Part shown: positions 1 through 64,000 of the stretch, in pieces
How positions within the stretch are numbered: position 1 is the stretch's first letter
Layout of the letters: each line of letters starts with the position of its first letter
IMG/VR virus record: IMGVR_UViG_2513237141_000003
Coordinates: 1-64,000 of that record
From: a virus
Lineage: Duplodnaviria; Heunggongvirae; Uroviricota; Caudoviricetes
Direction: 5' to 3' (one strand)
DNA: 64,000 nucleotides
Notes under the pieces: model-generated
What the model was told of the DNA's origin: nothing
The model's database searches: none
The model's input: only the letters and a program-made list of their open reading frames with translations
Made by a program: the position numbers and the translations under genes

Positions 1-1173
1 CTAAACCGCTGCTTGCGTGCCTGTTTTTGTGCCTGCTTCGGAGCGGCCAAACATCACCCGATGCTTCTCCTCCGCGGTCAAAAACGCCAGATACATCTCG
101 GTCGTCTTGACGCTCGTGTGCCCGAGGCGTTGCTGTAAAACGTAGATAGAACGGCCACTTTTCAGCCAATTGACCGCATGCAGGTGCCGCAGATCGTGGA
201 AGCGGAAGGGGTGAAAGTCCTGTGCCTGTTTTTGTGCCTGCTTGGCCACGATCGCGACGATCCGGCGGAAGTTGCTCGAGACCTGGCTGTAAGGGCGCGC
301 GGCGGGCGCGCCTTCCTCTCGTAGACCCTTTGGCGGGCGGTACCAGAACAGGGCCTTGGTATCGAGGCTCGCCGGCAAGCTGGAGAATAGCCGGAAGCCA
401 AAATCCTCCTCACCATCGACCAGATCGACGACGCGCATCTTGTTCCGCTTGCCGACCACGGTGAGCTGCTTGCGCTCATTGTCGAAGTGGCGTCTGGCGC
501 CCTTGGCGAGCTCGTCAAGTCTAGCTCCGGTCATGACCGCCGCGCGGATCATATCGGCGAAAAGGCCTGGCGCCTTGGCGATCACCATCTCGACATGCCC
601 AGCCTCCGGCAGCACGATCGGGTCGCGCCGCTCCTGCAGGCGAGACTTCTTGCGGTGACCCGGCTTGAGCCAGTCCATCGCCGGGTTGGTCGAGATCCAT
701 TCCTCATCGACGCAGAAGTCGAAGACGGAGGAGAGCGCGGTGAGGTCGCGCTTGATGGTCGCTGGCTTGACCGTGATGGGGTGCTTCTTGCCCTTGGGGA
801 CGTAGGGCGTGTTCTGACGGCTCTCGACGATGGAGCCGATCAGTTTCTTGTCGATCTCGTCGAGATAGAGCCCCTCCAAATGTGGCTGCAGCACCGCCAG
901 CGAAGACAGGTATCGATTGAAGGTCTTGGGCCCGATCTTGTTGACGATGAACCGTCCCCATGCCTCCGTGGCCTCGCTGAGGGTCCTGCGGTGGTCCCCG
1001 TAGTACTGGGCGGCGACTACCCTATCCCTTTCGACTTCCCGACGTTTTGTCGCAGTTTTTGGATCGTCTGTGCGAAGTGACCATCGGTAGTCGCGGCCCC
1101 CGGCCTGAATCCGGCCCCAGAGGACGCCATCCCGCCAGTAACAACCCTTTGGGGCCTTCGGCTGTTTAGACAC
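1..1173 (-). CDS. int: tyrosine recombinase (phage integrase)
   Basis: 390 aa; C-terminal R..HxxR..Y catalytic motifs (HDLRH, LGHTSVKTTEMY); N-terminal arm-type domain. Confidence 0.9.
   Translation of the reverse strand: MSKQPKAPKGCYWRDGVLWGRIQAGGRDYRWSLRTDDPKTATKRREVERDRVVAAQYYGDHRRTLSEATEAWGRFIVNKIGPKTFNRYLSSLAVLQPHLEGLYLDEIDKKLIGSIVESRQNTPYVPKGKKHPITVKPATIKRDLTALSSVFDFCVDEEWISTNPAMDWLKPGHRKKSRLQERRDPIVLPEAGHVEMVIAKAPGLFADMIRAAVMTGARLDELAKGARRHFDNERKQLTVVGKRNKMRVVDLVDGEEDFGFRLFSSLPASLDTKALFWYRPPKGLREEGAPAARPYSQVSSNFRRIVAIVAKQAQKQAQDFHPFRFHDLRHLHAVNWLKSGRSIYVLQQRLGHTSVKTTEMYLAFLTAEEKHRVMFGRSEAGTKTGTQAAV
17..38. repeat. 22-bp direct repeat inside the int 3' end (copy 1)
   Basis: gtgcctgtttttgtgcctgctt; second copy at 222-243. 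Confidence 0.7.
222..243. repeat. 22-bp direct repeat inside int (copy 2)
   Basis: identical 22-mer, translated in a different frame (AKQAQKQAQ vs AGTKTGT). Confidence 0.7.
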
Positions 1174-1361
1174 GTCTCACGCTCCTTCTCGGAAACAAAG
1201 GCGTCCAGCATAGCCACGTCAAAGGTCCAGGTGTCGCCAAACTTCGCGGCACCGGGAATCTTGCCAGCAGCGGCCATATTGCGGATGGAGCGGGGCTCCA
1301 GACCTAAGCGTGCGACAGCGCCATCGATCTTGCAACGGTTTCGTGACCTGCGCTCGGTCAT
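1017..1361 (-). CDS. AlpA-like HTH excisionase/regulator; ORF overlaps int start by ~157 nt
   Basis: N-terminal ~60 aa match the AlpA/Xis HTH pattern (LGL..RSI....A.GKIP...K.G....F); the C-terminal half is probably out-of-frame read-through. Confidence 0.5.
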   Translation of the reverse strand: MTERRSRNRCKIDGAVARLGLEPRSIRNMAAAGKIPGAAKFGDTWTFDVAMLDAFVSEKERETCLNSRRPQRVVTGGMASSGAGFRPGAATTDGHFAQTIQKLRQNVGKSKGIG

Positions 1362-1364
1362 AGT

Positions 1365-2306
1365 CTATAGGGCCCCGGCCGGGCCCAGCGCCGCCTTCAG
1401 GCACTCCAGCACGGGCGCACTGGTCGAGTTGCGCTCGATGGCCTCGATGGCGCCGGTGACGGCATCGCGGAGGCGGGCGTTCTCGGCCTCCAGCTTCGCT
1501 GACTTCTCAGCCGGCGTCATCGCCCCATCCCCGCGTTTCTGGACGTAGAACAGGTAGGACTCGAATGGCTCCGTCTTGGCGTTGATGGTGATCTCGACGA
1601 AGTTCTTGGCGTCGCTATCGCGGAACCATTCGGTCATGATCGTGGCGAGCCGTTCGACGACATTGCCGGCCAAGGACATGTCGAGCTTGCCGTTCTCGAG
1701 CCGCATGCTCTTGAGGGTGGGGTCGGTGAGGTCGTTGATCTGCTTTTGCAGTACCGCAATCAAATCGTCTTTGGCGTCTGGCGCCTGCACGCGGTTGTTG
1801 GCGGCGTACCGAAGCGCCCACACGATGGTCTGATCATCGAACTCGCAGACGAACCACTCGGGGTCATCCTCGATCAGCTGCGCAAGCCCGAGCAGCTCCT
1901 CGCGCTCGGCTTGGCAGATCTCATCAATGGGTTTCTCCGGCAACGGCGAGTGCTTCGGCTTCGCCGCCTGCTTTGCACGGATCTTGTCGATGTTGCTCCA
2001 GACGCGGGCGAGCTCGGTCTCGCTGGCTTGTTCGATGCTGATGTTGTTGCAGTTGGCGAGCGCCGCCAGCGTCACCATGGTGCCGCCAAGCTCCTGGTTG
2101 ATCTCACCTTGCGGGCGTCCGTACACGTAGTCGACCAGCTGATGCGCCTCGCTCACGGTGCAGCCGAGCGACTGCACAAGCTCAAGCGCCTCCTCCAGGA
2201 AACGATGGTTGCGCTCGGTGACGTCGCGGGCGATATCCTCTCCGAAGCACGCCAGCATCCAGTCATAGACGCGCTCTTGGAAGGAGCGCACATAAATCTG
2301 ATTCAT
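1365..2306 (-). CDS. hypothetical protein, N-terminal MazG-like NTP pyrophosphohydrolase-like segment
   Basis: ORF starts at MNQIYVR; EExLELVQS...E.NQELGG resembles the MazG helix motif. Confidence 0.45.
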   Translation of the reverse strand: MNQIYVRSFQERVYDWMLACFGEDIARDVTERNHRFLEEALELVQSLGCTVSEAHQLVDYVYGRPQGEINQELGGTMVTLAALANCNNISIEQASETELARVWSNIDKIRAKQAAKPKHSPLPEKPIDEICQAEREELLGLAQLIEDDPEWFVCEFDDQTIVWALRYAANNRVQAPDAKDDLIAVLQKQINDLTDPTLKSMRLENGKLDMSLAGNVVERLATIMTEWFRDSDAKNFVEITINAKTEPFESYLFYVQKRGDGAMTPAEKSAKLEAENARLRDAVTGAIEAIERNSTSAPVLECLKAALGPAGAL

Positions 2307-2319
2307 GACGGCCCCCCCC

Positions 2320-3264
2320 TCACGCTGCGGTCGGCGCATGGACTTCGGGCAGACCGTGGCCGATGCTCGGCCGCGCGTGCTCGGGATGGTCCTTGAACCA
2401 CTCTTGGACCCTCCACAATTGGCCACATCCACCTCCTATGGTGTCCTGGCCGGCGGGATCGAACACACGGACATCGAAGCCGCGCGCGAGTAGGCGGTTG
2501 GCAAACGAGGTCGCCAGATCGCGCTGGTGCTGGTTGGTGGCTGGGATGCCCTCCGAGCGCTCGCACACGACGGAGACCGTGGCGCAGAAGATGGCAGGGT
2601 CGAACCACCCGAGGATGCGGTTGGCATCGGCGTCTGTCTCGTTGCCGTCGTGGGCGCAGTAGTTGAAGAACGGCTTGCGACCGGTGGCTACGTGCCAGTC
2701 CACACCGAACTCCATGATCTCGCGCAAAGTCATCTTCTGCTTGAACGGGATCAGCGCGTCACGTGCCTCGTCCGTGCTCTCGTGAACAGAGAACTGCAGG
2801 CCGATGGTCGGGATCTCGCGGCTGATGTCGAGGACCTCATTGAGGCCATGCCGGGTGAGTTTCGGCGCCGATGTCGAGATGAGCAACGCCGCCTTCGGAT
2901 AGCTGTAGTAGAGGTCCCGCAGTGCCGGCACGAGCGCTTTCAGATTGAGCAGCGGCTCGCCCATCGACATGAACATGATCTGCAGCCGACCGATCTCCTG
3001 CGGATCGGCGCCGACCAGGGAGAGTAGGTGGGCAGGCTGGGAGACGATCTCGCCGGCCGTGAGCGAGCGGGCGAAGTGATCGCCCGCGCCGCAGAACCTG
3101 CACCCAACGGGGCAACCCGACTGCGTGGAGCAACAGATCACGGTGCGGGTCTTGTAGTCTGGGTATTTGTAGAGCACGGCCTCAGCGACCGCGGTGTCCT
3201 TGGTGAACACGAATTTTGCGACGTTCTGGGCGGAATCGTCGATGCGACGGATATCGTTCCACAT
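2320..3264 (-). CDS. RlmN/Cfr-family radical SAM RNA methyltransferase-like protein
   Basis: CxxxCxxC (CPVGCRFCGAG), GMGEPLLN motif, C-terminal GGGCGQLW as in RlmN Cys355 region; hairpin-SD cassette upstream. Confidence 0.8.
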   Translation of the reverse strand: MWNDIRRIDDSAQNVAKFVFTKDTAVAEAVLYKYPDYKTRTVICCSTQSGCPVGCRFCGAGDHFARSLTAGEIVSQPAHLLSLVGADPQEIGRLQIMFMSMGEPLLNLKALVPALRDLYYSYPKAALLISTSAPKLTRHGLNEVLDISREIPTIGLQFSVHESTDEARDALIPFKQKMTLREIMEFGVDWHVATGRKPFFNYCAHDGNETDADANRILGWFDPAIFCATVSVVCERSEGIPATNQHQRDLATSFANRLLARGFDVRVFDPAGQDTIGGGCGQLWRVQEWFKDHPEHARPSIGHGLPEVHAPTAA

Positions 3265-3269
3265 TATTG

Positions 3270-3304
3270 GGTCTCCTTGTTGGCACCTCCTGCGAAGAGG
3301 CGCT
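3270..3304 (-). promoter_or_regulatory. 5'-UTR hairpin (UUCGCAG loop) + CAAGGAGACC SD cassette
   Basis: ggtctccttg + cctcCTGCGAAgagg; upstream of the RlmN-like gene. Confidence 0.6.
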
Positions 3305-3311
3305 GATGGAA

Positions 3312-3413
3312 TTAGTGCCAGATCAGAATAGCCGCAACGATCGCCACGCCGGTCACGATCAAGTAGCGGATCAGAATCTGCATGTTGCGATGGTTGATCT
3401 CTTGATAGTTCAT
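3312..3413 (-). CDS. 33-aa hydrophobic micro-peptide (MNYQEINHRNMQILIRYLIVTGVAIVAAILIWH)
   Basis: ATG 8 nt after the conserved SD 10-mer; own hairpin cassette; one TM helix; not in ORF track (<60 aa). Confidence 0.35.
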   Translation of the reverse strand: MNYQEINHRNMQILIRYLIVTGVAIVAAILIWH

Positions 3414-3418
3414 GGACG

Positions 3419-3455
3419 GGTCTCCTTGTGGGAAGACCCCGCTGCGAACGGGGTC
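3419..3455 (-). promoter_or_regulatory. hairpin-SD cassette
   Basis: ggtctccttg + gaccccgCTGCGAAcggggtc; micro-peptide gene. Confidence 0.6.
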
Positions 3456-3464
3456 GGGGATTGT

Positions 3465-4661
3465 TTACTTGCTAGGCGCCACTGCTTTGCTCAGCCAGTC
3501 GCTGATGCTGGATGGCAGCCACCACAGCGAGACGCTAGAGGGCAGGGCGCCATTCCACTTGTTGGCGATGGTGCGAGTACCCTCGGCGGTCGCAAGTGCT
3601 TGCAGCGTCGCGGTATAGGGCGCCATGGTCTTGGCCACCTCGATATCCTGGGAGGCGACATAGCGACGGTTGACGGCGTCCTGCACGTCCTTGTTGAACT
3701 CGAACGTGTCGGCCCAACCGATGAAGTCGAGCGTGATGCCGACCGACGCCATGTATTCGGTCACCGCTTTCTTGATGTCCTCCATGATCTTAGCCGCTTG
3801 CTTGTTGTTATCGTCAAGCGAGCGCGCGGAGACCTGATCACACACAAGCGCCTGCACGCGGGACCGCACCGGGCCGTCCATTACTTCGGACAGCGACTTG
3901 CCCCGGTAAACAGACGTGAACACGATTTCCGGGTTATTGCGATCTCCGGCGGGCGGATTAACGCCAAACCGAAAGAGGAACTTCGGCGCGTTCTCCTCAT
4001 AGACCGAGGCGCCGATCGCCACACCCACCGTGACGTCAAGGCCTTCGGAAGACTGGCACGGGAAGGATTGATCGCCGGCGGTGGAGCCGCGGTGAGGCGA
4101 CTTGACCCATTCGCGCGAGACCGGCGTACGGTCGACGACGATCAGGCGTCCCGCAGGAACATAGTAGTTCGACCATGCGCCCGAATTGGGCAGCTTGGTG
4201 TGCGGGATCTCGAAGCGCTTGGCAGCGATCTTGTGCTCGTTGAGATACTGTTCGGAGCCGAACGATGCCTGCGACGACTTGTTGTCGCCGACATCGGGTA
4301 TGAAGAACGCCGATTCGTTCGGGAGGATGAAGTAGTTCTCCGTATAGTCGGACTGGCTGTAATAGGCGGACGCGGGCTGCGGGACGCCCGCCAGCAAGAG
4401 CACGATCAGACTGGCGAACAGCGCGCGCAGCGGCTTCAGCCAGATCAGGAACAGCCCTGCCACGACGGCGATGCCGATCAGAAACATTGCGCCGTTGTAG
4501 GCGCGGAAGGCGCCTTGGGTCGCCAGATATGACAGGTCACTGGCCTCGAACTGTTTACCGGCGATCTGTCCGAGCGCGAGCGTCGCCGGAGTATTGAATA
4601 AGAATGATGCAAGCGCCGCGCCAGCCAAGAGGGCGAGCGTCAGGAAGATGCGGAACTTCAT
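3465..4661 (-). CDS. SPFH/band-7-like membrane protein
   Basis: 398 aa; two N-terminal TM helices; SPFH-like core; cassette upstream. Confidence 0.5.
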   Translation of the reverse strand: MKFRIFLTLALLAGAALASFLFNTPATLALGQIAGKQFEASDLSYLATQGAFRAYNGAMFLIGIAVVAGLFLIWLKPLRALFASLIVLLLAGVPQPASAYYSQSDYTENYFILPNESAFFIPDVGDNKSSQASFGSEQYLNEHKIAAKRFEIPHTKLPNSGAWSNYYVPAGRLIVVDRTPVSREWVKSPHRGSTAGDQSFPCQSSEGLDVTVGVAIGASVYEENAPKFLFRFGVNPPAGDRNNPEIVFTSVYRGKSLSEVMDGPVRSRVQALVCDQVSARSLDDNNKQAAKIMEDIKKAVTEYMASVGITLDFIGWADTFEFNKDVQDAVNRRYVASQDIEVAKTMAPYTATLQALATAEGTRTIANKWNGALPSSVSLWWLPSSISDWLSKAVAPSK

Positions 4662-4668
4662 GGGATGA

Positions 4669-4704
4669 GGTCTCCTTGTGGATAATGCCGCTGCGAACGG
4701 CGGT
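4669..4704 (-). promoter_or_regulatory. hairpin-SD cassette
   Basis: gccgCTGCGAAcggc; SPFH gene. Confidence 0.6.
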
Positions 4705-4880
4705 TAAGAAGCTTGTTGACGACCCTCGCGGCGGGCCTGCCAGATGATGGCTGCAATGATGCCAACGTTGAGAGCGTGCATGCTGAGGCTGGGCCATGAC
4801 GGGAACGCCGAGAAAGCCGTCATGACAACCGATCCGATCCCGAGCCAGGTCGAAGGCCTTGTATGGATATCAAAGTTCAT
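4704..4880 (-). CDS. 58-aa membrane protein
   Basis: MNFDIHTRPSTWLGIGSVVMTAF...; hydrophobic; intergenic position between SPFH and SBP genes. Confidence 0.35.
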   Translation of the reverse strand: MNFDIHTRPSTWLGIGSVVMTAFSAFPSWPSLSMHALNVGIIAAIIWQARREGRQQAS

Positions 4881-4982
4881 GGTCGCCCCTTGAATTTGTT
4901 GGGAGGCTTGCGGCGCCTCCCGTGCCGTTTACGCGACGGAACGCAGGTTGGTCGCCTCGCGCGAGAGGTGACGCATGGGGGA

Positions 4983-5864
4983 TTACTGAGGCTGAGCGAG
5001 CTTAGCGATCTCAGGCCTTGCCGCCTGGAAGGACCGAAGCAGGCCGTCGTAGGCGCTGTCGTTGGCATTGATCCAGTTGGTGTTGGCGACAAAGATCGCG
5101 TCCACCTGGATCGTGCCGATGGCCTTGGTGCCGTAGACGGTCCCCGAGGGCTGGATTCGCGGGTAGGTGCCAGCCGGGATCTCTCCATAGCTGTAGACGT
5201 ACTGGCCACGCGCATCCTTGGCGACCGTAGTCATGTCGCGGTCGTCGGTCCCGACCAGCACGACGTTGTCGCCGGCATTCGAGGCGTCGTTCTTCATGAA
5301 CGAGCTGTTGAGTGCCGCGATCACGAGGGCGCACTGGACCTGCGTCCCATCTGCAACGGCCTGTACGGCGCGGATGCCGGAACGGATGTCCGTGTTGATC
5401 TGGCCATAACGCTTCTTGTCGGCCAGGACGAACGCGTCCCATGTGGTGTGCGCGCCGGAGCCCTCGGGGCCGATCGCGACCGTCATGTCCTTGGTCAGGT
5501 TGACCATGCGGCCGAGATCAAGCTTGCGGTTGCAGATCATGTGCGCCTGCTCCTTGTAGAGCACTCCGGCGCGCTCGATCGCCGCGATCGCCTTGGCGTT
5601 GCGGTTCGAATAGACGAGCAGGGCGTCCGACTGCACAAAGGCTCCGTCACAGTCGCCGTTCGTCACCTTGTCGAGGTTGTCCAGCGAGCCCTTGGTCTCG
5701 ATCACATCGACCTGAACGCTGGTCGATTTTGACTTCAACATGTAGCCAGCCTTGTAATAGTTCAGCTGGCTGTTGCCGGTGCAGAGCTTGAAGCTGGCCG
5801 CTTCGGCAGAGCTTGCCGTTGCGATCAGCGCGAGCGCTGCGAGGATCAGGTAAGGCGTCTTCAT
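4983..5864 (-). CDS. secreted periplasmic substrate-binding-like protein (TAXI/PhnD-like fold suspected)
   Basis: 293 aa; signal peptide (ALALIATASSAEA); cassette upstream. Confidence 0.5.
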   Translation of the reverse strand: MKTPYLILAALALIATASSAEAASFKLCTGNSQLNYYKAGYMLKSKSTSVQVDVIETKGSLDNLDKVTNGDCDGAFVQSDALLVYSNRNAKAIAAIERAGVLYKEQAHMICNRKLDLGRMVNLTKDMTVAIGPEGSGAHTTWDAFVLADKKRYGQINTDIRSGIRAVQAVADGTQVQCALVIAALNSSFMKNDASNAGDNVVLVGTDDRDMTTVAKDARGQYVYSYGEIPAGTYPRIQPSGTVYGTKAIGTIQVDAIFVANTNWINANDSAYDGLLRSFQAARPEIAKLAQPQ

Positions 5865-5866
5865 GC

Positions 5867-5895
5867 GGTCTCCTTGTTGCCTCTCGCGAAGAGGG
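5867..5895 (-). promoter_or_regulatory. hairpin-SD cassette (loop TCGCGAA variant)
   Basis: SBP gene. Confidence 0.5.
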
Positions 5896-5909
5896 CGGTT
5901 GGTGGTGGT

Positions 5910-6152
5910 TTAAGAGCTGCTAGAGTTGTTCGCGCTGACGATCTTCGGGACGAACACATCCTTGAGGATGCTGACGACGACGAAGATCGCGACGCAGTCG
6001 AAGAAGCCGGGGTGGCGATAGACGTCCGGCAGCCAATAGGCGTAGGTCTCGCCGATGCCAAAGACCGTCCACAGCAGCCAGAACGGAACGGCAAGGCAGA
6101 AGGCGAAAAAGATGGCCAGCAGCCAGCCGACGAGCGGGATCTTGTTCAACAC
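5910..6152 (-). CDS. ~80-aa membrane protein
   Basis: GTG start after variant cassette; two predicted TM helices (WLLAIFFAFCLAVPFWLLWTVFGI; VAIFVVVSIL). Confidence 0.4.
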   Translation of the reverse strand: MLNKIPLVGWLLAIFFAFCLAVPFWLLWTVFGIGETYAYWLPDVYRHPGFFDCVAIFVVVSILKDVFVPKIVSANNSSSS

Positions 6153-6703
6153 GGCACGAGGTCTCCTTGTGATGCGTCGCGAGGCGCAGGCGACGGAGGT
6201 GGCGCGATCTGTTTCAAAAACTCTGGCCAGATCACCTGCCAGAACCCGACGCATTGCGGGCTAGGTCGGTTTCGGATGACTTCATCGAAATCGTGACGAT
6301 AGGCGTGGCAGATGGGGCGAGAGTCGTAGACGTCCTCAACAAACAATTCGACGCTCTGCCGATTTTCGATGCGCTCCACATCATCCCACGCGTCTCGCGC
6401 TTCGACCTTGTCGACCGCGCCGTCGCGTCGGCGCTCCTTTATGTAGTCCTTCATGCCCTTGATGGTGGCGTGGAAATCGAACTCCATGTAGTCGCGACGT
6501 CCGATGGTCTTGCCCATGAAGTAGCCGAACTCGATGTCGGACAAGAACTCCTTCAGCGTCGCCGTGCCGATGTGCGACCAGCAATACGCATAGGTGCCGA
6601 ACGAGGTGTAGGCCGAGAACACACCCGTCTCCTCGTCGAGATAGATGAAGGCCCATTCGAGCTTGTGCGGGCCTGCGCCGCGGACGATGTAGCGATCAAC
6701 CAT
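6146..6703 (-). CDS. hypothetical protein
   Basis: start MVDRYIV; TAATG stop/start overlap with the upstream HNH gene. Confidence 0.55.
   Translation of the reverse strand: MVDRYIVRGAGPHKLEWAFIYLDEETGVFSAYTSFGTYAYCWSHIGTATLKEFLSDIEFGYFMGKTIGRRDYMEFDFHATIKGMKDYIKERRRDGAVDKVEARDAWDDVERIENRQSVELFVEDVYDSRPICHAYRHDFDEVIRNRPSPQCVGFWQVIWPEFLKQIAPPPSPAPRDASQGDLVPC
6160..6188 (-). promoter_or_regulatory. SD 10-mer + variant hairpin
   Basis: cgtcgc-gaggcgcag-gcgacg. Confidence 0.4.
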
Positions 6704-7113
6704 TAGAAGCCTTTCCACTTTTCAACAGGCGTTGACGCTCGACGCTGACCCGGAGCCTTCTCAAACCCCTTGCTCTGGATCTTCTTGGTCTTGCGTTTGA
6801 GGCCGTAGCTCGCCTTGAGCACGTTGTCGGCCTTGGTCATGATCGCGTTGTCGACCTTATCCTTGGTCTTCTTGCAGTTGCGGCAGCGGACCTGGCAGTT
6901 CTCGGCCGTGGGATCGCCGCCAAGGCCGTCCGGGTCCATGTGCTCATAGAAGATGTTGCCGGGCCGCAGCTCGGTGCCGCAGCCCTCGCATTGAGGCACG
7001 CCGGGGATGTTCTCGACGCCTTTGACGCGACAGCCCAGGCAGCAGCGGCGGAACGCCGCCTTGCGGACGCTCTGCGGAAACTCGGTCCGCTCGTCGCCGC
7101 GGAGGCTGGTCAC
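6703..7113 (-). CDS. HNH endonuclease
   Basis: CxxC...CxxC zinc knuckles plus H-N-N motif (EHMDPDG...ENCQVRCRNCKK). Confidence 0.7.
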   Translation of the reverse strand: MTSLRGDERTEFPQSVRKAAFRRCCLGCRVKGVENIPGVPQCEGCGTELRPGNIFYEHMDPDGLGGDPTAENCQVRCRNCKKTKDKVDNAIMTKADNVLKASYGLKRKTKKIQSKGFEKAPGQRRASTPVEKWKGF

Positions 7114-7415
7114 TGCCGGACCTCCGCGACCTTGCAGCCACCCGCCACGAAGGCGATGAAGCCGCCCTGATAGCGATACATCCCCATGTCGCGCGCGCGT
7201 TTGAAGGCGGCGTACTTAGCTGCCGACGGCGTCGCCGCCTGCACCACGCAAGAGGTGCTCGCAGACTCGACCGTGTAGAGCCGAACCTGCAGCGAGAGCT
7301 GCTTCGATCGCTTGCGTGGGGCCTTTGGGCGAGGGGAGGGGGTGTCCGGCGTCTCGCTCACCGGAGCCGAGACCTCGGGCAGCTGCATGAGCTCCATCTG
7401 CTTGGCGTCAACCAT
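7110..7415 (-). CDS. hypothetical protein
   Basis: ORF; ATGGTTGA overlap coupling with the upstream gene. Confidence 0.5.
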   Translation of the reverse strand: MVDAKQMELMQLPEVSAPVSETPDTPSPRPKAPRKRSKQLSLQVRLYTVESASTSCVVQAATPSAAKYAAFKRARDMGMYRYQGGFIAFVAGGCKVAEVRQ

Positions 7416-7809
7416 TGTCGACTTCCTTGAAGACGACGCCGTTTTGCGTGCCCCAGGCCTCGATAAAGGCCAGAAGTTCATTCATGTCGGAGGTTTCCAT
7501 CCGCGACGAACGTCCCTCGTACGGCAGGAAGGTCGAGCCATCGAGTGATGGCATCATGTCAACCTCTTGCCCGCAAGCGTGCATGCAGAGAAGCTTCCAC
7601 TGCTCGGGCGCGTAGAAGCGCTCGTTGCCGTTCATGTCGATGTGCGGTTTCTGTTTGGCGATCTCGCCCAGCATGGCCCACATCTTGCGCCGTTGTTTCT
7701 CCGAGGCGAGGTCGACGCGCATCTCGACCAGCGTGCCTGGTGCCGCCCGGTCGATCATGGTGTGTACGAAGGCGCGGTCATCGTCGTTGGTGATGAGGAT
7801 GCCGGTCAT
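7408..7809 (-). CDS. ninB: NinB-family recombination mediator
   Basis: alignable with lambda NinB (..QRRKMWAMLGEIAKQ...W..EQWKLLCMHA....SRM...E..ELLAFIEAWGTQNGV). Confidence 0.75.
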   Translation of the reverse strand: MTGILITNDDDRAFVHTMIDRAAPGTLVEMRVDLASEKQRRKMWAMLGEIAKQKPHIDMNGNERFYAPEQWKLLCMHACGQEVDMMPSLDGSTFLPYEGRSSRMETSDMNELLAFIEAWGTQNGVVFKEVDNG

Positions 7810-7811
7810 GA

Positions 7812-8114
7812 CTACCCCTTCATCTCGGCGTAGGTCGCTGCGCGCCACAGGTGCACAGACATGCCTGACGGATTGCGGCCACGCCCATCGTTTACAATCA
7901 TGCCGGTCTTGCGCAGCTCAGAGACGCGCGGACGGATCGCCCAAGGACTCTCGCCAAGAGCCTCCGCGATCGTATCGGCGGATCGACCGGGGTGGGCGAC
8001 GATGTAGACGTAGACCCTGTCGCGCAGCGCGCTGGCGCGCAATGCGACCGCCTGCGCCGCCTCGCGAGAGGTCTCGCTCTCTTTGAAGCCAGGGCCGTTT
8101 GGATATCCGGTCAC
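7812..8114 (-). CDS. winged-helix DNA-binding protein
   Basis: 100 aa; MarR/wHTH-like segment. Confidence 0.5.
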   Translation of the reverse strand: MTGYPNGPGFKESETSREAAQAVALRASALRDRVYVYIVAHPGRSADTIAEALGESPWAIRPRVSELRKTGMIVNDGRGRNPSGMSVHLWRAATYAEMKG

Positions 8115-8320
8115 AGCGACACCTCAGTTTCGTCGATCATTTGCAGCATGCCGTCCACGTTCTGGAGTAGGCCGGCGGTCAGGATGTCCTTCGGGGCGAC
8201 CTGCAGGTCGCGCCGCGCAAATTGCAGGGCCACACGCAAGGCCCCCGACTGCGTCTGCGAGAGTTTCCTGCCGTTGATGGTGATATCGGCCTCAATGATC
8301 CCGCGCGGTAACCGAGCCAT
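8111..8320 (-). CDS. hypothetical protein
   Basis: ORF; overlapping stop/start. Confidence 0.45.
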   Translation of the reverse strand: MARLPRGIIEADITINGRKLSQTQSGALRVALQFARRDLQVAPKDILTAGLLQNVDGMLQMIDETEVSL

Positions 8321-8490
8321 CAGGCCGCCACCTTCTCTTTGAGCGCGCGCTCGATCACCTCAAGGCTGCGCTCGATGACGTCGAACGGATCGAACTCCTC
8401 GCCGTCGTCGCCGCCCTTGAGGTTGGCGCGGACAGTGAGGAGGGCGGCCTCAAGCTTCTCGATCCGCTCGTGCGCGTCCTGCCTTGGCAT
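8320..8490 (-). CDS. hypothetical protein (56 aa)
   Basis: start MPRQDAHE after GGAGGG; acidic coiled-coil-like. Confidence 0.4.
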   Translation of the reverse strand: MPRQDAHERIEKLEAALLTVRANLKGGDDGEEFDPFDVIERSLEVIERALKEKVAA

Positions 8491-8615
8491 CAGACCCTCC
8501 AGAGCCAGAAGAAGGCGTCGGCGTAGAGCTGCACCCACGCCTTGAGCCAGGCCTCGCCGCGGCGCTTGTCGCGCTCGGTTTCGAGAATGATGATCTTGGC
8601 GCTCTGCATGGTCAT
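8490..8615 (-). CDS. 41-aa ORF (MTMQSAKIIILETERDKRRGEAWLKAWVQLYADAFFWLWRV)
   Basis: ATGA overlap with the upstream Zn-ribbon gene; TGATG overlap with the downstream gene. Confidence 0.3.
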   Translation of the reverse strand: MTMQSAKIIILETERDKRRGEAWLKAWVQLYADAFFWLWRV

Positions 8616-8809
8616 GCCGTGATCTCTTTCCGTTGATCGTTCTTTTCATCGAGCGCGCGCATACAGTTGGTGCAGAGGCGCTTCTCGAACTGGATGAGGG
8701 TGTAGGGGGAGTGAATACCGACCTCGCTGGCGAGGTGGACGTCTGCTCCGCACCCGCCGCATGCGAAGCGGCGGTCCCTTGGTGGCGCGATTGTGATTTC
8801 GCCGTACAT
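8612..8809 (-). CDS. zinc-ribbon protein
   Basis: CGGCG...CTNC four-Cys pattern, 65 aa. Confidence 0.5.
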   Translation of the reverse strand: MYGEITIAPPRDRRFACGGCGADVHLASEVGIHSPYTLIQFEKRLCTNCMRALDEKNDQRKEITA

Positions 8810-8823
8810 CAGACGTCGACTCC

Positions 8824-9309
8824 TCAGAACGGAATGTCGTCGTCCATGTCGTTGTGGCGAGAGCCGCCGCCGGACTGACGCGAGTTGCCACCGCCGCTGC
8901 GGCCACCGCCTCCGCCGCTATCCCCGCCACGGTCGCCGCCGCTGTTGCGGTTGTCACCACCGGTGTCGAGCATCGTCAGTGTCGAGTTGAAGCCTTGCAG
9001 TACCACCTCGGTGGTGTACTTCTCGGCGCCGCTCTGGTCGGTCCATTTGCGCGTCTGCAGCTGGCCCTCGACATAGACCTTGGCGCCTTTCTTCAGGTAC
9101 TGCTCGGCGATCTTGGCAAGGCCCTCATTGAAAATTACGACCCTGTGCCATTCGACTTTTTCGCGGCGCTCGCCGGAGTTTTTGTCGCGCCAGCTCTCGC
9201 TGGTGGCGATCGATAGATTGGCTATCGGGCGCCCATCCTGGGTCCGTCTAACTTCGGGGTCCTTGCCAAGATTGCCCACCAGAATCACTTTGTTCACGCT
9301 GCCAGCCAC
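8824..9309 (-). CDS. ssb: single-stranded DNA-binding protein
   Basis: OB-fold SSB sequence, Gly-rich tail, C-terminal DDDIPF; GTG start; cassette upstream. Confidence 0.9.
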
Positions 9310-9312
9310 GTC

Positions 9313-9345
9313 GGTCTCCTTGTCGTGCGGCCCTGCGAAGGCCGC
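9313..9345 (-). promoter_or_regulatory. hairpin-SD cassette
   Basis: gcggccCTGCGAAggccgc; ssb. Confidence 0.6.
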
Positions 9346-9418
9346 GAATTAGATGCGCGCGTTGACAGCCTTGTCCGGTACGATGTCCCCGCTCCATGGT
9401 TTTCCTTCATGGAGCGGA

Positions 9419-9497
9419 CGGTGTGAGCCTCCGGAGGCTGTCTTGCCGTTGTTCGAGCCGCGCGCCTTACCCGTCAGAAAGGTCTGGGCTCACACCG
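9419..9497. repeat. 11-bp inverted repeat cggtgtgagcc / ggctcacaccg flanking a 57-bp segment with a central cctccggagg palindrome
   Basis: SSAP-ssb intergenic; possible structured RNA or terminator. Confidence 0.4.
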
Positions 9498-9505
9498 CAA
9501 TCCTG

Positions 9506-10777
9506 CTACGACGCCTGCTTCAGCTCCTGCACACGCGCCTTCATCAGCGCGTCCAGCTCTGCTGTGATGGTTGCAGAGACGCCGCATGTCTTGCGCATGT
9601 CCTTCTCGCGCGACCAGCGGGCACGACATTCTTCCGCACTGGTCTGCTCGGCGATCCAGGCCATGGCGTAGTCCCGATATTCTTCGGCAGTCCTGGGAGT
9701 GGGTGACGACGAGGCGTTAGAAGCTTGGCCGCTGTTTCCCGCCTCGGCGCCACCCTTCGCGTCCCCGGCAACGGAGGGGGTGGGGCCCGCATCCGAGGTC
9801 TGCGAATTTTGATCTGGCTGCTCACCGGTATTGCCGGTGACCTTGTCTTGATATTCCTTGGATGCGCTATCGGTCTGGCCGAAGTCTGGGTTAACGCGCA
9901 TGCCATGGCCCTTGTCGGTGCCGTCTCCGGCCTTCTCTCCGCTGTTGGCGAACTGGTCGAGCTTGGCTCCAGCGTCGGACTTCTCCGCCTCACGCGCGGG
10001 GAAGGTCTCGTCGACCGTGGCCATACCATCAGCGATCCCCTTCATCAGGGCGATCACGCGCGCGACATCCGGCGCTGTCCAGTCCTTGGCGGGCTTGCCG
10101 ATGACAAGCTCGACGCGCACAAGCTCGATGTCCTGATTGGCGATGCCCTGGACGACACGGTCGCGGTAACCCTGCAGGTTCTTGCCGATCTTTTCGACCA
10201 GCGAGTTCCGGGCAGCATCGAAGGCGTAGTCCGCGAAGGTCTGCAACGCGTTCACCACGACGTTGCGGCAGGCCTTGGAGACGCCGATCTGCAGCGCGAT
10301 ATCAAGACGGCGCGCGTCGTCGTCGCCGCCGAGCTTGGCACCGCCCTTGGTCTGCTGGAATGGGCGCTCCAGCGCAAAGCCGGTCTCATAGTCGGAGAAG
10401 CGGGCGTAGATCAGCCAGCTTGCGCCGAGGTCGAGCACGCGCGTCTGCACCTCGCAGTTGCCGTAGATGCGGGCGAGGTCATTGGCGAGCTTGATCGAGG
10501 GCCCCTCAATGTAATCTGTGGTGCCCTTGCGACGGTTCTTCACTGGAAAGCGATAGAACCAGTCGTCGCCGGCCGCCGCGCCCAGCGCGGCGAGCTTCTG
10601 CAGCACAACCGTCTCATTGCGGTGAACGGCAACCGGCTGCGCGCCTACGATGCGCTCGGCCGAAATCGCCGCCACGGACGGCGCCGCCGGGAGGTTGTTA
10701 TTGTTCGTCGGCGCCACGTTGGCAAACTCGTCCAGTGAGCGCAGCCTGTCGTCCTTGTCGAGAACCTGAGTGTTCAT
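9506..10777 (-). CDS. putative single-strand annealing protein (ERF-like) with long disordered C-terminal tail
   Basis: sits between the YqaJ exonuclease and ssb; core loosely ERF-like (..SKACRNVVVNAL..). Confidence 0.5.
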   Translation of the reverse strand: MNTQVLDKDDRLRSLDEFANVAPTNNNNLPAAPSVAAISAERIVGAQPVAVHRNETVVLQKLAALGAAAGDDWFYRFPVKNRRKGTTDYIEGPSIKLANDLARIYGNCEVQTRVLDLGASWLIYARFSDYETGFALERPFQQTKGGAKLGGDDDARRLDIALQIGVSKACRNVVVNALQTFADYAFDAARNSLVEKIGKNLQGYRDRVVQGIANQDIELVRVELVIGKPAKDWTAPDVARVIALMKGIADGMATVDETFPAREAEKSDAGAKLDQFANSGEKAGDGTDKGHGMRVNPDFGQTDSASKEYQDKVTGNTGEQPDQNSQTSDAGPTPSVAGDAKGGAEAGNSGQASNASSSPTPRTAEEYRDYAMAWIAEQTSAEECRARWSREKDMRKTCGVSATITAELDALMKARVQELKQAS

Positions 10778-10810
10778 TCAATTCATCTCCGTTGAAAAAT
10801 CCGTTGGGTG

Positions 10811-11833
10811 TTACTTGACCTTCACTTCCCGCAATGAGCGGAAGCTGTAGGCAGCGCGCTGCTGTTCCTTGACGTTGGTGACCTTGAGCGAGAGCTTGCG
10901 GCCGCCAGCAATCAGCGCGAACGTGGCGGCGCCGATCTTGGCCATGATCTCGGTGGAGATCTCATCGCGGCGCTTCTCGCTTGAGCTGATCACCTCGCCG
11001 AGCTTCTTGCGCTCGTCGAACAGGTCGGGGAGCAGGTTATCGCTCGACAAGTCGATGATGCTGCCGTCGTCGACCGGATAGAGCTTGCGGACCAGGTCGT
11101 GGTCGCGGGTCGGGTCGATTGCAGGTACGCCGCCCGCATCCAACAGGTCCCAGAAGCCCTTGACGGTTTCGAGTATCTTCTGCTCGGCCACGGGGTGGCG
11201 CACGAGCGGGATCATCTTCAGGTCCTCGCTGAAGGTGTCGATCACCCATGCCGCGACGTAGGGGTGGATCACCTGCTTGAACGCAATCGAAGCAAGCATG
11301 GTCTCGGCCAGCGTCTGCAGCTGGTAGCCAAGGGGGACGATGGGGTTCGTCCCCTCGCGGTCGCCGCCGAGCCAGTCAGCCACGAACACCGGCTTCGCCA
11401 CGACCTTGCCCTGGATCAGGATCAGGCCCGGACGCTCCGGATCGATCGCCATGGCGTCGGGGGTCGCGCCAAAGCGCAAGGAAGGCGCGCGCAAGTAGAC
11501 CTTGCCGGCGCGGATTTCCCAGGAGGGGTTTTCTTCCTTGATCGTGGCCCACAACGAGGGCTCGAAGCGGCGACCGCGCCGCAGAACGGGGGTATCGGCC
11601 TTCTGGCCGATCTGGCCGGTTTTATCAGCCCAGACCTCGCGCGGAGACCGGTAACCGACGCCAGCAATCGAAGCGACGTCGGACGCCGTGACGTCCTTCT
11701 GGCGCAGCTTCAGCCAGCCCTCCCGGTCTCTTACGGGATCGACCTTGTGGATCTCGACGTCGCCGAGGGACAGCTCGCGGACGATGCCCATGGCGACATC
11801 GCCGATGGACCGGAACGAATCAACTTCGCTCAA
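10811..11833 (-). CDS. YqaJ-like (lambda Exo-type) recombination exonuclease
   Basis: YqaJ N-terminal motif (VTASDVASIAGVGYRSPREVWADKTG); TTG start 5 nt after the cassette SD. Confidence 0.8.
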   Translation of the reverse strand: MSEVDSFRSIGDVAMGIVRELSLGDVEIHKVDPVRDREGWLKLRQKDVTASDVASIAGVGYRSPREVWADKTGQIGQKADTPVLRRGRRFEPSLWATIKEENPSWEIRAGKVYLRAPSLRFGATPDAMAIDPERPGLILIQGKVVAKPVFVADWLGGDREGTNPIVPLGYQLQTLAETMLASIAFKQVIHPYVAAWVIDTFSEDLKMIPLVRHPVAEQKILETVKGFWDLLDAGGVPAIDPTRDHDLVRKLYPVDDGSIIDLSSDNLLPDLFDERKKLGEVISSSEKRRDEISTEIMAKIGAATFALIAGGRKLSLKVTNVKEQQRAAYSFRSLREVKVK

Positions 11834-11838
11834 GGTTT

Positions 11839-11886
11839 GGTCTCCTTGCCCGCCCGCCGGAGAGCTGCACCGTCTGCGAAACGGTG
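11839..11886 (-). promoter_or_regulatory. hairpin-SD cassette
   Basis: caccgtCTGCGAAacggtg; exonuclease gene. Confidence 0.6.
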
Positions 11887-11964
11887 GGGGATCAGCTTCG
11901 GGCGGGCGAGTGTTCGAGGTGGACGACTGGGGTTTGGTCTCCGTCAGCGACGCAACACTTGCAC

Positions 11965-12030
11965 CAACTCGGTGAAATGGTCAAGCGGCAATCGAACCAA
12001 ATTGGTGAAAAAATATATTCGTTGTGGGTG
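11965..12030. promoter_or_regulatory. candidate OL/pL region: TTGCACC-aactc-GGTGAAA palindrome + TTGGTGAAAAAA half-site
   Basis: same half-site family as the cI/cro intergenic sites; lies upstream of the leftward exo-int operon. Confidence 0.4.
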
Positions 12031-12039
12031 TCAACCATT

Positions 12040-12075
12040 CCTGACGGGGACATCGGGGGACGTCGGGGACATCGA
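12040..12075 (+). repeat. GGGGACRTCG iteron x3, direct
   Basis: ggggacatcgggggacgtcggggacatcg. Confidence 0.7.
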
Positions 12076-12116
12076 CTCGCGCGCATCCCTCAAAGCAAAG
12101 ATTCTATCGGGTATGA

Positions 12117-12146
12117 AAAAAGGCGGCCCTGAAGGCCGCCTATTTA
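12117..12146 (-). terminator. rho-independent terminator downstream of the cI-like gene (A/T tracts on both sides)
   Basis: aaaaaaggcggccctgaaggccgcctattt. Confidence 0.6.
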
Positions 12147-12236
12147 ATTCGATAAATCTCTTTCCAATTACTGAGATCTGTATGTGTCTTAGAGTCTACT
12201 ATCTATTGTTTGTCTAATAGCAAAAGTCGTGCCAGG

Positions 12237-12275
12237 GACGATGTCCCCGCAATGTCCACTTTCAATGTCCCCGTT
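12237..12275 (-). repeat. GGGGACAT-family iteron x3, inverted relative to the 12040 array
   Basis: cgatgtccccgcaatgtccactttcaatgtcccc. Confidence 0.7.
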
Positions 12276-12292
12276 TTATAAAACTTTTAAAA

Positions 12293-12910
12293 CTACTCCC
12301 AGGTGACGGGGGTCGCGAAGTAGGAGCCGATGATATCGCTGACCCAGACTATGCCGACATTTCGGATCGGCTCTATGCCGGCGGGGCCCGTTAGTCGGTA
12401 GCGATGGTCCTGCGTCTCCCTTGAGACCTCCCGCAGGAGGAGGGGGCGGTGGTTGGCACGCACGACCAGCATGTCGGTCCTGCCGTTGTGCTTGAAATCA
12501 GCGTGGACGAGCTCGCGCTGGTAGCTCTTGTCGTACAGGAGGTACTGGCCGAGCGAGGCGCCGGCATCGTCGGTCAGCTCGAGCGCCACGGTGTCGGCTG
12601 AGACCTCGACGCCGGTTGCAATCTTGCCTTTCGGTTCATCGAACATCTCGATCCGCAACCCCTTGCGGACGGCGCCGACTAGCGGCACCACGCCGGCCGT
12701 GAACCCGATCTCGGCGGGCGAGCAGCCGAAAGCCTTGGCAATGCGCTGCGCCCACGCCAGATCGATCGGACGCTGCCCCGTTTCCAGTTTTTGAATCTGT
12801 TGTTGCGAGGTGCCGGCCTTCCCGGCGACCGTTTCGCGTGACCAGCCGCGCTCATTTCGCATCTCAATGAGCCTCTCCGGCGGCGCTCGGTCCTTTCTAC
12901 GGTCCAGCAT
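12293..12910 (-). CDS. CI-like repressor (XRE HTH + C-terminal domain)
   Basis: HTH (LIEMRNERGWSRETVAGKAGTSQQQIQKLETGQR); divergent from the cro-like gene; operator repeats in the shared intergenic region. Confidence 0.7.
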   Translation of the reverse strand: MLDRRKDRAPPERLIEMRNERGWSRETVAGKAGTSQQQIQKLETGQRPIDLAWAQRIAKAFGCSPAEIGFTAGVVPLVGAVRKGLRIEMFDEPKGKIATGVEVSADTVALELTDDAGASLGQYLLYDKSYQRELVHADFKHNGRTDMLVVRANHRPLLLREVSRETQDHRYRLTGPAGIEPIRNVGIVWVSDIIGSYFATPVTWE

Positions 12911-12939
12911 TAATCCTCTCTGCTTTCCAATGCTGAAAA

Positions 12940-13025
12940 AAGTACCAGATTGGTGCAAGTCAGTCATCGAAACCGGATTGGTGAAAATGCCCGCTTGACA
13001 CTTCACCGACTTGGTGCAATTTTGC
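12940..13025. promoter_or_regulatory. cI/cro divergent control region with three TTGGTG(C/A)AA operator half-sites incl. TTCACC-gactt-GGTGCAA; TTGACA -35 for cro
   Basis: gattggtgcaag, gattggtgaaaa, cttgacacttcaccgacttggtgcaatttt. Confidence 0.45.
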
Positions 13026-13061
13026 GTGTCGCTGGCCGCACCCATCACGCAAGACGAATCC

Positions 13062-13313
13062 ATGTTCCTTCAAGACTATCTCTTGAAGACCTACCCCGGT
13101 CTTCGCTCTGGGCAGACCAGCTGGAACCAAGTCGAGATCGATTTCGCCGAAAAGGTTGGGACCAGTCGGCAGAACATCAACCGTTATCGCAAGTTTCAGC
13201 GCCACCCGCGACCGCCAATGGTCGCGCGAATCAGGAAGCTCACCAACGGACTGGTGGCCGCAGACGATCATCTGCCGCCTGAGCAACATCCGAGCAAGTC
13301 GAGATCGATCTGA
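13062..13313 (+). CDS. Cro-like HTH regulator
   Basis: 83 aa; HTH (FAEKVGTSRQNINRYRKF); divergent from the cI-like gene. Confidence 0.5.
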   Translation: MFLQDYLLKTYPGLRSGQTSWNQVEIDFAEKVGTSRQNINRYRKFQRHPRPPMVARIRKLTNGLVAADDHLPPEQHPSKSRSI

Positions 13314-13324
13314 TGAAGTCGAGT

Positions 13325-13549
13325 TCAGCCAGCTACGTCGCGAAGGACTTCCGCCAGGTGCTCGTTGATCAGCTGCTGCTTGCGGCTGACGGCGCGCATG
13401 TAAGCTTCGGTCCTGATCGTGTAGGCGGTCCGAGATCCATCGCTGAGAATCAGCGAGATGAGAAACTTGCCACCGACGTATCGGTAACTCACGCTCTTGA
13501 TCTCCAGCACAGGAGTTGTTTCTCCTGCGGTCTGCCCCACCGCACCCAT
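13325..13549 (-). CDS. hypothetical small protein (antisense to the rightward operon)
   Basis: protein-like composition, whereas the overlapping + ORF 13313-13801 is S/R-rich junk. Confidence 0.3.
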   Translation of the reverse strand: MGAVGQTAGETTPVLEIKSVSYRYVGGKFLISLILSDGSRTAYTIRTEAYMRAVSRKQQLINEHLAEVLRDVAG

Positions 13550-13791
13550 TGTCGCCACCACTTTGACCAATTGATCTTCTTGTCGTCGCCGAAGCGGCGG
13601 GAATATGGCAGCGACATGCCGCTGCACGCAAGAGGATTTTGTACGCCACGCAACGCATCGCTCATTACCTTAATTTTTACGCCTACTTTTTTGTCGTCAA
13701 ACGATTCAAAATCTAAACGCACAACTTTAGATCGACGCCGTAATTTCACGGGGGCCTTCCAGCGCGGGCCTCAATCAACAGAGGGTCGCGC

Positions 13792-14232
13792 ATGGCTTTA
13801 ATGACGCCCACCATACAATCCGTACATCTGAAAATCTCGGAATTTTCGTCTCCGGCCTTCGCCTCCAAGGCGGACGAAGCAAAAGCGCTCGTGCGTCGGT
13901 GCGCGGAGCCGTGCCCGGCCGGTGACTCCGTCAAGGAAGCCATCAACCGCGCGACAGACCGGCTCGGCTTCTCGACTTCGCGAACACAGGACTTTTGGTA
14001 TGGGGAGGCCAGACGAATTGACGACAACGAAATCGACAGGCTGCGCTACGTGGCGGACGCGACTGAGATGTTGGTCGCTCAGGAAGCGCTCAAGACGCTT
14101 CGTAAGCGCATGGCGGTATCGGATTCTCCGCTGTCTCGTGAGGTCGTGCACCGCCTTGATGCTTGCTTCAGCCTTCTCCGCGGCGTTCCTTTCGGAATGC
14201 ATGTCGGACGGCAGCGGGGCTGCCGATCGTGA
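13792..14232 (+). CDS. hypothetical protein
   Basis: AGAGGG SD; AT-rich promoter-like region upstream. Confidence 0.45.
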   Translation: MALMTPTIQSVHLKISEFSSPAFASKADEAKALVRRCAEPCPAGDSVKEAINRATDRLGFSTSRTQDFWYGEARRIDDNEIDRLRYVADATEMLVAQEALKTLRKRMAVSDSPLSREVVHRLDACFSLLRGVPFGMHVGRQRGCRS

Positions 14233-14768
14233 ATAGGGTGCAGCACATATGGAGCGACGACAACATCGCCATGGTCCGCAATCTTGCGGACAAGGGTGAC
14301 AGTTCGGCCGAGATCGCCGCCAAGTTGAGCGCGGCCACAGCCCGGCGCGTCACGAAGAATGCGGTGGTCGGCATCTGCACGCGGAGGGGCATCCAGCTCA
14401 AGAACAAGAGTTTTGCGCCCGCAAAGCCGAAGCGGGAGCCGCAGCCAAGGTCTTATCTCGCGCCAAAGAATACTACCCCCGCACCCAAGGGGTTCGTGAG
14501 GGTGCCTACTCCGGTGATGTCGCCGGAGGCGACGCTGCCCATCACGAAATTTACTCCGGCTAAACCGTCGGAGACTAGCGTTTCGATTTACGAGCTTAAC
14601 TCTGATCTATGCCACTGGCCGTTGGGAGATTTCGCAGATCGCCCTCCGTACCGGTACTGCGGCGCGAGGGTCTTCGCAGGACCCTGGTGCCTCTGCCACT
14701 TCAGGCAGGCGACTGAAAACAAGGAGACCAGCCATGCCCAAGGGACATTCAAGGCCGAAGCAGCGTAG
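14229..14768 (+). CDS. gcrA: GcrA-like cell-cycle transcriptional regulator
   Basis: N-terminal W.DD...L..L...G.SA.EIAA.L....R.AV.GK..R.GL; C-terminal C.WP.GD.......CG......YC..H motif. Confidence 0.75.
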   Translation: MNRVQHIWSDDNIAMVRNLADKGDSSAEIAAKLSAATARRVTKNAVVGICTRRGIQLKNKSFAPAKPKREPQPRSYLAPKNTTPAPKGFVRVPTPVMSPEATLPITKFTPAKPSETSVSIYELNSDLCHWPLGDFADRPPYRYCGARVFAGPWCLCHFRQATENKETSHAQGTFKAEAA

Positions 14769-14799
14769 CTGGTATTCCGCGTGGCGGTCATGACCCGCC

Positions 14800-15303
14800 A
14801 TGCCCAGCAAACCCGTTGTGATCGGGCTCGATCCGAGCCGTAAGCTCGGCTGCGCCGTCGGACCTATCGGCGGCAGGCCAAGCCTTTCGACCATCATCAT
14901 CGGCAAGGACTCAACGCCGCACGAGGACGTGTTCGGCGGCGGCGCGCAGCTGCTCGATGGACTGATCCGCAAGAGCGGGGCTGTCGCCGTCGGCATCGAG
15001 CGCCCCTTCTACAAGAAGGGCGAGAGCAACTACGACACCACGGTTCTGATGCACGGCCTCTACGGCGCGCTCGTTGGCGTCGCGCAACTGCATGGACTGA
15101 AGGTCATGCCGTGCGCGGTCGCAACGTGGCGCAAGGTGGCGCTCGGTACCGCGAAGCTCGGGTCTCGCCAAGCCGGCAAGAAAGCAATGATGGATCTGTG
15201 CGCCCAGCTCGGCTGGGACGCAGACGACGATAATGCAGCCGACGCCGGCGGCGTCTGGATGTGGACCGGCGCAGAGTACGCGCCATACGGCATCGTTGGG
15301 TAG
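14800..15303 (+). CDS. RuvC-family Holliday junction resolvase
   Basis: VIGLDPS...GCAV...VAVGIERPF...and acidic C-terminal segment typical of RuvC-like resolvases. Confidence 0.75.
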   Translation: MPSKPVVIGLDPSRKLGCAVGPIGGRPSLSTIIIGKDSTPHEDVFGGGAQLLDGLIRKSGAVAVGIERPFYKKGESNYDTTVLMHGLYGALVGVAQLHGLKVMPCAVATWRKVALGTAKLGSRQAGKKAMMDLCAQLGWDADDDNAADAGGVWMWTGAEYAPYGIVG

Positions 15304-15313
15304 GGGAGACAGC

Positions 15314-15826
15314 ATGCAGCTCTACAGCGTCAAATTTCGTCACCACAAGGAACGCACGATCGATTTCGGAGAGGTCATCGTGATGGCGTCATCGAACGAG
15401 ACGGCCTCCGACCAGGTCCTGATGCGGCTGGACTTGCCGCGGTCCTCGACCACCACCGAGGTGATGCGGCTCAAGCCGAATATGTTTCAGGTCATGCGCG
15501 GCGAGATGCCGAAGGAGCGGCCAATCAACGGCACATTCCCTCGTTCGCAGGCCGAGCTCGACCGTCTTCTGGAGCCGGAGCGTGAGCGCTTCTCCGTACA
15601 GATCTCTGGATTTGCATGGGCGCACTCCGAGGACAACGCCGTCAAGAAGATCGCCAAGGCTGCACTTGCGGAAGCCGAGGGGCGCGATCCTTCAGGCAAG
15701 GCCGTGAGCGATCTTCAGATATTTGCCGACAAGCAGGAGGCTGCACCACGCTCTCCCGCGATCGAGCAAAACTCCATCTTCACGCACATGAAGATGTTTC
15801 AGGGTGGGGCGGTTCGTCCGCGCTAA
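15314..15826 (+). CDS. hypothetical protein
   Basis: GGGAGA SD then ATG. Confidence 0.5.
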   Translation: MQLYSVKFRHHKERTIDFGEVIVMASSNETASDQVLMRLDLPRSSTTTEVMRLKPNMFQVMRGEMPKERPINGTFPRSQAELDRLLEPERERFSVQISGFAWAHSEDNAVKKIAKAALAEAEGRDPSGKAVSDLQIFADKQEAAPRSPAIEQNSIFTHMKMFQGGAVRPR

Positions 15827-15836
15827 GGGGGTTGAG

Positions 15837-16106
15837 ATGCGACAGGTCAACACCGAGCGGCTTCCGGCCGACAAGATGCCCGTCACCAACCAGCACATCT
15901 GGGACATGGCGCTCAAGGATTACGACGACGCGGTCCTGATGCGCGATGCCATCAAGGCGCAGCCTGATGCGACGCCCGATGACATCGCCCGGCGCGAACG
16001 CGTGGTGCGTCAGCGGCTGGCCTTCTGCAACATCGTGGATTTTCTGATCACCAACAAGGAGGACATCAGCAAGGTGATGGCGGCCAGGAAGGGCAAGCCA
16101 TCGTGA
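15837..16106 (+). CDS. hypothetical protein
   Basis: AAGGGGG SD. Confidence 0.45.
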   Translation: MRQVNTERLPADKMPVTNQHIWDMALKDYDDAVLMRDAIKAQPDATPDDIARRERVVRQRLAFCNIVDFLITNKEDISKVMAARKGKPS

Positions 16107-16157
16107 GATTTCATGCAGCCGTTTTGAAATTGGTCTTGGGGAAGGTGGGGGATTGCA

Positions 16158-16343
16158 ATGCCGAAGGGGATCGAGGCGCGCGAGGCGCGCAGGTCGTTCG
16201 TACGTGTTCCGGTAGCGTCGCGCGTTTCTGAGGATCTTCGGGCGGAAGCAAAGCGCCGCGGTGTCGAATACGACGATCTCGCCGCCGAGATCATCGACAC
16301 CGTTGTCAATCATGGGCTCTACGCCGCTGTGTTGGATCACTGA
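16158..16343 (+). CDS. hypothetical small protein
   Basis: 61 aa; ATGA coupling to the primase gene. Confidence 0.45.
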   Translation: MPKGIEAREARRSFVRVPVASRVSEDLRAEAKRRGVEYDDLAAEIIDTVVNHGLYAAVLDH

Positions 16344-18700
16344 TGCCGGACGATTTGGGCCGCTACATCGAGCCGGTTGCCGAGGCTCTCTTTGGGAAAC
16401 CGACGTCGCGCAAGTCTGACGAGCTGCGCTACGGAAAGAACGGTTCACTCAAGATCAACCTGAAAACCGGCTTCTGGGATGACTGGGAGGCCGGGCAGAG
16501 CGGCGGCGTGCTCGCACTGATCGAGCGCGAGAAGGGGTTAAAGAACGGCGAGGCCATCGACTGGATGCGCTCGACGCTTGGCCTGGACATCGAGGACCGG
16601 CGCCCGCAGCAGCGACAGTCGGCGCCCTCGCGCGCTCCCGATCGCAACCCGCCGCCGCAGGACCCGCCAAGGGACGAACCAAGAGAGCAGCCGAAGGCGC
16701 GCCCCCAGCTCGTCAAGGCCTACGACTATACGAACGAGGCCGGCGATCTCGTCTTTCAGGTCTGCCGCATGGAGCCCAAGAACTTCCTGCAGCGCAGGAA
16801 GCCGCGGCCCGACGATCCCAAGGAGGACATCAAGGGCGGCTGGGTGTGGAAGCGCGACGGCATCACCCAGGTGCCGTACCGCCTGCCGGAGCTGGTCGAG
16901 GCGCTCGCCGATGAGCGGATGATCTTTCTTCCAGAGGGGGAGAAGGATGTCGACAACGTCTGCGCCCTCGGCGTCCCGGCGTCGACCAATGCCGGAGGTG
17001 CCGGCAAATGGCCTGACGAACTCACGCCATACTTCAAGGATGCTGACGTCGTCGTCCTGGCCGACAACGATCCGCAGACGAGAAACTCCAAGACCGGCGA
17101 GCTGCAATGGCATCCTGACGGGCGCCCGAAGTTGCCCGGGCAGGATCATGCCAAGCTGGTCGCCTCCAAGCTCGCAGGTGTTGCCAAGCGGGTTCGCATC
17201 CTCTCGCTGCCGAACCTTCCGGTTAAGGGCGACGCCACCGACTGGATCGAGGCCGGCGGCACCTCGGCTGAACTCTATCGGCTGGCGGAATCGCAGGCGA
17301 TGACGCTTGCGGAATATCAGGTCTATCTCGACCTCACATTCAAACCGAAGGCGTTCATCTCCAAATTCGGCGCGGTGATGTGGGGAGACCCGCGCGGGAA
17401 TCGCAAGCGGTACGAGTACATCATCAAGGGCATGATCCCGCGTCGCGAGACCGTACTGATCTACGGCGCGAGCCAGTCGGGCAAGAGCTTCTTCACCCAT
17501 GACATGGCGATGGCTGTTGCGCGCGGTGGAGACTATCTCGGGCGCAAGGTTAGGCGCGGCATCATCGTCTATTGCGCAGCAGAGGCCGGCGACGGCTTCG
17601 TCGACACTCGTTTCGCAGGCTACGCCACCGGCAAGGGCATCTCCGAAAACGAGGTGCTGCCGTTCTTCTGTCTGACCAAGAAGTTTGATCTGTTCGGCAA
17701 CGAGCAGCAGGCGATCGACCTGATCGCTGAGATCAAGGCGTTGGTTGCCATGTGGAACCAGCGCTTCCCGGACGATCAGCTCGAGCTCGAAGCGGTCGTC
17801 ATCGATACCTTCAACAAGACCACGCCTGGCATGGACGAGATCAACGGCAAGGAAGTTGGTCTCGTGATGTCGCGCCTCGACCGCATCCGCGAGGAGTGCA
17901 ACTGCGGGCTCTGGCTGGTGCACCACATGAACGCCTCCGGCACGGGGCCCCGCGGTCACACCTCGCTGTTCGCCGCATTCGAGACCGCCTTCCGGGTCGG
18001 GAAATACGACTACACGCTGAAGGACGCCCCGCCAAAGATCCGCGACGGGGACAGGATGAGGGAGCGCCGTTTCATCCAGAACACCAAGCAGCGCGAGGGC
18101 GAGGACGGCGAGGTCACCGACTTCTACCTGCGCGGCGTCATATCGAGCTACGACGAGGACAATCAGCCGGTCCCAGGGGCGGTGGTCGAATGGATCGACA
18201 CGCCGGCTTCGCGCGCCGCTGACAAGGCCGTCGAGGAGATCGGCATCGCGCTCACCGACCAGCGCGCCAACGTCTATCGGGCCATCCAGCGGGCCCTGGA
18301 GGAGAACGGCGTGCCGACGCCCCCAAGCCTCGGCCTGCCCAAGTCGATCCAACGCGTGGTCAACAGCCGGTTCATCAGGCCCGCATACCTTAAATATTTC
18401 GCAGCGGAGGACGACTCGGAGGACGCGATCAAGAAGGCGCTGTCACGCTCCAACGATTTCCTCGTCCGCAACGGCATCATTGCGCGCAACAACCCATGGA
18501 TCTGGATCACAGGTAAGCGGATCAAGGGCGAGCAGCGGCGGCCAGAGCCGCCGCCGGAGGAGCCGGCGCCGGGAGATGTCGTCGAGGCGCCAGACGAAAG
18601 CGGCGACGAGATGGATTGGTCGGAGATCGGTGACGATGTCGGCGAGATGCCGCCGCCATCTCCGGCCGTGGAGCCGGAATTTGCGGGAGCGATGGAATGA
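16343..18700 (+). CDS. DNA primase/helicase (TOPRIM + RecA-like AAA_25/D5-type NTPase)
   Basis: TOPRIM EGEKD...DxD region; Walker A GASQSGKS, Walker B VVIDTF; acidic C-terminal tail. Confidence 0.85.
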   Translation: MPDDLGRYIEPVAEALFGKPTSRKSDELRYGKNGSLKINLKTGFWDDWEAGQSGGVLALIEREKGLKNGEAIDWMRSTLGLDIEDRRPQQRQSAPSRAPDRNPPPQDPPRDEPREQPKARPQLVKAYDYTNEAGDLVFQVCRMEPKNFLQRRKPRPDDPKEDIKGGWVWKRDGITQVPYRLPELVEALADERMIFLPEGEKDVDNVCALGVPASTNAGGAGKWPDELTPYFKDADVVVLADNDPQTRNSKTGELQWHPDGRPKLPGQDHAKLVASKLAGVAKRVRILSLPNLPVKGDATDWIEAGGTSAELYRLAESQAMTLAEYQVYLDLTFKPKAFISKFGAVMWGDPRGNRKRYEYIIKGMIPRRETVLIYGASQSGKSFFTHDMAMAVARGGDYLGRKVRRGIIVYCAAEAGDGFVDTRFAGYATGKGISENEVLPFFCLTKKFDLFGNEQQAIDLIAEIKALVAMWNQRFPDDQLELEAVVIDTFNKTTPGMDEINGKEVGLVMSRLDRIREECNCGLWLVHHMNASGTGPRGHTSLFAAFETAFRVGKYDYTLKDAPPKIRDGDRMRERRFIQNTKQREGEDGEVTDFYLRGVISSYDEDNQPVPGAVVEWIDTPASRAADKAVEEIGIALTDQRANVYRAIQRALEENGVPTPPSLGLPKSIQRVVNSRFIRPAYLKYFAAEDDSEDAIKKALSRSNDFLVRNGIIARNNPWIWITGKRIKGEQRRPEPPPEEPAPGDVVEAPDESGDEMDWSEIGDDVGEMPPPSPAVEPEFAGAME

Positions 18701-19149
18701 GCGAGACTATCGAAGTCGCCTGGCACCATGAGATGGTGGGCGTGCGCCTGATTGAGGCGGCCTCTACCATCCGCCGCATGCCGATGCGGGTTTGGCCGAA
18801 GGAATACGGCACGATCTGGCCGACGTACAACCCGATGACGCCGTCCGAGTTGCATGCGCTCAAGAACGAGATCATGCAGGTCGGCGGCGAGGCTGCGCTG
18901 CGCGAATGGGAGCGCGAGCAGAACCGCGTCGTCATCCAGCCATCAAGCGTCGAGATCGAGCGCGCCACCGAGGCTCTCGCCTGGCCGATGCGGTATTTGC
19001 TCAACGATCGCGAGACCGCGCAGGCCGTCGGATTCTGGGCGAGCACGACCTTCGATATTGAGGAGGCAGAGATCCCCTCCTTCGTGCGTGAGGGGCTGAA
19101 GGTCATCTCGCGCGGTTTGAAGCAGGACCGCGTACCGGTGAGGGCATGA
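18697..19149 (+). CDS. hypothetical protein (coupled to the primase gene)
   Basis: ATGA overlap. Confidence 0.55.
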   Translation: MSETIEVAWHHEMVGVRLIEAASTIRRMPMRVWPKEYGTIWPTYNPMTPSELHALKNEIMQVGGEAALREWEREQNRVVIQPSSVEIERATEALAWPMRYLLNDRETAQAVGFWASTTFDIEEAEIPSFVREGLKVISRGLKQDRVPVRA

Positions 19150-19152
19150 ACC

Positions 19153-19368
19153 GTGCGCAACTCAAGGCACCTTTACACCGACCTCAACAATAACATTGAC
19201 CCCGCGGTTCTGGCTGAGGGCGAGTCCTGCTTTGTGCTGACGAACCTTGCGCGGGTTGCCGCCATCAAGTTGCTCGGCAGCCATTCGCGCGACGCCTACG
19301 CCAAGCTTGGCCTCAGCGAAAAGGAGGTGGACGCACTCAACGGCCTTTACCACACACTGCAATGCTGA
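19153..19368 (+). CDS. hypothetical protein
   Basis: GTG start after GAGGG. Confidence 0.4.
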   Translation: MRNSRHLYTDLNNNIDPAVLAEGESCFVLTNLARVAAIKLLGSHSRDAYAKLGLSEKEVDALNGLYHTLQC

Positions 19369-19379
19369 CTTTCGACCAT

Positions 19380-19410
19380 CCCGTTCGCAGCGGGATCAAC
19401 CAAGGAGACC
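19380..19410 (+). promoter_or_regulatory. hairpin-SD cassette (plus-strand copy)
   Basis: cccgTTCGCAGcggg + caaggagacc; CHAP-like gene. Confidence 0.6.
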
Positions 19411-19416
19411 AGACTA

Positions 19417-19836
19417 GTGAAGCTTCGTTATATCGTGCTCGTCGCCGCGCTCGCGCTCGGCGTCGGATCAAGCGCCAGCGCGCGCTCGCACCATCACCAT
19501 CGTCACCATCATCGTGCATATCATCATGAGGTGAGCCACACCCAAGAGGTGGAAGGTAGTCGTCCAGCGGGATGCCCGAGCGCGTGGTGCGGGTGTTTCC
19601 TCGCCAGATATCTCCACATGGCGAACGAGCGGGTCCTATGGCTTGCCGCGTCATGGTTCCGCGTAGGCAGCGCGCTGAGCGCGCCCGAGGCCGGCGCAAT
19701 CGCGGTGCGCAACCATCACGTCGGCCTCGTGCGCGATGTGCGCCCCGGCCAGATCCTTTTGTTGTCGGGCAATGACGGTCACCGGGTGCGCGAGCGCTGG
19801 GTGTCGTCGGGATCGTATCGTTACCGTCGTATCTGA
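19417..19836 (+). CDS. secreted His-rich CHAP/NlpC-P60-like domain protein (possible peptidoglycan hydrolase)
   Basis: signal peptide, HHHHRHHH run, Cys (AWCGCF) and His (NHHVGLV) in CHAP-like spacing; cassette upstream. Confidence 0.5.
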   Translation: MKLRYIVLVAALALGVGSSASARSHHHHRHHHRAYHHEVSHTQEVEGSRPAGCPSAWCGCFLARYLHMANERVLWLAASWFRVGSALSAPEAGAIAVRNHHVGLVRDVRPGQILLLSGNDGHRVRERWVSSGSYRYRRI

Positions 19837-19875
19837 AAACCACCCGTTCGCAGCGGGTTCAACCAAGGAGACCAG
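19831..19875 (+). repeat. 45-bp direct repeat copy A (atctgaaaaccacccgttcgcagcgggttcaaccaaggagaccag)
   Basis: near-identical to 20781-20825. Confidence 0.75.
19843..19873 (+). promoter_or_regulatory. hairpin-SD cassette (plus-strand copy)
   Basis: part of a 45-bp direct repeat; DHH gene. Confidence 0.6.
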
Positions 19876-19878
19876 CAT

Positions 19879-20781
19879 ATGAAAACACTTTGCATCTACC
19901 ACGGCGGCTGTCCCGATGGATATGCGGCCGCATGGTGCGTCCGCAAGGCGCTTGGCGATGCCGTCGAGTTCTATCCCGGCGTCTACCAGAAGGACCCGCC
20001 GCCGTGCGACGGGCGCGACGTCATCCTCGTCGACTTTAGTTACAAGGCGCACGTCCTGCATGAGATGGCGTCGAAGGCCGCCACGATCCTGATCTTGGAT
20101 CACCACAAGACGGCGCAGGAGGACCTTGCCTCGCTGCCGCCGCCACTCGATGGACCGTACAACCCGGCCGCCATGCTGGCGTGGCAACGCGAATGCAATT
20201 CGCCGAACGCGATGCACGCCCTGTTCGACATGGACCGTTCAGGCGCGGCGATTGCCTGGGACTATTTCGTCGCCGGCGAGCGCCCGGACTTCATCGAATA
20301 TGTCCAGGACCGCGACCTCTGGCGCAAGCAAAAGGCTTTCGGCGACCAGTTCTCGATCGCGCTGGCGTCCTACCCGCAGGACTTCATGGTCTGGGATATG
20401 TTGATCGAGAGGGGCGTGAGCTCATTGATTGAGGAGGGGTACTCGATCAATCGCTACTACCGCCAGCGCGTCGAGGAGCTGAAGAGCCACGCCTACATGG
20501 CCAAGCTCGGCAACCATCTCGTCTGCATCGCGAACGCGCCGTATTTCGCCGCAAGCGAGGTGGCGGGCGAGCTGTCCCACCGGGAAGGGGCGGCCTTCGG
20601 CGCCTGCTACTTCGAGGTCGAGCCGGGCAAATTCCAGTATTCGCTGCGCTCGCGCGGCGACTTCGATGTCAGCGCGGTGGCAAAACAGTTCGGCGGTGGC
20701 GGCCACAAGGCCGCGGCCGGCTTTGCCTTGCGTGGTGTTGCCCATCGGCCTGTCGACAGTCTCGGTAACGAGACCAAGTGA
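19879..20781 (+). CDS. DHH-family phosphoesterase (NrnA/RecJ-like)
   Basis: motifs HGGCPDG, D(x)D, ILDHHK, GGGGHKAAAGF; cassette upstream. Confidence 0.8.
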   Translation: MKTLCIYHGGCPDGYAAAWCVRKALGDAVEFYPGVYQKDPPPCDGRDVILVDFSYKAHVLHEMASKAATILILDHHKTAQEDLASLPPPLDGPYNPAAMLAWQRECNSPNAMHALFDMDRSGAAIAWDYFVAGERPDFIEYVQDRDLWRKQKAFGDQFSIALASYPQDFMVWDMLIERGVSSLIEEGYSINRYYRQRVEELKSHAYMAKLGNHLVCIANAPYFAASEVAGELSHREGAAFGACYFEVEPGKFQYSLRSRGDFDVSAVAKQFGGGGHKAAAGFALRGVAHRPVDSLGNETK

Positions 20782-20825
20782 TCTGAAAACCACCCGTTCG
20801 CAGCGGGTTAAACCAAGGAGACCAA
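20781..20825 (+). repeat. 45-bp direct repeat copy B
   Basis: two mismatches vs copy A. Confidence 0.75.
20793..20823 (+). promoter_or_regulatory. hairpin-SD cassette (plus-strand copy)
   Basis: part of a 45-bp direct repeat; DUF3310 gene. Confidence 0.6.
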
Positions 20826-20826
20826 C

Positions 20827-21225
20827 GTGACAGACAACGTAAACAATCCCGCCCACTATGGCGGCAAGGACAATCCGTTCGAAACGATCAAGGTTCTGGA
20901 GGCGTGGCTGACGCCGCAGGAAGTCGTCGGCTTCCTCAAGGGCAACGTCATCAAGTACCAGTCGCGTGCCAACGCCAAGAACGGCGCGGAAGATTACGCG
21001 AAATCATCCTGGTACGCGAACCGGCTCGCCGAGTTCATCAAGACCGTCAATCTGCCGACCGCGCCAGTCGTGAACCCCAAGCAGGCCGAGGCTGACGGCA
21101 AGATCATCTTTGCGCAGGCCGCCAAGATTCAGATCCTGCGAGATGGCATCCGCGGCGCCATGTTCAAAATGGCTTCGCGCAACCCGCTCCGCTCGACTCT
21201 GAAGAAGCTACTGGAGATTGCCTGA
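20827..21225 (+). CDS. DUF3310-family phage protein
   Basis: N-terminal NNPAHYGG...E.I.VLEAW signature; GTG after cassette. Confidence 0.6.
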   Translation: MTDNVNNPAHYGGKDNPFETIKVLEAWLTPQEVVGFLKGNVIKYQSRANAKNGAEDYAKSSWYANRLAEFIKTVNLPTAPVVNPKQAEADGKIIFAQAAKIQILRDGIRGAMFKMASRNPLRSTLKKLLEIA

Positions 21226-21935
21226 TGGACAAGATCAGCATTCTCCCGGAGACCAAGATCGACGTGCTCGACCATGGGTTCGTGCGCCTCGTTGACCACC
21301 TTGGTAACGATCTTTCCGTTGTTCGCGCGGCGAGGGTTTCTTACGACGCCGCATGGCGGGCTGGCGAGGACACGGGGTCGGATCACCGCCTTATCCACTA
21401 CCTGATGCGTAACCGGCACACGACGCCATTCGAGAGCGTGGAGTTTCAGTTCGAGGTGATGGCGCCGATCTCGGTGTTCCGTCAGTGGCACCGGCACCGG
21501 ACGGCCACGATCAACGAGCTGTCCGCTCGCTACCGTGAACTGCCGGAGGTGTTCTATGTGCCGCTGCAGCGTCACGTCGGGGTGCAGTCGCTGTCGTCGA
21601 AGCAGGCGCGTATCTTCATCAAGGAAGGCGACCCCTTGCCGGAGGATCTGTGCGGGCAGATCGGCGCCTATGTGGAGTCGTGCCAAAACTCGTTCCGGAC
21701 CTATCGGGCGCTGCTCGCGGCCGGTTGGCCGCGCGAACTCGCCAGGAACGTTCTTCCGCTGGCGACCTATTCGCACATGTTCTGGAAGTGCGACCTGCAC
21801 AATCTGCTTCACTTCCTGAACCTGCGGACGCACGAGCACGCGCAATACGAAATACGCGTGTTTGCCGAGGCGATCCTCAAGCTAATCCGCCCGATGGTGC
21901 CGGTCTGTGTGGCGGCGTGGGAGGAACAGATCTGA
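21225..21935 (+). CDS. thyX: FAD-dependent thymidylate synthase
   Basis: ThyX motif RHRTATINELSARY; length 236 aa. Confidence 0.9.
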   Translation: MDKISILPETKIDVLDHGFVRLVDHLGNDLSVVRAARVSYDAAWRAGEDTGSDHRLIHYLMRNRHTTPFESVEFQFEVMAPISVFRQWHRHRTATINELSARYRELPEVFYVPLQRHVGVQSLSSKQARIFIKEGDPLPEDLCGQIGAYVESCQNSFRTYRALLAAGWPRELARNVLPLATYSHMFWKCDLHNLLHFLNLRTHEHAQYEIRVFAEAILKLIRPMVPVCVAAWEEQI

Positions 21936-22333
21936 TGGGGCGGCTTCCTCAAACCCACTGCAAACAAGGTCACGCGTTCACGCCGGAAAACACCGGACGC
22001 AGCGGCAAGAGCCGCGCCTGCCTCACCTGCCAGCGGGTGCGTGACAAGCTGCGGTATCGCAACGACCCCAATCGGCGCGAGAAGGTGCTCACGCGTGCCC
22101 GCAGCCAACGAAGGGAGACCACCAAGGCCTCTCCCGGCAAATCCCACTGCAGGAACGGCCATCTCATGAGCGAGAAAAACACGAGCTGGGAGGTCGCCGC
22201 TAGCGGCGCCAAGGTCAGGCGCTGCCGCACCTGCAAGAGCGCGAGAAACCGCCGGCGCCGCCGCCTGCACGACAAGCTCTGGAACCTGCCGCACGTCTCG
22301 CGATGGCTGCCAAGCATGGGGGCGATCCTATGA
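21935..22333 (+). CDS. tandem HNH-like zinc-finger protein
   Basis: two repeats HCxxGH...N...R.CxxC; ATGA overlap with thyX. Confidence 0.5.
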   Translation: MGRLPQTHCKQGHAFTPENTGRSGKSRACLTCQRVRDKLRYRNDPNRREKVLTRARSQRRETTKASPGKSHCRNGHLMSEKNTSWEVAASGAKVRRCRTCKSARNRRRRRLHDKLWNLPHVSRWLPSMGAIL

Positions 22334-22527
22334 GGGATATGGGGTTTCTGGTTTGGCTGCGCGGCAACAAGGGGCCGACGGCACAGCTGCGTCTCATGGA
22401 CCCGCGCTCTTCGATCGACTGGAAGGTGATGCAGGAGAACGTCATCCAGATCGTGACGTTGGCCGAGCACGAGCGGGGCTACTCGCTCGACCAGGCCGTC
22501 GCCGCGCATCCGTGTCCGGCGACCTGA
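22330..22527 (+). CDS. hypothetical protein
   Basis: coupled start. Confidence 0.4.
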   Translation: MRDMGFLVWLRGNKGPTAQLRLMDPRSSIDWKVMQENVIQIVTLAEHERGYSLDQAVAAHPCPAT

Positions 22528-22654
22528 TTTCCGAATCCTGCCGGGGAGTTCAACGCCCGTCGGCGGGTCACTAGCGCGCTGCCAGCGTGCAGCCACGGGA
22601 GACGAGAAACGGGCCGTGGGCGTCGGGTAGCCAACCCGCTTTGCCGACCTCGCC

Positions 22655-22690
22655 GACATTCCGCGTATCGCTCCCGGTTTTTTTTTCTTT
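22655..22690 (+). terminator. T9 tract after a weak hairpin (possible terminator/UP region before 22702 gene)
   Basis: cgcgtatcgctcccggtttttttttc; a T9 run is rare in this GC-rich DNA. Confidence 0.3.
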
Positions 22691-22701
22691 TGGAGGGCCT
22701 G

Positions 22702-23100
22702 ATGGCTGATGTGACCGGACCAATATCGACGCTCGCCGGCGCCATGCACGGTGTGCCTGACGGGCAGATGTGCGACCGACATCCCGACCGCCCTGCGATC
22801 GCGCGGGTGCAGGGCGAAACCGACTCGTTCGGCTGCGAGATGCACGACATGTGCAAGGAGTGCCTCGACGATCACCGCGCCTACAAGAACTCGCCCGAAG
22901 CCGCTGAACGCCGCAAAGGCAAATGCGAGTGGTGCAAGAATGATGCGACTGATCTCCGCGATGCCCGCGATTTCGAGGAGGGGTTGAGCGGCCGCGTCTA
23001 CCGCGTCTGCGGTGCCTGCATCAATCGGCAGCAAGACGAGCTGCGCGCCGAGCTCGATGACATGGACGAGGGGTGCGACGATGACTGCTACCTCGACTGA
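22702..23100 (+). CDS. Cys-rich hypothetical protein
   Basis: GGAGGG SD; multiple CxxC. Confidence 0.5.
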   Translation: MADVTGPISTLAGAMHGVPDGQMCDRHPDRPAIARVQGETDSFGCEMHDMCKECLDDHRAYKNSPEAAERRKGKCEWCKNDATDLRDARDFEEGLSGRVYRVCGACINRQQDELRAELDDMDEGCDDDCYLD

Positions 23101-23338
23101 TCGCGCCCGCTGCGTGGTGCCTTTCTGTCGCCGCACCACCAAGAGGTTCAAGGCGGAATGGATTTGCGGAAATCATTGGCCGCTGATCCCGAAGGCGCAG
23201 CGCCGCGTCTGGGGTCGCCTACGCAAACGATGGCGTCGCTACGGCCCCGAGGCTGGCGTGCATTTCGATGCCCGCTGGTGGCGGATCTGGGACCGGCTGA
23301 AGCGCGAGGCGATCGAACGTGCCGCGGGGATCAGCTGA
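23081..23338 (+). CDS. hypothetical protein
   Basis: overlapping start; basic. Confidence 0.4.
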   Translation: MTATSTDRARCVVPFCRRTTKRFKAEWICGNHWPLIPKAQRRVWGRLRKRWRRYGPEAGVHFDARWWRIWDRLKREAIERAAGIS

Positions 23339-23581
23339 ATGATCAAGCTAACGCACAGCGAACGCCACTTCCTGGGCCTGCTCATGGAGGAGGGCGCTAC
23401 TATCAGCGTCGGCACGAACGTCGGCAAGTCGCTGCACCGGCGCGGCCTTGTCACCATCGCGAGGTGGAAGCGATACGGCATCACGCAAGAGGGCAAGGAC
23501 GCTTTCACCGGCGGCGCCGCGAAAGCCAAAACGCAAGAGCGCAAGCAAGCCTTGGCGGACGCGCAACTAGCCTTGTTGTGA
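23339..23581 (+). CDS. hypothetical protein
   Basis: TGAATG junction. Confidence 0.45.
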   Translation: MIKLTHSERHFLGLLMEEGATISVGTNVGKSLHRRGLVTIARWKRYGITQEGKDAFTGGAAKAKTQERKQALADAQLALL

Positions 23582-23815
23582 GGGGCCCTGCCAAGGGGCC
23601 ATGGGACCTAGCCAAGGGCCCGGAACCGCCCCTTTTGCAGTGCACAAACCGGGCCCGGATGAGGGGCCCGAAAGCAGGGGAAACCCTGCCATATGGCAGG
23701 GCCCGCAGGCTTGGCAGGGCAGGCAGGGAACCGCTTAGGCGAGGGGCCCGCTACCCGTGACCGGACAAGGGGAACCGGGCCCCGAGGGGCCCGCTTTTAG
23801 GGGCCCGAACTGCCG
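23581..23815. repeat. GGGCCC-rich cluster (about 9 copies of RGGGGCCCG-like motif in about 235 bp) at the convergent block junction
   Basis: counted by eye; expected <0.5 copies by composition. Confidence 0.7.
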
Positions 23816-23881
23816 GGAAATGGGCTATTTTACCCGGATATAAATAGAATACCTAAATACCGCCAAATGGGCAAATAAAAG

Positions 23882-23922
23882 GCCGTTGGCACTGGGTCGA
23901 AACCCATCGCCAACGGCCCCCC
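23882..23922 (-). terminator. rho-independent terminator ending the leftward late block
   Basis: 10-bp stem ggccgttggc/gccaacggcc followed on the minus strand by UUUUAUUU. Confidence 0.55.
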
Positions 23923-23926
23923 ATCC

Positions 23927-24313
23927 TCACTTGAACAGAAGCAGGCTTACGCGCTCCCACGGAAAATGTTCTCGCGCAATCTTGGCCTCGGTCTGAGCGC
24001 GACCGTTGCCTTTCTTGTTCATGTCGTTGATGGCCATCCGGATCTGCACCGGACTCACACCCAAGGCTTCCACAAGCCAAAGAATCATGGGCCCACAATT
24101 GAGTCTCTGGTACAGCGTGCGGGCGTCAGTGACGGTCGTGTCCGACCTGCCGTAATACCCGCCATCTTCCGAGTTGTAATCTCCCGCCCAGCCAAGCCAG
24201 TGATCCTGGTGGGTCGGGTATCCGCTCTTATACAAACGGTCCGTCTCCGGCATGGTGGCCGGCAGGCGCCGGACCGCTGCCAAGAGCTCCTTGATCGAAT
24301 GTGCTTTCATCAT
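23927..24313 (-). CDS. hypothetical protein
   Basis: last gene of the leftward block; variant cassette upstream; terminator downstream. Confidence 0.5.
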   Translation of the reverse strand: MMKAHSIKELLAAVRRLPATMPETDRLYKSGYPTHQDHWLGWAGDYNSEDGGYYGRSDTTVTDARTLYQRLNCGPMILWLVEALGVSPVQIRMAINDMNKKGNGRAQTEAKIAREHFPWERVSLLLFK

Positions 24314-24332
24314 CGTTGCAATCGCATCCCTT

Positions 24333-24375
24333 GGTCTCCTTGTTTGGTTTCAGGTGAACCCCGCCTGAAGGGCAA
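24333..24375 (-). promoter_or_regulatory. SD 10-mer + variant hairpin
   Basis: ttcagg-tgaaccccgc-cctgaa. Confidence 0.4.
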
Positions 24376-24424
24376 TACCAAGACCGGGCGGGGGACGGTT
24401 TTGGTGGATCGGTGTTGCTGGCGC

Positions 24425-24441
24425 TTGCACCAACGTGGTGC
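24425..24441. promoter_or_regulatory. operator-like palindrome TTGCACC-aacgt-GGTGCTC
   Basis: same family as cI/cro operators; in the non-coding stretch next to the orphan cassette. Confidence 0.35.
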
Positions 24442-24476
24442 TCGGCTTAAGAAGTGAGTGTCTCTGGTGGAGAGCT

Positions 24477-24536
24477 GGGATGGTCTCCTTGCGGCTCCTT
24501 GAGACACCGGCCCCGGAGCTGCGAACTCCGGGGCCA
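24477..24536 (-). promoter_or_regulatory. orphan hairpin-SD cassette with no ORF
   Basis: ggccccggagCTGCGAActccggggcc (10-bp stem) + caaggagacc; no start codon follows. Confidence 0.5.
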
Positions 24537-24547
24537 ACTTTTTTTAT
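24510..24547 (+). terminator. hairpin + T7 tract (plus-strand intrinsic-terminator form); same hairpin as the orphan cassette
   Basis: ggccccggagctgcgaactccggggcc aacttttttt. Confidence 0.45.
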
Positions 24548-24795
24548 GGCCGCAGCTTGCCGCTCAGCCATCGGTCCAGCGCTATGCCGCCGGCGTGAAG
24601 CCGGCAATATGGTTTACCGTCGATCTCAACGGTGCTTTCACGCTGGCACCTGTCCGGGTCCATGTGTGGCCTTAACCGCAAATAGCGATCTCGGCGCCAC
24701 ATGGTGGCGTGTGTCGGAGGGTCCACTGGCGAGCTGCACTGCGCCGTATGCACAGGCTCCGGCTTGATGGCCTTTGGCTTGATCTCGGCGATCAT
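24544..24795 (-). CDS. hypothetical Cys/His small protein
   Basis: ATGA coupling to the upstream gene. Confidence 0.35.
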   Translation of the reverse strand: MIAEIKPKAIKPEPVHTAQCSSPVDPPTHATMWRRDRYLRLRPHMDPDRCQRESTVEIDGKPYCRLHAGGIALDRWLSGKLRP

Positions 24796-25757
24796 GTCCG
24801 CGTCCCATCAGTCGATGAGATCTGCGCTCTAATCTTTTCGAGCGTGTCCAGCCGCGCGTCCTCGTGGCTCATTCCCTCCGGGGTGTCGCCAAGAATGCAG
24901 CACTGCGCCTGTTCGAGCGTGCGTGTCAGTTGCTCGACCAGATCGCGCATGAGCCTCACGCGCTTCAAGGCGCGCTCTTGGGGTTCGCAGGGCAATCCGT
25001 CGCCTTGGCAACGACCATTGAAGTCCGCACAGTCACGGCAGCGCGGTTCGGGACCGCCGGCAATTGCCTCCCATAGCTTGAGCTTGTCTTGATGTGCAGC
25101 GCGAAGCTTGCCGGCTAGGTCGTCCGTCTCAGGCTGCGACTGAGAGGGAGCGGCATAGAGGGGCCGAACTTCGTAAGTGCCATTGTCGAGATTGAAGGCG
25201 AAGAGTTGGCGGAATTTCTCGATCGGATCATTCAGGTATAGCCATGATCCCCACTGCCCGCTGATGCAGGCGCGCCATTGCCACGCCACCGCCTCCTGCG
25301 CCGCACTGGCTGCGGGTTCGTGGGCATAGGGGCACATGCCGTCATGTCCGCTCAGTTCGCCGCCGCCGCATGAACAGTCGTCTTCGGGCTCAGGAGCACT
25401 GGCTGCGGGGTGGGGCTCGCCGCTTGGCAGGGCGTTGCGCGCGGCCAGCCAGTCCACGACCTCGTTTAGCGTCTGCTGGAACGTGTTGCCGGCGTCTTCC
25501 TCGTTGAAATAGAGGTTTGCCCAGACGCGCTGCATCAATTCGACTGATACAGCATCCGTCCCTGCCGGGGAGCGGTGCGCAAGCGCATCTTCCAATTCGA
25601 TCAGGTATGCGAGCGTTTTGCGTGTCGCCGCAGTGTGCTTGGCAAAGTCGTCATCGGTCCAGTTTTCGAGATGAAACCGGCCATAAATGCTATCTGGCCG
25701 CTTCAGCCGCGATTGTTGGGCATGAGCGCCCGCGGGCGCCTGTTCTCTATCGCTCAT
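24792..25757 (-). CDS. hypothetical Cys-rich protein
   Basis: 321 aa; cassette upstream. Confidence 0.55.
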   Translation of the reverse strand: MSDREQAPAGAHAQQSRLKRPDSIYGRFHLENWTDDDFAKHTAATRKTLAYLIELEDALAHRSPAGTDAVSVELMQRVWANLYFNEEDAGNTFQQTLNEVVDWLAARNALPSGEPHPAASAPEPEDDCSCGGGELSGHDGMCPYAHEPAASAAQEAVAWQWRACISGQWGSWLYLNDPIEKFRQLFAFNLDNGTYEVRPLYAAPSQSQPETDDLAGKLRAAHQDKLKLWEAIAGGPEPRCRDCADFNGRCQGDGLPCEPQERALKRVRLMRDLVEQLTRTLEQAQCCILGDTPEGMSHEDARLDTLEKIRAQISSTDGTRT

Positions 25758-25929
25758 GTTTGGTCTCCTTGTCTGCCGCCTGCGAGCGGCGCTCGAGTTG
25801 CTGCTCTGCCCACGCGAGGGCTCCTTCGTAGAACTCGCGTGGGATATTGGTGTCGTCGAGGTGGCCGGCGAGGCGCGCGTGCAGCGCCTCCTCGATGGCT
25901 TCGAGGCGGCGCTTACTGAGCTTGGTCAT
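25747..25929 (-). CDS. hypothetical protein (60 aa)
   Basis: TAATGA coupling. Confidence 0.4.
   Translation of the reverse strand: MTKLSKRRLEAIEEALHARLAGHLDDTNIPREFYEGALAWAEQQLERRSQAADKETKHER
25761..25790 (-). promoter_or_regulatory. hairpin-SD cassette (loop CTGCGAG)
   Basis: ccgcCTGCGAGcggcg. Confidence 0.55.
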
Positions 25930-26141
25930 TACGGCAGGCTCGTGCAATCGCGAAGCATCTCGCGGGAGCTCTCGATCGTGGAGTCGAAGTCGACGCGATG
26001 AGCGTCGCACCACTCGATGAGGTCGCCCAGGAGATGGATCAGGATGATCTCGTCGTCGCCTTCCAGGCCCGCCTCCTGACGGTGTCGGTGGAGCAGGAGC
26101 GAGGCCCGCGATCGGCCTTCGGTATATTCAATGATGCTCAT
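25929..26141 (-). CDS. hypothetical protein
   Basis: cassette upstream. Confidence 0.5.
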   Translation of the reverse strand: MSIIEYTEGRSRASLLLHRHRQEAGLEGDDEIILIHLLGDLIEWCDAHRVDFDSTIESSREMLRDCTSLP

Positions 26142-26145
26142 GTTG

Positions 26146-26174
26146 GTCTCCTTGATGCCGGCTGCGACCGGCGG
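26146..26174 (-). promoter_or_regulatory. hairpin-SD cassette (loop CTGCGAC)
   Basis: gccggCTGCGACcggc. Confidence 0.55.
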
Positions 26175-26180
26175 TTGGAA

Positions 26181-26600
26181 TTATTTGCGGACGCGGAGTG
26201 CAAACGACGGCTGCGATCCGATCCGATATTGCTTGCCGTCGTACTTCTCGACCTCCTCGGGTGTGAGATCGCGCGTGGTGGCCTTGGGGAAGCGCACGTT
26301 GATGAAGCCGAATCCCGTCACCCAGGCCCCAATATAGTCGTCGCCTTCTTCCCGCTCGATGTGGCAGATGTCCGGCGTATCGCTTGAGATATCACCAAGA
26401 AGGTGAATGGCCGTAGTGGCCATCATATATTTCGGGTAGTCGTCCCGACGCGTATCGTATTCGAAAACCGCGTCGGCGAGCTCGATCGTGTAGACCGGCT
26501 TGCGCTCGATGATGGTCCCCGACTGGCCTTCGGCGACCAGGACCTTACGAATGGCGTCGTAGAGTTCCTTGCTGACGTCGATCTTTCGTTTCTCGCTCAT
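26181..26600 (-). CDS. hypothetical protein
   Basis: cassette upstream. Confidence 0.55.
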   Translation of the reverse strand: MSEKRKIDVSKELYDAIRKVLVAEGQSGTIIERKPVYTIELADAVFEYDTRRDDYPKYMMATTAIHLLGDISSDTPDICHIEREEGDDYIGAWVTGFGFINVRFPKATTRDLTPEEVEKYDGKQYRIGSQPSFALRVRK

Positions 26601-26603
26601 GGT

Positions 26604-26632
26604 GGTCTCCTTGATTGCCGGCTGCGAGCGGC
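26604..26632 (-). promoter_or_regulatory. hairpin-SD cassette (loop CTGCGAG)
   Basis: gccggCTGCGAGcggc. Confidence 0.55.
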
Positions 26633-26642
26633 GTTGGTTGAA

Positions 26643-27050
26643 CTATCGTTCCCAGACGGTGTCGCCGTCCTTATCGAGCACGGCGTAGACGCCGCCGTAC
26701 CCCATGTTTCCTTCATCGAGAATGTCGTCGCCGGCTTCCCAAGAGGTTATTGCTTCAGGGCGATCCTTCATCAGTCGACTCGCGATGGAGGCAGCGTGAC
26801 TGGGACTAACGGCCTCGACCTCGAGCGTGGCCGTCTCCTCGACGTAGCGCTGCACGCGCACTTTGAATTTTCTCAGCGCGTGCGGCTTCGGAGGAGGCCC
26901 CTTGAATTTGTTAATGACGCCCCAGAGGATTTCATCCTCTTCCTCCGTCAGGTCCTTCTCGAGTTCGGCGCCGATGCCGAACTCAATGTGCTTAGAGAGC
27001 AACAGTTTTTTGATCACGCTCCACTCTGGTTCGGTCAGTTCAACAGGCAT
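26643..27050 (-). CDS. hypothetical protein
   Basis: cassette upstream. Confidence 0.55.
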   Translation of the reverse strand: MPVELTEPEWSVIKKLLLSKHIEFGIGAELEKDLTEEEDEILWGVINKFKGPPPKPHALRKFKVRVQRYVEETATLEVEAVSPSHAASIASRLMKDRPEAITSWEAGDDILDEGNMGYGGVYAVLDKDGDTVWER

Positions 27051-27053
27051 TGT

Positions 27054-27083
27054 GGTCTCCTTGATTGCCCTCTGCGAAGGGCG
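27054..27083 (-). promoter_or_regulatory. hairpin-SD cassette
   Basis: gccctCTGCGAAgggc. Confidence 0.6.
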
Positions 27084-27085
27084 GG

Positions 27086-27289
27086 TTACGGGTTGTATTC
27101 GTCGAGCAGGTAGAACGATCCATCGTCGCGTCTGACGATGGTCCTTCGTTGACGGGCGTTGTCGTGCATGAAGTAGCTGCCGTCGGACCGCTGATAGACA
27201 GATCTATCCTGAGTCATGGCGAGGACTGGTCGGCCACGGAAGTAGTGGTCGACCAGAATGGTCTGACGACCTAATGCCCTTTGTGCCAC
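27086..27289 (-). CDS. hypothetical protein
   Basis: GTG start; overlaps the upstream gene end. Confidence 0.4.
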   Translation of the reverse strand: MAQRALGRQTILVDHYFRGRPVLAMTQDRSVYQRSDGSYFMHDNARQRRTIVRRDDGSFYLLDEYNP

Positions 27290-27624
27290 GACACGTTCCC
27301 ATTGCTGTCGAAGTGGCCGTGGGTGCCGCCGGCCACCACCTTCTGATCGACGCGCCGGCCTGCCAGCTGTTCGGCGCGCGCGATCTGCTGCCGTGCCATG
27401 GCGGAGCCGGTCGCGAGCAGCCTGCGATATACGCAGGAATCGGTTACGCCGTTTCGCTCGGAGTTCGGAACCCCAGTGAAGGCAATTGCCCCCTGGGGTC
27501 CGACAACCGCCTTGACGGTGCCGTCAGCGAGACCGCGAGCGAACTTCTCAACCGTCCGCCGCACCTCCTCCTTGCGTTCCGCCAATGTCTGCTGCGGTCT
27601 GAAGGGCTTGCTGTCGCATGGCAT
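27271..27624 (-). CDS. hypothetical protein
   Basis: AGGAGA SD 7 nt before ATG (MPCDSK). Confidence 0.5.
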
Positions 27625-28177
27625 TGTTCTTTCTCCTTGTGATCCACGGGTTTTGTCTGTTGAGGTTCTGCTCTCGCTTGGTCGCCCACCGACAGTTGTC
27701 CGGCTCATAGTTCCCGTCATTATCAGGGTAACGATCCAGCGAGTGAGTGGGGCTTGGTCGCGGGCCTACGTCCGCGAGGAAGTCTTCGAATGAGTTGCGC
27801 CAGCGCTCGCACACCTTGATCCCGCGACCTCCATATCGATGGAAGCCGCGGTAACTCGGTCGTTCGCAACGATGGATCATGGCAGACCACGCCGCGTACT
27901 CTGGCGTAGCTTTCTTCTTGATGGTCTCAGATTGACCGTGGCGCGTGTTGATGCGTGAAAGCGCTTGGTTTCTGCACGCCTTGCACTGCTTGGACTGTCC
28001 GGCGGTGAGGAACCTGCGCTGCACTGGGCTCTCCGTCCCGCAATCGCATCGGCACAGCCAAAAGACCTGACTCTTTCCCTTGGCGTATGACTTGCTGTGC
28101 GAGTAGGAGAGGACGAGCCAGCGCCCAAAGCGCTGGCCCGTGAGGTCGGTTCTGATCGAACCGAATGACGCAACCAT
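27548..28177 (-). CDS. HNH-type homing-endonuclease-like protein with AP2 DNA-binding domain
   Basis: N-terminal zinc knuckles (WLCRCDCG...CKAC); AP2-like [18 protein letters not shown]. Confidence 0.6.
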
Positions 28178-28187
28178 TTCCGCTCAC

Positions 28188-29039
28188 TCAGAACTCGAGC
28201 GCTGGCACTGGGGCTTCCGGCACGCTGGTGTCGGCCTGTAGATCGACGGTCTCAATCTCGACGACGGGCACGGCCGCCTCTGCCGGCTGCTCGATCTCGA
28301 CCGGTGCCAGGTCGATCGCGCGACCCTCGTGGGTGGGGGCCTCGACTTCCTTGTGCTCGGCGTCGAGGTCGAGGAACGCTCCCCGGCCTTCAGTCAGCTT
28401 GCGGATCGAGGCCAGGTCGATCTCTGCCGCTCCTTGCTCACCGGCCTTGTTGATGGCGGTCGCGGCCTTGCGGGCAACCGCAACGACCTCGGACAAGCGC
28501 TCCTGCTGCGCGGGCGAGAGCATGGCGCCGAGTGATCGGGCCTTGTCGGCGGCATCGCGCACCTTCTTGACATCGAGGTTCTGCAAGCCGGCCTCCATGA
28601 GCCCGATCAAATCACGGACCTCGCTGTTGATGGCGCGCGCGGCCTGAGCATCGTCCGCGGCCACGCGACCCGGGATGACGTAGATACCGATGCGCGTGGT
28701 CTTGGCGCGAGCGTTAAACTCCTCAGCCAAGGACTGGGCCTCGGTCACTCTCTCCCCAAGCTGATCGGCTCGCTCTTCAGGACAGAGCAGGCCGAAAGCC
28801 GTCTGCACGCACAGGTTCGAGATGACCTGTCGCGCGCGGTTGCGGATCTTCGTGGCCTCCTCGTGCTCGGCCGGATCGGCAACCGTGCGCTCGGTCTCCC
28901 ATTTCGCTCGCAGCTTGCCTTCCTCGTCGAGCGTGTCGGCCTCGATCGTGTTCTTGATGTACGAGACGTTGCCAGTGAGGGAGGTCTTGAGAACGACGAG
29001 CAGGCCGGGGCGGATGGTGGAAGCTTTGATCTCAGTCAT
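28188..29039 (-). CDS. hypothetical protein
   Basis: 283 aa; cassette upstream. Confidence 0.55.
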   Translation of the reverse strand: MTEIKASTIRPGLLVVLKTSLTGNVSYIKNTIEADTLDEEGKLRAKWETERTVADPAEHEEATKIRNRARQVISNLCVQTAFGLLCPEERADQLGERVTEAQSLAEEFNARAKTTRIGIYVIPGRVAADDAQAARAINSEVRDLIGLMEAGLQNLDVKKVRDAADKARSLGAMLSPAQQERLSEVVAVARKAATAINKAGEQGAAEIDLASIRKLTEGRGAFLDLDAEHKEVEAPTHEGRAIDLAPVEIEQPAEAAVPVVEIETVDLQADTSVPEAPVPALEF

Positions 29040-29043
29040 GGAT

Positions 29044-29075
29044 GGTCTCCTTGTGATGCGGTCTGCGAAACCGCG
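29044..29075 (-). promoter_or_regulatory. hairpin-SD cassette
   Basis: gcggtCTGCGAAaccgc. Confidence 0.6.
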
Positions 29076-29090
29076 TTGGTGGTGGGTGGT

Positions 29091-29267
29091 TCAGTTCCAG
29101 ATGGTCAGGCGTTGCCGCCTGCAGTTTGCGACGGAGCGAGCAAGCTCCGCCGTATCGCATGCGATCGGCAGCCCGCGGGCATCGCGGGCGATGCGCCATA
29201 CACCAAGCCGATCGGTATACATGGCGATCCAGCCGCCATGCGTGTTGCTGTAGATCGTGTCGGCCAT
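29091..29267 (-). CDS. 58-aa hypothetical protein (MADTIYSNTHGGWIAMYTDRLGVWRIARD...)
   Basis: fills the gap between the AAA gene stop and the next cassette; not in ORF track. Confidence 0.3.
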   Translation of the reverse strand: MADTIYSNTHGGWIAMYTDRLGVWRIARDARGLPIACDTAELARSVANCRRQRLTIWN

Positions 29268-29276
29268 GCTGTGACC

Positions 29277-30959
29277 TTAGAGGTCCAGCGCGCGGCCGCC
29301 GGAGACGGCCGCCAACTCGACGACGTTCTCAGGCGCGGAGGCAAAGCGGGCCCGCTTCTCGGCCCACTCCTTCAGCTTTTTGATCTTGGCCTCGGCGGTC
29401 TGGGCTAGCGGCGTCGTGGCCTTGGCGCACTTGACGAGGTCGGCGACCTTGATCGGCCGCTCGCCGTCGGCGAAGGCGGCGAACATGGCGCTGGGGACGA
29501 GCTCGGCGATCTCCGATCCGGTGAATTTATCGGTCGCCGCCACGATCAGTGGCAAATCGTCCTGATCGAGGTCGTCGAGCTTCCGCCCCTTGGCCTTGAG
29601 CGCCGCCCGCAACACCTCCAGGCGCTCCCGCTTGTTCGGCAGGTCGACGAAGAACAATTCGTCAAACCGGCCCTTGCGCAGGAACTCGGGCGCATTGGTC
29701 GTTATGCTGTCGAGATCGTTGGCGGTGGCGATGACAAAGGCCTCGTGCGGCTCGTTCATCCACTGCAGCAGCGCGCCGAGTTGGTCGCTCGACACGCCGC
29801 CATCGGCTGCGCCGCCGGTGGCGCCAGCGAGCGCCTTCTCGACCTCGTCGATCAGGAGCACGCAACGCCCAATCGCTTCGATGGTGCGAAGCGCCTTGCG
29901 TAGGTTGGCCTCACTCTCACCAACGAACTTGCCCTTGAGGGCGCCGAGGTCGAGCTTGATCAACGGACAGCCGAATGCCGAGGCGAGTGCCTTGGCGGTC
30001 AGCGTCTTGCCGCAGCCGGGGATGCCGCCGAGGAAGCAGCCCTTGGGCGGCGGCAGGCCATAGGCGCGGGCCTTCGCGCTGTACGCCAGCTTGCGCTCCA
30101 ACGCCCACGCCTTGAGGACTTCGAGACCGCCGACGCCGTCGATGCCGTCGGGCAGGGGGTCCATCCACTCCAACACGCCCGACTTGGAGATGACGCGCTT
30201 TTTCTCCTTGGTCACGGCGATCGGGTCGATCTTGCGCAGCTGCACCAGGCTCTTGGCGTAGCAGGCCTGAGCCTCCTCACCGGAGAGGCCGGTCGCAGCA
30301 TCAATCGCCGCATCCCGAACGCCGTTGGGTGCGGCGAGCGCGCGCATCGGCTTGGTGGGATCAGGGATAGGCATCCGCGTTGCCGCATCGAGGATCGGCT
30401 TGCCGGTGTCCGGATCGACCTTGTTCTCGAACTCAGGCAACGAGTTGATCTGGGCATCGAGCAGGGCCGCAACCTCGTTGCGGTCCGGCATCGGCCATTC
30501 GATCACGGTGGCATGGTTGCCGAGCTCGGCCGGCACGTCGCCCGAGGGCGAGATCACGATCAGGGCCTGTGCTGCATCGCGCGGCATGCCGGGCAGGTCG
30601 AGGGCCAGGTTGCGCACCTGACGGCAGGTCACCATGCCGCCAGGGCCGACGATCCACGGCGGCAGGTCGCGCATGATCCATGCGCCGCGATCGCTCTTGG
30701 CCTCCGCGCGGCTCCGGATCACCTTCAAGGTCTCGCCGATGTCCATCGTCTCGGGGCCGAACTCATTCTGCTCGCCCTTGACATCGACGACGCCGCGGCC
30801 GCAGTCCCACGATCTCGGGATATAGCCGGCGGCGATCGCCGCCTCCTTGAGGTACTTCTCGACCCGGGGCTCCTCTTTCGTCACGATCCAGATCAACGGA
30901 TTGCGCGCGCGAAGCAGGAAGGCGACGTCGGCCGCCACTTCTTCAGACTTGGTTTTCAC
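29277..30959 (-). CDS. AAA+ ATPase (classical clade) with ~300-aa N-terminal domain
   Basis: Walker A GIPGCGKT; Walker B LLIDEVE; second region of homology RKGRFDELFFVDLP; GTG start after cassette. Confidence 0.8.
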   Translation of the reverse strand: MKTKSEEVAADVAFLLRARNPLIWIVTKEEPRVEKYLKEAAIAAGYIPRSWDCGRGVVDVKGEQNEFGPETMDIGETLKVIRSRAEAKSDRGAWIMRDLPPWIVGPGGMVTCRQVRNLALDLPGMPRDAAQALIVISPSGDVPAELGNHATVIEWPMPDRNEVAALLDAQINSLPEFENKVDPDTGKPILDAATRMPIPDPTKPMRALAAPNGVRDAAIDAATGLSGEEAQACYAKSLVQLRKIDPIAVTKEKKRVISKSGVLEWMDPLPDGIDGVGGLEVLKAWALERKLAYSAKARAYGLPPPKGCFLGGIPGCGKTLTAKALASAFGCPLIKLDLGALKGKFVGESEANLRKALRTIEAIGRCVLLIDEVEKALAGATGGAADGGVSSDQLGALLQWMNEPHEAFVIATANDLDSITTNAPEFLRKGRFDELFFVDLPNKRERLEVLRAALKAKGRKLDDLDQDDLPLIVAATDKFTGSEIAELVPSAMFAAFADGERPIKVADLVKCAKATTPLAQTAEAKIKKLKEWAEKRARFASAPENVVELAAVSGGRALDL

Positions 30960-30963
30960 GATT

Positions 30964-31006
30964 GGTCTCCTTGGAGGGAAATGCCGGGCGCTGCGAACGC
31001 CCGGCG
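30964..31006 (-). promoter_or_regulatory. hairpin-SD cassette
   Basis: gccgggcgCTGCGAAcgcccggc; AAA+ gene. Confidence 0.6.
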
Positions 31007-31014
31007 GGTTGAAG

Positions 31015-32109
31015 TCAGATGTGGCAGTCGACGACGGCGAGCCAGGTCTCCGGGGGCAGGTCGTCAAGCAGCTTGGCGAACTCCTCGTCCCAGACGTCGC
31101 CGTCCTTCTCGTTGGATACGCAGGCGAACCAGCCCATCTCGCCTCGTTCGTACCATTGGCCGTCTTTCACGACGGCGAAGGTCTGCACGGCGCGGCGTCG
31201 GGCGCGGGTGGCCACCTGAGCCCGTGTCATCCAGAACTTCTTGATGACATCGTCATCATCGAAGAAGCCGATTATCTCGGCTTTCTTGAGGTCCTCGATC
31301 GGGGGCTGGCTCCAGTATGATTCGCGGGTCTGCTCGATGTCGCCGCCGCACTCCTCCTTGACTGTATCCCACGACTTGTAGGAGCGGCCGGCGATGACCT
31401 CCTGCGCTTTATCGAACTGCTTCAGTGCAGCGACCTCCGCCTCGTTGCGGAGCGCTTCGAGCGGGATGTCCTTGAGCTGGGCGACGTTGCCGACGTTCTT
31501 CCACCTCGACGGCCACTTCGTCTTTACGCCTTTGCCGTTGCAGTGAGGGCAGGGCCTCGGGCCGTCATCGCGCAATTGCTTCCCCTTGTGACAGAAGTCG
31601 CAAATCTCCTCATTGTCAGGGTCAGTCTCCGGCTGATAGTTCGGGGCGAACATGCCAGCCCAGCGGCCGCCGATCGTCCAGCCATCCCATTTCGCATTGG
31701 GGTTGGTGTGGCGATAGAAGCGGCCGTCGCGCTCGAAGGCGCCGAAATAGTCGGTAGCGCATTCGGCCGGCGTCGCATAGCCGAGGCCGTGCTGGCGGGC
31801 CTCCACGGCCGGCAACTCCAGCTCGACGGCGCCATCCGGTAGCTTGAACTCCTTGTCACCCCAGCTCTGATCTGGAACTTCGACATAGAAACATGGGTCG
31901 TATCGATCCAGGAACGTGCCGCACACGAGCTTCACCACGGACACCGGCTTGTTGAACTGCTCCATGACCTCGTCGGTCTTGTCCACGTCGATGACGTATT
32001 GGTCGTCAATTCCCGTGCACTCGAACTCGTGGAACGGCTGTAGGATCGGGCGGAGGCTCTCCTCGTCGAGCTTGGTGGGAGAGATGACGAGAACGGTAAA
32101 GTGACTCAT
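31015..32109 (-). CDS. hypothetical protein with CxxC...CxxC zinc ribbon
   Basis: 364 aa; WDGWTIGGRW segment; cassette upstream. Confidence 0.55.
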   Translation of the reverse strand: MSHFTVLVISPTKLDEESLRPILQPFHEFECTGIDDQYVIDVDKTDEVMEQFNKPVSVVKLVCGTFLDRYDPCFYVEVPDQSWGDKEFKLPDGAVELELPAVEARQHGLGYATPAECATDYFGAFERDGRFYRHTNPNAKWDGWTIGGRWAGMFAPNYQPETDPDNEEICDFCHKGKQLRDDGPRPCPHCNGKGVKTKWPSRWKNVGNVAQLKDIPLEALRNEAEVAALKQFDKAQEVIAGRSYKSWDTVKEECGGDIEQTRESYWSQPPIEDLKKAEIIGFFDDDDVIKKFWMTRAQVATRARRRAVQTFAVVKDGQWYERGEMGWFACVSNEKDGDVWDEEFAKLLDDLPPETWLAVVDCHI

Positions 32110-32114
32110 AGTCT

Positions 32115-32146
32115 GGTCTCCTTGAATTGGCGTCTGCGAAACGCCA
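32115..32146 (-). promoter_or_regulatory. hairpin-SD cassette
   Basis: ggcgtCTGCGAAacgcc. Confidence 0.6.
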
Positions 32147-32157
32147 AGCGGTTGGGG

Positions 32158-32700
32158 TTAGTGGAAGTCGACGGCGCCATTATCGGAGGCCATCTCGAAG
32201 GCTTTGCGCCAGTCACGGTACTTGGCGATGAACCAGTCACCGTCCAGCAACGACTGAGCCCATTGTTCGGCCTTCTCTTGGTGTTCCGCAAAGTCCTTGG
32301 CGAGCTTGGCCGAGACGACGGGTCCGATTGTCCCTTCGTTGTCGGCGAAGTTGATCAGCTCGGCGAACGGACCGGTCTGCCCGTTCCAGCAGGCGACGCA
32401 ATGGCTCTCGCGTTGCCCGACTTGTCCATCGTAATGGCCGAGCGGATAACCGGCCATCTTGGCCAGCTGCTCGCGCCATGCGTTGTAGCCGCTGTAAGAG
32501 CCGGCGCGGAAGCCGAAGCTATCGGCGCAGTCATAAACCGCGCCAGTTTCGATCCCGGCCGTGCGACCGGGCCAGTTCTGTTCGGTCCATTCGATGACCG
32601 AGGCAGTCGCCTGAAATCCGTCATCGTAAAAACCATCCTCATCGAGGGTTGGGTTTTCGATCTTGGTCAGGCGCGTGTAGGCAGTGATATCGAGTCCCAT
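32158..32700 (-). CDS. hypothetical protein
   Basis: start MGLDITAY; cassette upstream. Confidence 0.55.
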   Translation of the reverse strand: MGLDITAYTRLTKIENPTLDEDGFYDDGFQATASVIEWTEQNWPGRTAGIETGAVYDCADSFGFRAGSYSGYNAWREQLAKMAGYPLGHYDGQVGQRESHCVACWNGQTGPFAELINFADNEGTIGPVVSAKLAKDFAEHQEKAEQWAQSLLDGDWFIAKYRDWRKAFEMASDNGAVDFH

Positions 32701-32705
32701 TTGGT

Positions 32706-32735
32706 GGTCTCCTTGTTGGCGTCTGCGAAACGCCG
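32706..32735 (-). promoter_or_regulatory. hairpin-SD cassette (hairpin identical to 32129-32146)
   Basis: ggcgtCTGCGAAacgcc. Confidence 0.6.
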
Positions 32736-32747
32736 TTGGTGGTGGGT

Positions 32748-32840
32748 TTAGAGCAGGCCGAGGGCTACAGCGAAACCGATCGCGATACCGATCAGAAGAA
32801 ACACGGCATCGCGCTCGATGGAGGCGGGTTTCAGGTGCAT
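32748..32840 (-). CDS. 30-aa hydrophobic micro-peptide (MHLKPASIERDAVFLLIGIAIGFAVALGLL)
   Basis: GGAG SD 6 nt upstream; single TM helix. Confidence 0.35.
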   Translation of the reverse strand: MHLKPASIERDAVFLLIGIAIGFAVALGLL

Positions 32841-33217
32841 GGCTGCTCCATGCAGTCTGCAATGAACGCCACCGCCGGCTGGTCGATCGAGTGCTTCTTG
32901 AGCAGGCGCACGATGTCTGGCCTCGTGTAGAATCCGGGTTTGACACCGTGGTGGTTGGCGGGGACCATGATCGGAGGGACGGTCAGGTCGCCGGTGAGTT
33001 CGGCCTCATCGAGAACGTGCCATTCATCGCCGCGTTGCGATTGACGCTCCCAATAGACGCGAGCTAGATCATCGTCGGCTGGCCGGTCCTCCGAGAACTC
33101 CTGAGACCAATTTTGATCGCAATAGGCGAAATTGGCGGCCTCTGCCGAGGCCTGTGAGGTGTGCACCGAGAAGTCGGTGCCGTGCCGGTGGTCAATGATC
33201 AGAACCCAGACTTTCAT
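32831..33217 (-). CDS. hypothetical protein (MKVWVL.. paralog)
   Basis: GGAGG SD; TAATG coupling; N-terminus similar to the neighbouring gene. Confidence 0.5.
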   Translation of the reverse strand: MKVWVLIIDHRHGTDFSVHTSQASAEAANFAYCDQNWSQEFSEDRPADDDLARVYWERQSQRGDEWHVLDEAELTGDLTVPPIMVPANHHGVKPGFYTRPDIVRLLKKHSIDQPAVAFIADCMEQPCT

Positions 33218-33522
33218 TATTTCCTCCAAAATGTCAGCATGACGATCAGCGTTGCCAGCAGCGGCACCTTGACCTCGTGCTCGGTGATTTCCCACTGGCC
33301 CCACGAAGATCCGAGGATGTCTTTCAGCTCCTCGTGGGCGTCGAACGGGTCGTCGGGGAAATCGCGCTTGTTGCCATCCTCGTCGTTGGGCTCGGCGCGC
33401 TCCCACTCGCCGCGCATCACCTGCTCGAATGCGTTGTCGGCTTCCTCGACCGAAGTGAACACGCGCGGCCAACAGGGCTCGGGATCGTCGGGAACGCAGG
33501 TTGAGAGGACCCAGATTTTCAT
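33217..33522 (-). CDS. hypothetical protein (MKIWVL.. paralog)
   Basis: tandem paralog of 32831-33217. Confidence 0.5.
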   Translation of the reverse strand: MKIWVLSTCVPDDPEPCWPRVFTSVEEADNAFEQVMRGEWERAEPNDEDGNKRDFPDDPFDAHEELKDILGSSWGQWEITEHEVKVPLLATLIVMLTFWRK

Positions 33523-33743
33523 GACTGGGCCTCTTTGATCAGCTGTTCGCCCACATAGGCGCTATCACCGGCCCAAGCGCCGGTGACGCGCTCGGGGCCG
33601 GTGGTCTCCCAGTCGGCCTTCTGCCCCTCCCAGTCGTCGTTCTCGGCGTCCATCTTGAGCGCCGCTTCGAGGTCTGGTGCTTCGTACGTCTCATGCCGAT
33701 AGTGCGGAACGTCATACGTCCGCTCGATGGTGAACTTAGGCAT
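33519..33743 (-). CDS. hypothetical acidic protein
   Basis: cassette upstream. Confidence 0.5.
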   Translation of the reverse strand: MPKFTIERTYDVPHYRHETYEAPDLEAALKMDAENDDWEGQKADWETTGPERVTGAWAGDSAYVGEQLIKEAQS

Positions 33744-33747
33744 TGTT

Positions 33748-33779
33748 GGTCTCCTTGCCTTGTGGCGCCTGCGAGCGCC
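33748..33779 (-). promoter_or_regulatory. hairpin-SD cassette (loop CTGCGAG)
   Basis: ggcgcCTGCGAGcgcc. Confidence 0.55.
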
Positions 33780-33787
33780 GTTGGTGA

Positions 33788-34594
33788 TTACTCGATAACA
33801 GCCTTGATCTCATCGATCACGGCGTCCCACAGCTCGTTGTAGGTGCCGCCGGTTGGCACTTCGTCTTGCTCGTCGGGGCCGAGGTCACGGTAGTGGCTTT
33901 TAGTGACGCTCCGGCTTTCGATCTCCGCCATCCGCTTCAGTATATTTATGAGGGCTATTGCATATGCGCTTGTCGGCCGATCGACATCTATCAATGCGTC
34001 ACGGTAACGCTGCAACGGTCCAAGACTTGGGACCACTGCGAAGAACTGCGATGGAGGCCCGTCGGTCTCGTCGAAGACGTTGACGATGGTTATCGGATCG
34101 CCGTCCTTGTCGCGCTTGCCGGTATCGATCACGACGGTGATGGTGATGCCTTGGTCACCGGCGTAGCGTTCGATCGAGTCGATCGTTCCCTTCGCGCCTG
34201 GCTCGACCTCTTGGTAGGCGCCCTCGTGGTCTTCGCCCGAGCAGTCACAGAGCATGCGGACGGCCTGTCCGACGCTGAAGCCGAAGGCTTCCTTGAGTGT
34301 GCCGGTCTCTGGCTCCTCCTTGCTGTCGAGCTTCTGCAGGGTCTCGATCAGGTCCCGGGACGCCTTCGCGTCCTCCTCCCGGCCGTTCTCGTCGTCGATG
34401 CCATGCATAAGGCTCAGGGCTGCGATGATGTGGTCGCCGTGATCCAGAAAGATCTTCTCGATCGCCTGTAGTCGGTCGATCTCGGCGAGAGCGAGGTCCG
34501 CCTGCTTATCGGGCTGATCATATGCATCCTCCGGCACCACAATGTTGAGTGCGGAGAGAATGCTATCGGTGAAGTCGGTGCAGCTGTAGGTCAC
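33788..34594 (-). CDS. hypothetical protein
   Basis: 268 aa; GGAGGAAC SD. Confidence 0.55.
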   Translation of the reverse strand: MTYSCTDFTDSILSALNIVVPEDAYDQPDKQADLALAEIDRLQAIEKIFLDHGDHIIAALSLMHGIDDENGREEDAKASRDLIETLQKLDSKEEPETGTLKEAFGFSVGQAVRMLCDCSGEDHEGAYQEVEPGAKGTIDSIERYAGDQGITITVVIDTGKRDKDGDPITIVNVFDETDGPPSQFFAVVPSLGPLQRYRDALIDVDRPTSAYAIALINILKRMAEIESRSVTKSHYRDLGPDEQDEVPTGGTYNELWDAVIDEIKAVIE

Positions 34595-34607
34595 GACTGT
34601 TCCTCCT

Positions 34608-34709
34608 TCAAAACAAGAGCCAGAACAGCAGCGCGACGAGGACGCCGATGACGCCGATGATAATCAGCAGCGCGTAAAGCGGCGCGCTATCCGACATGCG
34701 ATAGTTCAT
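34608..34709 (-). CDS. 33-aa hydrophobic micro-peptide (MNYRMSDSAPLYALLIIIGVIGVLVALLFWLLF)
   Basis: own cassette; same MNY start as the 3312-3413 peptide. Confidence 0.4.
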   Translation of the reverse strand: MNYRMSDSAPLYALLIIIGVIGVLVALLFWLLF

Positions 34710-34716
34710 GATGGTT

Positions 34717-34746
34717 GGTCTCCTTGTGATAGGGCCTGCGAAGCCC
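34717..34746 (-). promoter_or_regulatory. hairpin-SD cassette
   Basis: gggcCTGCGAAgccc; micro-peptide gene. Confidence 0.6.
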
Positions 34747-34750
34747 GTTG

Positions 34751-35149
34751 CTAGTGAGTCTTCTTTTCGATGGTGCCGCGATCAAGAAGAACGGGAGCGA
34801 ACTTGCGGCAGTAGGCCTCCCTGTTCCTGGACGCCGTGGCCATATAGTCGACAGTCTCGTTGACGAAGCGCGTCACCTCCGGAATGAGCATGGCGCGGTC
34901 GTAGTCAGTACCCATGCCAACCTTGAGGGCCTCGATAGCTGCGGTGCCGATTCTGTCGTCGACACCCATCTGGTCGCCGAGCTTGCTGAGCGACCCTCGG
35001 ACGACAGAGTATCCGCAGATATTCGCGACTGAGAGCGAACCGAGCTCGATCGTGATGTAGGATTTCTCCTCATCCGTCAGCGGCGCTGCGCTTGCCGGTG
35101 AGATGATGATTGACGCAATAAGTGCCGTGACAGCTATAAGCTTGTTCAT
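34751..35149 (-). CDS. secreted hypothetical protein
   Basis: signal peptide MNKLIAVTALIASIIISPASA; cassette upstream. Confidence 0.5.
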   Translation of the reverse strand: MNKLIAVTALIASIIISPASAAPLTDEEKSYITIELGSLSVANICGYSVVRGSLSKLGDQMGVDDRIGTAAIEALKVGMGTDYDRAMLIPEVTRFVNETVDYMATASRNREAYCRKFAPVLLDRGTIEKKTH

Positions 35150-35156
35150 TGGCTTT

Positions 35157-35183
35157 GGTCTCCTTGGTGGGCCTGCGAAGCCC
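35157..35183 (-). promoter_or_regulatory. hairpin-SD cassette (hairpin identical to 34732-34746)
   Basis: gggcCTGCGAAgccc. Confidence 0.6.
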
Positions 35184-35192
35184 GGCTGGTGA

Positions 35193-35432
35193 TTAGAGGT
35201 TCCTGACGATGACATCGTTGCGGTAGGCGGCCATCCGCTTGGAATTGCCGCCAGAGCGAACGACGCCGCGGCCAAGCGAACCGCCGGTCTTTTCCTCGAA
35301 CTTGTCGGCGATGTAGCGCCGCAGCTCGTGGCCGTCCCAGTCCTCCGGCATTCGAGGGATGTTCTCGATGATCTCCTCCACGATGGCGGTCGTCAGATCG
35401 TTGACGAACTGGATCTTGGTTGGCGCATCCAT
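35193..35432 (-). CDS. hypothetical protein
   Basis: cassette variant upstream. Confidence 0.5.
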   Translation of the reverse strand: MDAPTKIQFVNDLTTAIVEEIIENIPRMPEDWDGHELRRYIADKFEEKTGGSLGRGVVRSGGNSKRMAAYRNDVIVRNL

Positions 35433-35436
35433 TGCT

Positions 35437-35467
35437 GGTCTCCTTACGTATTGGGTCTGCGAACCCG
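35437..35467 (-). promoter_or_regulatory. hairpin-SD cassette (SD variant ggtctcctta)
   Basis: gggtCTGCGAAccc. Confidence 0.5.
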
Positions 35468-35950
35468 GTTGAAGTGGTCGAGCCACTCACGGAGTTGGTG
35501 GCGTTGCTCGCCGATGCCTCCGTGGGTGCGGGTGATGTCGGCATCGGCCGCGATCCAGCCTTCTTGCTGGAAATGGCCGATGTAGTGGTCGAGCACCCGG
35601 CGATATTCCGATCCCGCCGCCACCAGGATGCGCCGCCGAGCGGGGCGCATCTGTTGCTGGTGCGAGAGGGGCATGAATGTGTCGGATGCCTTGGTGAGGC
35701 CGCGCCGCTCCATGAAGGTGTCGGCGCGGCCCGGCGTCAGCCGCTGTTCGTACGGCTGTATCCACCGCTGGGCTTCAATGAAGCCGTACTCGGCTGAGAG
35801 GACGTAGACATCCGTCCAGTCGAACGCGCCGCGGTGCGTCTTGAGCGTGAGCCACATCGGCCCTTGGTAGAGCCGATGTGGTGGGCCTGGGTCTTTGCTC
35901 TTGGTGGCGCTACAGGCCATGAAGATGGCGGCGTCGCTATAGCGCCGCAT
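35444..35950 (-). CDS. hypothetical protein
   Basis: overlaps the upstream MTase stop. Confidence 0.5.
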   Translation of the reverse strand: MRRYSDAAIFMACSATKSKDPGPPHRLYQGPMWLTLKTHRGAFDWTDVYVLSAEYGFIEAQRWIQPYEQRLTPGRADTFMERRGLTKASDTFMPLSHQQQMRPARRRILVAAGSEYRRVLDHYIGHFQQEGWIAADADITRTHGGIGEQRHQLREWLDHFNRVRRPNT

Positions 35951-37742
35951 CGATCACGACCAGGGCGGTGTTGACCATCGTGCCGGACTCCTTGAACGTG
36001 CCGGCAGGAAGGTCACGCCACTCGACCGCGATCGGCTGAAGCTTGGCGCGCTGGCGCGGACCGTTGGCGCAGATCGCCACGATCCGGCCGCCCGGCCTTA
36101 ACAAGGTCCGCGCGTGCTCGATGTGGCGGATGTCTGCGCCGTTCTCGAATGGCGGGTTCATCACGATGCGGTCGAACTTCGCATCCTGCGTGCAGCCTGC
36201 CATGTCGAGAAAGTCCGCATTGACGACGGTCACGCCCGGGAAGCGTTGCGCCAGACCCTGCGCCAGCTGCGGATTGATCTCGACGGCGACCGCGCTCAGG
36301 CAGCCATCGACTGATCGGCGGGCGACATCAAGCAGCATGCCAGTGCCGGCGCTTGGCTCCAGCAAACGATGACCATCCTGCAAGTCGGCCAGCTCCGCCA
36401 CCTCTTCAGCCAGCGACGCTGGCGTCGGGAACAGTTGCGGAGCGGTAACGACCTGCACGCCGCCATTACGGAGAGTATCTGCCATGGCTTCGAACGACGA
36501 GGCTTCCGGCTTTTCCGTTTGCTCGGTGCGAGGCGGGCGGGCGACGAACTCCCGCACGAACTCGGCGGGCTCGGTCTTTTTCGGTTCCTGGTGTGCCTTG
36601 CTGTCGGTCAGGAACACGCTCACAAGGCTGTGCTTGATCATGGCCGTCCGGAAGCGGTGCAGCTTGTCCGACCCCAATCGCACGCCGCGATAGTCGTTAT
36701 TGATCTTGGCGTATTCCGCCTTTGTCATCTCGACCTGGGGGTAGGTGATCGTGCGGCCCCGGTCGTACTGGTTCTCCGTCGTGATGGCGCCGCCGGTTGC
36801 GCGGTAGTTGAGAAGCGGCATCAATTCCCGACGAGGCTTTGGCGCCAGCAGCTGGGTTGCGCCCTGTTCCTCAAGCATGGCGCGTTCGTAGGCCAAGCGG
36901 TTGTCGTAATGTTCGATCCAGCGGTCGCACTGCTCGATCGATCGCGGGTAAACCCGCTTTGCATGCTCGACGACCTCGGCCACGGTGCGCGGCGCGTAGA
37001 GGTTGGGGTAGCGGTTTGTCAGTCCGTCAGATGCTGTCGGACGCTGATCGAAATCCGGCTTGTCTCCTTCCTTGCGTGGCAGATGAAGCCAACAGCGATC
37101 TGCGATGGCGATCGCAATTTTCATTTGCTTGTCGGCATCCGCCTCACCCCCGCAAGCGGTCCAGAGCTTAAGCCACATTTCGGACTCAGCCTTGCTGCGC
37201 TCGCTCTTGCGCTTGTCGGCTTCAATGGTCTTGATGCGACGCGCGCGCACCTCCGGCAGTTCCTTGTACTTGGCATGCCGGACGGCGCCAGCGGCGCGCG
37301 CCGTCCAATATTGCGAGGTGCGCCACATCTTGACGGCCTTGCGCATGCCGTTCTCGATCCGCTCCGCATCCCTGCGTGCGTGCTTCTCGGAATGGTGACC
37401 CACGAGGATGGGTTGGCCAAGCGGGATATTGTCCGCGATCGCATCGACGGTGGCCTTTGCGCGATTGGCGTCGGCCATCCGCTTGTCGCTATAGTCCTCG
37501 AAGCGCTCTGCGCGCTCCTCGGCGCGGTCGATCAAGCTTGTGTCCTCGTCTCCGATCTCCTCGCAGAGTTCGGTCAACAGGTCCTCACGATCCGGCGTCC
37601 ACATGGGCGCAACGAATAGCTCTTGCTTCGGCGCCCACTTGAAGCCGGCGGCTTTCACGCGGGCATAGGTCTCGGCGTCGAGACGGGTCGAGGCATAGAG
37701 GCGGAGCTTGTTGTCGTCGGGGGAATAGGTGGCATTCATCAT
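35937..37742 (-). CDS. orphan N6-adenine DNA methyltransferase with ~450-aa N-terminal domain
   Basis: C-terminal motif I LEPSAGTG then motif IV NPPF (gamma-like order); no adjacent restriction-enzyme gene; cassette upstream. Confidence 0.8.
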   Translation of the reverse strand: MMNATYSPDDNKLRLYASTRLDAETYARVKAAGFKWAPKQELFVAPMWTPDREDLLTELCEEIGDEDTSLIDRAEERAERFEDYSDKRMADANRAKATVDAIADNIPLGQPILVGHHSEKHARRDAERIENGMRKAVKMWRTSQYWTARAAGAVRHAKYKELPEVRARRIKTIEADKRKSERSKAESEMWLKLWTACGGEADADKQMKIAIAIADRCWLHLPRKEGDKPDFDQRPTASDGLTNRYPNLYAPRTVAEVVEHAKRVYPRSIEQCDRWIEHYDNRLAYERAMLEEQGATQLLAPKPRRELMPLLNYRATGGAITTENQYDRGRTITYPQVEMTKAEYAKINNDYRGVRLGSDKLHRFRTAMIKHSLVSVFLTDSKAHQEPKKTEPAEFVREFVARPPRTEQTEKPEASSFEAMADTLRNGGVQVVTAPQLFPTPASLAEEVAELADLQDGHRLLEPSAGTGMLLDVARRSVDGCLSAVAVEINPQLAQGLAQRFPGVTVVNADFLDMAGCTQDAKFDRIVMNPPFENGADIRHIEHARTLLRPGGRIVAICANGPRQRAKLQPIAVEWRDLPAGTFKESGTMVNTALVVIDAAL

Positions 37743-37747
37743 TGATT

Positions 37748-37779
37748 GGTCTCCTTGAGTTATCCCGCTGCGAACGGGG
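37748..37779 (-). promoter_or_regulatory. hairpin-SD cassette
   Basis: cccgCTGCGAAcggg; MTase gene. Confidence 0.6.
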
Positions 37780-37783
37780 GTGG

Positions 37784-38161
37784 TTAGGCAGTGAGGAAGG
37801 TCAGGCCCTTGTCGAGCGCTCCAACGAAGTCGGTCAGCGTGTACTTGATCGTGGTCGCCTTCTGCCGATGGAATTGATTGATGGAGCCGACGACACAGAA
37901 CTCGTCGGGGTAGGTCGCATCGGACCTGCTGCTTGTGTGCCAGTGGCCGAGATAGGCGCCGATCTTCTCGGAACCGTCGAAGTGCATCATGCACTGGTAT
38001 GGTCCGCAGATCAGTTCGAGGCCGATCTCGCGAGGGCCGTTGAACTCATGCAGCTCGATGGTCGCGCCGTGCTTGTCGGCGATGGTGCGAACGGCGTCGA
38101 GACACTGCTGGCGTCCCTTCTTCGTGGCGCACAGGCGGTCGTACTCATTGTGTCGTGACAT
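37784..38161 (-). CDS. hypothetical protein
   Basis: cassette upstream. Confidence 0.5.
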   Translation of the reverse strand: MSRHNEYDRLCATKKGRQQCLDAVRTIADKHGATIELHEFNGPREIGLELICGPYQCMMHFDGSEKIGAYLGHWHTSSRSDATYPDEFCVVGSINQFHRQKATTIKYTLTDFVGALDKGLTFLTA

Positions 38162-38165
38162 TGGT

Positions 38166-38211
38166 GGTCTCCTTGCGATGGTGGGGCGCGGCCGCTGCGA
38201 ACGGCCGCGCG
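38166..38211 (-). promoter_or_regulatory. hairpin-SD cassette
   Basis: gcgcggccgCTGCGAAcggccgcgc (9-bp stem). Confidence 0.6.
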
Positions 38212-38219
38212 TTGAGGGA

Positions 38220-38831
38220 TCAGCAGGTTGCGAAGTACTCTTCCGGATTGGCGATGCTGTAGATTCTGGTCTCATCGTTATTCCACGCCACCGTGATTGT
38301 GGCGCTGGCTATCTCCTCGACCTTGCCGGTCTGACGATAATGGTTTGGTGAGATCCCCTTCCAGCGCCAGACCTTGCTGTCCTTGCTGATGAACTGCTTC
38401 CACCCGCTGCCGACGTACCTGCCATCGTAGAGGCGCTCCAGATAGGCGCAGACGAGAGGGGTGATGTCGGTGAAGGCTTTCGAGAGATCATCAGCCGACA
38501 GATCGCCGCTCGCGACATCCTCGGCATCAACGCAGAGGCCATAGATTTCGCTCGCCGGGACCGGGTAGTCCTTGATGTCGCTATCCTCGGCATAATCGCC
38601 GATGATAGCGACGCGATCGCCGCCCCAGCGACCGACGATGTCGTCGGGATCATTTTCACCGAAATCGCCGCCGCCGCGCCCGTTAGACACGGCAAGCAGG
38701 ATGGTGAGCGCATCCTGTATGCCGCCGGGGCCGCCGTTGAGTTGCTCCCAGAGCTTGAGCCCGTTGCCAAGATCGTGCGGCATGAGAAACTCGCGCTTCG
38801 TGAGGTTTACAGTCTTATGGTACTGACCCAT
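38220..38831 (-). CDS. hypothetical protein
   Basis: double-hairpin cassette upstream. Confidence 0.55.
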   Translation of the reverse strand: MGQYHKTVNLTKREFLMPHDLGNGLKLWEQLNGGPGGIQDALTILLAVSNGRGGGDFGENDPDDIVGRWGGDRVAIIGDYAEDSDIKDYPVPASEIYGLCVDAEDVASGDLSADDLSKAFTDITPLVCAYLERLYDGRYVGSGWKQFISKDSKVWRWKGISPNHYRQTGKVEEIASATITVAWNNDETRIYSIANPEEYFATC

Positions 38832-38834
38832 GGT

Positions 38835-38915
38835 TGGTCTCCTTGGTGTGATCCCGGCTGCGACCGGGGAGGGGGAGTGAAACCACGCGACGGCCTGCGA
38901 AACCGTCGCGCGGGT
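38835..38915 (-). promoter_or_regulatory. hairpin-SD cassette with two tandem hairpins
   Basis: cccggCTGCGACcggg and cgacggcCTGCGAAaccgtcg. Confidence 0.55.
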
Positions 38916-38917
38916 GA

Positions 38918-39187
38918 TCAGAAGTAGCAGTGACGGAAAACCAGGTTCCCGTCAGTTGAGGTGATGTAACCGCGCACACGGCGGCCACGGTGGTTGCAGT
39001 AGGCGGGGATCGAGAAGTAGGTGTCGGCCTCGCCGGTCACGAAAGCGGTGACACGCATGTCACCGGCAATCGACTCCCATTGGCAGTTCTCGATCTTGGC
39101 GAGGGAGGGACCGCCGATCCAGTCGGCGTACCAGACGGTGGCGCCGTCTGACTGGCTCTCGGAGCGATCACAGCGGACGCGGACCAT
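38918..39187 (-). CDS. hypothetical protein
   Basis: GGAGG SD. Confidence 0.5.
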   Translation of the reverse strand: MVRVRCDRSESQSDGATVWYADWIGGPSLAKIENCQWESIAGDMRVTAFVTGEADTYFSIPAYCNHRGRRVRGYITSTDGNLVFRHCYF

Positions 39188-39188
39188 G

Positions 39189-39440
39189 TCACGCCTCCTT
39201 CCGCATCGACTGCGTGATCATGTGCAGCATCTCGTCCTCGGTCACGCCGAGGCGCGAGTTCATGTGGCGGACGAAGGCCTCGACCGAGAGGCCGGACGAC
39301 GCGATGGTCGGCAGCGAGCCGTCGTCGAGATCGGTCGTGTAGTAGCCGGTCTCGCCGCGCTTGACGATGCCGATGCGCTCGCCGCGCTCGGCGGCGGGGA
39401 CGACGATGTAGCAGAGGGGCGGGTTCATTTTGACGGTCAT
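39189..39440 (-). CDS. hypothetical protein
   Basis: coupled. Confidence 0.5.
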   Translation of the reverse strand: MTVKMNPPLCYIVVPAAERGERIGIVKRGETGYYTTDLDDGSLPTIASSGLSVEAFVRHMNSRLGVTEDEMLHMITQSMRKEA

Positions 39441-39443
39441 GGG

Positions 39444-40037
39444 TCAGGCCTCCAGACGCCAGAAGGCGTCGCTGTTGATCGATGGGGCGGGATACATGTC
39501 GGGGCGCGAGGCCTCGACTTCGGCGGCGAATGCATCGTTGAGGCGAGCGTTGATCTCGTCCGCCAATTCGTCGGCGACCTCGACGTGATAGTCGTGGCAA
39601 TCGCTCTCGATGCCCCAGAGCGACTCCTGCTCGTCGCTCTTGACCTCCTCGATGATGATGCCGACGTAGGACCAGTCATCGTTGAGCCAGCCGGCGAGGT
39701 ATTGAAAGTCCTGCTCGACGGCCTCACGGACGATCTGCTTGCGTGAGGGCTTGCGACCGAGCTTGCGTTCCAGCTTGGCAAGGTCTTTCTCGCCAAGGCC
39801 CCAGCCGTCGCGCTTGGCGATGCGTGTCGCCTCCGCGAAATCGTAGAAGTAGGCGCCCCAGCGGGTGCGATGCAGGAGGCGCTCGCCCGGGGACTTGGCG
39901 TCGCCATAGTGATCCTCGCGCACCGGGCCATGGCAATCGTGCTCCTTCCATGGCGGCCCCATGCTATCATCGTGCACGGTCTTGAAGCGAAACTTGCGCC
40001 CGCCTCGTTCGAACACGTCTCCATCGAATAGGTTCAT
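39444..40037 (-). CDS. hypothetical protein
   Basis: cassette upstream. Confidence 0.55.
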   Translation of the reverse strand: MNLFDGDVFERGGRKFRFKTVHDDSMGPPWKEHDCHGPVREDHYGDAKSPGERLLHRTRWGAYFYDFAEATRIAKRDGWGLGEKDLAKLERKLGRKPSRKQIVREAVEQDFQYLAGWLNDDWSYVGIIIEEVKSDEQESLWGIESDCHDYHVEVADELADEINARLNDAFAAEVEASRPDMYPAPSINSDAFWRLEA

Positions 40038-40041
40038 GATT

Positions 40042-40091
40042 GGTCTCCTTGGTGGTGGGTGAAACCGCATCGCCGGCTCTGCGAAAGCCGG
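40042..40091 (-). promoter_or_regulatory. hairpin-SD cassette
   Basis: gccggctCTGCGAAagccggc. Confidence 0.6.
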
Positions 40092-40107
40092 CGCGCGGGG
40101 CGGTTCC

Positions 40108-40413
40108 TTATGCGACCTCCTTGACGTTCTCGGCGGTGCGGCCTGAGACGGTCACCTTGGTAACCGGCGTCTTGGTGGTGTTGGCCTTGATGAACTGGCG
40201 CGAGAGCTTGGCTCGCGCCGCCTTCATGTCCAGCTTGGACTGCTCGTACTCGCTCACGGTGGCGCGGTAGAAATCGCCCTCGTAACTGCCGGCGCCCATG
40301 GCCTTGATCTGCTCGTAGATCGGCTCGGCCTTGAGCTTGAGATCGGCGATCTGGGCCTGGATCAGGCCGTACTCGTCGATTAGGGGTCCGATGTTGGATT
40401 TGGGCATGGGCAT
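40108..40413 (-). CDS. hypothetical protein
   Basis: GGAGGTG SD; alternative ATG at 40407. Confidence 0.5.
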   Translation of the reverse strand: MPMPKSNIGPLIDEYGLIQAQIADLKLKAEPIYEQIKAMGAGSYEGDFYRATVSEYEQSKLDMKAARAKLSRQFIKANTTKTPVTKVTVSGRTAENVKEVA

Positions 40414-40616
40414 CACACCTCCGCCTCGAAGTGCATCTCGGACAGGCGGATCGCTGTTGCGAAGTCGCCCGCCGGAACGGCATGACGCAGGTCCGTCAGG
40501 AGATCGGTCAGGACCTGAGACAGCGGCGCGCCGTCATCTCGTGTCTCGACACCGGGGATGCGCTCATAGGCTGCGAGCACGGCATTGCCGTTCCGCATGC
40601 GGTCGTGGTTCGACAT
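40413..40616 (-). CDS. hypothetical protein
   Basis: cassette upstream. Confidence 0.45.
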   Translation of the reverse strand: MSNHDRMRNGNAVLAAYERIPGVETRDDGAPLSQVLTDLLTDLRHAVPAGDFATAIRLSEMHFEAEV

Positions 40617-40623
40617 GATGGTT

Positions 40624-40666
40624 GGTCTCCTTGGATCGGGGAATAGCCCGCGCTGCGAACGCGGGC
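40624..40666 (-). promoter_or_regulatory. hairpin-SD cassette
   Basis: cccgcgCTGCGAAcgcggg. Confidence 0.6.
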
Positions 40667-40680
40667 CGGTTGAGGAATTG

Positions 40681-41382
40681 CTACTCCGCCGCCTGGGCGA
40701 TCGGCTCACGCCGCACGAACCAGCTCGGCAGGTGTGGCGTCTCCTTCTGCTTGAAGTCGACGGGCATCAGGATGCCGAAGGCGAAGTCGCAAGCCGGGAA
40801 CAGGATCAGCGCAGGCGATGTCTCCGGCTTGTGCTCGGCGGAGCAGAGGATGCGCAATGCGTCCTTGCGGTCGCGGTTGTAATCAACCCGCGGCGGCTTC
40901 CAGCCGGTGTGCAGAGCAAGCTCGCGCGCCATCTGGGTGAAGGAAGCGAGGTGCTCGGCCTGGAACGCCGGGGCCCCGACATCTTTGAAAGCCAGCGGCA
41001 CCACGCGCCGGTAGTCGGGATAGGTGCCATCGACCCGCACGCCGTCCACGACGGCTACCCGCTTGAAGCTGGTCTCGGCCGCAGGGTCGTCGCCCTCATA
41101 CAGCGTGGCCGAGTTCTCGCCGGTGCCGATCTGGACCACGCGATAGAAGCCGGGCTTGCTCTTGCACTGCTTGAGCATATCGCCGAGGTTGACGATGGCC
41201 TTCTCGTCGGCCTTGCCGTGCTCGTCGTGGATCGAGACGAGGCGGGTGCCGTCGGTGGCGGTCAGGGTGACGCCGCGCCACGGGTGCGGCTCGACGAACA
41301 CGCCTTGCAGGTAGTAGCGGGTCTCCTCACCGGAGGCGCAGGCGAAGGCGATACGAAACAGGTTCGCATTGAAGCGTAGCAT
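40681..41382 (-). CDS. DnaN (beta sliding clamp)-like domain protein
   Basis: N-terminal LRFNANLFRIAFACASGEETRYYLQGVFVEP...LTATDGTRL resembles the clamp domain I signature; shorter than full DnaN. Confidence 0.5.
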   Translation of the reverse strand: MLRFNANLFRIAFACASGEETRYYLQGVFVEPHPWRGVTLTATDGTRLVSIHDEHGKADEKAIVNLGDMLKQCKSKPGFYRVVQIGTGENSATLYEGDDPAAETSFKRVAVVDGVRVDGTYPDYRRVVPLAFKDVGAPAFQAEHLASFTQMARELALHTGWKPPRVDYNRDRKDALRILCSAEHKPETSPALILFPACDFAFGILMPVDFKQKETPHLPSWFVRREPIAQAAE

Positions 41383-41385
41383 GGT

Positions 41386-41417
41386 GGTCTCCTTGTGATC
41401 CGCTCTGCGAAAGCGGT
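41386..41417 (-). promoter_or_regulatory. hairpin-SD cassette
   Basis: ccgctCTGCGAAagcgg; clamp-like gene. Confidence 0.6.
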
Positions 41418-41424
41418 GGTTTGG

Positions 41425-41745
41425 TCAGGCTGGGATGCAGATGAAGGAAGCCTCGCGGGCGACCTGCTGTCGCCTCGCGGTCTCCATGATGGACTGGCAG
41501 ATGCGACACGTTCTGGTGCCGCGTGATGAGACGTAGGTGTTCTTGGTGGTGCGCCTGTGGCCTCGCTTGCAGTGAGTATCGAGGCGAGGACGGCCACCGG
41601 GTCGCCCAGTCTTGGGTCGCTTCTCCCGCTTTGCCGCAAGCCGGCAGGGGCGGGAGCAATAGATCATGTGGCCGCGATGCCCGTCGTTCGCGAACGAGAA
41701 TGGCTTCTGGCATATGCGGCAAGTGCGAGTGACGACGACAGGCAT
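41425..41745 (-). CDS. HNH-like zinc-finger endonuclease
   Basis: CRICQ...HCKRGH...N...R.CRICQ; same family as 21935-22333. Confidence 0.55.
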   Translation of the reverse strand: MPVVVTRTCRICQKPFSFANDGHRGHMIYCSRPCRLAAKREKRPKTGRPGGRPRLDTHCKRGHRRTTKNTYVSSRGTRTCRICQSIMETARRQQVAREASFICIPA

Positions 41746-41748
41746 GGT

Positions 41749-42012
41749 CTATCCGGTGATCCAGTTGAAGAAAGCGGTTCCGACGATGATGCCGAGGGCG
41801 ACGTGCCCGACGGCAAAGCAGATTGCCTCGATCGGAGAGGTGGAGATGGTCTGGTCAAGCCAGAGGCGAATGCCGATCGGCTCGGGATCGCGCGCCAGCG
41901 ATTGCGGGGGCAGGGGATAGAGCCGGTGATCCTCGGCGGGGCGCGCGGGGAAGGGGTACTTGCTGGTCAGGACGATGTCACCGTCGATGACGGTATAGGC
42001 GTGATGCTTCAT
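41749..42012 (-). CDS. hypothetical protein
   Basis: cassette upstream. Confidence 0.45.
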   Translation of the reverse strand: MKHHAYTVIDGDIVLTSKYPFPARPAEDHRLYPLPPQSLARDPEPIGIRLWLDQTISTSPIEAICFAVGHVALGIIVGTAFFNWITG

Positions 42013-42016
42013 TGGT

Positions 42017-42053
42017 GGTCTCCTTGGAATGGGGCCCGCACTGCGAATGCGGT
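42017..42053 (-). promoter_or_regulatory. hairpin-SD cassette
   Basis: ccgcaCTGCGAAtgcgg. Confidence 0.6.
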
Positions 42054-42059
42054 GTTGGA

Positions 42060-42356
42060 TCAGAGCTTGATGGCTGGCGGCTTGCCGGAGCCGAGGGCGA
42101 TGCCGGCCATCGCCGCCCGGAACACGTCGCCGCACGCCTGTTCGGATGCACGGACAGCCGAGTTGAGCGCCTCGTTGCGGCCCTCTTCGACCATCTTGCG
42201 GGCGGCATCGAGCTGGTTTGCGTAGTTGAACAACTGCTCCGCCACGCGCTCGTTGCCGGTGATGTCGAAGGCGCGGGCGAGGATGTTGAGCTCGCCCGCG
42301 ATCCAGTTGAGCATCTTCGGGCCGTCAGTGAGCTTGTCGAGCGATTGAGTATCCAT
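42060..42356 (-). CDS. hypothetical protein
   Basis: AGGAGA SD. Confidence 0.5.
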   Translation of the reverse strand: MDTQSLDKLTDGPKMLNWIAGELNILARAFDITGNERVAEQLFNYANQLDAARKMVEEGRNEALNSAVRASEQACGDVFRAAMAGIALGSGKPPAIKL

Positions 42357-42366
42357 GGGGTTTCTC

Positions 42367-42654
42367 CTAGTCGTCTTCGTAGGTTGGAAGATCCGCGACC
42401 GCGTCGGCGGCGCCATCGAACAGGATGTAGGCGGCGCCGTTCTCTCGTGCGTAGGTGAAACAGGCGAACAGGTCGTCGGGGAAGGAGTTGTCGCCGTTCT
42501 CCTCGTCGCAGTACAGGAACCACCCGTACGGCGTCTGAGCGACCCAGTGAGAGAGGTTGTCCTGGCCGTCGAGACTGTCGAGCCACTCGCGTGTCGATGG
42601 CTTGAGGTGCGCCGTCGACAAATCCATGAAGGACTGGAGGTTCGGATGTGACAT
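42367..42654 (-). CDS. hypothetical acidic protein
   Basis: ORF. Confidence 0.5.
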   Translation of the reverse strand: MSHPNLQSFMDLSTAHLKPSTREWLDSLDGQDNLSHWVAQTPYGWFLYCDEENGDNSFPDDLFACFTYARENGAAYILFDGAADAVADLPTYEDD

Positions 42655-42666
42655 CGATACCTCCCC

Positions 42667-43143
42667 TCAGTACCCACTGGCCATCTGGAACGCTTCGTCC
42701 TTGGTCTTGCCGGCGGCGATGTGCTCGTCGTATGAGCGCTGCCATTTGATCCAGTGGCGAAGCTCGTCGGCACGCTCGGCCTTGAGGCCGGACTTTGCTA
42801 TATGGTCCTCGTCGCTGCCCGCCCGATTCCACGCGTTCTGCGCGACGCTGTAGCGAGCCTCGGCAATTGCCTGCGCCAAGGTGCCGTTCATGACGCATGT
42901 GGGGTACAGGTGCTTGCCGTGCTCGCCATTGATGAGGTCGGGCCCGATGGTGCGGTAGGCGACATCGCCGCTCGGCATCTGGAATGCGATCAGGACGTAA
43001 CCGAACCTGATCTCCATGTGCGGATCGCCCGCGCCGCACCAGTAATCGATACGGTGCTTGAGGTCGGCTTTCGCCTCGGTCGTGTTCGGTCCGTATCCGG
43101 GGACGCGGCCTTGGGACACGGCGACGGTCTTGGGTTTGGGCAT
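42667..43143 (-). CDS. hypothetical protein
   Basis: variant SD ggttccttg. Confidence 0.5.
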   Translation of the reverse strand: MPKPKTVAVSQGRVPGYGPNTTEAKADLKHRIDYWCGAGDPHMEIRFGYVLIAFQMPSGDVAYRTIGPDLINGEHGKHLYPTCVMNGTLAQAIAEARYSVAQNAWNRAGSDEDHIAKSGLKAERADELRHWIKWQRSYDEHIAAGKTKDEAFQMASGY

Positions 43144-43177
43144 TGGATGGTTCCTTGAGTTGAAATGGGGAAATGGA

Positions 43178-43339
43178 TCAGTCGACTTCGAGAATGATCG
43201 GCTCTCGCGAGGCGGCGACGCTGAGCTTGAACAGCTCGGCATCGCTGTAGCGGATGAAGCGTCGGCTGGTGGCCAGGACGTAGTGCGTGCCGCTCTTGGC
43301 GCGGCACAGCACCATGTAGACAGCGCTGGTCTTAGCCAT
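43178..43339 (-). CDS. hypothetical protein (53 aa)
   Basis: coupled. Confidence 0.35.
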   Translation of the reverse strand: MAKTSAVYMVLCRAKSGTHYVLATSRRFIRYSDAELFKLSVAASREPIILEVD

Positions 43340-43556
43340 GGTAGTCGTCGTGGCAGGACTTGGAGCAGAACAGGCCGAGGTGATCGTCGCGGCGCCCGGC
43401 ATCGTTCTCGATGTAGTAGCCGTTCAGGTAACGTCGGCCGGTCTTGGTCGCGCGGGTGCTGCCGCACCATTTGCAGGAGCCGATCGCATTCACATAGACG
43501 CGGAAGCTGTGCAGCTCCTGGCGCGCGAATGGGTCGCGGGAGATGAGGCGTGACAT
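43332..43556 (-). CDS. zinc-binding hypothetical protein
   Basis: CKWCG...CSKSC. Confidence 0.45.
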   Translation of the reverse strand: MSRLISRDPFARQELHSFRVYVNAIGSCKWCGSTRATKTGRRYLNGYYIENDAGRRDDHLGLFCSKSCHDDYHG

Positions 43557-43795
43557 CAGAGCACCTCGTACTCTGAGATGTCATAGTAGCAGTGCGCCTC
43601 GCCGTATTCGTCGGCCAGCAACTCCACTGCCGCGGCCATCTCCTGCTCGGTTGAGACGAGTGGCCTCCCTTTGTCTTGTTGCATGATGTTGACGCACACC
43701 ATGGCCTCGGCGACCGCCTTCTCGCGTGTGGCGCACACCTTGATGATGATTCCGGGCACCTCGTAGTGCTCGGCCTGCATGAGGTAAACTTTCAT
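43556..43795 (-). CDS. hypothetical protein
   Basis: cassette upstream. Confidence 0.5.
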   Translation of the reverse strand: MKVYLMQAEHYEVPGIIIKVCATREKAVAEAMVCVNIMQQDKGRPLVSTEQEMAAAVELLADEYGEAHCYYDISEYEVL

Positions 43796-43799
43796 TGAT

Positions 43800-43832
43800 G
43801 GTCTCCTTGGTGGTGCCGTCTGCGAAACGGCG
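43800..43832 (-). promoter_or_regulatory. hairpin-SD cassette
   Basis: gccgtCTGCGAAacggc. Confidence 0.6.
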
Positions 43833-43839
43833 GGGGTGG

Positions 43840-44190
43840 TTACTCGTAATGCGGACGCGTCTCGGGGTAGTGCTTCGGCGAGTGGCCGTTGTGGACCTCG
43901 GCATAGTATTTGCCGGTCGAGAGCACGCTGCCGATATCGCGGCGGCCGACATTGACGGTTTCGTCGAGCAGCGCCTGCAGGCTGGCGCACCATGCGTCGG
44001 AGGATTTCTCGTCCGGCTTGACGGTGAGCAGGTATTCCGGCTCGATGCCGTCGAGCGCGTGGTCGACGCGATCGCCGCAGTTGTAGTACCAGCCACCTTC
44101 CTCGGGGCCGCCGTAGGCGCGATCGACCAGATAGATGGCGACGGTCCAGAACGGGGCCGGCGTCGGTGGGCTTTCGATTTCTTCGGTCAT
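43840..44190 (-). CDS. hypothetical protein
   Basis: GGGAGA SD inside the upstream micro-ORF. Confidence 0.5.
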   Translation of the reverse strand: MTEEIESPPTPAPFWTVAIYLVDRAYGGPEEGGWYYNCGDRVDHALDGIEPEYLLTVKPDEKSSDAWCASLQALLDETVNVGRRDIGSVLSTGKYYAEVHNGHSPKHYPETRPHYE

Positions 44191-44270
44191 TGCTGTCTCC
44201 CATAGTGCAGCGCGCAGAGCGCTGCGATCGAGATGAATGTCATGGTGAGGATGAAGGCGCCGGCGATCAT
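44187..44270 (-). CDS. 27-aa hydrophobic micro-peptide (MIAGAFILTMTFISIAALCALHYGRQQ)
   Basis: ATGA overlaps at both ends. Confidence 0.35.
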   Translation of the reverse strand: MIAGAFILTMTFISIAALCALHYGRQQ

Positions 44271-44461
44271 GTCGCGCCTTCATTGGCTTCACGTCGCTCG
44301 GCAATCTTGAGTCGGGTCTCAAGCTCGAAGCGGCGGGCGTTGTATTGATAGGTATCCCGGTCCAGCCCGCCGTTGAACGGCGAGATCTTGCGGATGCCGA
44401 GCACGCGCATCGCGCTGCGCAGCTCACGGAGCTGGCGGCGCAGATCCTTGGTTTCACTCAT
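44267..44461 (-). CDS. hypothetical protein (64 aa)
   Basis: CAAGGAGG SD. Confidence 0.45.
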   Translation of the reverse strand: MSETKDLRRQLRELRSAMRVLGIRKISPFNGGLDRDTYQYNARRFELETRLKIAERREANEGAT

Positions 44462-44604
44462 CCGCGCCTCCTTGCGACACGGTCGGCCAGGGCGAGCGCG
44501 CAGACGCCGCCAAGGCGGCAGGATGCGTTGAGGCAATCGGCGATGGCGTGCTTGCGGTCGTCGCAAAAGTCGGCGGGGTTGGGTTTCTGTGTGGTGGGCT
44601 GCAT
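44458..44604 (-). CDS. 48-aa Cys-containing protein
   Basis: GGAGG SD; ATGA overlap; not in ORF track. Confidence 0.4.
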   Translation of the reverse strand: MQPTTQKPNPADFCDDRKHAIADCLNASCRLGGVCALALADRVARRRG

Positions 44605-44607
44605 CGG

Positions 44608-44955
44608 TCAGGCCTCCACGCAGTCGGCGATGGCGCGGTCTAGGACCTTAAGGACGTTCGCGTGCCGATCTGCTAGCGGCCGCATGCTGGCGTATTCGTC
44701 GTTAACCCGCATCGGGCTCAAGCCGAAAAGCGCTTCGGATGCCGCCCCGATCGCATGTTCGGCGCCCCAGCTCGAGCCGCCTCCGTCAAGTCGATTGATA
44801 CGGTCCACGGCGCCCAGCAGGCACCACGCGCACGCTCTCTCGCTCTCCGGTGCGACATGCTCGCCATCGTCGTCGATGGCGTAGGTGCCCTGGGTCCAGT
44901 GTGCGATATCAGCGAGCAGCGTGCGGGTTTCGATCAGAATTTGTTTGATATTCAT
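44608..44955 (-). CDS. hypothetical protein
   Basis: cassette upstream. Confidence 0.5.
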   Translation of the reverse strand: MNIKQILIETRTLLADIAHWTQGTYAIDDDGEHVAPESERACAWCLLGAVDRINRLDGGGSSWGAEHAIGAASEALFGLSPMRVNDEYASMRPLADRHANVLKVLDRAIADCVEA

Positions 44956-44961
44956 GGCTTT

Positions 44962-44997
44962 GGTCTCCTTGGGAAGGGGCCGCCTGCGAAGCGGCCT
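44962..44997 (-). promoter_or_regulatory. hairpin-SD cassette
   Basis: ggccgcCTGCGAAgcggcc. Confidence 0.6.
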
Positions 44998-45009
44998 TGG
45001 TGGTGGGGA

Positions 45010-45366
45010 TCACACCGGATCGAAGGCATCCGGGTTGCGGGAGATGAAGTTGCGAAGTTCCGGCGTTGGGAATCCGAGCGCATCCTGCTCGCGGACGAAA
45101 CGCCGCTCTTGACGGCGGTCACGTCCGCGGTCGGTCTTGGCGAAGGGTGCCGGGTGATGCGTGAAGCGGTGGTCGGTCGCCACCTCGCAGGCAACGACCG
45201 TGAACACGGCCCAGCGCCGTCGGCGCGGCGGCAGCATGGAGCGGCGCGCCTGATCGGTGGCGCGATCCTTGGCCATGTCCTCGTTGTAGGCGAGGACGCG
45301 GAGCTTGAGGTCGCCGCCGCCATAACCGAGGCGGCGCACGGTGACGTCATAGGCGGTGATGGTCAT
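45010..45366 (-). CDS. hypothetical protein
   Basis: ORF. Confidence 0.5.
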   Translation of the reverse strand: MTITAYDVTVRRLGYGGGDLKLRVLAYNEDMAKDRATDQARRSMLPPRRRRWAVFTVVACEVATDHRFTHHPAPFAKTDRGRDRRQERRFVREQDALGFPTPELRNFISRNPDAFDPV

Positions 45367-45369
45367 GGC

Positions 45370-45735
45370 TCAGTACCCCGCCCAATCACGCAGCGCACCG
45401 AACGAGCCGCCCCAGATCACCCGGTTGGTGTAGGACCGTCCGCGGTAGGTGAAGCGGTCGTAGACGAACAACACGCCATCGGCCGTGGCGTCATCGAACC
45501 AGTCGTGCGAGCGGGCCCAGGCGATCTGGTCGCGGGTGAGCTTTGTGCCGTGCTCGATCGAGGAGGCGGCCTTGACGAGCTCGTCCATCGGCAAGAGCTT
45601 GACCATCTCCTGCTCAAGGCGGGCGATCTCGGCCCATTGCTGGCCGGTCTCGGCGGTGCGCTTGAGGAACTCGATCCGCTCCTCGAAGGCTGAAATCTGG
45701 TCCTCGATCGAGAGGACCGGTGCGTCGAATGTCAT
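45370..45735 (-). CDS. hypothetical protein
   Basis: cassette upstream. Confidence 0.5.
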   Translation of the reverse strand: MTFDAPVLSIEDQISAFEERIEFLKRTAETGQQWAEIARLEQEMVKLLPMDELVKAASSIEHGTKLTRDQIAWARSHDWFDDATADGVLFVYDRFTYRGRSYTNRVIWGGSFGALRDWAGY

Positions 45736-45739
45736 TGCT

Positions 45740-45780
45740 GGTCTCCTTGGGTGTGGGGTTGAGCCTGACTGCGATCAGGT
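45740..45780 (-). promoter_or_regulatory. hairpin-SD cassette (loop CTGCGAT)
   Basis: cctgaCTGCGATcagg. Confidence 0.5.
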
Positions 45781-45969
45781 GCGAGGCGGCAGGACGTCGA
45801 GCCAGCCGGCGAAGCGGCTGTAGCGCTCGGGCCGTAGCTTGATGAGCGCGGCCAGGTCGTCGCGGGTCATGGGATTGGTCTTGTGGGTGACCATCTCCAT
45901 GAAGGCGAGGTTGCTATCCGCCAGACGGCGGCGGGCGGCTTCGTACTGCTGAAGCTGGGTGAGGGACAT
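45775..45969 (-). CDS. hypothetical protein
   Basis: coupled. Confidence 0.45.
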   Translation of the reverse strand: MSLTQLQQYEAARRRLADSNLAFMEMVTHKTNPMTRDDLAALIKLRPERYSRFAGWLDVLPPRT

Positions 45970-45970
45970 G

Positions 45971-46141
45971 TCAGCTTCTCACCCCAAGGACTTGGAGGCT
46001 CGCGCAGCGAACGGTGGTGTCATACAGAGCCAAGAAGGCGTCGCGGAGTTCGCGGGCCTTTTCTTCGGTGTGGCACGGGAAACGAAACCGTGAGCCGTGC
46101 TGCATCAGAATGACGGTCGTTCCCTCAATCTTGACGTACAT
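45971..46141 (-). CDS. hypothetical protein (56 aa)
   Basis: GGGAGG SD. Confidence 0.45.
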   Translation of the reverse strand: MYVKIEGTTVILMQHGSRFRFPCHTEEKARELRDAFLALYDTTVRCASLQVLGVRS

Positions 46142-46152
46142 GCTCGCCTCCC

Positions 46153-46221
46153 TCACTTCTTGCCGTTGCGGTAGGAAGCGAGTTCGAGCTTGCGGAGGAG
46201 GATGATGACTTTCTTGGACAT
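46153..46221 (-). CDS. 22-aa basic micro-peptide (MSKKVIILLRKLELASYRNGKK)
   Basis: dedicated cassette; its stop lies in the next gene's SD. Confidence 0.35.
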   Translation of the reverse strand: MSKKVIILLRKLELASYRNGKK

Positions 46222-46223
46222 GG

Positions 46224-46258
46224 TGGTCTCCTTGGGGTTGAACCGTCTGCGAAACGGT
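46224..46258 (-). promoter_or_regulatory. hairpin-SD cassette
   Basis: accgtCTGCGAAacggt; 22-aa peptide gene. Confidence 0.6.
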
Positions 46259-46328
46259 CGTGCATAAGCGCACGCTGGAGCGCCGCCATCAGGCGACGCT
46301 CGGACTTGCGCTCTTGGGTGTGGGGTAA

Positions 46329-46634
46329 TCAGTCGCGAACCGGCCAGCCGCGCTCGGCGGCGGCGTGCTTGGCGAGGGCGATGTGATAGGGCGTGACCCC
46401 CTTGCGCTGCTCGAAGCATTCGAGCAGCGTCACGCCCTCGGCCGGCGTGTGCAGGTGTCCGCGCTCTTTCGTCACGGCGACGGGCCAAGTATCGGCGATG
46501 CCGACAACCTTCTCGCTCTCGATCACGAGGATGTCGCCGGTCTCGACTGGGTACTCGCCGTCGAAGGCGTAGTGCACTCCGGTCTGGCAGGCATCGTATG
46601 CGTCGCCGGTCGTGCGGAAGGTGTGGGTGCTCAT
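46329..46634 (-). CDS. hypothetical protein
   Basis: cassette upstream. Confidence 0.5.
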   Translation of the reverse strand: MSTHTFRTTGDAYDACQTGVHYAFDGEYPVETGDILVIESEKVVGIADTWPVAVTKERGHLHTPAEGVTLLECFEQRKGVTPYHIALAKHAAAERGWPVRD

Positions 46635-46640
46635 GGTCGT

Positions 46641-46673
46641 GGTCTCCTTGGGGTTGGCCTGACTGCGATCAGG
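46641..46673 (-). promoter_or_regulatory. hairpin-SD cassette (loop CTGCGAT)
   Basis: gcctgaCTGCGATcaggc. Confidence 0.5.
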
Positions 46674-46878
46674 CGTTGAGCTTGGCGACTTCGGCGTCGA
46701 TGTGCGCCTGCGTTCCGCCGGTGGTGATGATCTTGGTGTTACCCTTGGCGTATTGTTCGCCATCGACGATGTCGTCGCGCTCCTGCTTGACGGTCTCAAG
46801 CTCCCAGTCGCCGAAGTGGATGCACCAGGGTTCGGTCTTGCTCTCGCGGACGAGGAGCGAGTGATACTTGCGGGACAT
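46669..46878 (-). CDS. hypothetical protein
   Basis: GGGAGG SD. Confidence 0.5.
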   Translation of the reverse strand: MSRKYHSLLVRESKTEPWCIHFGDWELETVKQERDDIVDGEQYAKGNTKIITTGGTQAHIDAEVAKLNA

Positions 46879-46889
46879 GATCGCCTCCC

Positions 46890-47243
46890 TCAGCCGCGAC
46901 CGTAGGCGCCGCGGCCGCCGCCCTTGCCCTTACGGCCCTTGCTGTTCGGGTACTTGGCCGCGTACTCGCGCTCCTCGCGCTCCCAGAGCTTGTCCTCGAC
47001 CTTCTCGTTTTGCTTGAGGATCGCGTCGTAGAGCTGATTCAGCTTGGTCCCCCAGGCGAAGTGGTAGCTGCAAACGCGGCGGGCGAGTTCCTCGCGCACG
47101 TCCAGGTCCTTGTAGGTCTTGCACGGCATCGCCTTGATCTTGAGCATCGTCTTGATCGCGGCCTGCTCTGCCGCCTTGGTCACGGCGTCGATGGAGGCGT
47201 CGGCTTTCTTCATGGCGGCGGTAACGGTCTTGAGGTTCAACAT
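46890..47243 (-). CDS. hypothetical protein
   Basis: SD 10-mer upstream. Confidence 0.5.
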   Translation of the reverse strand: MLNLKTVTAAMKKADASIDAVTKAAEQAAIKTMLKIKAMPCKTYKDLDVREELARRVCSYHFAWGTKLNQLYDAILKQNEKVEDKLWEREEREYAAKYPNSKGRKGKGGGRGAYGRG

Positions 47244-47271
47244 TGTTGGTCTCCTTGGGTGTGGGGTGAAA

Positions 47272-47577
47272 TCAGGCGGCGACGGGGATCAAGCCGAGGG
47301 TGATCGCCCGGAGGATGGCGCGCTCGTTCTCGCGGTTCTGGAAGTTGATGTAGGTCCGGGCGGAGCGGCGGTCGGCGAAGCGCTCGCCGTTGACCCAGAA
47401 GCCGACGGCTGATCCGTCAGTGCGCTCGATCATCCAGATGCCATCGTAGTTGATCGAGGCGGTGACGGCGTTGCGGATCGCGTCGGCTTGGTAAGCCCAG
47501 AGCGTCTGACGAACCTGCGTCTCGTTCTTGGCGGCGACGTTGCGGAGCGAATAGCGGGCATCGGTGTGGCGTTTCAT
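47272..47577 (-). CDS. hypothetical protein
   Basis: cassette upstream. Confidence 0.5.
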   Translation of the reverse strand: MKRHTDARYSLRNVAAKNETQVRQTLWAYQADAIRNAVTASINYDGIWMIERTDGSAVGFWVNGERFADRRSARTYINFQNRENERAILRAITLGLIPVAA

Positions 47578-47580
47578 GGT

Positions 47581-47631
47581 CGGTCTCCTTGGTTGCAGGC
47601 ATGAAAAAGGCCCCGCTGCGAACGGGGCCTA
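47581..47631 (-). promoter_or_regulatory. hairpin-SD cassette
   Basis: aggccccgCTGCGAAcggggcct. Confidence 0.6.
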
Positions 47632-47654
47632 GTTGGAAGGGCGGTGGCAGCAGA

Positions 47655-47843
47655 TCAGGCGCCGGTTTTGATCTCGGTGCCGTTGGCGAAGATCGAGACG
47701 ATCTTATCGCCGGAATGAACGAGAAACACGCCGTTATACCGGCGTGAGTGTTTGGCGGCATCCTCTTTGGCCTGCCGGATCGAGCGGCGCGGATGGGTTT
47801 CGAGTTCGCCATCGCCAGCGAGATGGCTGATTTTGATTTGCAT
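47655..47843 (-). CDS. hypothetical protein (first gene of the leftward block)
   Basis: cassette upstream; adjacent to the 1-kb control region. Confidence 0.5.
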   Translation of the reverse strand: MQIKISHLAGDGELETHPRRSIRQAKEDAAKHSRRYNGVFLVHSGDKIVSIFANGTEIKTGA

Positions 47844-47847
47844 GATC

Positions 47848-47906
47848 GGTCTCCTTGGTTTGAGGCGTAGAACGGTGCGGCGAAACATGCGCCGCACTGC
47901 GCTACG
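47848..47906 (-). promoter_or_regulatory. SD 10-mer + long nested palindrome
   Basis: ggcgtag..gtgcggcgaaacatgcgccgcac..ctacgcc. Confidence 0.45.
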
Positions 47907-48308
47907 CCTAGGGCCCGGTATATGACGGGGCCCTAGGGCATAGTGCGCAAAGCCCGGTTGCCCATTTGCGAAGCGGGGCCGGTTGCTACGAACAGCGCGG
48001 GAAACCACTGCAACGATGCGGAGGCCGATGCTTAATGAAGCGGGGCCAAAATGCGGGTGCAGTACCCGACAAGCCTAGACGGTGCTGTAAGCCTTGGCCC
48101 CATGCTGCGAGCGCAGACGGAGAGGCAAGCCACTATGCTTTGGACACCGGTGCATTGCCTTTTGTTTGAGGAGGCATTGCGCACCCGACCCGAGGCGGGA
48201 CTCTGCAAGGCTAACAGCGACTAGCTTGCTGTTAGGGCCATTCCGAGTAGGGGCGCAGTAGCGCAGGCCGGGCACTGCCAAGAGGCAAGCCCTTGGCAAG
48301 GGAGAGAA

Positions 48309-48360
48309 TGCACCAAGATGGTGAAAAACGGAAGCGAAAGTTTGCACCGCTTTGGTGCAA
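48309..48360. promoter_or_regulatory. two operator-like sites: TGCACCA-aga-TGGTGAAAAA and perfect TTGCACC-gcttt-GGTGCAA
   Basis: within the 1-kb control region between the divergent gene blocks. Confidence 0.45.
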
Positions 48361-48439
48361 TATATAGAGAGTGCCCTATTTTGGCCTAAGCCTTTGAAAT
48401 TGCTAGGTTTTACCCCAAAAACAGGCCCAAAACCGCCCA

Positions 48440-48735
48440 AAGGGGCCCCAAATTGGCCCCACACCCAAGGAATGGGCCCGGCCGGGCCCCGATAGAGCAG
48501 GGGACCCGCTACAGGGGCGGAAAGACCGGCGGCGCTAGGCAAGGCAGGGCCCGGGAAACGGCCCTATTGGGCCCGCGCTAGGGCCCCAGAGCTACCCCAA
48601 AATGGGCCCAAAAACGGGCCCCAAAAGATGAGCTGGCGAGGGGCCCCTGCGCCCAGGTACGCAGGGGTAAACAGGGAACGGCCCGAAACGGGGCCCATAG
48701 GCGGGAAGGCTGATTCGGGGCCCCAAAAGGGCCCG
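48440..48735. repeat. GGGCCC-rich cluster (about 12 copies, often GGGCCCCAAAA units) in the divergent control region
   Basis: e.g. tgggcccaaaaacgggccccaaaag; ttcggggccccaaaagggcccgcaa. Confidence 0.7.
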
Positions 48736-48744
48736 CAACCCCAT

Positions 48745-48985
48745 AGGGGACATTTGGCCCCGTAAGGGGACAACGAGACAGAGCGCGGAACGCCAAGGGG
48801 ACATTCGGGGGACATCGGCCTTTCGGCACCATGTCCCCTTCAACGGCGCCATTAGAGAAATCAATCACTTAAGCCCGTTATCGGAATCCCGACATCGGTC
48901 CCCGGCACCAGCCGTCCCGATGTCCACGTTCCCAGTCGAATGTCCCCATGTCCCCAAAGTGTCCCCTTTCGATGTCCCTTTAATG
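48745..48985. repeat. GGGGACAT iteron field: about 4 forward copies then about 6 inverted copies
   Basis: ggggacattt, ggggacaacg, ggggacattcgggggacatcg | atgtcccc x3, atgtccac, gtgtcccc, atgtccc. Confidence 0.7.
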
Positions 48986-49585
48986 TTCTGGCTGAGGACT
49001 CGCGACGCAGCTAACATCCTGATCCGCATGGCGGATATCGCGCAGACATTGGCGGCGGACGTTCTGGAGGCATCGGGGCTGTCGTGCCTGTATGCCGAGC
49101 CAGGCGCAGGAAGTGTGCGGATCACCATCGGCGGCATCGCTGCGCGCAAGAAACCCGGCACAAGGCTCTGGCTTCGCTCGCAAAAGCAGGCCGAACGGGT
49201 ATTGGCCGAGTTGATGGCCAGTCACCGCGAGGCGCGCAAGAACGCTCGTGGCGGCCTCTTCGTGGCCGCCGAGCCCGAGATGGTCGAGAAGATGCTGCGG
49301 GTGTGCGCCGGCCGCCTCGGGTATGCGATCTCGCCCGATGAGCACCTGGACGTCACGCTGTCCTCGCTTCAGAAGCGGATCGGCAAAGCCATCGACGCCC
49401 TGCAGTCCACCGGTCAGATGAAGAAGCTCAATCGAGAATATGCCGCGCTCCGAAAGGGGACATTGCTCGGGGACATCAAGGGGACATCGGGGACATCGTT
49501 ACCATCGTACTCCGAATGGCTGGTCGATCGGCTCAAGAAGCAGCTTCCGGCCTACACCAATCTGGCGAACTTCACGATTTTGTGA
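48983..49585 (+). CDS. hypothetical protein; its gene is embedded in GGGGACAT iteron arrays
   Basis: start uncertain (48920/48983/49028); four iterons lie inside its 3' coding region. Confidence 0.45.
   Translation: MFWLRTRDAANILIRMADIAQTLAADVLEASGLSCLYAEPGAGSVRITIGGIAARKKPGTRLWLRSQKQAERVLAELMASHREARKNARGGLFVAAEPEMVEKMLRVCAGRLGYAISPDEHLDVTLSSLQKRIGKAIDALQSTGQMKKLNREYAALRKGTLLGDIKGTSGTSLPSYSEWLVDRLKKQLPAYTNLANFTIL
49447..49497 (+). repeat. GGGGACAT x4 direct, inside the coding sequence
   Basis: ggggacattgctcggggacatcaaggggacatcggggacatcg. Confidence 0.7.
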
Positions 49586-49842
49586 TCAAATCTGAAACAC
49601 AAGCAATATCATCAAGTTGATATCGATTTTCGTCGTCGGTCCAAATTCATTGCGGAAAATCAGCATTGATCTCGGGCGGAAAATCGGCTCTACACGCGCC
49701 TGCGCCACGTCGACAAGTGTGTCTTGAAGGGTGAGGCGAGCTCAAGCGAGCCTCAACCCAACTCTCAGACATCTGACAAGACTGGGTGGAGAAGGTCTCT
49801 TAGAGATTCTCCATAGCGGCGCCTTCCTCACAAGCCAAGCGA

Positions 49843-49895
49843 TGTCCCCGACCCGGCAATGTCCCGGGGGCCGGAAGAGGACATGTCCCCCTTGG
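49843..49895 (-). repeat. GGGGACAT-family x3 inverted (incl. GGACATGTCC palindrome)
   Basis: gatgtccccgacccggcaatgtcccggg...gaggacatgtccccc. Confidence 0.6.
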
Positions 49896-50148
49896 CAGTG
49901 GGTGAAACTCTTCAACCGATCAGGGCCTCGCGCGGTGACGCTTGTGTTGGTCTCGCGTCCTGCGACCGCTCGACTAGTCCTGTTCGATAGGGAGGCCCTG
50001 AGCTTTTGCCTCCAAGCTGCGCTCGGGGTCTCCTTTGAAATCTGAACCGGGAATTAATTCCGGGTCAAAACCTTATGGCCGATTCTCAATCGGCAAAAAT
50101 TCCCCAACCCCACATCGTTGATCCCCCAACGTAGTCGGAGCCCCACCG

Positions 50149-50577
50149 ATGACTGACGTCGATTACTCGCGAGGCGGCGACGGCCCGAACCTCGGGCCCG
50201 CGACCGATCCGTTCAATGGCGACCAACCCACGGTGGCCTCGCCGCGCGTCGGCCGCATCGTCTACGAGCCGAGTCACGGCCCCGCGCATGCCGCTCGCGC
50301 CGTTGGCAGCGAGACGCCCAACTTCATCTCGACGGTCGGCGGCCGGCAGCAGGCCGAGCCGGCGCCCGATCCGATGCAGTCGCGCCAGGCCGAGGTCGCC
50401 AAGCTGATCGAGGAGCGACGCTTGCGCGATCAGTTCGCGGTGGCGGCGCTGCCGACAGTGCTTGAGTTCGCGATCGGGGCGGACGTGGCGGCTGAGCGCA
50501 AGCCAGCGATCATTGCGACGACCGCCTACGACATCGCCGACGCCATGCTCGCCGAACGCGCCAAGAGGTCGACGTGA
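50149..50577 (+). CDS. hypothetical protein
   Basis: ORF. Confidence 0.5.
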   Translation: MTDVDYSRGGDGPNLGPATDPFNGDQPTVASPRVGRIVYEPSHGPAHAARAVGSETPNFISTVGGRQQAEPAPDPMQSRQAEVAKLIEERRLRDQFAVAALPTVLEFAIGADVAAERKPAIIATTAYDIADAMLAERAKRST

Positions 50578-50843
50578 GCGATCAGCTCGCGATCTCCCGC
50601 GCGGAGGTGAAAGCGCTGTTCAGTCGCTTCGTCGCCGAGCTTGAGGCCATCCCCTCGTTGATCGCGCCGCTTGTCGTGCGCGAGGGCGACACGCCCAACA
50701 GCATCATCGTCGAGAACTTCCCGCAGCCGATCCAGCGCGAATACACCGTTCGACTGAGGGGGTTGACCCAGGACCAGGTCGCCTCGCTGATGGACATCGC
50801 CAAGGACTTCCGCGACGTCACGGTGACGGAGATCAAGCCGTGA
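50574..50843 (+). CDS. hypothetical protein
   Basis: GTGA overlap. Confidence 0.45.
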   Translation: MSDQLAISRAEVKALFSRFVAELEAIPSLIAPLVVREGDTPNSIIVENFPQPIQREYTVRLRGLTQDQVASLMDIAKDFRDVTVTEIKP

Positions 50844-51121
50844 CCGACATCGCCCCCGAGTTCGAAGTCGTGAACGAGGACGTCCCGGTCTCGAAGGTCG
50901 TGACCATGCCGCACCAGTACATGGCGATCTACGCCAACCCGGTGTCGAACTGGTGGGCGGCGGCTGATACGCGCGAGAAAGCGCGCGCTGCTTTCGATCG
51001 CTTCATGGCCCATGGCGCGCAGAAGCCACTCTACCGGGTCTATACGTTCTGGGATGCGGAGAAGCTTGCCAAGATCGCTGCGTTTCTGGAGATGCCGTCA
51101 CCAAGCGGGATGATCCACTGA
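50840..51121 (+). CDS. hypothetical protein
   Basis: GTGA overlap. Confidence 0.45.
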   Translation: MTDIAPEFEVVNEDVPVSKVVTMPHQYMAIYANPVSNWWAAADTREKARAAFDRFMAHGAQKPLYRVYTFWDAEKLAKIAAFLEMPSPSGMIH

Positions 51122-51531
51122 TGGGCTCCTGGCCGCTTGACGAGCTGTCCCGGCTACGGATTGAAGTCGAGGCCTTACGCGATCGTGTCGCGCAGCTTGA
51201 GGGCATCATCGGCATCGGCGTCGACGAGCTTGGCCTGCTCAAGCGGGTGATCCCTGACATCACCGTCATGGAGAGCAAGATCCTCAACATGGTTCGCGCC
51301 CGCGGCGCGGTCCCGCGCGGGGTGCTCTATGACGCGCTGTATGCCGCGCGCCCTGACTGTGATCAGCCCGGTGGCAAGGGCATCGAGGTGGCCATGATGC
51401 GGGTCCGGCGCAAGATTGCGCCGCTCGGGCTCACCATCACGACCTACTGCGGCAGCGGCTACGTCATGGCCGAGGCCGACCGCAAGCGCCTTACCTCGAT
51501 GATGCAGGTTCCCCAAGAGGTCGCGGCATGA
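51121..51531 (+). CDS. winged-helix (OmpR/PhoB-type trans_reg_C-like) DNA-binding regulator with N-terminal coiled coil
   Basis: C-terminal ..ESKILNMVRARGAVPRGVLYDALY....VAMMRVRRKI pattern. Confidence 0.6.
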   Translation: MGSWPLDELSRLRIEVEALRDRVAQLEGIIGIGVDELGLLKRVIPDITVMESKILNMVRARGAVPRGVLYDALYAARPDCDQPGGKGIEVAMMRVRRKIAPLGLTITTYCGSGYVMAEADRKRLTSMMQVPQEVAA

Positions 51532-51626
51532 GCACCGACCACATCATCGCCTATCTCGGCTTTGCGGCATTCATGACCGTGTGGGTCTGCGTCTCGCTGC
51601 CGCGGAAGTTTCGGCGGCGGCGCTGA
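51528..51626 (+). CDS. 32-aa TM micro-peptide (holin-like?)
   Basis: ATGA overlap; MSTDHIIAYLGFAAFMTVWVCVSLPRKFRRRR. Confidence 0.35.
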   Translation: MSTDHIIAYLGFAAFMTVWVCVSLPRKFRRRR

Positions 51627-51630
51627 CGTG

Positions 51631-51726
51631 ATGATCCCCGAGATGAACCAGTGGCGTCGCTACGACAACGTGCTGCTGCTGGCGATCCTTGTGGTCGAGA
51701 TTATCGACCTGTTCCACCGATGGTAA
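51631..51726 (+). CDS. 31-aa TM micro-peptide
   Basis: MIPEMNQWRRYDNVLLLAILVVEIIDLFHRW. Confidence 0.35.
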   Translation: MIPEMNQWRRYDNVLLLAILVVEIIDLFHRW

Positions 51727-51908
51727 GCAACGTCGTCAGCCTCGAAGCGGCCCGCAACAAGCGGGCGGCCAACGCGCTGGAGCGGCACTTCGGTGTGCCG
51801 GCCGAGGCCAACGGCGTCGGCGGCGACATGTGGTCCGAGCGCCACGGGCACGACCTCTACGCCTTTGCCAAGACGGGCGCGCCGCCCGAGCAGCCATTCT
51901 CGGATTGA
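51720..51908 (+). CDS. hypothetical protein
   Basis: ATGGTAA overlap. Confidence 0.35.
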   Translation: MVSNVVSLEAARNKRAANALERHFGVPAEANGVGGDMWSERHGHDLYAFAKTGAPPEQPFSD

Positions 51909-51913
51909 GCGCC

Positions 51914-52441
51914 ATGACCCATCACCACCCGAAGCATCCAGAGCACCGCCGAGAAGAGGACAAGGTCCTTTCCGACAGCGCCGCGGCCTGGATATTCTGG
52001 GTGTGGGTGCTGCTGGCAATTGCCGTGATCTGCGCCGCCGTCGCCTTGCGAAGCGTGCAGCACGCGCACCGGCCGCAGGTCGATGTCGCGGTTCATGAGA
52101 CTGCTCCTGCACCCAAGACCCACGAGATCGAGCTGCCATCCGCGCCAGAGCCAGCGACCGTTGATCTGTCGGATCTGAAGCCCGCGATTGATATGCCCGT
52201 CACGTTGCCTGCGCCGCGCGTGGATGAGCGCGCTGCGATCAAGCCGCACGTTGATGCCCATGCTTCGATCGCGCATCACGCGGCTCCGCAAAGCCACCGG
52301 CGGCACGCGCGCCATCGGCATTCCCGACATCATCATCCCGCGTCCCGCGTCTGCCTCTCCCCAGGCTACTTCGGCCGCGAGCGCGACTTCGTGGCCTGCT
52401 TCACGTTCGATGCGGCCGACGTCGGCGGCATGGTTCGCTAA
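51914..52441 (+). CDS. membrane protein with His-rich C-terminus
   Basis: TM helix WIFWVWVLLAIAVICAAVAL. Confidence 0.5.
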   Translation: MTHHHPKHPEHRREEDKVLSDSAAAWIFWVWVLLAIAVICAAVALRSVQHAHRPQVDVAVHETAPAPKTHEIELPSAPEPATVDLSDLKPAIDMPVTLPAPRVDERAAIKPHVDAHASIAHHAAPQSHRRHARHRHSRHHHPASRVCLSPGYFGRERDFVACFTFDAADVGGMVR

Positions 52442-52677
52442 CGAGTTCTGTTTCACCAATCGGCCTTGGGGAGAGCAGCGCGCCGATCGAGGTTGAGCCA
52501 CGCTCCCTCGTGCCCTCGTCGACAGGGTTGGGGAACCTGGTCTTCGTAAACAGCGCAACCTTTTCGCGGTGGTGATTTCCATCGCGCTCCTTTCAGCCCG
52601 CAAGCCGCTGTCATTGCTCGGCTTTGGGTTGATTTCCTCCCCACCATCTCCATCCACCACCAAGAGGCATCTCCCCA

Positions 52678-53013
52678 ATGCTTCCGACCGATACAGTTAT
52701 CATCGTCAACGACTCCTACGCCCGCCCCGAGCGGGCGCGCGCCTATCAGATCGACCGCTTCAAGGCGAAGCTCACCGGCGCCGAAGAACGCAAGGCCAAG
52801 GCCCAGGCCAAGCGCGATCGCAAGAACGAGAAGCGTGTTCGGGACGCCTATCGCTCCGAGATCGGCCAGCGCCTCGCCCGCGAACAGCTCGACGGCTCAT
52901 ACGTCCTGAGCACGAGCATCAGCTCCGTGGCGGTCGAGGCTTTCTTCCCGGAGACGCCGTTCAACAAGCTGCTGGCCGGCGTCGATTATGGCGCGGGCGA
53001 GGTGCTGGCATGA
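52678..53013 (+). CDS. hypothetical basic protein
   Basis: ORF after a 240-bp intergenic region. Confidence 0.5.
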   Translation: MLPTDTVIIVNDSYARPERARAYQIDRFKAKLTGAEERKAKAQAKRDRKNEKRVRDAYRSEIGQRLAREQLDGSYVLSTSISSVAVEAFFPETPFNKLLAGVDYGAGEVLA

Positions 53014-53117
53014 GCAGCGACAATGCGCTCGCCTGGCTCGGCATCGCCATGATTGCCGCCGGCTCCGCCATGCTGAGCTGGGCCCTCCACGATGTCCTCG
53101 TGAGGGCCTGCTCATGA
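53010..53117 (+). CDS. 35-aa TM micro-peptide
   Basis: ATGA overlap; MSSDNALAWLGIAMIAAGSAMLSWALHDVLVRACS. Confidence 0.35.
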   Translation: MSSDNALAWLGIAMIAAGSAMLSWALHDVLVRACS

Positions 53118-53416
53118 CCACGTTCTATCTGAAGAGCGACTGCGTCGAGGCCCGCCGGTTCGAGACCAACAACGAGCCCGACGACAAGAACATGAACGAC
53201 ATCTGCATCTGGGCCAACCAGGGCAGGTACGATCCCGAGTGGCACTGCTGGCACAACGGCACCGACATCTGTGTGATGAAGAAAGGCGGCTCCGAACGCG
53301 CCGTCGTCGGCGACTGGATCGTGCGCGACGGTGACGGCAAGATCTGGGTGGTGAAGGACGGGATCTTTCGCAAGCGCTACGGCGTGCTTCCCTTGGTGAA
53401 AGGGGAGGGCGCATGA
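53114..53416 (+). CDS. hypothetical protein
   Basis: ATGA overlap. Confidence 0.45.
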   Translation: MTTFYLKSDCVEARRFETNNEPDDKNMNDICIWANQGRYDPEWHCWHNGTDICVMKKGGSERAVVGDWIVRDGDGKIWVVKDGIFRKRYGVLPLVKGEGA

Positions 53417-53649
53417 ACATCACCCTCATCGTCACCCTCTGCCACACGCTGGCAGTGGCTTCCCCCACCTCGACCTGCCGCCAAGAGGTTATCGCCCAGA
53501 GCGATACCATCGGGCTCCTGGGCTGCGGCGTCGCTGCCCAGCCCATCGTTGCCGAGTGGAAGGCGCAGACGATCTATCGCGATCCCGAGTGGAAGGTCGC
53601 CTCGATCAAATGCGCGATCGGCAACGTCGCACCCAAGGGGGCGATATGA
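53413..53649 (+). CDS. small secreted protein
   Basis: signal-like N-terminus. Confidence 0.45.
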   Translation: MNITLIVTLCHTLAVASPTSTCRQEVIAQSDTIGLLGCGVAAQPIVAEWKAQTIYRDPEWKVASIKCAIGNVAPKGAI

Positions 53650-53945
53650 AGACGCCGGTCTTCTTCACCGACTGGGATCGTGAGCAGCACGAGAAGCTCG
53701 TCGCGATCGAGGCTCTCGCCGCCGGTCCCAATGACGTCGCCCGCGTCCATGAGGAAGTCTGGGATATCAACAAACTCCGCGAGACCGACGGCAAGCGTCG
53801 GCTCTCGCCGGTCAAGTCCTATCGGATTGGCGTCGCCAAGATCCCCCATATGACCTATCGCCAGACGCATTGGTCGCTCCCGGCGCACGACCTTCCCCAC
53901 AATCGCAAGCGCAAGCCCGTCCGCAAGGGGAGGGCGCGCCCATGA
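53646..53945 (+). CDS. hypothetical protein
   Basis: ATGA overlap. Confidence 0.45.
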   Translation: MKTPVFFTDWDREQHEKLVAIEALAAGPNDVARVHEEVWDINKLRETDGKRRLSPVKSYRIGVAKIPHMTYRQTHWSLPAHDLPHNRKRKPVRKGRARP

Positions 53946-54151
53946 GCATCAAGACCATCCCGGCCCAGCACTGGATCATGTGCGACCGCTGCGATCTCGA
54001 GACGCCGATCGGTAGCCCGATGATCGTCCCGAGCGATTGGATGACGATCGACGCTTACTGCGAGCGGCGCGGCATGTCGCGCAAATACGCGCTCTGTTCT
54101 GCCTGCATGCAGATCTTCGATGCCTTCTTCGAGAGGCTGCGCAAGTCATGA
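53942..54151 (+). CDS. zinc-ribbon-like protein
   Basis: CDRCD...CSAC. Confidence 0.45.
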   Translation: MSIKTIPAQHWIMCDRCDLETPIGSPMIVPSDWMTIDAYCERRGMSRKYALCSACMQIFDAFFERLRKS

Positions 54152-54345
54152 TCACCGCAGCCCAGTCCGCCAACCTCCACGTCGGCCAGACGGTGATCAC
54201 CCATCACCTGAGCCGCCCCGGCACCATCACCAAGATCTTCACGCCGGCCGATGGCCAGCGTGTCATCGAGCTCGATGTCCCCGCGAGCGAGGGCCGCACC
54301 TTCAAGGTCTGGGTCGGGCCTACGCAGATCGACGAGGTACTGTGA
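54148..54345 (+). CDS. hypothetical protein
   Basis: ATGA overlap. Confidence 0.45.
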   Translation: MITAAQSANLHVGQTVITHHLSRPGTITKIFTPADGQRVIELDVPASEGRTFKVWVGPTQIDEVL

Positions 54346-54479
54346 TGAACCTCGGTCCCGTCAACAGGCATTGGATCTCTGTCGCGCTGGCGCTCGCCGC
54401 CGGCGCCATCGCCTGCTCCGGCCATGAAGGCTGGGGCTGGTGCCTGCTCATGATCGTTGTGATCGAGGAGGCCTGGTGA
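54345..54479 (+). CDS. 44-aa TM micro-peptide
   Basis: overlapping start. Confidence 0.35.
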   Translation: MNLGPVNRHWISVALALAAGAIACSGHEGWGWCLLMIVVIEEAW

Positions 54480-54766
54480 GCATCCATCGCCCCACGAAGC
54501 CACAGCGGGAGCGGGCTGAGTTCATTCCCGCCTGCCGCGAGCACCACACCGTCGGCCGCCGCGTGCAGGTCTTAGGGAAGGGCTCCAACAACGTCATCGG
54601 CACGGTGTTCTCCTTCGTCGAGGCCTCGGAGGACAAGCCGGTCCCGCGGCGCATCAAGCGCTCCCGTTACGAGGAGGCTGAGCTTTCGCCGCTCACCAAG
54701 AGCTTCTACTGCGTAGTCGACGACCAGGGCCGCAGTCACTACGCGGAAGAGGTGTTCTTCCTGTGA
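54476..54766 (+). CDS. hypothetical protein
   Basis: GTGA overlap. Confidence 0.45.
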   Translation: MSIHRPTKPQRERAEFIPACREHHTVGRRVQVLGKGSNNVIGTVFSFVEASEDKPVPRRIKRSRYEEAELSPLTKSFYCVVDDQGRSHYAEEVFFL

Positions 54767-55080
54767 TCGATTACCGGGTCGGCGATCGCGTCCGTTACGA
54801 CGGTGACCGCATCGGCACGGTGACCCGCGTCGACCACTGGACTCACACCGTCCGCATCGACGACCAGTTCTGGCTCTTCTACGGCCAGGTCGAGAAGCTG
54901 ACATACCCATTCGATCTCGGCCAGCGCGTCCGCTTCCAGACTGTTCAGGCGGCCGCCACCGGCAAGATCACCCACCTGTTCACCACGAACGGGAGCCGGC
55001 AGTACGCGATCGTCGAGGACGATCACGTCTCGCTGCCGCATCTCTGTCCCCTCAGCGATGTCGAGGCATTGCCTGCATGA
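54763..55080 (+). CDS. hypothetical protein
   Basis: GTGA overlap. Confidence 0.45.
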   Translation: MIDYRVGDRVRYDGDRIGTVTRVDHWTHTVRIDDQFWLFYGQVEKLTYPFDLGQRVRFQTVQAAATGKITHLFTTNGSRQYAIVEDDHVSLPHLCPLSDVEALPA

Positions 55081-55337
55081 GTTCTTGGTCCGAGCCCAGC
55101 GACTGGCGCTTTGCCAGATCGTACGAACCGCGTTCCTATGGCGAGAGCGATCACACACGGCGCCCGGCGCCAGAGATGATCGAGGATGCGCGGCGGCGCA
55201 ACGCCGCGCCACGCCCGCTCACCTCTTGGCTGATGGGAGATCCTCCTCCCGGCCAGAGCGCACTCGACAAGCGCAACCACTCCCCAGCTCTATCCCCACG
55301 AGGCATCACGTTATGCGAAACCTTGCCGTCGCCCTGA
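55077..55337 (+). CDS. hypothetical protein
   Basis: ATGA overlap; overlaps the next gene. Confidence 0.35.
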   Translation: MSSWSEPSDWRFARSYEPRSYGESDHTRRPAPEMIEDARRRNAAPRPLTSWLMGDPPPGQSALDKRNHSPALSPRGITLCETLPSP

Positions 55338-55888
55338 CCGCGCTCACGCTCTTGCTGCCGGGCTCCGCCCTCGCGCAAGGCAAGAAGATTGCGGCCGCTC
55401 CTGCTGCCGACACCTCGACCCCGACCACCCCCACCAAGGCCTGTCCTTTCCCGTGGGACCCGATGAAGCTCTGCGGGCTACTGACCGGCGACCCCAAGAC
55501 CGACTTCGACCGCGTGCTCGCCCGCATCAAGGCCGTTTCCAAGGACGACCTCACTTACGCCCTTGCCAAGGCCAACAACGTCGGCTCCAACGGCAGCAAG
55601 ATCCGCGCCCAGTGCATCCAGGCCATCATCGACGCCAAGACGGCGTTCGACGGCGACGACATCAAGGATGCCACCGGCGCCGTGATGAAGCGGCCAGATC
55701 CTGCCCTGGTCACGGCGATCGAGGACACGGCCGAGCTGGTCGATGGTCTTTCGCCGCAGGGCGCACTCATGACCAACTGCGCGGGCGCGGCGCAACTGAT
55801 GCAGACCAACACGCTGCAGGCCGTCAACGGCATCGTCACCGGCGCCACCGCGCTCGTTGCCAAGACAGCGATCACGGGCGTGCCGTAG
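55313..55888 (+). CDS. secreted hypothetical protein
   Basis: signal peptide LTALTLLLPGSALAQG. Confidence 0.55.
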   Translation: MRNLAVALTALTLLLPGSALAQGKKIAAAPAADTSTPTTPTKACPFPWDPMKLCGLLTGDPKTDFDRVLARIKAVSKDDLTYALAKANNVGSNGSKIRAQCIQAIIDAKTAFDGDDIKDATGAVMKRPDPALVTAIEDTAELVDGLSPQGALMTNCAGAAQLMQTNTLQAVNGIVTGATALVAKTAITGVP

Positions 55889-56109
55889 TGTTCAACCTCG
55901 GGGCGCATCTAGAGCGCATTGCGGTCCAATTTCTCAAGCGTCGTGGGCGATTCATCCTGCCGCGGGTATTCGTCGGCATTGCGGTCGGCTATGCCACGGT
56001 GCTGCGCGAGAAGGTCGGTGACGGCGCCGTCTATTACATCTACATGCCGCCCGGTCACGAGCTGATGGCGCTCAATCACACGACGGTCATCGATAAGGAC
56101 CCGTCGTAA
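55888..56109 (+). CDS. hypothetical protein
   Basis: GTG in TAGTG overlap. Confidence 0.3.
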   Translation: MFNLGAHLERIAVQFLKRRGRFILPRVFVGIAVGYATVLREKVGDGAVYYIYMPPGHELMALNHTTVIDKDPS

Positions 56110-56306
56110 TGCGTTGGATCAACGGCACCATCGCCAATCAAGAGCGCAGCCCGCGCGGCTTCGGCGGCGAGGGCGTTGTCCGCTCCTACGTCGAGAGCCG
56201 ATCCGCGCGTGATGCGCGCACCGGCGTCGAGAAGGATCTCGATGCGACGCTCGGCGGTGAGCTTGACGACTTCATGCTTGCGGCGCTATCGAAGAGGTTA
56301 TGGTAA
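56109..56306 (+). CDS. hypothetical protein
   Basis: TAATG overlap. Confidence 0.45.
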   Translation: MRWINGTIANQERSPRGFGGEGVVRSYVESRSARDARTGVEKDLDATLGGELDDFMLAALSKRLW

Positions 56307-56545
56307 GACCTCCCGACGGATACGAGTGGATGCACGAGAGCGATCCTCCCGCGGCCAAGCGCGACGTTTGGTTCGTCGATCCCTTGCTTGTCACCGGCGT
56401 AGAACTCGATCTGATGATCAAAGCCTTCGGCCTCGCGCCGCGCACCATCGGCAACGATGGCCAGCCGACAGCGGCTCCGCTGTCGGATCATGAACTACGT
56501 CAGCGTTTTATAGACTTTGCGCTCAAGCGCCCATCGAAGGACTAA
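56300..56545 (+). CDS. hypothetical protein
   Basis: overlapping start. Confidence 0.45.
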   Translation: MVRPPDGYEWMHESDPPAAKRDVWFVDPLLVTGVELDLMIKAFGLAPRTIGNDGQPTAAPLSDHELRQRFIDFALKRPSKD

Positions 56546-56606
56546 ACCGTGACCTTCAACCAACAGAGCTATCCATACCCGCGACCCTATTGAGGGTCGT
56601 CGTGTG

Positions 56607-56682
56607 TCTGGACGTAGCGCAGTTGGTAGCGTACCGCACTTGGAATGCGGGGGTCGTCGGTTCGAGCCCGACCGTCCAGACC
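56607..56682 (+). tRNA. tRNA-Pro (TGG)
   Basis: cloverleaf; acceptor ctggacg/cgtccag; anticodon loop cuUGGaa; CCA encoded. Confidence 0.8.
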
Positions 56683-56684
56683 AA

Positions 56685-56772
56685 TCCGTGAGTGCCGGAG
56701 TGGTCAATCGGGGCGGGCTGTAAACCCGCCGGCTTTCGGGCCTTCGCTAGTTCAAATCTAGCCTCACGGACC
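56685..56772 (+). tRNA. tRNA-Tyr (GTA), long variable arm
   Basis: acceptor ccgtgag/ctcacgg; loop cuGUAaa; CCA. Confidence 0.8.
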
Positions 56773-56775
56773 AAT

Positions 56776-56851
56776 TACCCGCTTGGTCCAGTGGTCTAAG
56801 ACGTCGGACTTTGACTCCGAAGACAGTCGTTCAAATCGACTAGCGGGTGCC
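56776..56851 (+). tRNA. tRNA-Gln (TTG)
   Basis: acceptor acccgct/agcgggt; loop cuUUGac; CCA. Confidence 0.75.
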
Positions 56852-56894
56852 AAGAGATTGACCAGCCGCAGGTTGATCGGCTATCAGGCTGGGC

Positions 56895-57401
56895 ATGACC
56901 CTTGCCAAGGCTTCCCTCGTTGTAGCAGTCCTCATCGCCGCCGCGTCCAGCGCAGCCGGCGAGGGGCAGCCTATTACGGAGGCCATGAAGCCGGTCATGG
57001 CCGCAGCCCGCATCTTTGCGCTCGAAAACCACCTCCACGGCGACATCGCTGTTGCCGATGAGGACGAGGGCCACATCGGCCGCAGTTTCGAGGTCAACCA
57101 CGCCCCGGGCGAAGCCTGCACCTTCACGATGCGGCGCCGCGGCGGGCCAGTGATCGAGACGATCAGCTTCGATCGTCTGTCCGGTGAATATCACGCCTGG
57201 CCGCAGCACGGTTATGCGCGGCTCGCCATTTCAGGCCAGCCTGGCGCTCAGTGCGAGGTCAGCGGCGGCGTCAAGCGCTGCTCGCCCAACCTGGATATGC
57301 TGCTGATGGTCGAAGGCTCGCCGAGCGAGCTCGACCTGGCGCGGCGCGCGCTGGATTACATCTTCGAGAACGTGTGCCGTCCGGCACAACTGCCATTCTG
57401 A
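56895..57401 (+). CDS. secreted hypothetical protein inside the tRNA island
   Basis: signal peptide; 168 aa. Confidence 0.5.
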   Translation: MTLAKASLVVAVLIAAASSAAGEGQPITEAMKPVMAAARIFALENHLHGDIAVADEDEGHIGRSFEVNHAPGEACTFTMRRRGGPVIETISFDRLSGEYHAWPQHGYARLAISGQPGAQCEVSGGVKRCSPNLDMLLMVEGSPSELDLARRALDYIFENVCRPAQLPF

Positions 57402-57493
57402 AAGCTCAAGGTCACACCATGTCGTCGTTTAGTCACTCATCACATATCGCCGGAAGGGTGACGCGGTAACACGACCGCCGCCCTTCCTGTTTG

Positions 57494-57579
57494 CGGAGGG
57501 TGGCGCCCATGGTGGGCAAACAGTCTCGAAAACTGCGCCCCGGTCTCCCGGTGATGGTTCGAATCCTTCACCCTCCGCC
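57494..57579 (+). tRNA. tRNA-Ser (CGA), long variable arm
   Basis: acceptor ggagggt/accctcc, G73, CCA; loop cuCGAaa; coordinates +/-2. Confidence 0.7.
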
Positions 57580-57580
57580 A

Positions 57581-57656
57581 CGCCGAGGTAGCTCAGCTGG
57601 TAGAGCGGCGCGTTGAAAGCGCGCGCGTCGGAGGTTCGAACCCTTCCCTCGGCACC
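57581..57656 (+). tRNA. tRNA-Phe (GAA)
   Basis: acceptor gccgagg/cctcggc; loop uuGAAag; CCA. Confidence 0.8.
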
Positions 57657-57670
57657 AACTCTTCCCAAGG

Positions 57671-57746
57671 TGCCGGCTTAGTTCAATTGGTTAGAACGCT
57701 CGATTGTGGCTCGGGAAATCGCGGTTCGAGCCCGCGGGCTGGTACC
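57671..57746 (+). tRNA. tRNA-His (GTG), alpha-proteobacterial type (no G-1, A73)
   Basis: D/anticodon/T arms canonical; loop uuGUGgc; acceptor has three G-U pairs. Confidence 0.6.
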
Positions 57747-57785
57747 AACTTTCGCGGACTCGAACGGTGTGCTAAGGCGCACGCC

Positions 57786-57977
57786 ATGACCTTCGAGGAT
57801 GAGCTCACCGCACTGCTCATGAAGTATCTCGGTCCAGACGCGCGCCCGCGAGACTGGTACCGGATCGGCGGGGAACTGGAAACCGCGTTGCACTGGGTGG
57901 ACTCGCGGTCGTCGGCTAGGTTTACTCCAGAGGAGTTTGACGCCGATCTTGAAGCCGACGAGGCGGAGAGGGAGTGA
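57786..57977 (+). CDS. hypothetical acidic protein (64 aa) between tRNAs
   Basis: ORF MTFEDELTALL... Confidence 0.4.
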   Translation: MTFEDELTALLMKYLGPDARPRDWYRIGGELETALHWVDSRSSARFTPEEFDADLEADEAERE

Positions 57978-57982
57978 ATTTC

Positions 57983-58056
57983 GACGATGTGGCCGAGTGA
58001 TGAGGCAGACGGCTGCAACCCGTCTCACGTTGGTTCGATTCCATCCATCGTCTCCA
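57983..58056 (+). tRNA. tRNA-Cys (GCA)
   Basis: acceptor gacgatg/catcgtc; loop cuGCAac; CCA. Confidence 0.75.
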
Positions 58057-58254
58057 ATTCCGAGACCTCGGTAACTCCATCCCGCCAGATGATCACTGGC
58101 GCGGCCTGGCTCGAGGTGCGGATGCTCGCAAGGTAGACGGCGTCGCGGCTTGCGGCCTGCGGCGCCCGTGTCCATGGCTTGTCCCGTCCCGCCTTGCGTT
58201 TAGGTCTCTGCGTCGTCCGCTAGCGGCGCTCCGGCTAACGGGAAAAAGTTTCGT

Positions 58255-58330
58255 TGGGTTGTAGCTCAGTCGGTAGAGCAGGCGGCTGTTAACCGCCGCG
58301 TCGCTGGTTCGAATCCAGCCTTCCCAGCCA
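58255..58330 (+). tRNA. tRNA-Asn (GTT) with two U-U mismatches in the acceptor stem
   Basis: D, anticodon (cuGUUaa) and T arms canonical; CCA present; pairs 5-68 and 6-67 mismatched. Confidence 0.55.
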
Positions 58331-58331
58331 A

Positions 58332-58406
58332 GCCGGGGTAGCTCAGCGGTAGAGCAGCGACTTTGTAAGTCGACGGTCGTCGGTTCAAATCCCTCTCTCG
58401 GCACCA
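58332..58406 (+). tRNA. tRNA-Thr (TGT)-like, non-canonical T-stem (possible pseudo-tRNA)
   Basis: acceptor gccgggg/tctcggc (2 G-U); loop uuUGUaa; T-stem has two central mismatches. Confidence 0.45.
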
Positions 58407-58444
58407 ATTTCCTTCCCCATCTTCCCCAACAGACGAGTCCCCAC

Positions 58445-59749
58445 ATGCCTGATATCGGCGAGCGCAAGCTCGCGACGATCCGTCGCGTCTCGAAGATCGA
58501 CCCCATCGAGGGTGCTGACCGCATCGTCAAGGCCACCATCGACGGCTGGGAGCTGGTCACCCAGAAGACCAACTACCAGGTCGGCGATCTCTGCCTCTAC
58601 TTCGAGATCGACAGTTTCTTGCCGGTGCGGCCAGAGTTCGAGTTCCTGCGCGACAAGTGCTTCAAGTCGGTTGCAGGCCTTGGTGACGGCTTCCGCATCA
58701 AGACCATGAAGATGAAGGGCGTGGTGTCGCAGGGGCTTAGCCTGCCGCTGTCGGACTTCTTCGATAAGGAAGATGACGGCCGCTACTTCTACATCGCCCC
58801 GGAGACCAAATGGGAGCGTGAACGCCTCGAACGTCGTGAATGGGTCGAGCCGACCCGGGTCTTCCTTGAGGAGGGCATGGACGTCACCGACTACCTCGGC
58901 GTCAAGAAGTATGAAAAGCCGGCCGCCGGTAATGGCGGCGGGTCGAAGCTTGGCCCGACGCATGCCCGCGGCGGCTTCCCCGACTTCCTGCAAAAGACCG
59001 ATCAGGAGCGCATCCAGAACTGTCTGAGCGGTGTGCTGAAATGGATCTATTACGGAGCACCCGTCGTCACCGAGGTGTTTAATCCCGTAGTCATCGAAAA
59101 CCTGAACCTGGGTCGGGTCGAGAACAGCGCGGAGTCTTACTACTTCAAGTCCGGCGACCAGTGGTTCCACAAGGCTGCGGTCCGCAACGATGATGAGACC
59201 ATCGCCAAGCGCCAGCAGTTCGAAGTGACGCTGAAGCTCGATGGATCGTCGATGACGGTCTATCACAACGACTACAGCTACGGCGTCTGCTCGCGAAACT
59301 TCGACCTCAAGCGGGACGAGGCGTCGCTATTCTGGCAGCAGGCCGCCGATGGGATCATCGCGGCGTTGGTTGTCGTCGGCAAGAACGTGGCGCTCCAAGG
59401 CGAGCTGATGGGCCCCGGCATTCAGGGTAACCGCGAAGGATTCGCCACTAACCAGTTCTTCGCCTTCGACGTCTATGACATCGATCAGTCGAGGTACATG
59501 ACGCCGGATGAGCGGTTCGGCTTCCTGCGCAATCTGCAGGGCATTGGCTGCGGCATCCAGCACGCGCCGGCACTCGCTCATGACTACGTGCTCACCGAGA
59601 CGACAACGGTGAATGATCTGCTCAAGATCGCGGATCGGGCCAGCTTCAACAACCCGATCGCTGAAGGTGTCGTGTTCAAGTCCCTCGTCGCCGGCGGACC
59701 GACCTTCAAGGTGATCAACAACAAGTTCCTGTTGGCTGAGAAGGACTGA
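58445..59749 (+). CDS. ATP-dependent RNA ligase (Rnl-like nucleotidyltransferase) with N-terminal OB-like domain
   Basis: KxDG motif I (VTLKLDGSS); covalent nucleotidyltransferase layout; embedded in the tRNA island. Confidence 0.75.
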   Translation: MPDIGERKLATIRRVSKIDPIEGADRIVKATIDGWELVTQKTNYQVGDLCLYFEIDSFLPVRPEFEFLRDKCFKSVAGLGDGFRIKTMKMKGVVSQGLSLPLSDFFDKEDDGRYFYIAPETKWERERLERREWVEPTRVFLEEGMDVTDYLGVKKYEKPAAGNGGGSKLGPTHARGGFPDFLQKTDQERIQNCLSGVLKWIYYGAPVVTEVFNPVVIENLNLGRVENSAESYYFKSGDQWFHKAAVRNDDETIAKRQQFEVTLKLDGSSMTVYHNDYSYGVCSRNFDLKRDEASLFWQQAADGIIAALVVVGKNVALQGELMGPGIQGNREGFATNQFFAFDVYDIDQSRYMTPDERFGFLRNLQGIGCGIQHAPALAHDYVLTETTTVNDLLKIADRASFNNPIAEGVVFKSLVAGGPTFKVINNKFLLAEKD

Positions 59750-59761
59750 ATACACTTTCAT

Positions 59762-59836
59762 TGCAGGGTGGAGCAGCGGTAGCTCGGCGCGCTCATAACG
59801 CGTAGGTCGCCGGTTCGATCCCGGCCTCTGCAACCA
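59762..59836 (+). tRNA. tRNA-Met/Ile2 (CAT), elongator-type
   Basis: acceptor tgcaggg/ctctgca, with 1-72 paired; loop cuCAUaa; CCA. Confidence 0.75.
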
Positions 59837-59852
59837 ACTTCCAAGAGGTCAC

Positions 59853-60326
59853 ATGGCCGGCAACTACACCGCCCTCCAGACGATCTGGGCGACGCTGCCG
59901 GCGACCATGCTGACCGGCGACAAGCTCGCCTTCGTCAATCAGCAGATGACGGCCGGCCCCGCGGTCGACGTGCCCCGCAGCGAGGTCAGGAAGGTGCTGC
60001 AGGCCTCTGGCGCGCTGGACATCCTGCAGGCCTACGCGGCCAACCCTCCGGCTGGCGCAACCGATGCCGTCAAGGCCTCGGTCAACTACATTCTCGCCGT
60101 CGTCGGCTACGAGGCGACCTACAGCGACACGCTCGAGACCTCGAACTCGACCTATTCGAGCGCCATCCAGAGCATGGTGCCGAACCTCATCACCGCGGGC
60201 ATCTCGCAGGACACGATCTCCGCCATGATGGCCCTGATCGAGCCTCTGATCCCCTGGTGGCAGGCGAATGGCTTCGCCGCGCGCGTCAATATCTGGGATC
60301 TGATCAGCGCAGGCAATCTCTACTAG
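59853..60326 (+). CDS. hypothetical protein
   Basis: 157 aa. Confidence 0.5.
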   Translation: MAGNYTALQTIWATLPATMLTGDKLAFVNQQMTAGPAVDVPRSEVRKVLQASGALDILQAYAANPPAGATDAVKASVNYILAVVGYEATYSDTLETSNSTYSSAIQSMVPNLITAGISQDTISAMMALIEPLIPWWQANGFAARVNIWDLISAGNLY

Positions 60327-60549
60327 TTTTCAAAAGTAAATCCCGAGGCCCATCGGTGCGTTTGCCGTGCACGGCGCGCATCGGTCTTGCGGAGCGGTGA
60401 GTAGCGAGAGGCCTTCGGGCATCACGCAACTCCGGATCTCATGCACACCCGCGAACAAAACCGACACCCGCCGGGGTCCTAGGCCGGCGAAGACGGGACA
60501 ATGGCGTGGGCATCATTCCCTAAACCTGCACCCAAGGAGGTCATTCCCC

Positions 60550-60756
60550 ATGACCGCTGCTAAGCACTCTGTAGCCATGGCCGAAGGCGCTCTCGTGCCC
60601 GGCGACGTCGTTCGCCTCAAGGGTCAGCTGGTCAAGATGACCATTGACTATCTGTGCCAGGGCGACAACGCGCGATGCTCATGCGTATGGTTTGTCGACA
60701 ACCATCTGCAACGCGAAACCTTCTCGCTCCAGTCTCTTGCGAGGGTGCGGGAATGA
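60550..60756 (+). CDS. hypothetical protein
   Basis: AAGGAGG SD. Confidence 0.45.
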   Translation: MTAAKHSVAMAEGALVPGDVVRLKGQLVKMTIDYLCQGDNARCSCVWFVDNHLQRETFSLQSLARVRE

Positions 60757-60932
60757 CCATCCCCGCCGACAGCGTCGTCTTCTATCGCGACGAAAAGAAC
60801 CGGATGATCCTGTTCGAGATCAACGGCCGCGTCGTCGCGCGCATGCCCATCACCGAATGGTCGTTTGCGATTGCAAACCCAGTCACGGTGAATGCGCCTG
60901 CCTACGATTTCAGCCGCGGCGAACCGGCATGA
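60753..60932 (+). CDS. hypothetical protein
   Basis: ATGA overlap. Confidence 0.4.
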   Translation: MTIPADSVVFYRDEKNRMILFEINGRVVARMPITEWSFAIANPVTVNAPAYDFSRGEPA

Positions 60933-61144
60933 AGGTTTCGATCTTCTGCGGCTCCAGCCTGGTCGCGTTAGCTGTAGTGGCGGCATTTCTCTCGTTCGGT
61001 GCCGGCAAGTATCGCGCCCACCAACTTGCCGTCAGCGAGTGGTGCCGGTCCCAAGGCTACTACATGGCGGTCGTAGGCGAAGAGGGCGGTGACTATTGCA
61101 TCGTTCACGACCGGCTGATGGTGCCGAAGGACATCGGCCCATGA
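60929..61144 (+). CDS. small membrane/secreted protein
   Basis: N-terminal hydrophobic segment. Confidence 0.45.
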   Translation: MKVSIFCGSSLVALAVVAAFLSFGAGKYRAHQLAVSEWCRSQGYYMAVVGEEGGDYCIVHDRLMVPKDIGP

Positions 61145-61728
61145 AGTGGAACGACATCAAGATCGACGGCAATCCGGCCTCCTTCCTCAACTACGAGAAC
61201 GCGCGCCTCTACGTCTGCGAGCGCTCAGGCCGGGTCGAGGCCTGGGTCGACGGTGACAAGGTCGGCAACTTCGAGACCATCGACGAGGCGAAGGCGCGGG
61301 CCTGCCTCAAGGTCGGCATTCCGGTGGAGATCCCAAGGTCGGTCGCCAAGCCCAAGAAGCAGCTCGCGCCGCCGCCCAAGGTCAAGTGCAAGGCGAAGGT
61401 CGAGACCGTCAGGGATACCCCCAAGGGGCGCCGCTTCGGCGACCCGATCGTGAAGCGCTTCGAGCACGAGAAGAAGCTCAAGCGCTTTCCCATAGCCAAC
61501 ATGAGCGAGCCGCCGGCGCTGGTCGTGGCAGTCGCGCCCGAGCCGATGCCAGCTCCTGAGCCCATCTATCGCATGGCTGGTTACTGCGCTTGCGGCGTGC
61601 GGCTCGGTCGCATGGGCAAGTGCCCTGCGCTCTGCACGCCGGTGGCCGAGGAGCCTCCGCAATATCGCGGGCCCATGGTGGTTGGCCGCTCTCATATCGG
61701 CCGCATAGGAGCGCCGGTGTCATGGTGA
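61141..61728 (+). CDS. hypothetical protein
   Basis: ATGA overlap. Confidence 0.5.
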   Translation: MKWNDIKIDGNPASFLNYENARLYVCERSGRVEAWVDGDKVGNFETIDEAKARACLKVGIPVEIPRSVAKPKKQLAPPPKVKCKAKVETVRDTPKGRRFGDPIVKRFEHEKKLKRFPIANMSEPPALVVAVAPEPMPAPEPIYRMAGYCACGVRLGRMGKCPALCTPVAEEPPQYRGPMVVGRSHIGRIGAPVSW

Positions 61729-62081
61729 AGCTGTTGGGAGCGAGCGCGCCTGAGACCTCCGCCGTGCAGCGCCACTCGCCCAGCGAGATCGACGCCGCCA
61801 AGCAACTCTTGCAGCGCCACGGCTACGTCGTGGTCGAGCGCGACCGCGTCAAGGTCGTCGAGGCCGACGTGATCGTCGGCGAGTTAGATCTGAAATATGC
61901 CAGTAATCCTTGGCAGCTCATCGAATACGTTCGGCGCTGCCTCCTCGACAAGCTCTTCGACGGCATCGCCGATATGGGCGGCTGCCTGAAAGAGACGGAG
62001 AGTAATGTCACTCACCCGCACCGAGGTCGTCGCCTGGTGTCTGAAGTGACCCTGATCGTGCCGGAGCAGGCCAAGAGCTGA
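61722..62081 (+). CDS. hypothetical protein
   Basis: overlapping start. Confidence 0.45.
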   Translation: MVKLLGASAPETSAVQRHSPSEIDAAKQLLQRHGYVVVERDRVKVVEADVIVGELDLKYASNPWQLIEYVRRCLLDKLFDGIADMGGCLKETESNVTHPHRGRRLVSEVTLIVPEQAKS

Positions 62082-62290
62082 TGACCGAGGCGCTCACTGC
62101 CGACGAGGCTCTGATCGCCGACATCATGCGCGCCGAGCTGCACGATCGCTTCCACGGCAAGAGGGTCACTCGGCAAGAGGTCGCCGAGGTGGTGGCAGGT
62201 CTCCTCGCAATGGACCCCGAAGACATCGACGTCGCCTACGTGGCCCAGACTGGCCAGTTCTTCATCGACATCAGGACGCATTCCCCATGA
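62081..62290 (+). CDS. hypothetical protein
   Basis: ATGA overlap. Confidence 0.45.
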   Translation: MTEALTADEALIADIMRAELHDRFHGKRVTRQEVAEVVAGLLAMDPEDIDVAYVAQTGQFFIDIRTHSP

Positions 62291-62487
62291 GCACCCCCTC
62301 CGTCACCGATGCGCGCACTGCGCTCGCATCGGCTATTGCCACGACTGTTGCCTGTCGCATCGACAACGGCTCCGCAGCCACACTGACGCCCGACCAGGTC
62401 GCAGAGCTGACCGGCGCGATCGAGGGCATGATCGATGCAGTGGTCTCGGCCAAGCTGCTGGCCATCAGCGCGGCGGCCGCGTCATGA
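62287..62487 (+). CDS. hypothetical protein
   Basis: ATGA overlap. Confidence 0.45.
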   Translation: MSTPSVTDARTALASAIATTVACRIDNGSAATLTPDQVAELTGAIEGMIDAVVSAKLLAISAAAAS

Positions 62488-62630
62488 TGTATGTCGTCTA
62501 CGGCCTGGCCCTTTGGAAGGGCATCGACATCCTTTTCGGCACCTACCGCCTCATCAAGGACATGTTCTTCACCGACCGCGGCCCCAGCATCTTTGACGGC
62601 CCGCCGATCGGCGGCTCCGGCATCGGCTAG
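62484..62630 (+). CDS. 48-aa membrane micro-protein
   Basis: ATGATG start; MMYVVYGLALWKGIDILFG... Confidence 0.35.
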   Translation: MMYVVYGLALWKGIDILFGTYRLIKDMFFTDRGPSIFDGPPIGGSGIG

Positions 62631-63362
62631 ATGTCCGGCCTCGACGCGATCAAGCATCCGCGCGGCGACGACCTGATCGCCTCCTACAAGGAGCGGTTCG
62701 GCGACAAGACGCTGATCGCCTTCTCCCGCGGCAAGGACTCGGTCGCAGTCGCGCTTGCGCTGCGCGACAAGATCGAGGTGATCCCATTCTACTACGACTA
62801 TCCGATGAAGCTCAGCTTCGTCGAGGAGAGCCTCGCCTATTACGAGAAGCATCTGTTCGGCAGGCGCATCCTGCGCATGCCGGACGTGGCCTTCAACAAG
62901 CATCTGCGCGACGGCTTCCTGCAGCCCGTGCGCCGCGCTGAAATTCTCACCAACGCCTCGCTGCCGCGCCTCGACCACCCCGACATCCTGCGCATGGTCA
63001 AGAAGCAGGAGGGGATTGAAGGCACTAGCATCCTGACCGCCACCGGTGTCCGCGCCCTCGACAACGCGATCCGCTTCCTCTCAATCAAGAAGCACGGCCC
63101 GATCCGCTCTACCGCCGGCAACTGGGCGCCGATCTGGCACTGGTCGAAGCAGGATCTGCTGGATGCGATCGAGAGCAGCGGCATCTCGCTGCCGCCCGAT
63201 TACACCTTCCTGCCGCGATCGCTCGACGGCTTCTCATACCTTTTCCTGATCCCGCTCAAGGAACGCTTCCCCGAGGACTACCAGCGCATCATCGAATGGC
63301 TCCCCTTAGCGCCAGTCGAGGAGAAGCGCTGGGAGCTCTATCAAAGGTACTTCGCACAGTGA
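62631..63362 (+). CDS. PAPS-reductase-family PP-loop ATPase (DndC/QueC-like superfamily)
   Basis: PP-loop SRGKDS with LIAFSRGKDSVAVALAL context. Confidence 0.75.
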   Translation: MSGLDAIKHPRGDDLIASYKERFGDKTLIAFSRGKDSVAVALALRDKIEVIPFYYDYPMKLSFVEESLAYYEKHLFGRRILRMPDVAFNKHLRDGFLQPVRRAEILTNASLPRLDHPDILRMVKKQEGIEGTSILTATGVRALDNAIRFLSIKKHGPIRSTAGNWAPIWHWSKQDLLDAIESSGISLPPDYTFLPRSLDGFSYLFLIPLKERFPEDYQRIIEWLPLAPVEEKRWELYQRYFAQ

Positions 63363-63919
63363 GTGAGCAGTCGACCTTTTTCAACGCCGTTGGATGGATC
63401 GGCACGGCGACTGGCGGCGCGTTCAACGTTCTGGACCCAAAGGTCGAGGACGTCCGCCTCAACGACATTGCGCACGCATTATCGCGCCAGTGCCGCTACG
63501 GCGGCCATTGTCGTCGCTTCTATTCGGTTGCCGAGCACTCCGTTCACGTCGCCCACAACGTGGCCGGTCCCAATCGCGTCAAACTCGCAAGCCTCCTGCA
63601 CGATGCGAGCGAGGCATTCCTCGTCGACATCCCGCGACCGATCAAGAATGCGATGCCAGAGTATCGCGCGATCGAGGATCACCTGATGCGCGTGATCTAC
63701 ACGCGGTTCGGGCTCGATGGTTTGTGGCCGCTTCCACCCGAGATCGTAGATATCGACGTACGTATTCTGCACGACGAGTGCGAGCAGAACGTCGCCAAAC
63801 CGGCTGTGCCGTGGGGTTTCCCCGGTGATCCGGTCGGGGTGACCCTCCGCTACTGGAGCCCCGAGGTAGCGGCCTCGTGGTTCCTTTCCGAGTTCTACCG
63901 CTATGGTGGCAATGACTGA
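63358..63919 (+). CDS. HD-domain phosphohydrolase (YfbR-like 5'-nucleotidase type)
   Basis: H..H (AEHSVHV), HD (LLHDASEA), downstream D; GTGA overlap. Confidence 0.7.
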
Positions 63920-64000
63920 ATGAACCAGATCGACGAGATCCTTCTCCTCCGCCGTCGCGGACTCTCCCTCCAGGAAATCGCCGACAAGGTCGGTCTCACC
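63920..64000 (+). CDS. HTH protein, 5' fragment (continues beyond window)
   Basis: RGLSLQEIADKVGL HTH-like. Confidence 0.4.
   Translation, partial: MNQIDEILLLRRRGLSLQEIADKVGLT

What the first reader, a model, noticed from the sequence alone, without database searches (positions are those of the whole stretch)
2320..3264. Phage-encoded RlmN/Cfr-family radical SAM methyltransferase
All hallmark RlmN/Cfr elements are present in a 314-aa ORF lacking the N-terminal accessory domain: the CxxxCxxC cluster, GMGEPLLN, and the C-terminal GGGCGQLW methyl-transfer cysteine. Host RlmN methylates 23S A2503 C2 and tRNA A37; Cfr methylates A2503 C8. A phage copy could retune or protect the translation apparatus, or modify phage RNAs. 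Its own cassette loop contains an A in a UCGCAG context, but that link is pure speculation. It sits in the int-proximal cargo region next to the SPFH and substrate-binding-protein genes.
Basis: partly seen in the sequence, partly recalled or inferred. Interest (0 to 1): 0.6.

Follow-up and report, generated by a model that had tools for sequence, protein, structure and literature searches.

The report
Phage RlmN-like enzyme tied to NAD
This prophage gene encodes an intact but shortened relative of the RNA-methylating enzymes RlmN and Cfr; its family is spread through phages of many bacterial phyla and repeatedly sits inside NAD+ salvage gene clusters, so it may not act on the ribosome at all.

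Summary
The ORF is real: window 2320-3264, minus strand, 314 aa, the longest reading frame possible. It carries every catalytic hallmark of RlmN/Cfr-type radical SAM methyltransferases. HMMs, PDB sequence search and a high-confidence AlphaFold model all put RlmN and Cfr as nearest relatives.

It is not an ortholog of either:
- It scores 95 bits against a 290-bit RlmN cutoff.
- It lacks the RNA-binding N-terminal domain.
- It has lost conserved arginines and has an acidic core.
- Its clade separates from RlmN+Cfr in 100/100 neighbour-joining bootstraps.

The clade is carried by prophages and large lytic phages of Pseudomonadota, Actinomycetota, Bacteroidota and Bacillota, at 43-81% identity to this copy.

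Unexpectedly, 31 of 119 dereplicated loci have NAD+ genes beside it (18 within 500 bp), in several different operon layouts. These include NAMPT, NMNAT-Nudix, PncA, PncB, NadE, the regulator NrtR and a NARP1-like pair. No such genes occur in this window.

The methylation chemistry is well supported. The substrate is unresolved: I slightly favour an NAD-related adenine nucleotide over tRNA/rRNA. I rate it a new variant of a known kind.

The parts
2320..3264 (-). ORF of 314 aa: short radical SAM methyltransferase of the RlmN/Cfr superfamily, lacking the N-terminal domain
3091..3114 (-). Codons for C51-x3-C55-x2-C58, the radical SAM [4Fe-4S] motif. These align with E. coli RlmN C125/C129/C132.
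3133..3135 (-). Codon for C44, equivalent to RlmN C118 and Cfr C105, the cysteine that resolves the covalent enzyme-substrate intermediate. C45 follows directly.
   Evidence: read on the sequence
3181..3183 (-). Codon for E28, invariant in the family. It is equivalent to RlmN E105 and Cfr E91, where E91A abolishes resistance.
2944..2967 (-). Codons for SMGEPLLN (residues 100-107), the SAM-binding glycine motif
2413..2436 (-). Codons for GGGCGQLW (residues 277-284). C280 is equivalent to RlmN C355 and Cfr C338, the methyl-carrying cysteine.
3272..3303 (-). Upstream cassette: a hairpin GCGCCTC-UUCGCAG-GAGGTGC followed by AAGGAGA (Shine-Dalgarno) and the ATG. This is one of 27 such cassettes in the prophage. 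It shows the gene is wired into the phage's own expression scheme.

Best explanation
The gene encodes an active class A radical SAM C-methyltransferase from a distinct, phage-borne third branch of the RlmN/Cfr superfamily.

Predicted chemistry, inferred from conserved residues:
1. One SAM methylates C280.
2. A second SAM is cleaved at the C51/C55/C58 [4Fe-4S] cluster to give a 5'-deoxyadenosyl radical.
3. That radical abstracts H from methyl-C280.
4. The resulting methylene radical adds to an sp2 carbon of an adenine ring (C2 or C8).
5. C44 resolves the covalent adduct.

Proposed substrate, inferred from family-wide context and not shown: an NAD-related adenine nucleotide (NAD+, or a precursor or breakdown product such as NaAD or ADP-ribose), not 23S rRNA or tRNA. 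On this reading the enzyme works alongside phage NAD+ reconstitution and salvage during infection. One possibility is that it creates a methylated NAD+ pool that immune NADases handle poorly.

In this prophage it is a stand-alone early-left-operon gene and would act on the host's pool.
For: Fold and chemistry:
- The best HMMs are RlmN (4e-27) and Cfr (7e-21).
- The best PDB sequences are RlmN 6fz6, RlmN 3rf9 and Cfr 9p0p.
- The AlphaFold model has pLDDT 94. Its top 10 Foldseek hits are all RlmN or Cfr (E 1e-19 to 9e-14), and the next hit is at 3e-6.
- E28, C44, C51/55/58, F57, S130, S159, H161 and C280 match the Cfr residues whose alanine mutants reduce or abolish activity.

Departure from RNA enzymes:
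- There is no RlmN_N domain. Kaminska et al. (PMC2836569) describe that domain as the positively charged RNA-binding face of an otherwise negatively charged enzyme.
- E. coli R344 (100% conserved in the canonical set), R347 (86%) and R206 (81%) align with F268, A271 and A125 here.
- Core net charge has a median of about -5, against about +4 in canonical members.

NAD link:
- The commonest Pfam families among 124 immediate neighbours are NAPRTase/NAMPT, NAD synthase, NUDIX, NMNAT and isochorismatase.
- NAD genes lie beside the gene in 31 of 119 dereplicated loci.
- Their density falls from 15.4 to 3.0, 0.5 and 0 per 100 kb with distance.
- They are spread over 17 of 49 clusters defined at 70% identity.
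- At least five layouts occur: NadM-rSAM-NAMPT; nrtR-NAMPT-rSAM; pncB-pncA-rSAM-nrtR with 4-nt overlaps in an isolate genome; pncB-rSAM-nadE; and Prs-like plus NAMPT-like (a NARP1-like pair) followed by rSAM in cultured Vibrio phages.
- Fusion proteins exist: rSAM+NUDIX and rSAM+HD.
Against: - No characterised member of this superfamily acts on anything but RNA.
- About three quarters of loci, including this 64-kb window and 6 of 7 sampled close relatives, have no NAD gene nearby.
- Phage accessory genes cluster in hyperplastic regions in any case. NadV is present in 22-33% of medium and jumbo phages (PMC9503650), so part of the association could be co-residence.
- tRNA genes lie within 2 kb in 14 of 164 loci and RtcB is nearby in about 7. 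This prophage carries 10 tRNA genes and an RNA ligase.
- Several conserved basic residues of RlmN are retained: K17, R40, R66, R168 and R196.
- Each methylation costs two SAM, so bulk modification of a millimolar NAD+ pool is stoichiometrically hard. This last point is my inference.
Confidence: 0.4

Rival explanations
1. It is an RNA adenine C-methyltransferase like its relatives. It would make m2A (or m8A) at A37 of phage or host tRNAs, or at A2503 of 23S rRNA. Recognition would rest on the local stem-loop alone, or on a partner protein, since the N-terminal domain is absent.
For: - Homology: all characterised relatives are RNA enzymes.
- The catalytic residues are intact.
- tRNA genes lie within 2 kb in 14 of 164 loci. 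In L029 three tRNA-Gln and two tRNA-Arg genes follow directly, and in phage ANB28 the gene sits inside a tRNA cluster.
- RtcB is adjacent in several loci.
- This prophage has 10 tRNA genes and an RNA ligase. Its tRNA-Gln(UUG) has the G36-A37-C38 pattern that suits E. coli RlmN.
- Identity of 43-66% across isolate genomes of four host phyla fits a universally conserved target.
Against: - The positively charged N-terminal RNA-binding domain is missing.
- Conserved arginines near the methyl-cysteine loop are lost and the core is acidic.
- Scores are far below the RlmN and Cfr cutoffs.
- The tRNA association is weaker than the NAD association and is not specific to RlmN-type tRNAs.
[quoted passage not shown] By inference that suits a lytic phage poorly.
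Confidence: 0.3
2. It modifies a nucleotide immune signal or another low-abundance adenine nucleotide, for example an ADP-ribose-derived or oligoadenylate second messenger. It would then be a counter-defence enzyme rather than one that modifies the NAD+ pool itself.
For: - The gene sits in islands that also hold macro, NADAR, NARP1-like or NARP2-like genes and, once, a Tad3 Thoeris inhibitor.
- A slow enzyme that spends two SAM per turnover suits low-abundance targets (my inference).
Against: - There is no direct evidence.
- PADLOC finds nothing.
- The association with NrtR-regulated Preiss-Handler genes (pncA, pncB, nadE) points to NAD metabolism itself rather than to signalling.
Confidence: 0.1
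3. It methylates adenine in DNA, or in the deoxynucleotide pool, as part of a phage DNA modification that blocks restriction.
For: - The gene lies in replication and recombination modules, next to DNA methyltransferases in three of four isolate prophages examined.
- It lies near RNR and ThyX in others.
- In this window a protein with a MazG-like fold follows 13 nt downstream.
- An rSAM+HD (dNTPase-like) fusion exists.
Against: - None of these neighbours recurs across the family.
- No 2- or 8-methyladenine DNA base is known (own knowledge).
- The enzyme class is slow and forms a covalent intermediate at each turnover, which suits genome-wide modification poorly (inference).
Confidence: 0.07

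Closest known systems
RlmN (23S rRNA m2A2503 / tRNA m2A37 methyltransferase; TIGR00048; PDB 3RFA, 5HR7, 6FZ6)
   Same: Same radical SAM core fold and the same CxxxCxxC motif. Both extra cysteines are present (C118 and C355 in RlmN, C44 and C280 here). E105 corresponds to E28, and the SAM-binding Ser/His/Phe residues match. RlmN is the best HMM, PDB-sequence and Foldseek match.
   Different: - About 22-28% identity.
- 95 bits against a 290-bit cutoff.
- No RlmN_N domain; about 80 N-terminal residues are missing.
- R344, R347 and R206 are replaced and the core is acidic.
- The cysteine loop reads IGGGCGQLW instead of DIDAACGQL.
- There is a conserved C-terminal helix and tail.
- It is carried by phages and is often embedded in NAD+ gene clusters.
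Cfr (23S rRNA m8A2503 methyltransferase conferring PhLOPSA resistance; TIGR04432, NF000424; PDB 9P0P)
   Same: Same superfamily and the same catalytic residues. The Cfr residues probed by alanine mutagenesis (E91, C105, C112/116/119, F118, S189, S212, H214, C338), whose loss reduces or abolishes activity, are all identical here.
   Different: - 70-75 bits against cutoffs of 468-550.
- In the neighbour-joining tree Cfr groups with canonical RlmN, and the short clade excludes both in 100/100 bootstraps.
- No N-terminal domain.
- The family is not found on resistance plasmids: plasmid hits are only canonical rlmN or cfr at 25-37% identity.
Phage NAD+ reconstitution pathways NARP1 (Adps+Namat) and NARP2 (Nampt+Nmnat), and NrtR-regulated NAD salvage operons
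   Same: The family's genes lie inside or directly beside these clusters in about a quarter of loci. Examples are the Vibrio phage PS17B-2 group and IMG/VR contigs.
   Different: The published descriptions of these pathways that I could search do not mention a radical SAM component. The prophage in this window has no NAD genes. Any functional role in NAD metabolism is inferred, not shown.

Membership tests
Radical SAM superfamily (PF04055) | CxxxCxxC motif binding a [4Fe-4S] cluster, and a Pfam score above the gathering threshold | tested here: met
   C51/C55/C58 are present. The score is 31.9 bits against 29.5.
Class A radical SAM methyltransferases (RlmN/Cfr superfamily) | Two additional conserved cysteines: the methyl carrier (RlmN C355) and the resolving cysteine (RlmN C118) | tested here: met
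   C280 and C44 align with them. C280 is conserved in close relatives, and a few distant members lack it.
Class A radical SAM methyltransferases (RlmN/Cfr superfamily) | Core fold most similar to RlmN and Cfr structures | tested here: met
   The top 10 Foldseek PDB hits are RlmN or Cfr, with E from 1e-19 to 9e-14 and TM 0.61-0.74. The next family is at 3e-6.
Class A radical SAM methyltransferases (RlmN/Cfr superfamily) | N-terminal helical accessory domain (RlmN_N, PF21016) that binds RNA | tested here: not met
   No hit at E<=1. The alignment starts at about residue 80 of E. coli RlmN. The ORF cannot be extended. The domain is detected in the canonical homologue P0229.
RlmN (equivalog TIGR00048 / PRK11194) | Score above the curated equivalog cutoff | tested here: not met
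   95 bits against 290, and 74 bits against 633.
Cfr (TIGR04432, NF000424, PRK14453) | Score above the curated cutoff | tested here: not met
   70.5 against 550, 74.9 against 530, and 70.5 against 468.
RlmN / Cfr | Placement inside the RlmN or Cfr clade | tested here: not met
   The short family of 49 representatives excludes 21 canonical RlmN and Cfr sequences in 100/100 neighbour-joining bootstraps. Neighbour-joining only; no maximum-likelihood tree was made.
RlmN / Cfr | Methylation of C2 or C8 of A2503 in 23S rRNA, or of A37 in tRNA | not testable with these tools
   This needs biochemistry or nucleoside mass spectrometry.
Phage NAD+ reconstitution / NrtR regulon (as an accessory member) | Conserved genomic linkage to NAD+ synthesis genes | tested here: inconclusive
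   Met for the family: 31 of 119 dereplicated loci, 18 of them within 500 bp, in five or more layouts. Not met for this window, which has no NAD genes in 64 kb.
Known anti-phage defence proteins (PADLOC) | Match to a defence-system model | tested here: not met
   No hit for the protein or for four neighbours at E<=0.1.

The most novel reading that the evidence does not exclude
The family is the first class A radical SAM methyltransferase that acts on a cofactor rather than on RNA. It would C-methylate the adenine (or, by Minisci-type addition, the pyridinium) ring of NAD+ or an ADP-ribose derivative. This would give phages an NAD+ pool, or an altered immune signal, that TIR/SIR2-type NADases cannot use. 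It would be a new natural cofactor variant and a new counter-defence principle that complements NARP1 and NARP2.
Probability: 0.15. Interest if true: 0.9.

Novelty: new variant of a known kind. Interest (0 to 1): 0.65.

Why it matters
- It defines a third, mobile branch of the RlmN/Cfr enzymes. The branch is widespread in phages of at least four bacterial phyla and has no dedicated family model and no experimental study that I could find.
- Pipelines currently label members '23S rRNA (adenine2503-C2)-methyltransferase'. That label is probably an over-annotation. It matters for resistance-gene surveillance, because Cfr-like activity confers multidrug resistance.
- The repeated embedding in NAD+ reconstitution and salvage operons suggests an unrecognised component of the phage-host conflict over NAD+.
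- The question is directly testable with cultured Vibrio, Stenotrophomonas and Salmonella phages.

Tried and rejected
- **PADLOC scan:** nothing found.
- **Rfam:** only tRNAs.
- **Obligate partner gene in the window:** none of the 313-aa downstream protein, the 33-aa peptide, SPFH, the substrate-binding protein or the phiTE_072-like protein was found beside homologues in the roughly 90 loci held at that point.
rejected on co-occurrence.
- **tRNA proximity:** present but modest. It is 36 of 160 loci within the flanks and 14 of 164 within 2 kb, and it is not specific to RlmN-type tRNAs.
- **Whole-protein pI:** not discriminating, since E. coli RlmN is itself 6.6. Core net charge was more informative.
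- **Promoter and terminator scan around the gene:** no independent promoter and no convincing terminator.
- **Literature:** ten full-text searches found no description of a phage RlmN-like enzyme or of a radical SAM partner of NAD+ pathways.
- **Papers not obtained:** Schwalm 2016 (RlmN-tRNA structure) and de Souza & Aravind 2012 could not be retrieved. I therefore could not check whether R344 and R347 contact RNA.

Full report
**1. The observation**

Window 2320-3264 holds a 314-aa ORF on the minus strand. It is the longest ORF possible in that frame. It starts 8 nt after an AAGGAGA Shine-Dalgarno. Its GC3 of 0.83 resembles that of its neighbours.

The CxxxCxxC motif (C51/C55/C58) and GGGCGQLW (277-284, C280) are present. 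The middle motif is SMGEPLLN, not GMGEPLLN. Pfam gives Radical_SAM just above its gathering score and gives no RlmN_N domain.

The protein is identical to a 'radical SAM protein' of Bradyrhizobium sp. Tv2a-2.

The surroundings are a prophage early region:
- An integrase lies at 1-1173.
- On the same strand follow a 313-aa protein, this gene, a 33-aa membrane peptide, an SPFH/Band_7 protein, an NMT1_3 binding protein, a phiTE_072-like protein, NinB, SSB, a RecE-like exonuclease and a repressor.
- A primase-helicase operon runs rightward.

**2. Family assignment**

The best NCBIfam hits are RlmN (4e-27, 95 bits) and several Cfr models (70-75 bits). All fall far below the curated cutoffs of 290 to 633 bits. 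The best PDB sequences are RlmN from Sphaerobacter (6fz6), E. coli RlmN and Cfr.

An AlphaFold model built on 37 family members has a mean pLDDT of 94.4. Its ten best Foldseek matches in the PDB are all RlmN or Cfr, with E from 1e-19 to 9e-14. The next family appears only at 3e-6.

I aligned the protein with E. coli RlmN and S. aureus Cfr, both fetched. The alignment starts at about residue 80 of RlmN. The following residues are identical to Cfr residues that Kaminska et al. probed by alanine substitution; most substitutions reduced or abolished activity (PMC2836569):
- E28
- C44
- C51, C55 and C58
- F57
- S130
- S159
- H161
- C280

The predicted chemistry is therefore the RlmN/Cfr ping-pong C-methylation. 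This is an inference from residues, not a demonstration.

**3. A separate clade**

A search of 1.8 billion cluster representatives found 5672 relatives at E<=0.001. Of these, 79 clusters scored below 1e-30. In a neighbour-joining tree of 87 full-length representatives, the short proteins of about 280-320 aa form one clade. Canonical RlmN plus Cfr form another. The split held in 100 of 100 bootstraps.

Compared with 21 canonical sequences, the short family shows these differences:
- It lacks the N-terminal domain, and with it the conserved R41 and R68.
- It has F268, A271 and A125 where E. coli R344 (100% conserved), R347 (86%) and R206 (81%) stand.
- Its core net charge has a median of about -5, against about +4.

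Kaminska et al. described the radical SAM core of Cfr as negatively charged. They described the N-terminal domain as the positive, probable RNA-binding face. The part thought to hold RNA is exactly what this family lacks.

**4. Distribution**

Homologues at 68-81% identity occur in Bradyrhizobium, Caulobacter, Phenylobacterium and many metagenomes.

In GenBank phages the family occurs in:
- Stenotrophomonas phages ANB28 and BUCTxx99 (61-62% identity)
- Xanthomonas phage JGB6
- Salmonella phage Arash (53%)
- seven Vibrio phages (about 50%)
- an Aeromonas strabovirus
- a 462-kb uncultured phage

IMG/VR gave at least 297 viral hits, many on contigs of 100-424 kb.

Among one-genome-per-species bacterial assemblies the family is patchy but crosses phyla, at 43-66% identity. 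Isolates include Cupriavidus, Rhizobium, Duganella, Curvibacter, Mycolicibacterium, Ornithinimicrobium, Actinomyces, Runella and Desulfosporosinus. In the four isolate loci I examined, the neighbours are prophage replication and recombination genes. Plasmids carry only canonical rlmN and cfr.

Such conservation across phages of different phyla argues for a universally conserved substrate.

**5. Context: the unexpected result**

No gene that flanks the ORF in this window recurs beside homologues elsewhere. I clustered neighbours across loci and annotated exemplars with Pfam. A different pattern emerged.

The genes found most often nearby are NAD+ enzymes:
- NAMPT
- NMNAT-Nudix (NadM)
- nicotinamidase PncA
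- NAPRTase PncB
- NAD synthetase NadE
- the ADP-ribose-responsive regulator NrtR (NUDIX plus NrtR_WHD)

Macro, NADAR, nucleoside-deoxyribosyltransferase-like and RtcB genes also recur.

A Pfam tally of 124 immediate neighbours puts NAPRTase/NAMPT, NAD_synthase, NUDIX, CTP_transf_like and isochorismatase at the top.

Counts after dereplication at 85% identity:

| Distance from the gene to the nearest NAD gene | Loci (of 119) | NAD genes per 100 kb of flank |
|---|---|---|
| under 0.5 kb | 18 | 15.4 |
| 0.5-2 kb | 10 | 3.0 |
| 2-5 kb | 3 | 0.5 |
| 5-10 kb | 0 | 0 |

In total 31 of 119 loci have an NAD gene in the flanks. The linked loci fall in 17 of 49 clusters defined at 70% identity, so this is not one lineage.

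The layouts differ:
- NadM-rSAM-NAMPT with an 11-nt gap (L034)
- NadM-NAMPT-rSAM
- nrtR-NAMPT-rSAM (L049)
- pncB-pncA-rSAM-nrtR with 4-nt overlaps, in the isolate Ornithinimicrobium murale (L113)
- pncA<>rSAM<>nrtR-nadE, in Saccharibacteria bins
- pncB-rSAM-nadE, in a gut Firmicutes bin (L137)
- a Prs-like gene plus a NAMPT-like gene (the NARP1 signature) followed 90 nt later by the rSAM gene, in cultured Vibrio phage PS17B-2

Fusion proteins also exist: rSAM+NUDIX (P0137) and rSAM+HD/HD_assoc (P0246).

Three papers were checked. None mentions a radical SAM enzyme:
- the paper that defined NARP1 and NARP2 (bioRxiv 10.1101/2024.02.11.579819)
- the survey of viral NAD+/ADP-ribose systems (PMC9503650)
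- the NrtR regulon paper (PMC2330246)

**6. Caveats on the NAD link**

- Most loci lack NAD genes. So does this entire 64-kb window, and so do six of seven sampled close relatives.
- NadV is common in medium and jumbo phages, at 22-33% (PMC9503650). Accessory genes also tend to cluster together.
- tRNA genes lie within 2 kb in 14 of 164 loci, and RtcB is sometimes adjacent.
- This prophage has ten tRNA genes with an embedded RNA ligase at 56.6-59.8 kb. Its tRNA-Gln(UUG) has the G36-A37-C38 loop that suits E. coli RlmN.

An RNA substrate therefore remains a serious rival.

**7. Verdict on mechanism**

Shown:
- The gene is intact.
- It belongs to the superfamily by homology and fold.
- The catalytic residues are complete.
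- The N-terminal domain is absent.
- It belongs to a separate clade.
- It is phage-borne.
- NAD genes are statistically enriched next to the family.

Inferred:
- It is an active C-methyltransferase that uses C280 and C44.
- Its substrate is an adenine ring.

Favoured but unproven (confidence 0.4): the substrate is an NAD-related nucleotide, and the enzyme supports phage NAD+ reconstitution. A stand-alone copy, as in this prophage, would act on the host pool.

Rivals:
- tRNA or rRNA methylation: 0.3
- modification of nucleotide immune signals: 0.1
- DNA or dNTP modification: 0.07

**8.

The 'cassette' is real and striking. A hairpin with a variable stem of 4-13 bp closes an invariant loop UUCGCAG, followed by AAGGAGAC(C) and a start codon. 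It precedes 27 genes, against 0.02 matches expected by chance. One copy sits directly upstream of this ORF.

The cassette is absent from 166 of the 169 loci fetched up to that point, nearly all of which carry a homologue. The three exceptions are L001, which is this same phage, and single matches in L029 and L041. The enzyme family does not travel with the element, so there is no support for the loop A being its target.

Noticed in passing
window 3272-47622, 27 sites (for example 3272-3303 -, 3421-3455 -, 19376-19408 +, 47584-47630 -): A repeated intergenic cassette. A hairpin with a variable, covarying stem of 4-13 bp closes an invariant 7-nt loop UUCGCAG. After 5-25 nt come AAGGAGAC(C) and a start codon. 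There are 27 matches against 0.02 expected. The element is absent from other phages that carry the rSAM gene and has no Rfam match. It could be a binding or processing site for a phage RNA-binding protein, or a translation signal.
   Followed up: partly
window 56608-59836: A cluster of 10 tRNA genes (Pro, Tyr, Gln, Ser, Phe, His, Cys, Asn, Thr, Met), all with an encoded CCA end. A 434-aa RNA ligase gene (58445-59749, phrog_968) is embedded in it, which looks like a tRNA supply-and-repair module. tRNA-Pro(UGG) has A37 where I would expect G37 (own knowledge).
   Followed up: partly
[not shown]
   Followed up: partly
window 3312-3413, 3465-4661, 4983-5864 (all -): Membrane and periplasmic cargo lies upstream of the rSAM gene: a 33-aa single-helix peptide, a 398-aa SPFH/Band_7 protein and an NMT1_3 substrate-binding protein. 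A Band_7 gene also lies 2.6 kb upstream of the rSAM gene in an unrelated contig (L173).
   Followed up: no
L177 (Vibrio phage PS17B-2, OZ196882.1) 2236-5927: A cultured phage carries ribose-phosphate pyrophosphokinase-like and nicotinamide phosphoribosyltransferase genes (the NARP1 signature), followed 90 nt later by the rSAM homologue. This is a ready experimental system.
   Followed up: partly
proteins P0137 and P0246: Natural fusions of the short rSAM domain exist: one to a NUDIX domain (P0137, 468 aa) and one to HD plus HD_assoc, a dNTPase-like architecture (P0246, 759 aa).
   Followed up: partly
L006 (Xanthomonas phage JGB6, OQ436456.1) 4995-6059; also OR529408.1: In these GenBank records the rSAM ORF is labelled 'prohibitin family protein', while a 110-aa ORF elsewhere is labelled 'radical SAM protein'. 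The product names appear shifted relative to the genes.
   Followed up: no
window 19879-20781, 35937-37994, 62631-63362: Other prophage accessory genes: a DHH phosphoesterase (phrog_4771), a 685-aa protein with a C-terminal DNA methyltransferase domain, and a PAPS-reductase-like protein.
   Followed up: no

Follow-up and report, generated by a model that had tools for sequence, protein, structure and literature searches.

A hairpin and Shine-Dalgarno cassette at the start of about 35 non-structural genes in a temperate phage of an alphaproteobacterium

The element reported here has its closest precedent in the start-associated sequences (SAS) of Cluster K mycobacteriophages. A preliminary description of this DNA had set them apart as not hairpin-based, which is too simple, as about half of them bear an upstream inverted repeat (ESAS). 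ESAS keep their arms constant and vary in the spacer, the reverse of the present cassette, and are now read as a promoter plus operator. No sigma-70-type promoter was found at the cassettes, and no Rfam family matches them, even at E values up to 1.

We analysed a 64,000-nucleotide stretch (the window) of a temperate phage whose host is an alphaproteobacterium. The exact 10-mer CAAGGAGACC, part of the Shine-Dalgarno (SD) block, occurs 39 times in the window, whereas dinucleotide shuffles average 0.15 copies and never exceed 2. There are 35 copies on the minus strand, as previously counted, but four rather than three on the plus strand (14720, 19401, 19864 and 20814), the first of these having been missed. 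The loop sequence TCGCAG lies within 40 nt upstream of CAAGGAGACC at 34 sites, compared to a mean of 0.003 in 300 dinucleotide shuffles, so the association withstands the shuffling control that the preliminary description had proposed. A perfect Watson-Crick stem of 4-10 bp surrounds the (T)TCGCAG loop at 33/39 CAAGGAGACC sites, and three further sites (26613, 5876 and 6169) can be read as having imperfect stems or TCGCGA-type loops. TCGCAG is flanked by a stem of at least 4 bp in 104 of 116 cases close to an SD block, compared to 23 of 212 elsewhere. In short, the cassette is a real module under strong selection, stereotyped across the genome as first proposed, and it starts about 35 non-structural genes (Table 1).

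Within three operons of non-structural genes (blocks A-C), the exact 10-mer is present in 34/42 same-strand gaps of at least 28 nt and at none of the tight or overlapping junctions. A fourth block, past 49 kb, has the cassette in 0/8 gaps of at least 28 nt, in agreement with its reported absence there. The same cassette was found in three relatives (A, B and C; ~72% identity) and in one unrelated element type, and a search of IMG/VR revealed it in no contig beyond these; singleton pattern matches in that database lacked a hairpin in 87/87 cases.

Table 1. Positions of cassettes and related elements in the window.
Position	Strand	Element	Associated gene
3262..3300	-	cassette cctcTTCGCAGgagg, 6 nt, CAAGGAGACC, ATG	314-aa radical SAM protein
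3411..3455	-	cassette, 7-bp stem, TTCGCAG loop	33-aa membrane-type micro-ORF
4659..4701	-	cassette gccgTTCGCAGcggc	398-aa protein
5862..5905	-	cassette, variant loop TTCGCGA (ccctcTTCGCGAgaggc)	293-aa protein
6155..6195	-	SD block and variant hairpin (tgcgCCTCGCGAcgca)	80-aa ORF, GTG or TTG start
9307..9345	-	cassette, 6-bp stem; stems differ at orthologous cassettes of three relatives	SSB gene
11831..11886	-	cassette, 6-bp stem inside larger stem; first cassette of block A	RecE-like exonuclease
14667..14736	+	candidate: hairpin agggtcTTCGCAGgaccct, 34 nt, SD block; within 3' end of GcrA-like gene	19-aa ORF
19378..19419	+	cassette	139-aa protein
19842..19881	+	cassette acccgTTCGCAGcgggt	DHH-family protein
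20792..20829	+	cassette, same hairpin as 19842	DUF3310 protein
24325..24342	-	SD block without TCGCAG hairpin	5-aa mini-ORF, stop overlapping ATG of gene 23927-24313
24482..24540	-	orphan subtype: hairpin, 17 nt, CAAGGAGACCATCCC, no start codon	
25755..25790	-	cassette, 6-nt loop (gccgcTCGCAGgcggc)	321-aa protein
26139..26172	-	cassette, 6-nt loop (gccggTCGCAGccggc)	70-aa protein
26598..26640	-	cassette, imperfect hairpin (gccgCTCGCAGCcggc)	139-aa protein
27048..27082	-	cassette gccctTCGCAGagggc	135-aa protein
29037..29074	-	cassette gcggtTTCGCAGaccgc	283-aa protein
30957..31005	-	cassette, 8-bp stem	AAA ATPase
32107..32147	-	cassette ttggcgtTTCGCAGacgccaa	364-aa protein
32698..32734	-	cassette ggcgtTTCGCAGacgcc, core stem shared with neighbour 32107	180-aa protein
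33741..33779	-	cassette, 6-nt loop	74-aa protein
34707..34746	-	cassette gggcTTCGCAGgccc	33-aa membrane-type micro-ORF
35147..35183	-	cassette, same hairpin as 34707	132-aa protein
37740..37778	-	cassette	601-aa protein, DNA methyltransferase domain
38159..38210	-	cassette, 9-bp stem	125-aa protein
38829..38915	-	double hairpin, then SD block	203-aa protein
40035..40093	-	cassette, 8-bp stem	197-aa protein
40614..40666	-	cassette, 7-bp stem	67-aa protein
41380..41416	-	cassette	233-aa protein
42010..42052	-	cassette	87-aa protein
43793..43831	-	cassette	79-aa protein
44953..44996	-	cassette	115-aa DUF6197 protein
45733..45779	-	cassette, stem contains TGA stop of upstream gene (cctgaTCGCAGtcagg)	121-aa protein
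46219..46258	-	cassette	conserved basic 22-aa micro-protein
46632..46674	-	cassette, TGA within stem	101-aa protein
47241..47257	-	SD block without hairpin	117-aa protein, RGG-like tail
47575..47630	-	cassette, 8-bp hairpin then TTTTT	101-aa protein
47841..47906	-	SD block and unrelated hairpin (tgcggcgCATGTTTcgccgca)	62-aa protein, first gene of block C

The core of the loop, TCGCAG, does not vary. The supposed loop variants CUCGCAG, GUCGCAG and AUCGCAG are really 6-nt loops whose first base belongs to the stem, which is usually 5 bp long and rich in G+C. From the base of the hairpin to the SD block we measure 2-34 nt (median 6), in place of the 8-25 nt given earlier. The block itself, C-AAGGAG-ACC-A, is conserved as claimed, albeit over 11 nt rather than 10, ACC being followed by A at 85%. 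Alphaproteobacterial 16S rRNA pairs through its 3' end with AGGAGG-type sequences (PMC5711450), a helix that neither the block's leading C nor its ACC-A can lengthen; conservation thus does extend beyond the anti-SD pairing part, as had been noted. The start codon lies 2-7 nt downstream of the 10-mer in the window and 6-10 nt from the AAGGAG core, and is ATG at 128/147 of the sites that bear one across all genomes. The leader around the block is A- and C-rich, and G falls to 3-11% in the flanks on the sense strand only. Cassette orientation always matches gene orientation, on both strands. Across ten long gaps the hairpin is 4-17 nt from the SD block in 10/10 but 49-206 nt from the stop codon, so it is anchored to the downstream SD and not to the upstream stop. 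As the hairpin tracks the SD in this way, the idea that it gives every cistron a protected 3' end is weakened.

Several individual sites depart from this plan. The orphan cassette (24482..24540) was rightly described as lacking an ORF, there being no start codon at 24482-24535; its hairpin has 10 Watson-Crick pairs, or 13 counting G.T, and the orphan is conserved in both element types. Read on the plus strand, the orphan together with its A-run resembles a terminator. At 38829..38915, a TTCGCAG hairpin with as many as 12 pairs, if G.T is counted, directly follows the upstream stop and is itself followed by cccggTCGCAGccggg. Both the 22-aa and the 33-aa micro-ORFs seem to be real genes, as proposed, and the former is kept in three genomes. 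An intrinsic terminator was rejected as the identity of the hairpins, a T-tract being present at only one of them (47608-47630); the earlier statement that they are not terminators is therefore upheld, but not that all are free of tracts. The exception, cassette 47575..47630, is terminator- or attenuator-like and is conserved in relative A. The two parts also occur singly, with an SD block lacking a hairpin at 47257 and, in relative B, a hairpin lacking an SD block ahead of the RecE orthologue; because each is found alone, a single bipartite reader is not required.

The window and its relatives together provide 143 exact 10-mers and 101 distinct hairpins, the latter built on 78 different stems. 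The surroundings of the loop and SD block are saturated with change across genomes, and purifying selection acts on the loop and the block. Stem covariation scored 0.78, against 0.18 for shuffles and 0.09-0.18 for slid registers. At orthologous sites stems have changed in 23/35 cases with pairing kept in all, as in the compensatory change to gcggc/gccgc at the relative A orthologue of cassette 29037..29074; one of the changes is a swap of C-G for G-C between two genomes in which the downstream protein N-termini are identical. The compensatory covariation reported earlier is thus well founded, but it does not prove an RNA fold. Among 646 stem pairs, 635 (98%) are Watson-Crick, and because G.T pairs (4) are no commoner than A.C or C.A (5), the usual RNA signature is missing. 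Such a near-absence of G.U is unusual for an RNA helix under long selection and fits a DNA hairpin equally. Covariation of this kind is also seen in DNA hairpins, integron attC sites being an example.

These pairing statistics lend some support to an element acting as DNA, in which the 10-mer would be a stoperator-like repressor site (L5 stoperators are cited in PMC3203893), or the palindromes would form single-stranded hairpins or cruciforms read by a recombinase, an HUH nuclease or the replication machinery. The hairpins are indeed stable as single strands under DNA energy parameters (median -5.6 kcal/mol), and the cassettes coincide with mosaic junctions. L5 stoperators are likewise asymmetric, intergenic and co-oriented with transcription, a parallel that counts in favour of a DNA site. 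However, we see that the probable repressor operator is a separate motif, TTGGTGCAA, with five exact copies all confined to control regions, and that neither divergent control region has the 10-mer in its interior, the nearest copy (47848-47857) being the SD block of the gene that opens block C. With its AAGGAG core, the 10-mer shows ribosome-binding-site spacing and a bias to ATG, its flanks are asymmetric in composition along the sense strand, and its orientation flips with gene direction instead of being set by one direction of replication. Stems of 4-5 bp carrying a 7-nt loop are probably too weak for cruciform extrusion, and the lack of any HUH or RAYT-type protein among those scanned also counts against a DNA-acting element, to which we give only a slight chance. 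From the gene-following orientation, the sense-only G-poor flanks and the SD anchoring we infer that the cassette acts as RNA.

The link between cassettes and mosaicism raises the very unlikely alternative that they mainly serve modular gene exchange, much as invoked for the PeSL cassettes of T4-type phages: each gene would move with a hairpin and SD block of its own, and modules would be shuffled within and between mobile elements as the copies recombine. When relatives B and C are compared, 7/21 homology breakpoints fall on a cassette or hairpin-only element, and 5/21 (24%) lie within 25 nt of an exact-10-mer cassette versus 7% of random positions, although the proper comparator, other intergenic positions, is too small a set for use. 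Orthologous junctions gain and lose cassettes, and where the window has three cassette-led genes at 19.15-21.25 kb, relative B has five different genes. Adjacent cassettes with identical hairpins were confirmed at 32124/32715 and 34726/35166, and a third such pair was found (19864/20814), so that identical hairpins flank single genes. Recombination functions (RecE-like, NinB and SSB) are among those that the phage encodes, and the cassette is common to unrelated elements. The association of copies with mosaicism is supported, in keeping with the recombination first suggested. Breakpoints are nonetheless expected at gene boundaries anyway, because gene-breaking recombinants are lost; conserved stretches of 7 and 11 nt with variable sequence between them are short for homologous recombination, and exchange leaves the selection on stem pairing and the ribosome-binding-site geometry unexplained. 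A linker role would be compatible, as a by-product, with a function in translation.

That function is, in the account we favour tentatively and with a little less than even confidence, an insulated translation-initiation module with loop and SD flanks read by a putative trans factor, probably host-encoded. The phage would deploy it in its long non-structural operons, on those genes that lack translational coupling to their upstream neighbour. At the mRNA level, a clamp hairpin rich in G+C, usually 5 bp long and ending ~6 nt before the SD block, would shield the ribosome-binding site from upstream RNA, with the ATG 3-7 nt downstream of the block. The hairpin would also present the (U)UCGCAG loop, opening with a YUNR-type motif, and a sequence-specific factor would recognise both the loop and those flanks of the block that do not pair.

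In an alternative account the module would act purely in cis, with no dedicated reader: the hairpin would insulate the ribosome-binding site and slow mRNA decay, the SD block would be the host's best site, and the loop and SD flanks would be held constant by structure or gene conversion. The position and properties are those of a ribosome-binding module, the A/C-rich flanks are predicted to be unstructured, and predicted SD accessibility is higher for cassette genes than for non-cassette genes (0.46 versus 0.37, p = 0.004), a modest gain. Identical hairpins in adjacent cassettes are compatible with gene conversion, but conversion would homogenise the stems too, and yet 78 different stems occur among the 101 hairpins. 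Seven loop bases and four non-pairing SD-block bases are invariant in more than 100 copies, spanning ~72% identical genomes plus an unrelated element, against a background of randomised stems and spacers. A UUCGCAG loop is not known to have any special stability, which also speaks against this cis-only account, and we consider it unlikely.

The putative trans factor might instead be an endoribonuclease, a special case of the favoured account that we judge quite improbable. It would cut polycistronic RNA at each cassette, recognising either the hairpin, as Cas6/Csy4 does, or the SD, as T4 RegB does together with ribosomal protein S1, and would leave each translational unit with a defined short leader or switch off the whole class. 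The target of RegB/S1 is a single-stranded 11-mer with GGA at its start and a conserved 3' context, to which GGAGACCAnC is similar in form (PMC1702504), and a nuclease guided by structure could well use a conserved-loop hairpin placed upstream at a short, fixed distance. No sigma-70-type promoter was found inside the 24-kb block C, which is therefore probably one long transcript. Against this, RegB-like, Cas6-like and other RNase domains were not found in the window, and RegB targets are followed by an A-rich context, the cassette by an A/C-rich one.

The existence of a reader and its place of encoding are inferred. Pfam or PHROGs scans of ~90 window proteins gave no RNA-binding domain and no RNase domain. 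The same cassette is borne by the type II elements L008 and L017, which code for terminase, ArdC-like, ParB-like and NusG-like proteins, and no protein family was found in common between them and the window; one small zinc-ribbon ORF is common to the unrelated element type and relative A. Because an unrelated element type bears the same cassette, the phage-encoded regulator considered in the preliminary description is not favoured, and a host-encoded or ribosome-associated reader is more likely. In that case, cassettes or related hairpins would be expected in host genes. If a trans reader does act, the ~35 genes would form one post-transcriptional regulon, for which the target sets of T4 RegA and RegB are formal analogues, as are the translational operators of T4 gene 43 and E. 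coli thrS, and the iron-responsive elements of eukaryotic mRNAs, which are bound by a regulatory protein.

The window belongs to a temperate phage or prophage. The host is an alphaproteobacterium, to which the phage's own GcrA-like regulator points, and the contig that the window comes from is a Logan assembly of SRR3943698. A codon-model gene map divides it into four blocks, A to D, with non-coding divergent control regions at ~13 kb and ~48 kb. Besides the integrase at its left end, a CI-like helix-turn-helix repressor and the GcrA-like regulator, the recognisable genes encode a primase-helicase, ThyX, a DHH-family protein and a DUF3310 protein, the recombination-type proteins SSB, NinB and a RecE-like exonuclease, as well as an AAA ATPase and a protein with a DNA methyltransferase domain. 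There is also a cluster of ten tRNA genes with a gene for a 434-aa RNA ligase interleaved among them, a combination typical of phage tRNA replacement or repair against anticodon nucleases. Most of the remaining genes belong to no recognisable family, and megablast searches against deposited phages and against deposited plasmids returned nothing close to the window at the DNA level. A small conserved protein with orthologues in two other database contigs (L013 and L109) ends in ...GLFCSK(S/G)CHD(D/S)YH, which resembles an FCS/TRASH zinc motif and has no match in Pfam.

Features of the window, with the occupancy of same-strand gaps by the exact 10-mer given for each gene block
Feature	Position	Strand	Remark
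Block A	1-12.9 kb	minus	10-mer in 6 of 8 gaps of at least 28 nt
Block B	14.2-23.6 kb	plus	10-mer in 3 of 6 gaps of at least 28 nt
Block C	23.9-47.9 kb	minus	10-mer in 25 of 28 gaps of at least 28 nt
Block D	48.9-64 kb	plus	10-mer in 0 of 8 gaps of at least 28 nt
Integrase	1-1173	minus	
33-aa ORF, first	3312-3413	minus	behind a cassette
CI-like repressor	12293-12862		
Control region free of the 10-mer	12.86-14.2 kb		interior
GcrA-like regulator	14238-14768		
Hyperplastic locus	19150-21255		
DUF3310 protein	20827-21225	plus	behind a cassette
128-aa gene	23927-24313		
SD block and mini-ORF	24310-24342	minus	
Orphan cassette	24482-24540	minus	
33-aa ORF, second	34608-34709	minus	behind a cassette
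Protein with FCS/TRASH-like motif	43178-43339	minus	
22-aa basic micro-protein	46153-46221	minus	own cassette
Second cassette of block C	47575-47630	minus	T-tract hairpin at 47608-47630
10-mer nearest to the control regions	47848-47857		SD block of the first gene of block C
Control region free of the 10-mer	47.9-48.98 kb		interior
Divergent region between blocks C and D	47900-48980		non-coding
Inverted GGGGACA(T) copies	48745-48815		
TGTCCCC copies	48830-48980	plus	6-7 copies
tRNA genes	56600-59840	plus	Pro, Tyr, Gln, Ser, Phe, His, Cys, Asn, Thr, Met
RNA ligase	58445-59749		
Exact copies of TTGGTGCAA	11959, 12950, 13011, 24425, 48352		all in non-coding control regions

A stereotyped cassette, comprising a hairpin with a (T)TCGCAG loop and an invariant Shine–Dalgarno (SD) block ahead of the start codon, had been reported genome-wide in the preliminary description, and this observation is confirmed. 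The exact 10-mer CAAGGAGACC occurs 39 times in the window (35 copies on the minus strand and 4 on the plus strand), against a mean of 0.15 in dinucleotide shuffles. In 34 cases the hexamer TCGCAG precedes the 10-mer by no more than 40 nt, compared to 0.003 for shuffled sequence, a comparison that the earlier work had proposed and that came out in its favour. Every one of the 39 copies runs in the direction of its gene block, and 37 lead into a start codon that opens an ORF of 19 aa or more. In the mRNA sense, the order of elements is the upstream stop codon, a short A/C-rich stretch (often ccaccaccaac), the hairpin, a spacer of 2-34 nt (median 6), CAAGGAGACC and, 2-7 nt further on, the start codon. 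A hairpin whose loop is conserved and whose arms vary accompanies around 85% of the 10-mer copies in the window. A perfect Watson–Crick stem of 4-10 bp encloses the loop at 33 sites, and at three further sites the stems are imperfect or the loops are of a TCGCGA type.

When the window is pooled with three related contigs (relatives A, B and C), the spacing from SD to start codon is 3-7 nt at 139 of the 147 sites having a start codon, and ATG is the start at 128 of these. The conserved core of the loop is TCGCAG, preceded by an unpaired T in 93% of copies; what had been taken for single-base variants of the loop are in fact 6-nt loops in which the preceding base is part of the stem. We also see that the SD block reaches an eleventh base, which is A in 85% of copies and gives the motif CAAGGAGACC(A), and that C is favoured two positions past it.

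The cassette is not distributed evenly over gene junctions. Counting exact 10-mers in same-strand gaps of at least 28 nt, we find one in 34 of the 42 such gaps in blocks A to C together, and junctions of 14 nt or less instead show ordinary GGAG/GAGG sites or overlapping stop and start codons. These two patterns indicate that the cassette marks the start of each translational unit that is uncoupled from the gene upstream. It serves three of the four early, non-structural operons.

Stems of at least 4 bp are found at 104 of the 116 TCGCAG copies that lie near an SD block in the window and its relatives, and at 23 of the 212 copies elsewhere, several of the latter 23 adjoining variant SD sites. 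The 101 distinct hairpins have 78 different stems, 4-15 bp in length and most commonly 5 bp. For 87 canonical copies the covariation score is 0.78, compared to 0.18 for shuffles and 0.09-0.18 for slid registers. As these canonical copies were chosen for four pairs, the fifth pair is the first unbiased one, and it is paired in 84% of copies. Among 35 comparable pairs of orthologous cassettes, the stems differ in 23, and pairing is perfect in both genomes for all of them. One compensatory example is the exchange between gcggt/accgc and gcggc/gccgc; another is that between ggcCccgc/gcggGgcc and ggcGccgc/gcggCgcc, in two genomes where the N-termini of the downstream protein are identical. Recent common descent does not explain the invariance of the loop and SD block, as both sit amid surroundings that are saturated with change. 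Loop sequence, stem pairing and the whole SD block are under selection, and we hold with high confidence that the cassette is a selected translation-start module.

The preliminary description had gone further, reading the covariation as a sign that an RNA fold is maintained. That interpretation holds for selection on the loop, the pairing and the SD block, but not for covariation as proof of RNA. The 646 stem pairs comprise 635 Watson–Crick, 4 G.T and 5 A.C or C.A pairs, and within this set the G.U excess expected of an RNA helix is absent. At 4 against 5, the balance of G.U and A.C pairs is uninformative as a discriminator between RNA and DNA; the count removes what had been the main argument without favouring either form. 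The hairpins are predicted to be stable also as single-stranded DNA. Three other properties favour sense RNA as the acting form, namely that cassette orientation follows gene direction on both strands, that the flanks are G-poor on the sense strand only (3-11% G), and that the hairpin is anchored to the SD. In all ten long gaps, the hairpin keeps a distance of 4-17 nt to the SD, and the upstream stop codon is 49-206 nt away. The hairpin thus tracks the SD and not the stop codon, which disfavours protection of the 3' end of the upstream cistron as its main role.

We considered whether such an element might instead be a transcriptional signal. A sigma-70-type consensus scan of 28-48 kb gave 2 sites in 20 kb, where 3.2 were expected, and neither was at a cassette. 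In line with the earlier claim, the hairpins are not intrinsic terminators by sequence, with a T-tract following only 1 of 33 and the 3' flanks being A/C-rich. The absence of promoter-like sites at the cassettes and the single T-tract indicate that the cassettes are internal to long transcripts, being neither promoters nor terminators. The one terminator-like copy is the second cassette of block C, in which an 8-bp hairpin is followed by TTTTT; this arrangement is kept in relative A, and the cassette may be an attenuator near the start of the operon. Rfam gave only tRNA matches at gathering thresholds, and at E up to 1 across 24-48 kb it gave one chance-level match, to ClpQY_promoter (26 bits vs a cut-off of 42).

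A stoperator function is made less likely by the control regions carrying a different motif, TTGGTGCAA. This motif is probably the operator of the CI-like repressor, and TTGGTGAAA variants adjoin its five exact copies. The 10-mer is absent from the interior of both control regions. One TTGGTGCAA copy sits between the orphan cassette and the 128-aa gene, suggesting that this gene has a regulated promoter of its own. Short repeats crowd the divergent region that separates blocks C and D, among them GGGCCC(C) in ~15-20 copies, often as GGGCCCCAAAA, together with TGTCCCC and its inverted form. To us these look like iterons or multiple operator sites, for example of an origin or a master control region.

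Two further classes of hairpin element were weighed, and the cassette fits neither. A lambda-type nut site occurs once per early operon, near its start, and has a boxB with a 5-bp stem and GNRA-like pentaloop and a boxA ahead of it. Block C alone holds 25 cassettes, their loop is (T)TCGCAG at 6-7 nt, and no conserved sequence beyond A/C richness is found upstream of the hairpin where a boxA would lie. REP/BIME elements and MITEs have conserved arm sequences, and REP additionally has a GTAG head and a RAYT transposase. The arms of the cassette hairpins are not conserved, and we found no transposase-like protein among the window proteins scanned.

An exact pattern scan of IMG/VR matched 111 stretches, and complete cassettes were present only in three isolate-derived contigs and two metagenomic contigs (L008 and L017). 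The isolate-derived contigs (105-126 kb; IMG taxa 2695421015, 2908764845 and 2922401287) are ~70-75% identical to the window across shared genes. At all 87 singleton matches, which serve as a negative control, the hairpin is absent. The scan gave no match in long stretches of the relatives, such as 68.5-107.7 kb of 2695421015_000001, and the window itself covers non-structural genes only, a pattern suggestive of restriction to the non-structural half of the genome. Cassettes are also absent from a more distant contig with a 60%-identical ATPase (L112), and a search of genome contigs with the ATPase returned only distant metagenome-assembled genomes that lack cassettes.

A metagenome scan with a pattern that included the stem yielded additional multi-cassette fragments from environmental metagenomes. 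Some are of the window's phage type (L121, L138, L118/L141 and L139). Others belong with L008 and L017 in a second type of element (L124, L126-L128, L136 and L143). L008 and L017 code for a large terminase subunit, an ArdC-like anti-restriction protein, ParB-like proteins and a NusG-like protein, and the second-type contigs have no detectable protein family in common with the window. The sole link is a zinc-ribbon ORF of ~55 aa that is common to relative A and L008. The loop and SD block of the second-type contigs are nonetheless the same as those of the window. In type II an extra small hairpin often stands just upstream of the TTCGCAG hairpin, as in ggtgcgcttcgcacc and gatgcgcttaacgcatc (seen in L008, L017, L124, L126-L128 and L136), so that some cassettes have tandem hairpins.

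The orphan cassette of the window represents a conserved subtype that is found in both element types, with further copies in L002, L073, L017/L132, L143, L124 and L128. It has a long-stem TTCGCAG hairpin (10 Watson–Crick pairs in the window), a spacer of ~16-21 nt and CAAGGAGACC(A/T)TCCC, without a start codon; L017 and L143 have a second SD block and a start codon ~50 nt downstream. In the window and relative A, an A-run precedes the hairpin, so that on the opposite strand it has the form of an intrinsic terminator that faces the convergent block B. Elsewhere on the minus strand, an SD block leads into a 5-aa mini-ORF (MRLQR) whose TGA overlaps the ATG of the 128-aa gene, giving ATGA coupling via a leader peptide. 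Very small genes can have a cassette of their own. The 22-aa basic micro-protein is kept in the window and in relatives A and B (MSKKVIILLRKLELASYRNGKK, MSRKQIIALIRKLELQRYRNGK and MSYQQKLELLRKLALQQYRHGK), and its size and charge recall arginine-rich RNA-binding peptides. Two 33-aa ORFs, which probably code for small membrane proteins, both begin with MNY and have a hydrophobic, transmembrane-like end.

Orthologous junctions show both gain and loss of cassettes. Of the 21 homology breakpoints that separate relatives B and C, 7 fall on a cassette or hairpin-only element, bearing in mind that cassettes sit at gene boundaries anyway. Breakpoints within 25 nt of an exact-10-mer cassette number 5 of 21 (24%), compared to 7% of random positions, a difference that is confounded with gene boundaries. 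At the hyperplastic locus, the window has three cassette-led genes and relative B (2908764845_000006) has five others, with conserved flanks. The window genes here encode weakly CHAP-like, DHH-family and DUF3310 proteins and are flanked by near-identical cassettes; relative B holds a metallophosphatase-like gene and four other genes. This breakpoint pattern resembles the modular shuffling mediated by PeSL, the promoter-early stem-loop cassettes of T4-type phages. Because the cassettes lie at gene boundaries and their conserved stretches are short, gene shuffling is likely a by-product and not the primary function.

That the cassette is a strong, standardised and insulated ribosome-binding module is well supported. 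The UUCG that begins the loop presumably fits the YUNR motif of U-turn loops, which present bases for recognition, and the 7-nt loop bears some resemblance to an anticodon loop, in that position 2 is U, position 6 is a purine and the stem has 5 bp. Within the SD block, AAGGAG forms pairs with alphaproteobacterial 16S rRNA at its 3' end, and the leading C and the ACC-A cannot extend this helix (PMC5711450); a longer pairing of the 10-mer with the 16S 3' end is impossible beyond AAGGAG. The invariance of the loop and of the non-pairing SD bases calls for something other than the anti-SD sequence to read them. A trans-acting, sequence-specific factor could do so, and would make ~35 genes a single post-transcriptional regulon. 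Such a factor might bind the cassette as a translational operator or cut it as a processing site. We put the existence of a regulon under a trans-acting factor at somewhat short of an even chance. A factor that is host-encoded or ribosomal is more likely than a phage-encoded one, because an unrelated element type shares the module and the window proteins scanned showed no RNA-binding or RNase domain.

Confidence in any particular identity for this factor is low, and none of the candidates we considered was retained. The DUF3310 protein (Pfam E = 3.7e-16) has a domain that also occurs in Adephagia gp51 and lactococcal SaV and is speculatively tied to translation dependent on the start-associated sequences (SAS) of Cluster K mycobacteriophages. 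It has no homologue in the part of the relatives' DNA that was examined, and its locus in relative B holds other genes; on this part of the DNA it does not accompany the cassette universally. The ~55-aa zinc-ribbon ORF is absent from the window, and its Lar-like matches are weak. The window also encodes small basic proteins, including a protein whose tail is RGG-like, zinc-finger proteins and the 22-aa peptide, and none of them has domain evidence for the role. Finally, UCGCAG is complementary to CUGCGG of 16S helix 45, a strand that is base-paired in the ribosome, and the geometry is wrong.

A more specific and rather doubtful proposal is that the U-turn-type (U)UCGCAG loop and the fixed SD block form a hairpin address tag, common to unrelated mobile elements of soil alphaproteobacteria and read by a host RNA-binding protein, a nuclease or the ribosome itself. 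If tags were read in this way, bacteria would have a counterpart to the iron-responsive elements of eukaryotes, or a natural form of the Csy4-based cistron insulation constructed in synthetic biology. Mobile elements would gain coordinated, context-independent translation of their accessory genes, and the same mechanism might account for the mycobacteriophage SAS. 

That two unrelated element types have the module in common suggests an undescribed host-side reader. The hairpin provides a structural handle, with loop invariance and stem covariation offering clear targets for mutation. If translation from the cassette is context-independent, it would be a ready-made and naturally optimised part for operon expression in alphaproteobacteria, for example rhizobia and their relatives. 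The cassette is also an aid to annotation, as it flags true start codons and real micro-genes such as that of the conserved 22-aa peptide.

Invariant loops are recognised in several known systems, including iron-responsive elements by their regulatory protein, lambda boxB by N protein, and the operators of the MS2 and PP7 coat proteins. The cassette appears similar to these in form only, having an invariant loop on a structure-conserved stem, and it is like the iron-responsive elements in marking many mRNAs in the 5' UTR beside the translation start. However, they resemble the cassette neither in sequence nor in loop, boxB occurs once per operon and with a boxA, and the coat-protein operators occur once per genome. 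With the RegB/RegA system of T4 the cassette would share post-transcriptional control, at the ribosome-binding site, of a temporal class of a few dozen mRNAs (PMC1702504, PMC3014915). The RegB/S1 target, which the phage RegB nuclease cleaves, is an unpaired 11-mer with the GGA of the SD as its first bases and conservation in its 3' context; the cassette form GGAGACCAnC is compatible with it. The T4 sites, however, are degenerate and lack a hairpin, and homologues of RegB or RegA were not detected among the window's proteins. Stoperators of the L5 type (Cluster A) are likewise short, asymmetric and numerous in a temperate phage, sit in short intergenic spaces and point along transcription. They match the repressor operator at the early promoter and do not keep a set position relative to start codons, whereas the cassette has the geometry of a ribosome-binding site. 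PeSL cassettes are short, conserved stem-loop regulatory cassettes repeated between small non-essential genes (Arbiol et al. 2010, PMC2839356), and are tied to insertion, deletion and replacement events between related genomes, as the cassettes may be too. PeSL carry a strong sigma-70-type promoter and a stem-loop that is an effective terminator, whereas the cassette has an SD block in place of the promoter and no U-tract.

The closest known kind is the SAS, which occur in 11-19 copies per Cluster K genome with the consensus 5'-GGGATAGGAGCCC (PMC3203893, Pope et al. 2011). Both are asymmetric conserved repeats that include the SD core (AGGAG) and extend beyond the part that pairs with 16S rRNA (PMC3203893). 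Both lie close to the start codon (3-7(9) bp before it) with a strong ATG bias, and occur in many copies and in one orientation relative to transcription, ahead of genes with larger upstream gaps. SAS are restricted to the non-structural half of the genome, and the cassette-led genes of the window are non-structural. Each motif is absent from other phages, and each has C residues soon after GGAG (GGAGCCC in SAS, GGAGACC in the cassette). They differ in sequence (GGGATAGGAGCCC vs CAAGGAGACCA), in host phylum and phage lineage, and in density, the cassette being 2-3x denser per genome (39 in 64 kb vs 11-19). The upstream inverted-repeat partner of SAS, ESAS, is a pair of imperfect 17-bp inverted repeats whose arms are conserved and whose spacer varies, and it contains a SigA-type -35/-10 promoter, whereas the cassette has an invariant loop, variable arms and no promoter. 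The cassette is not a member of the SAS family itself. Our literature search found no description of it. The function of SAS was still open in 2024-2025 (PMC11373665, PMC12699233), and since 2011 they have been known for ~15 years without a mechanism. In short, the cassette provides a second, independent and much denser case of this known but unexplained kind in a different bacterial phylum.
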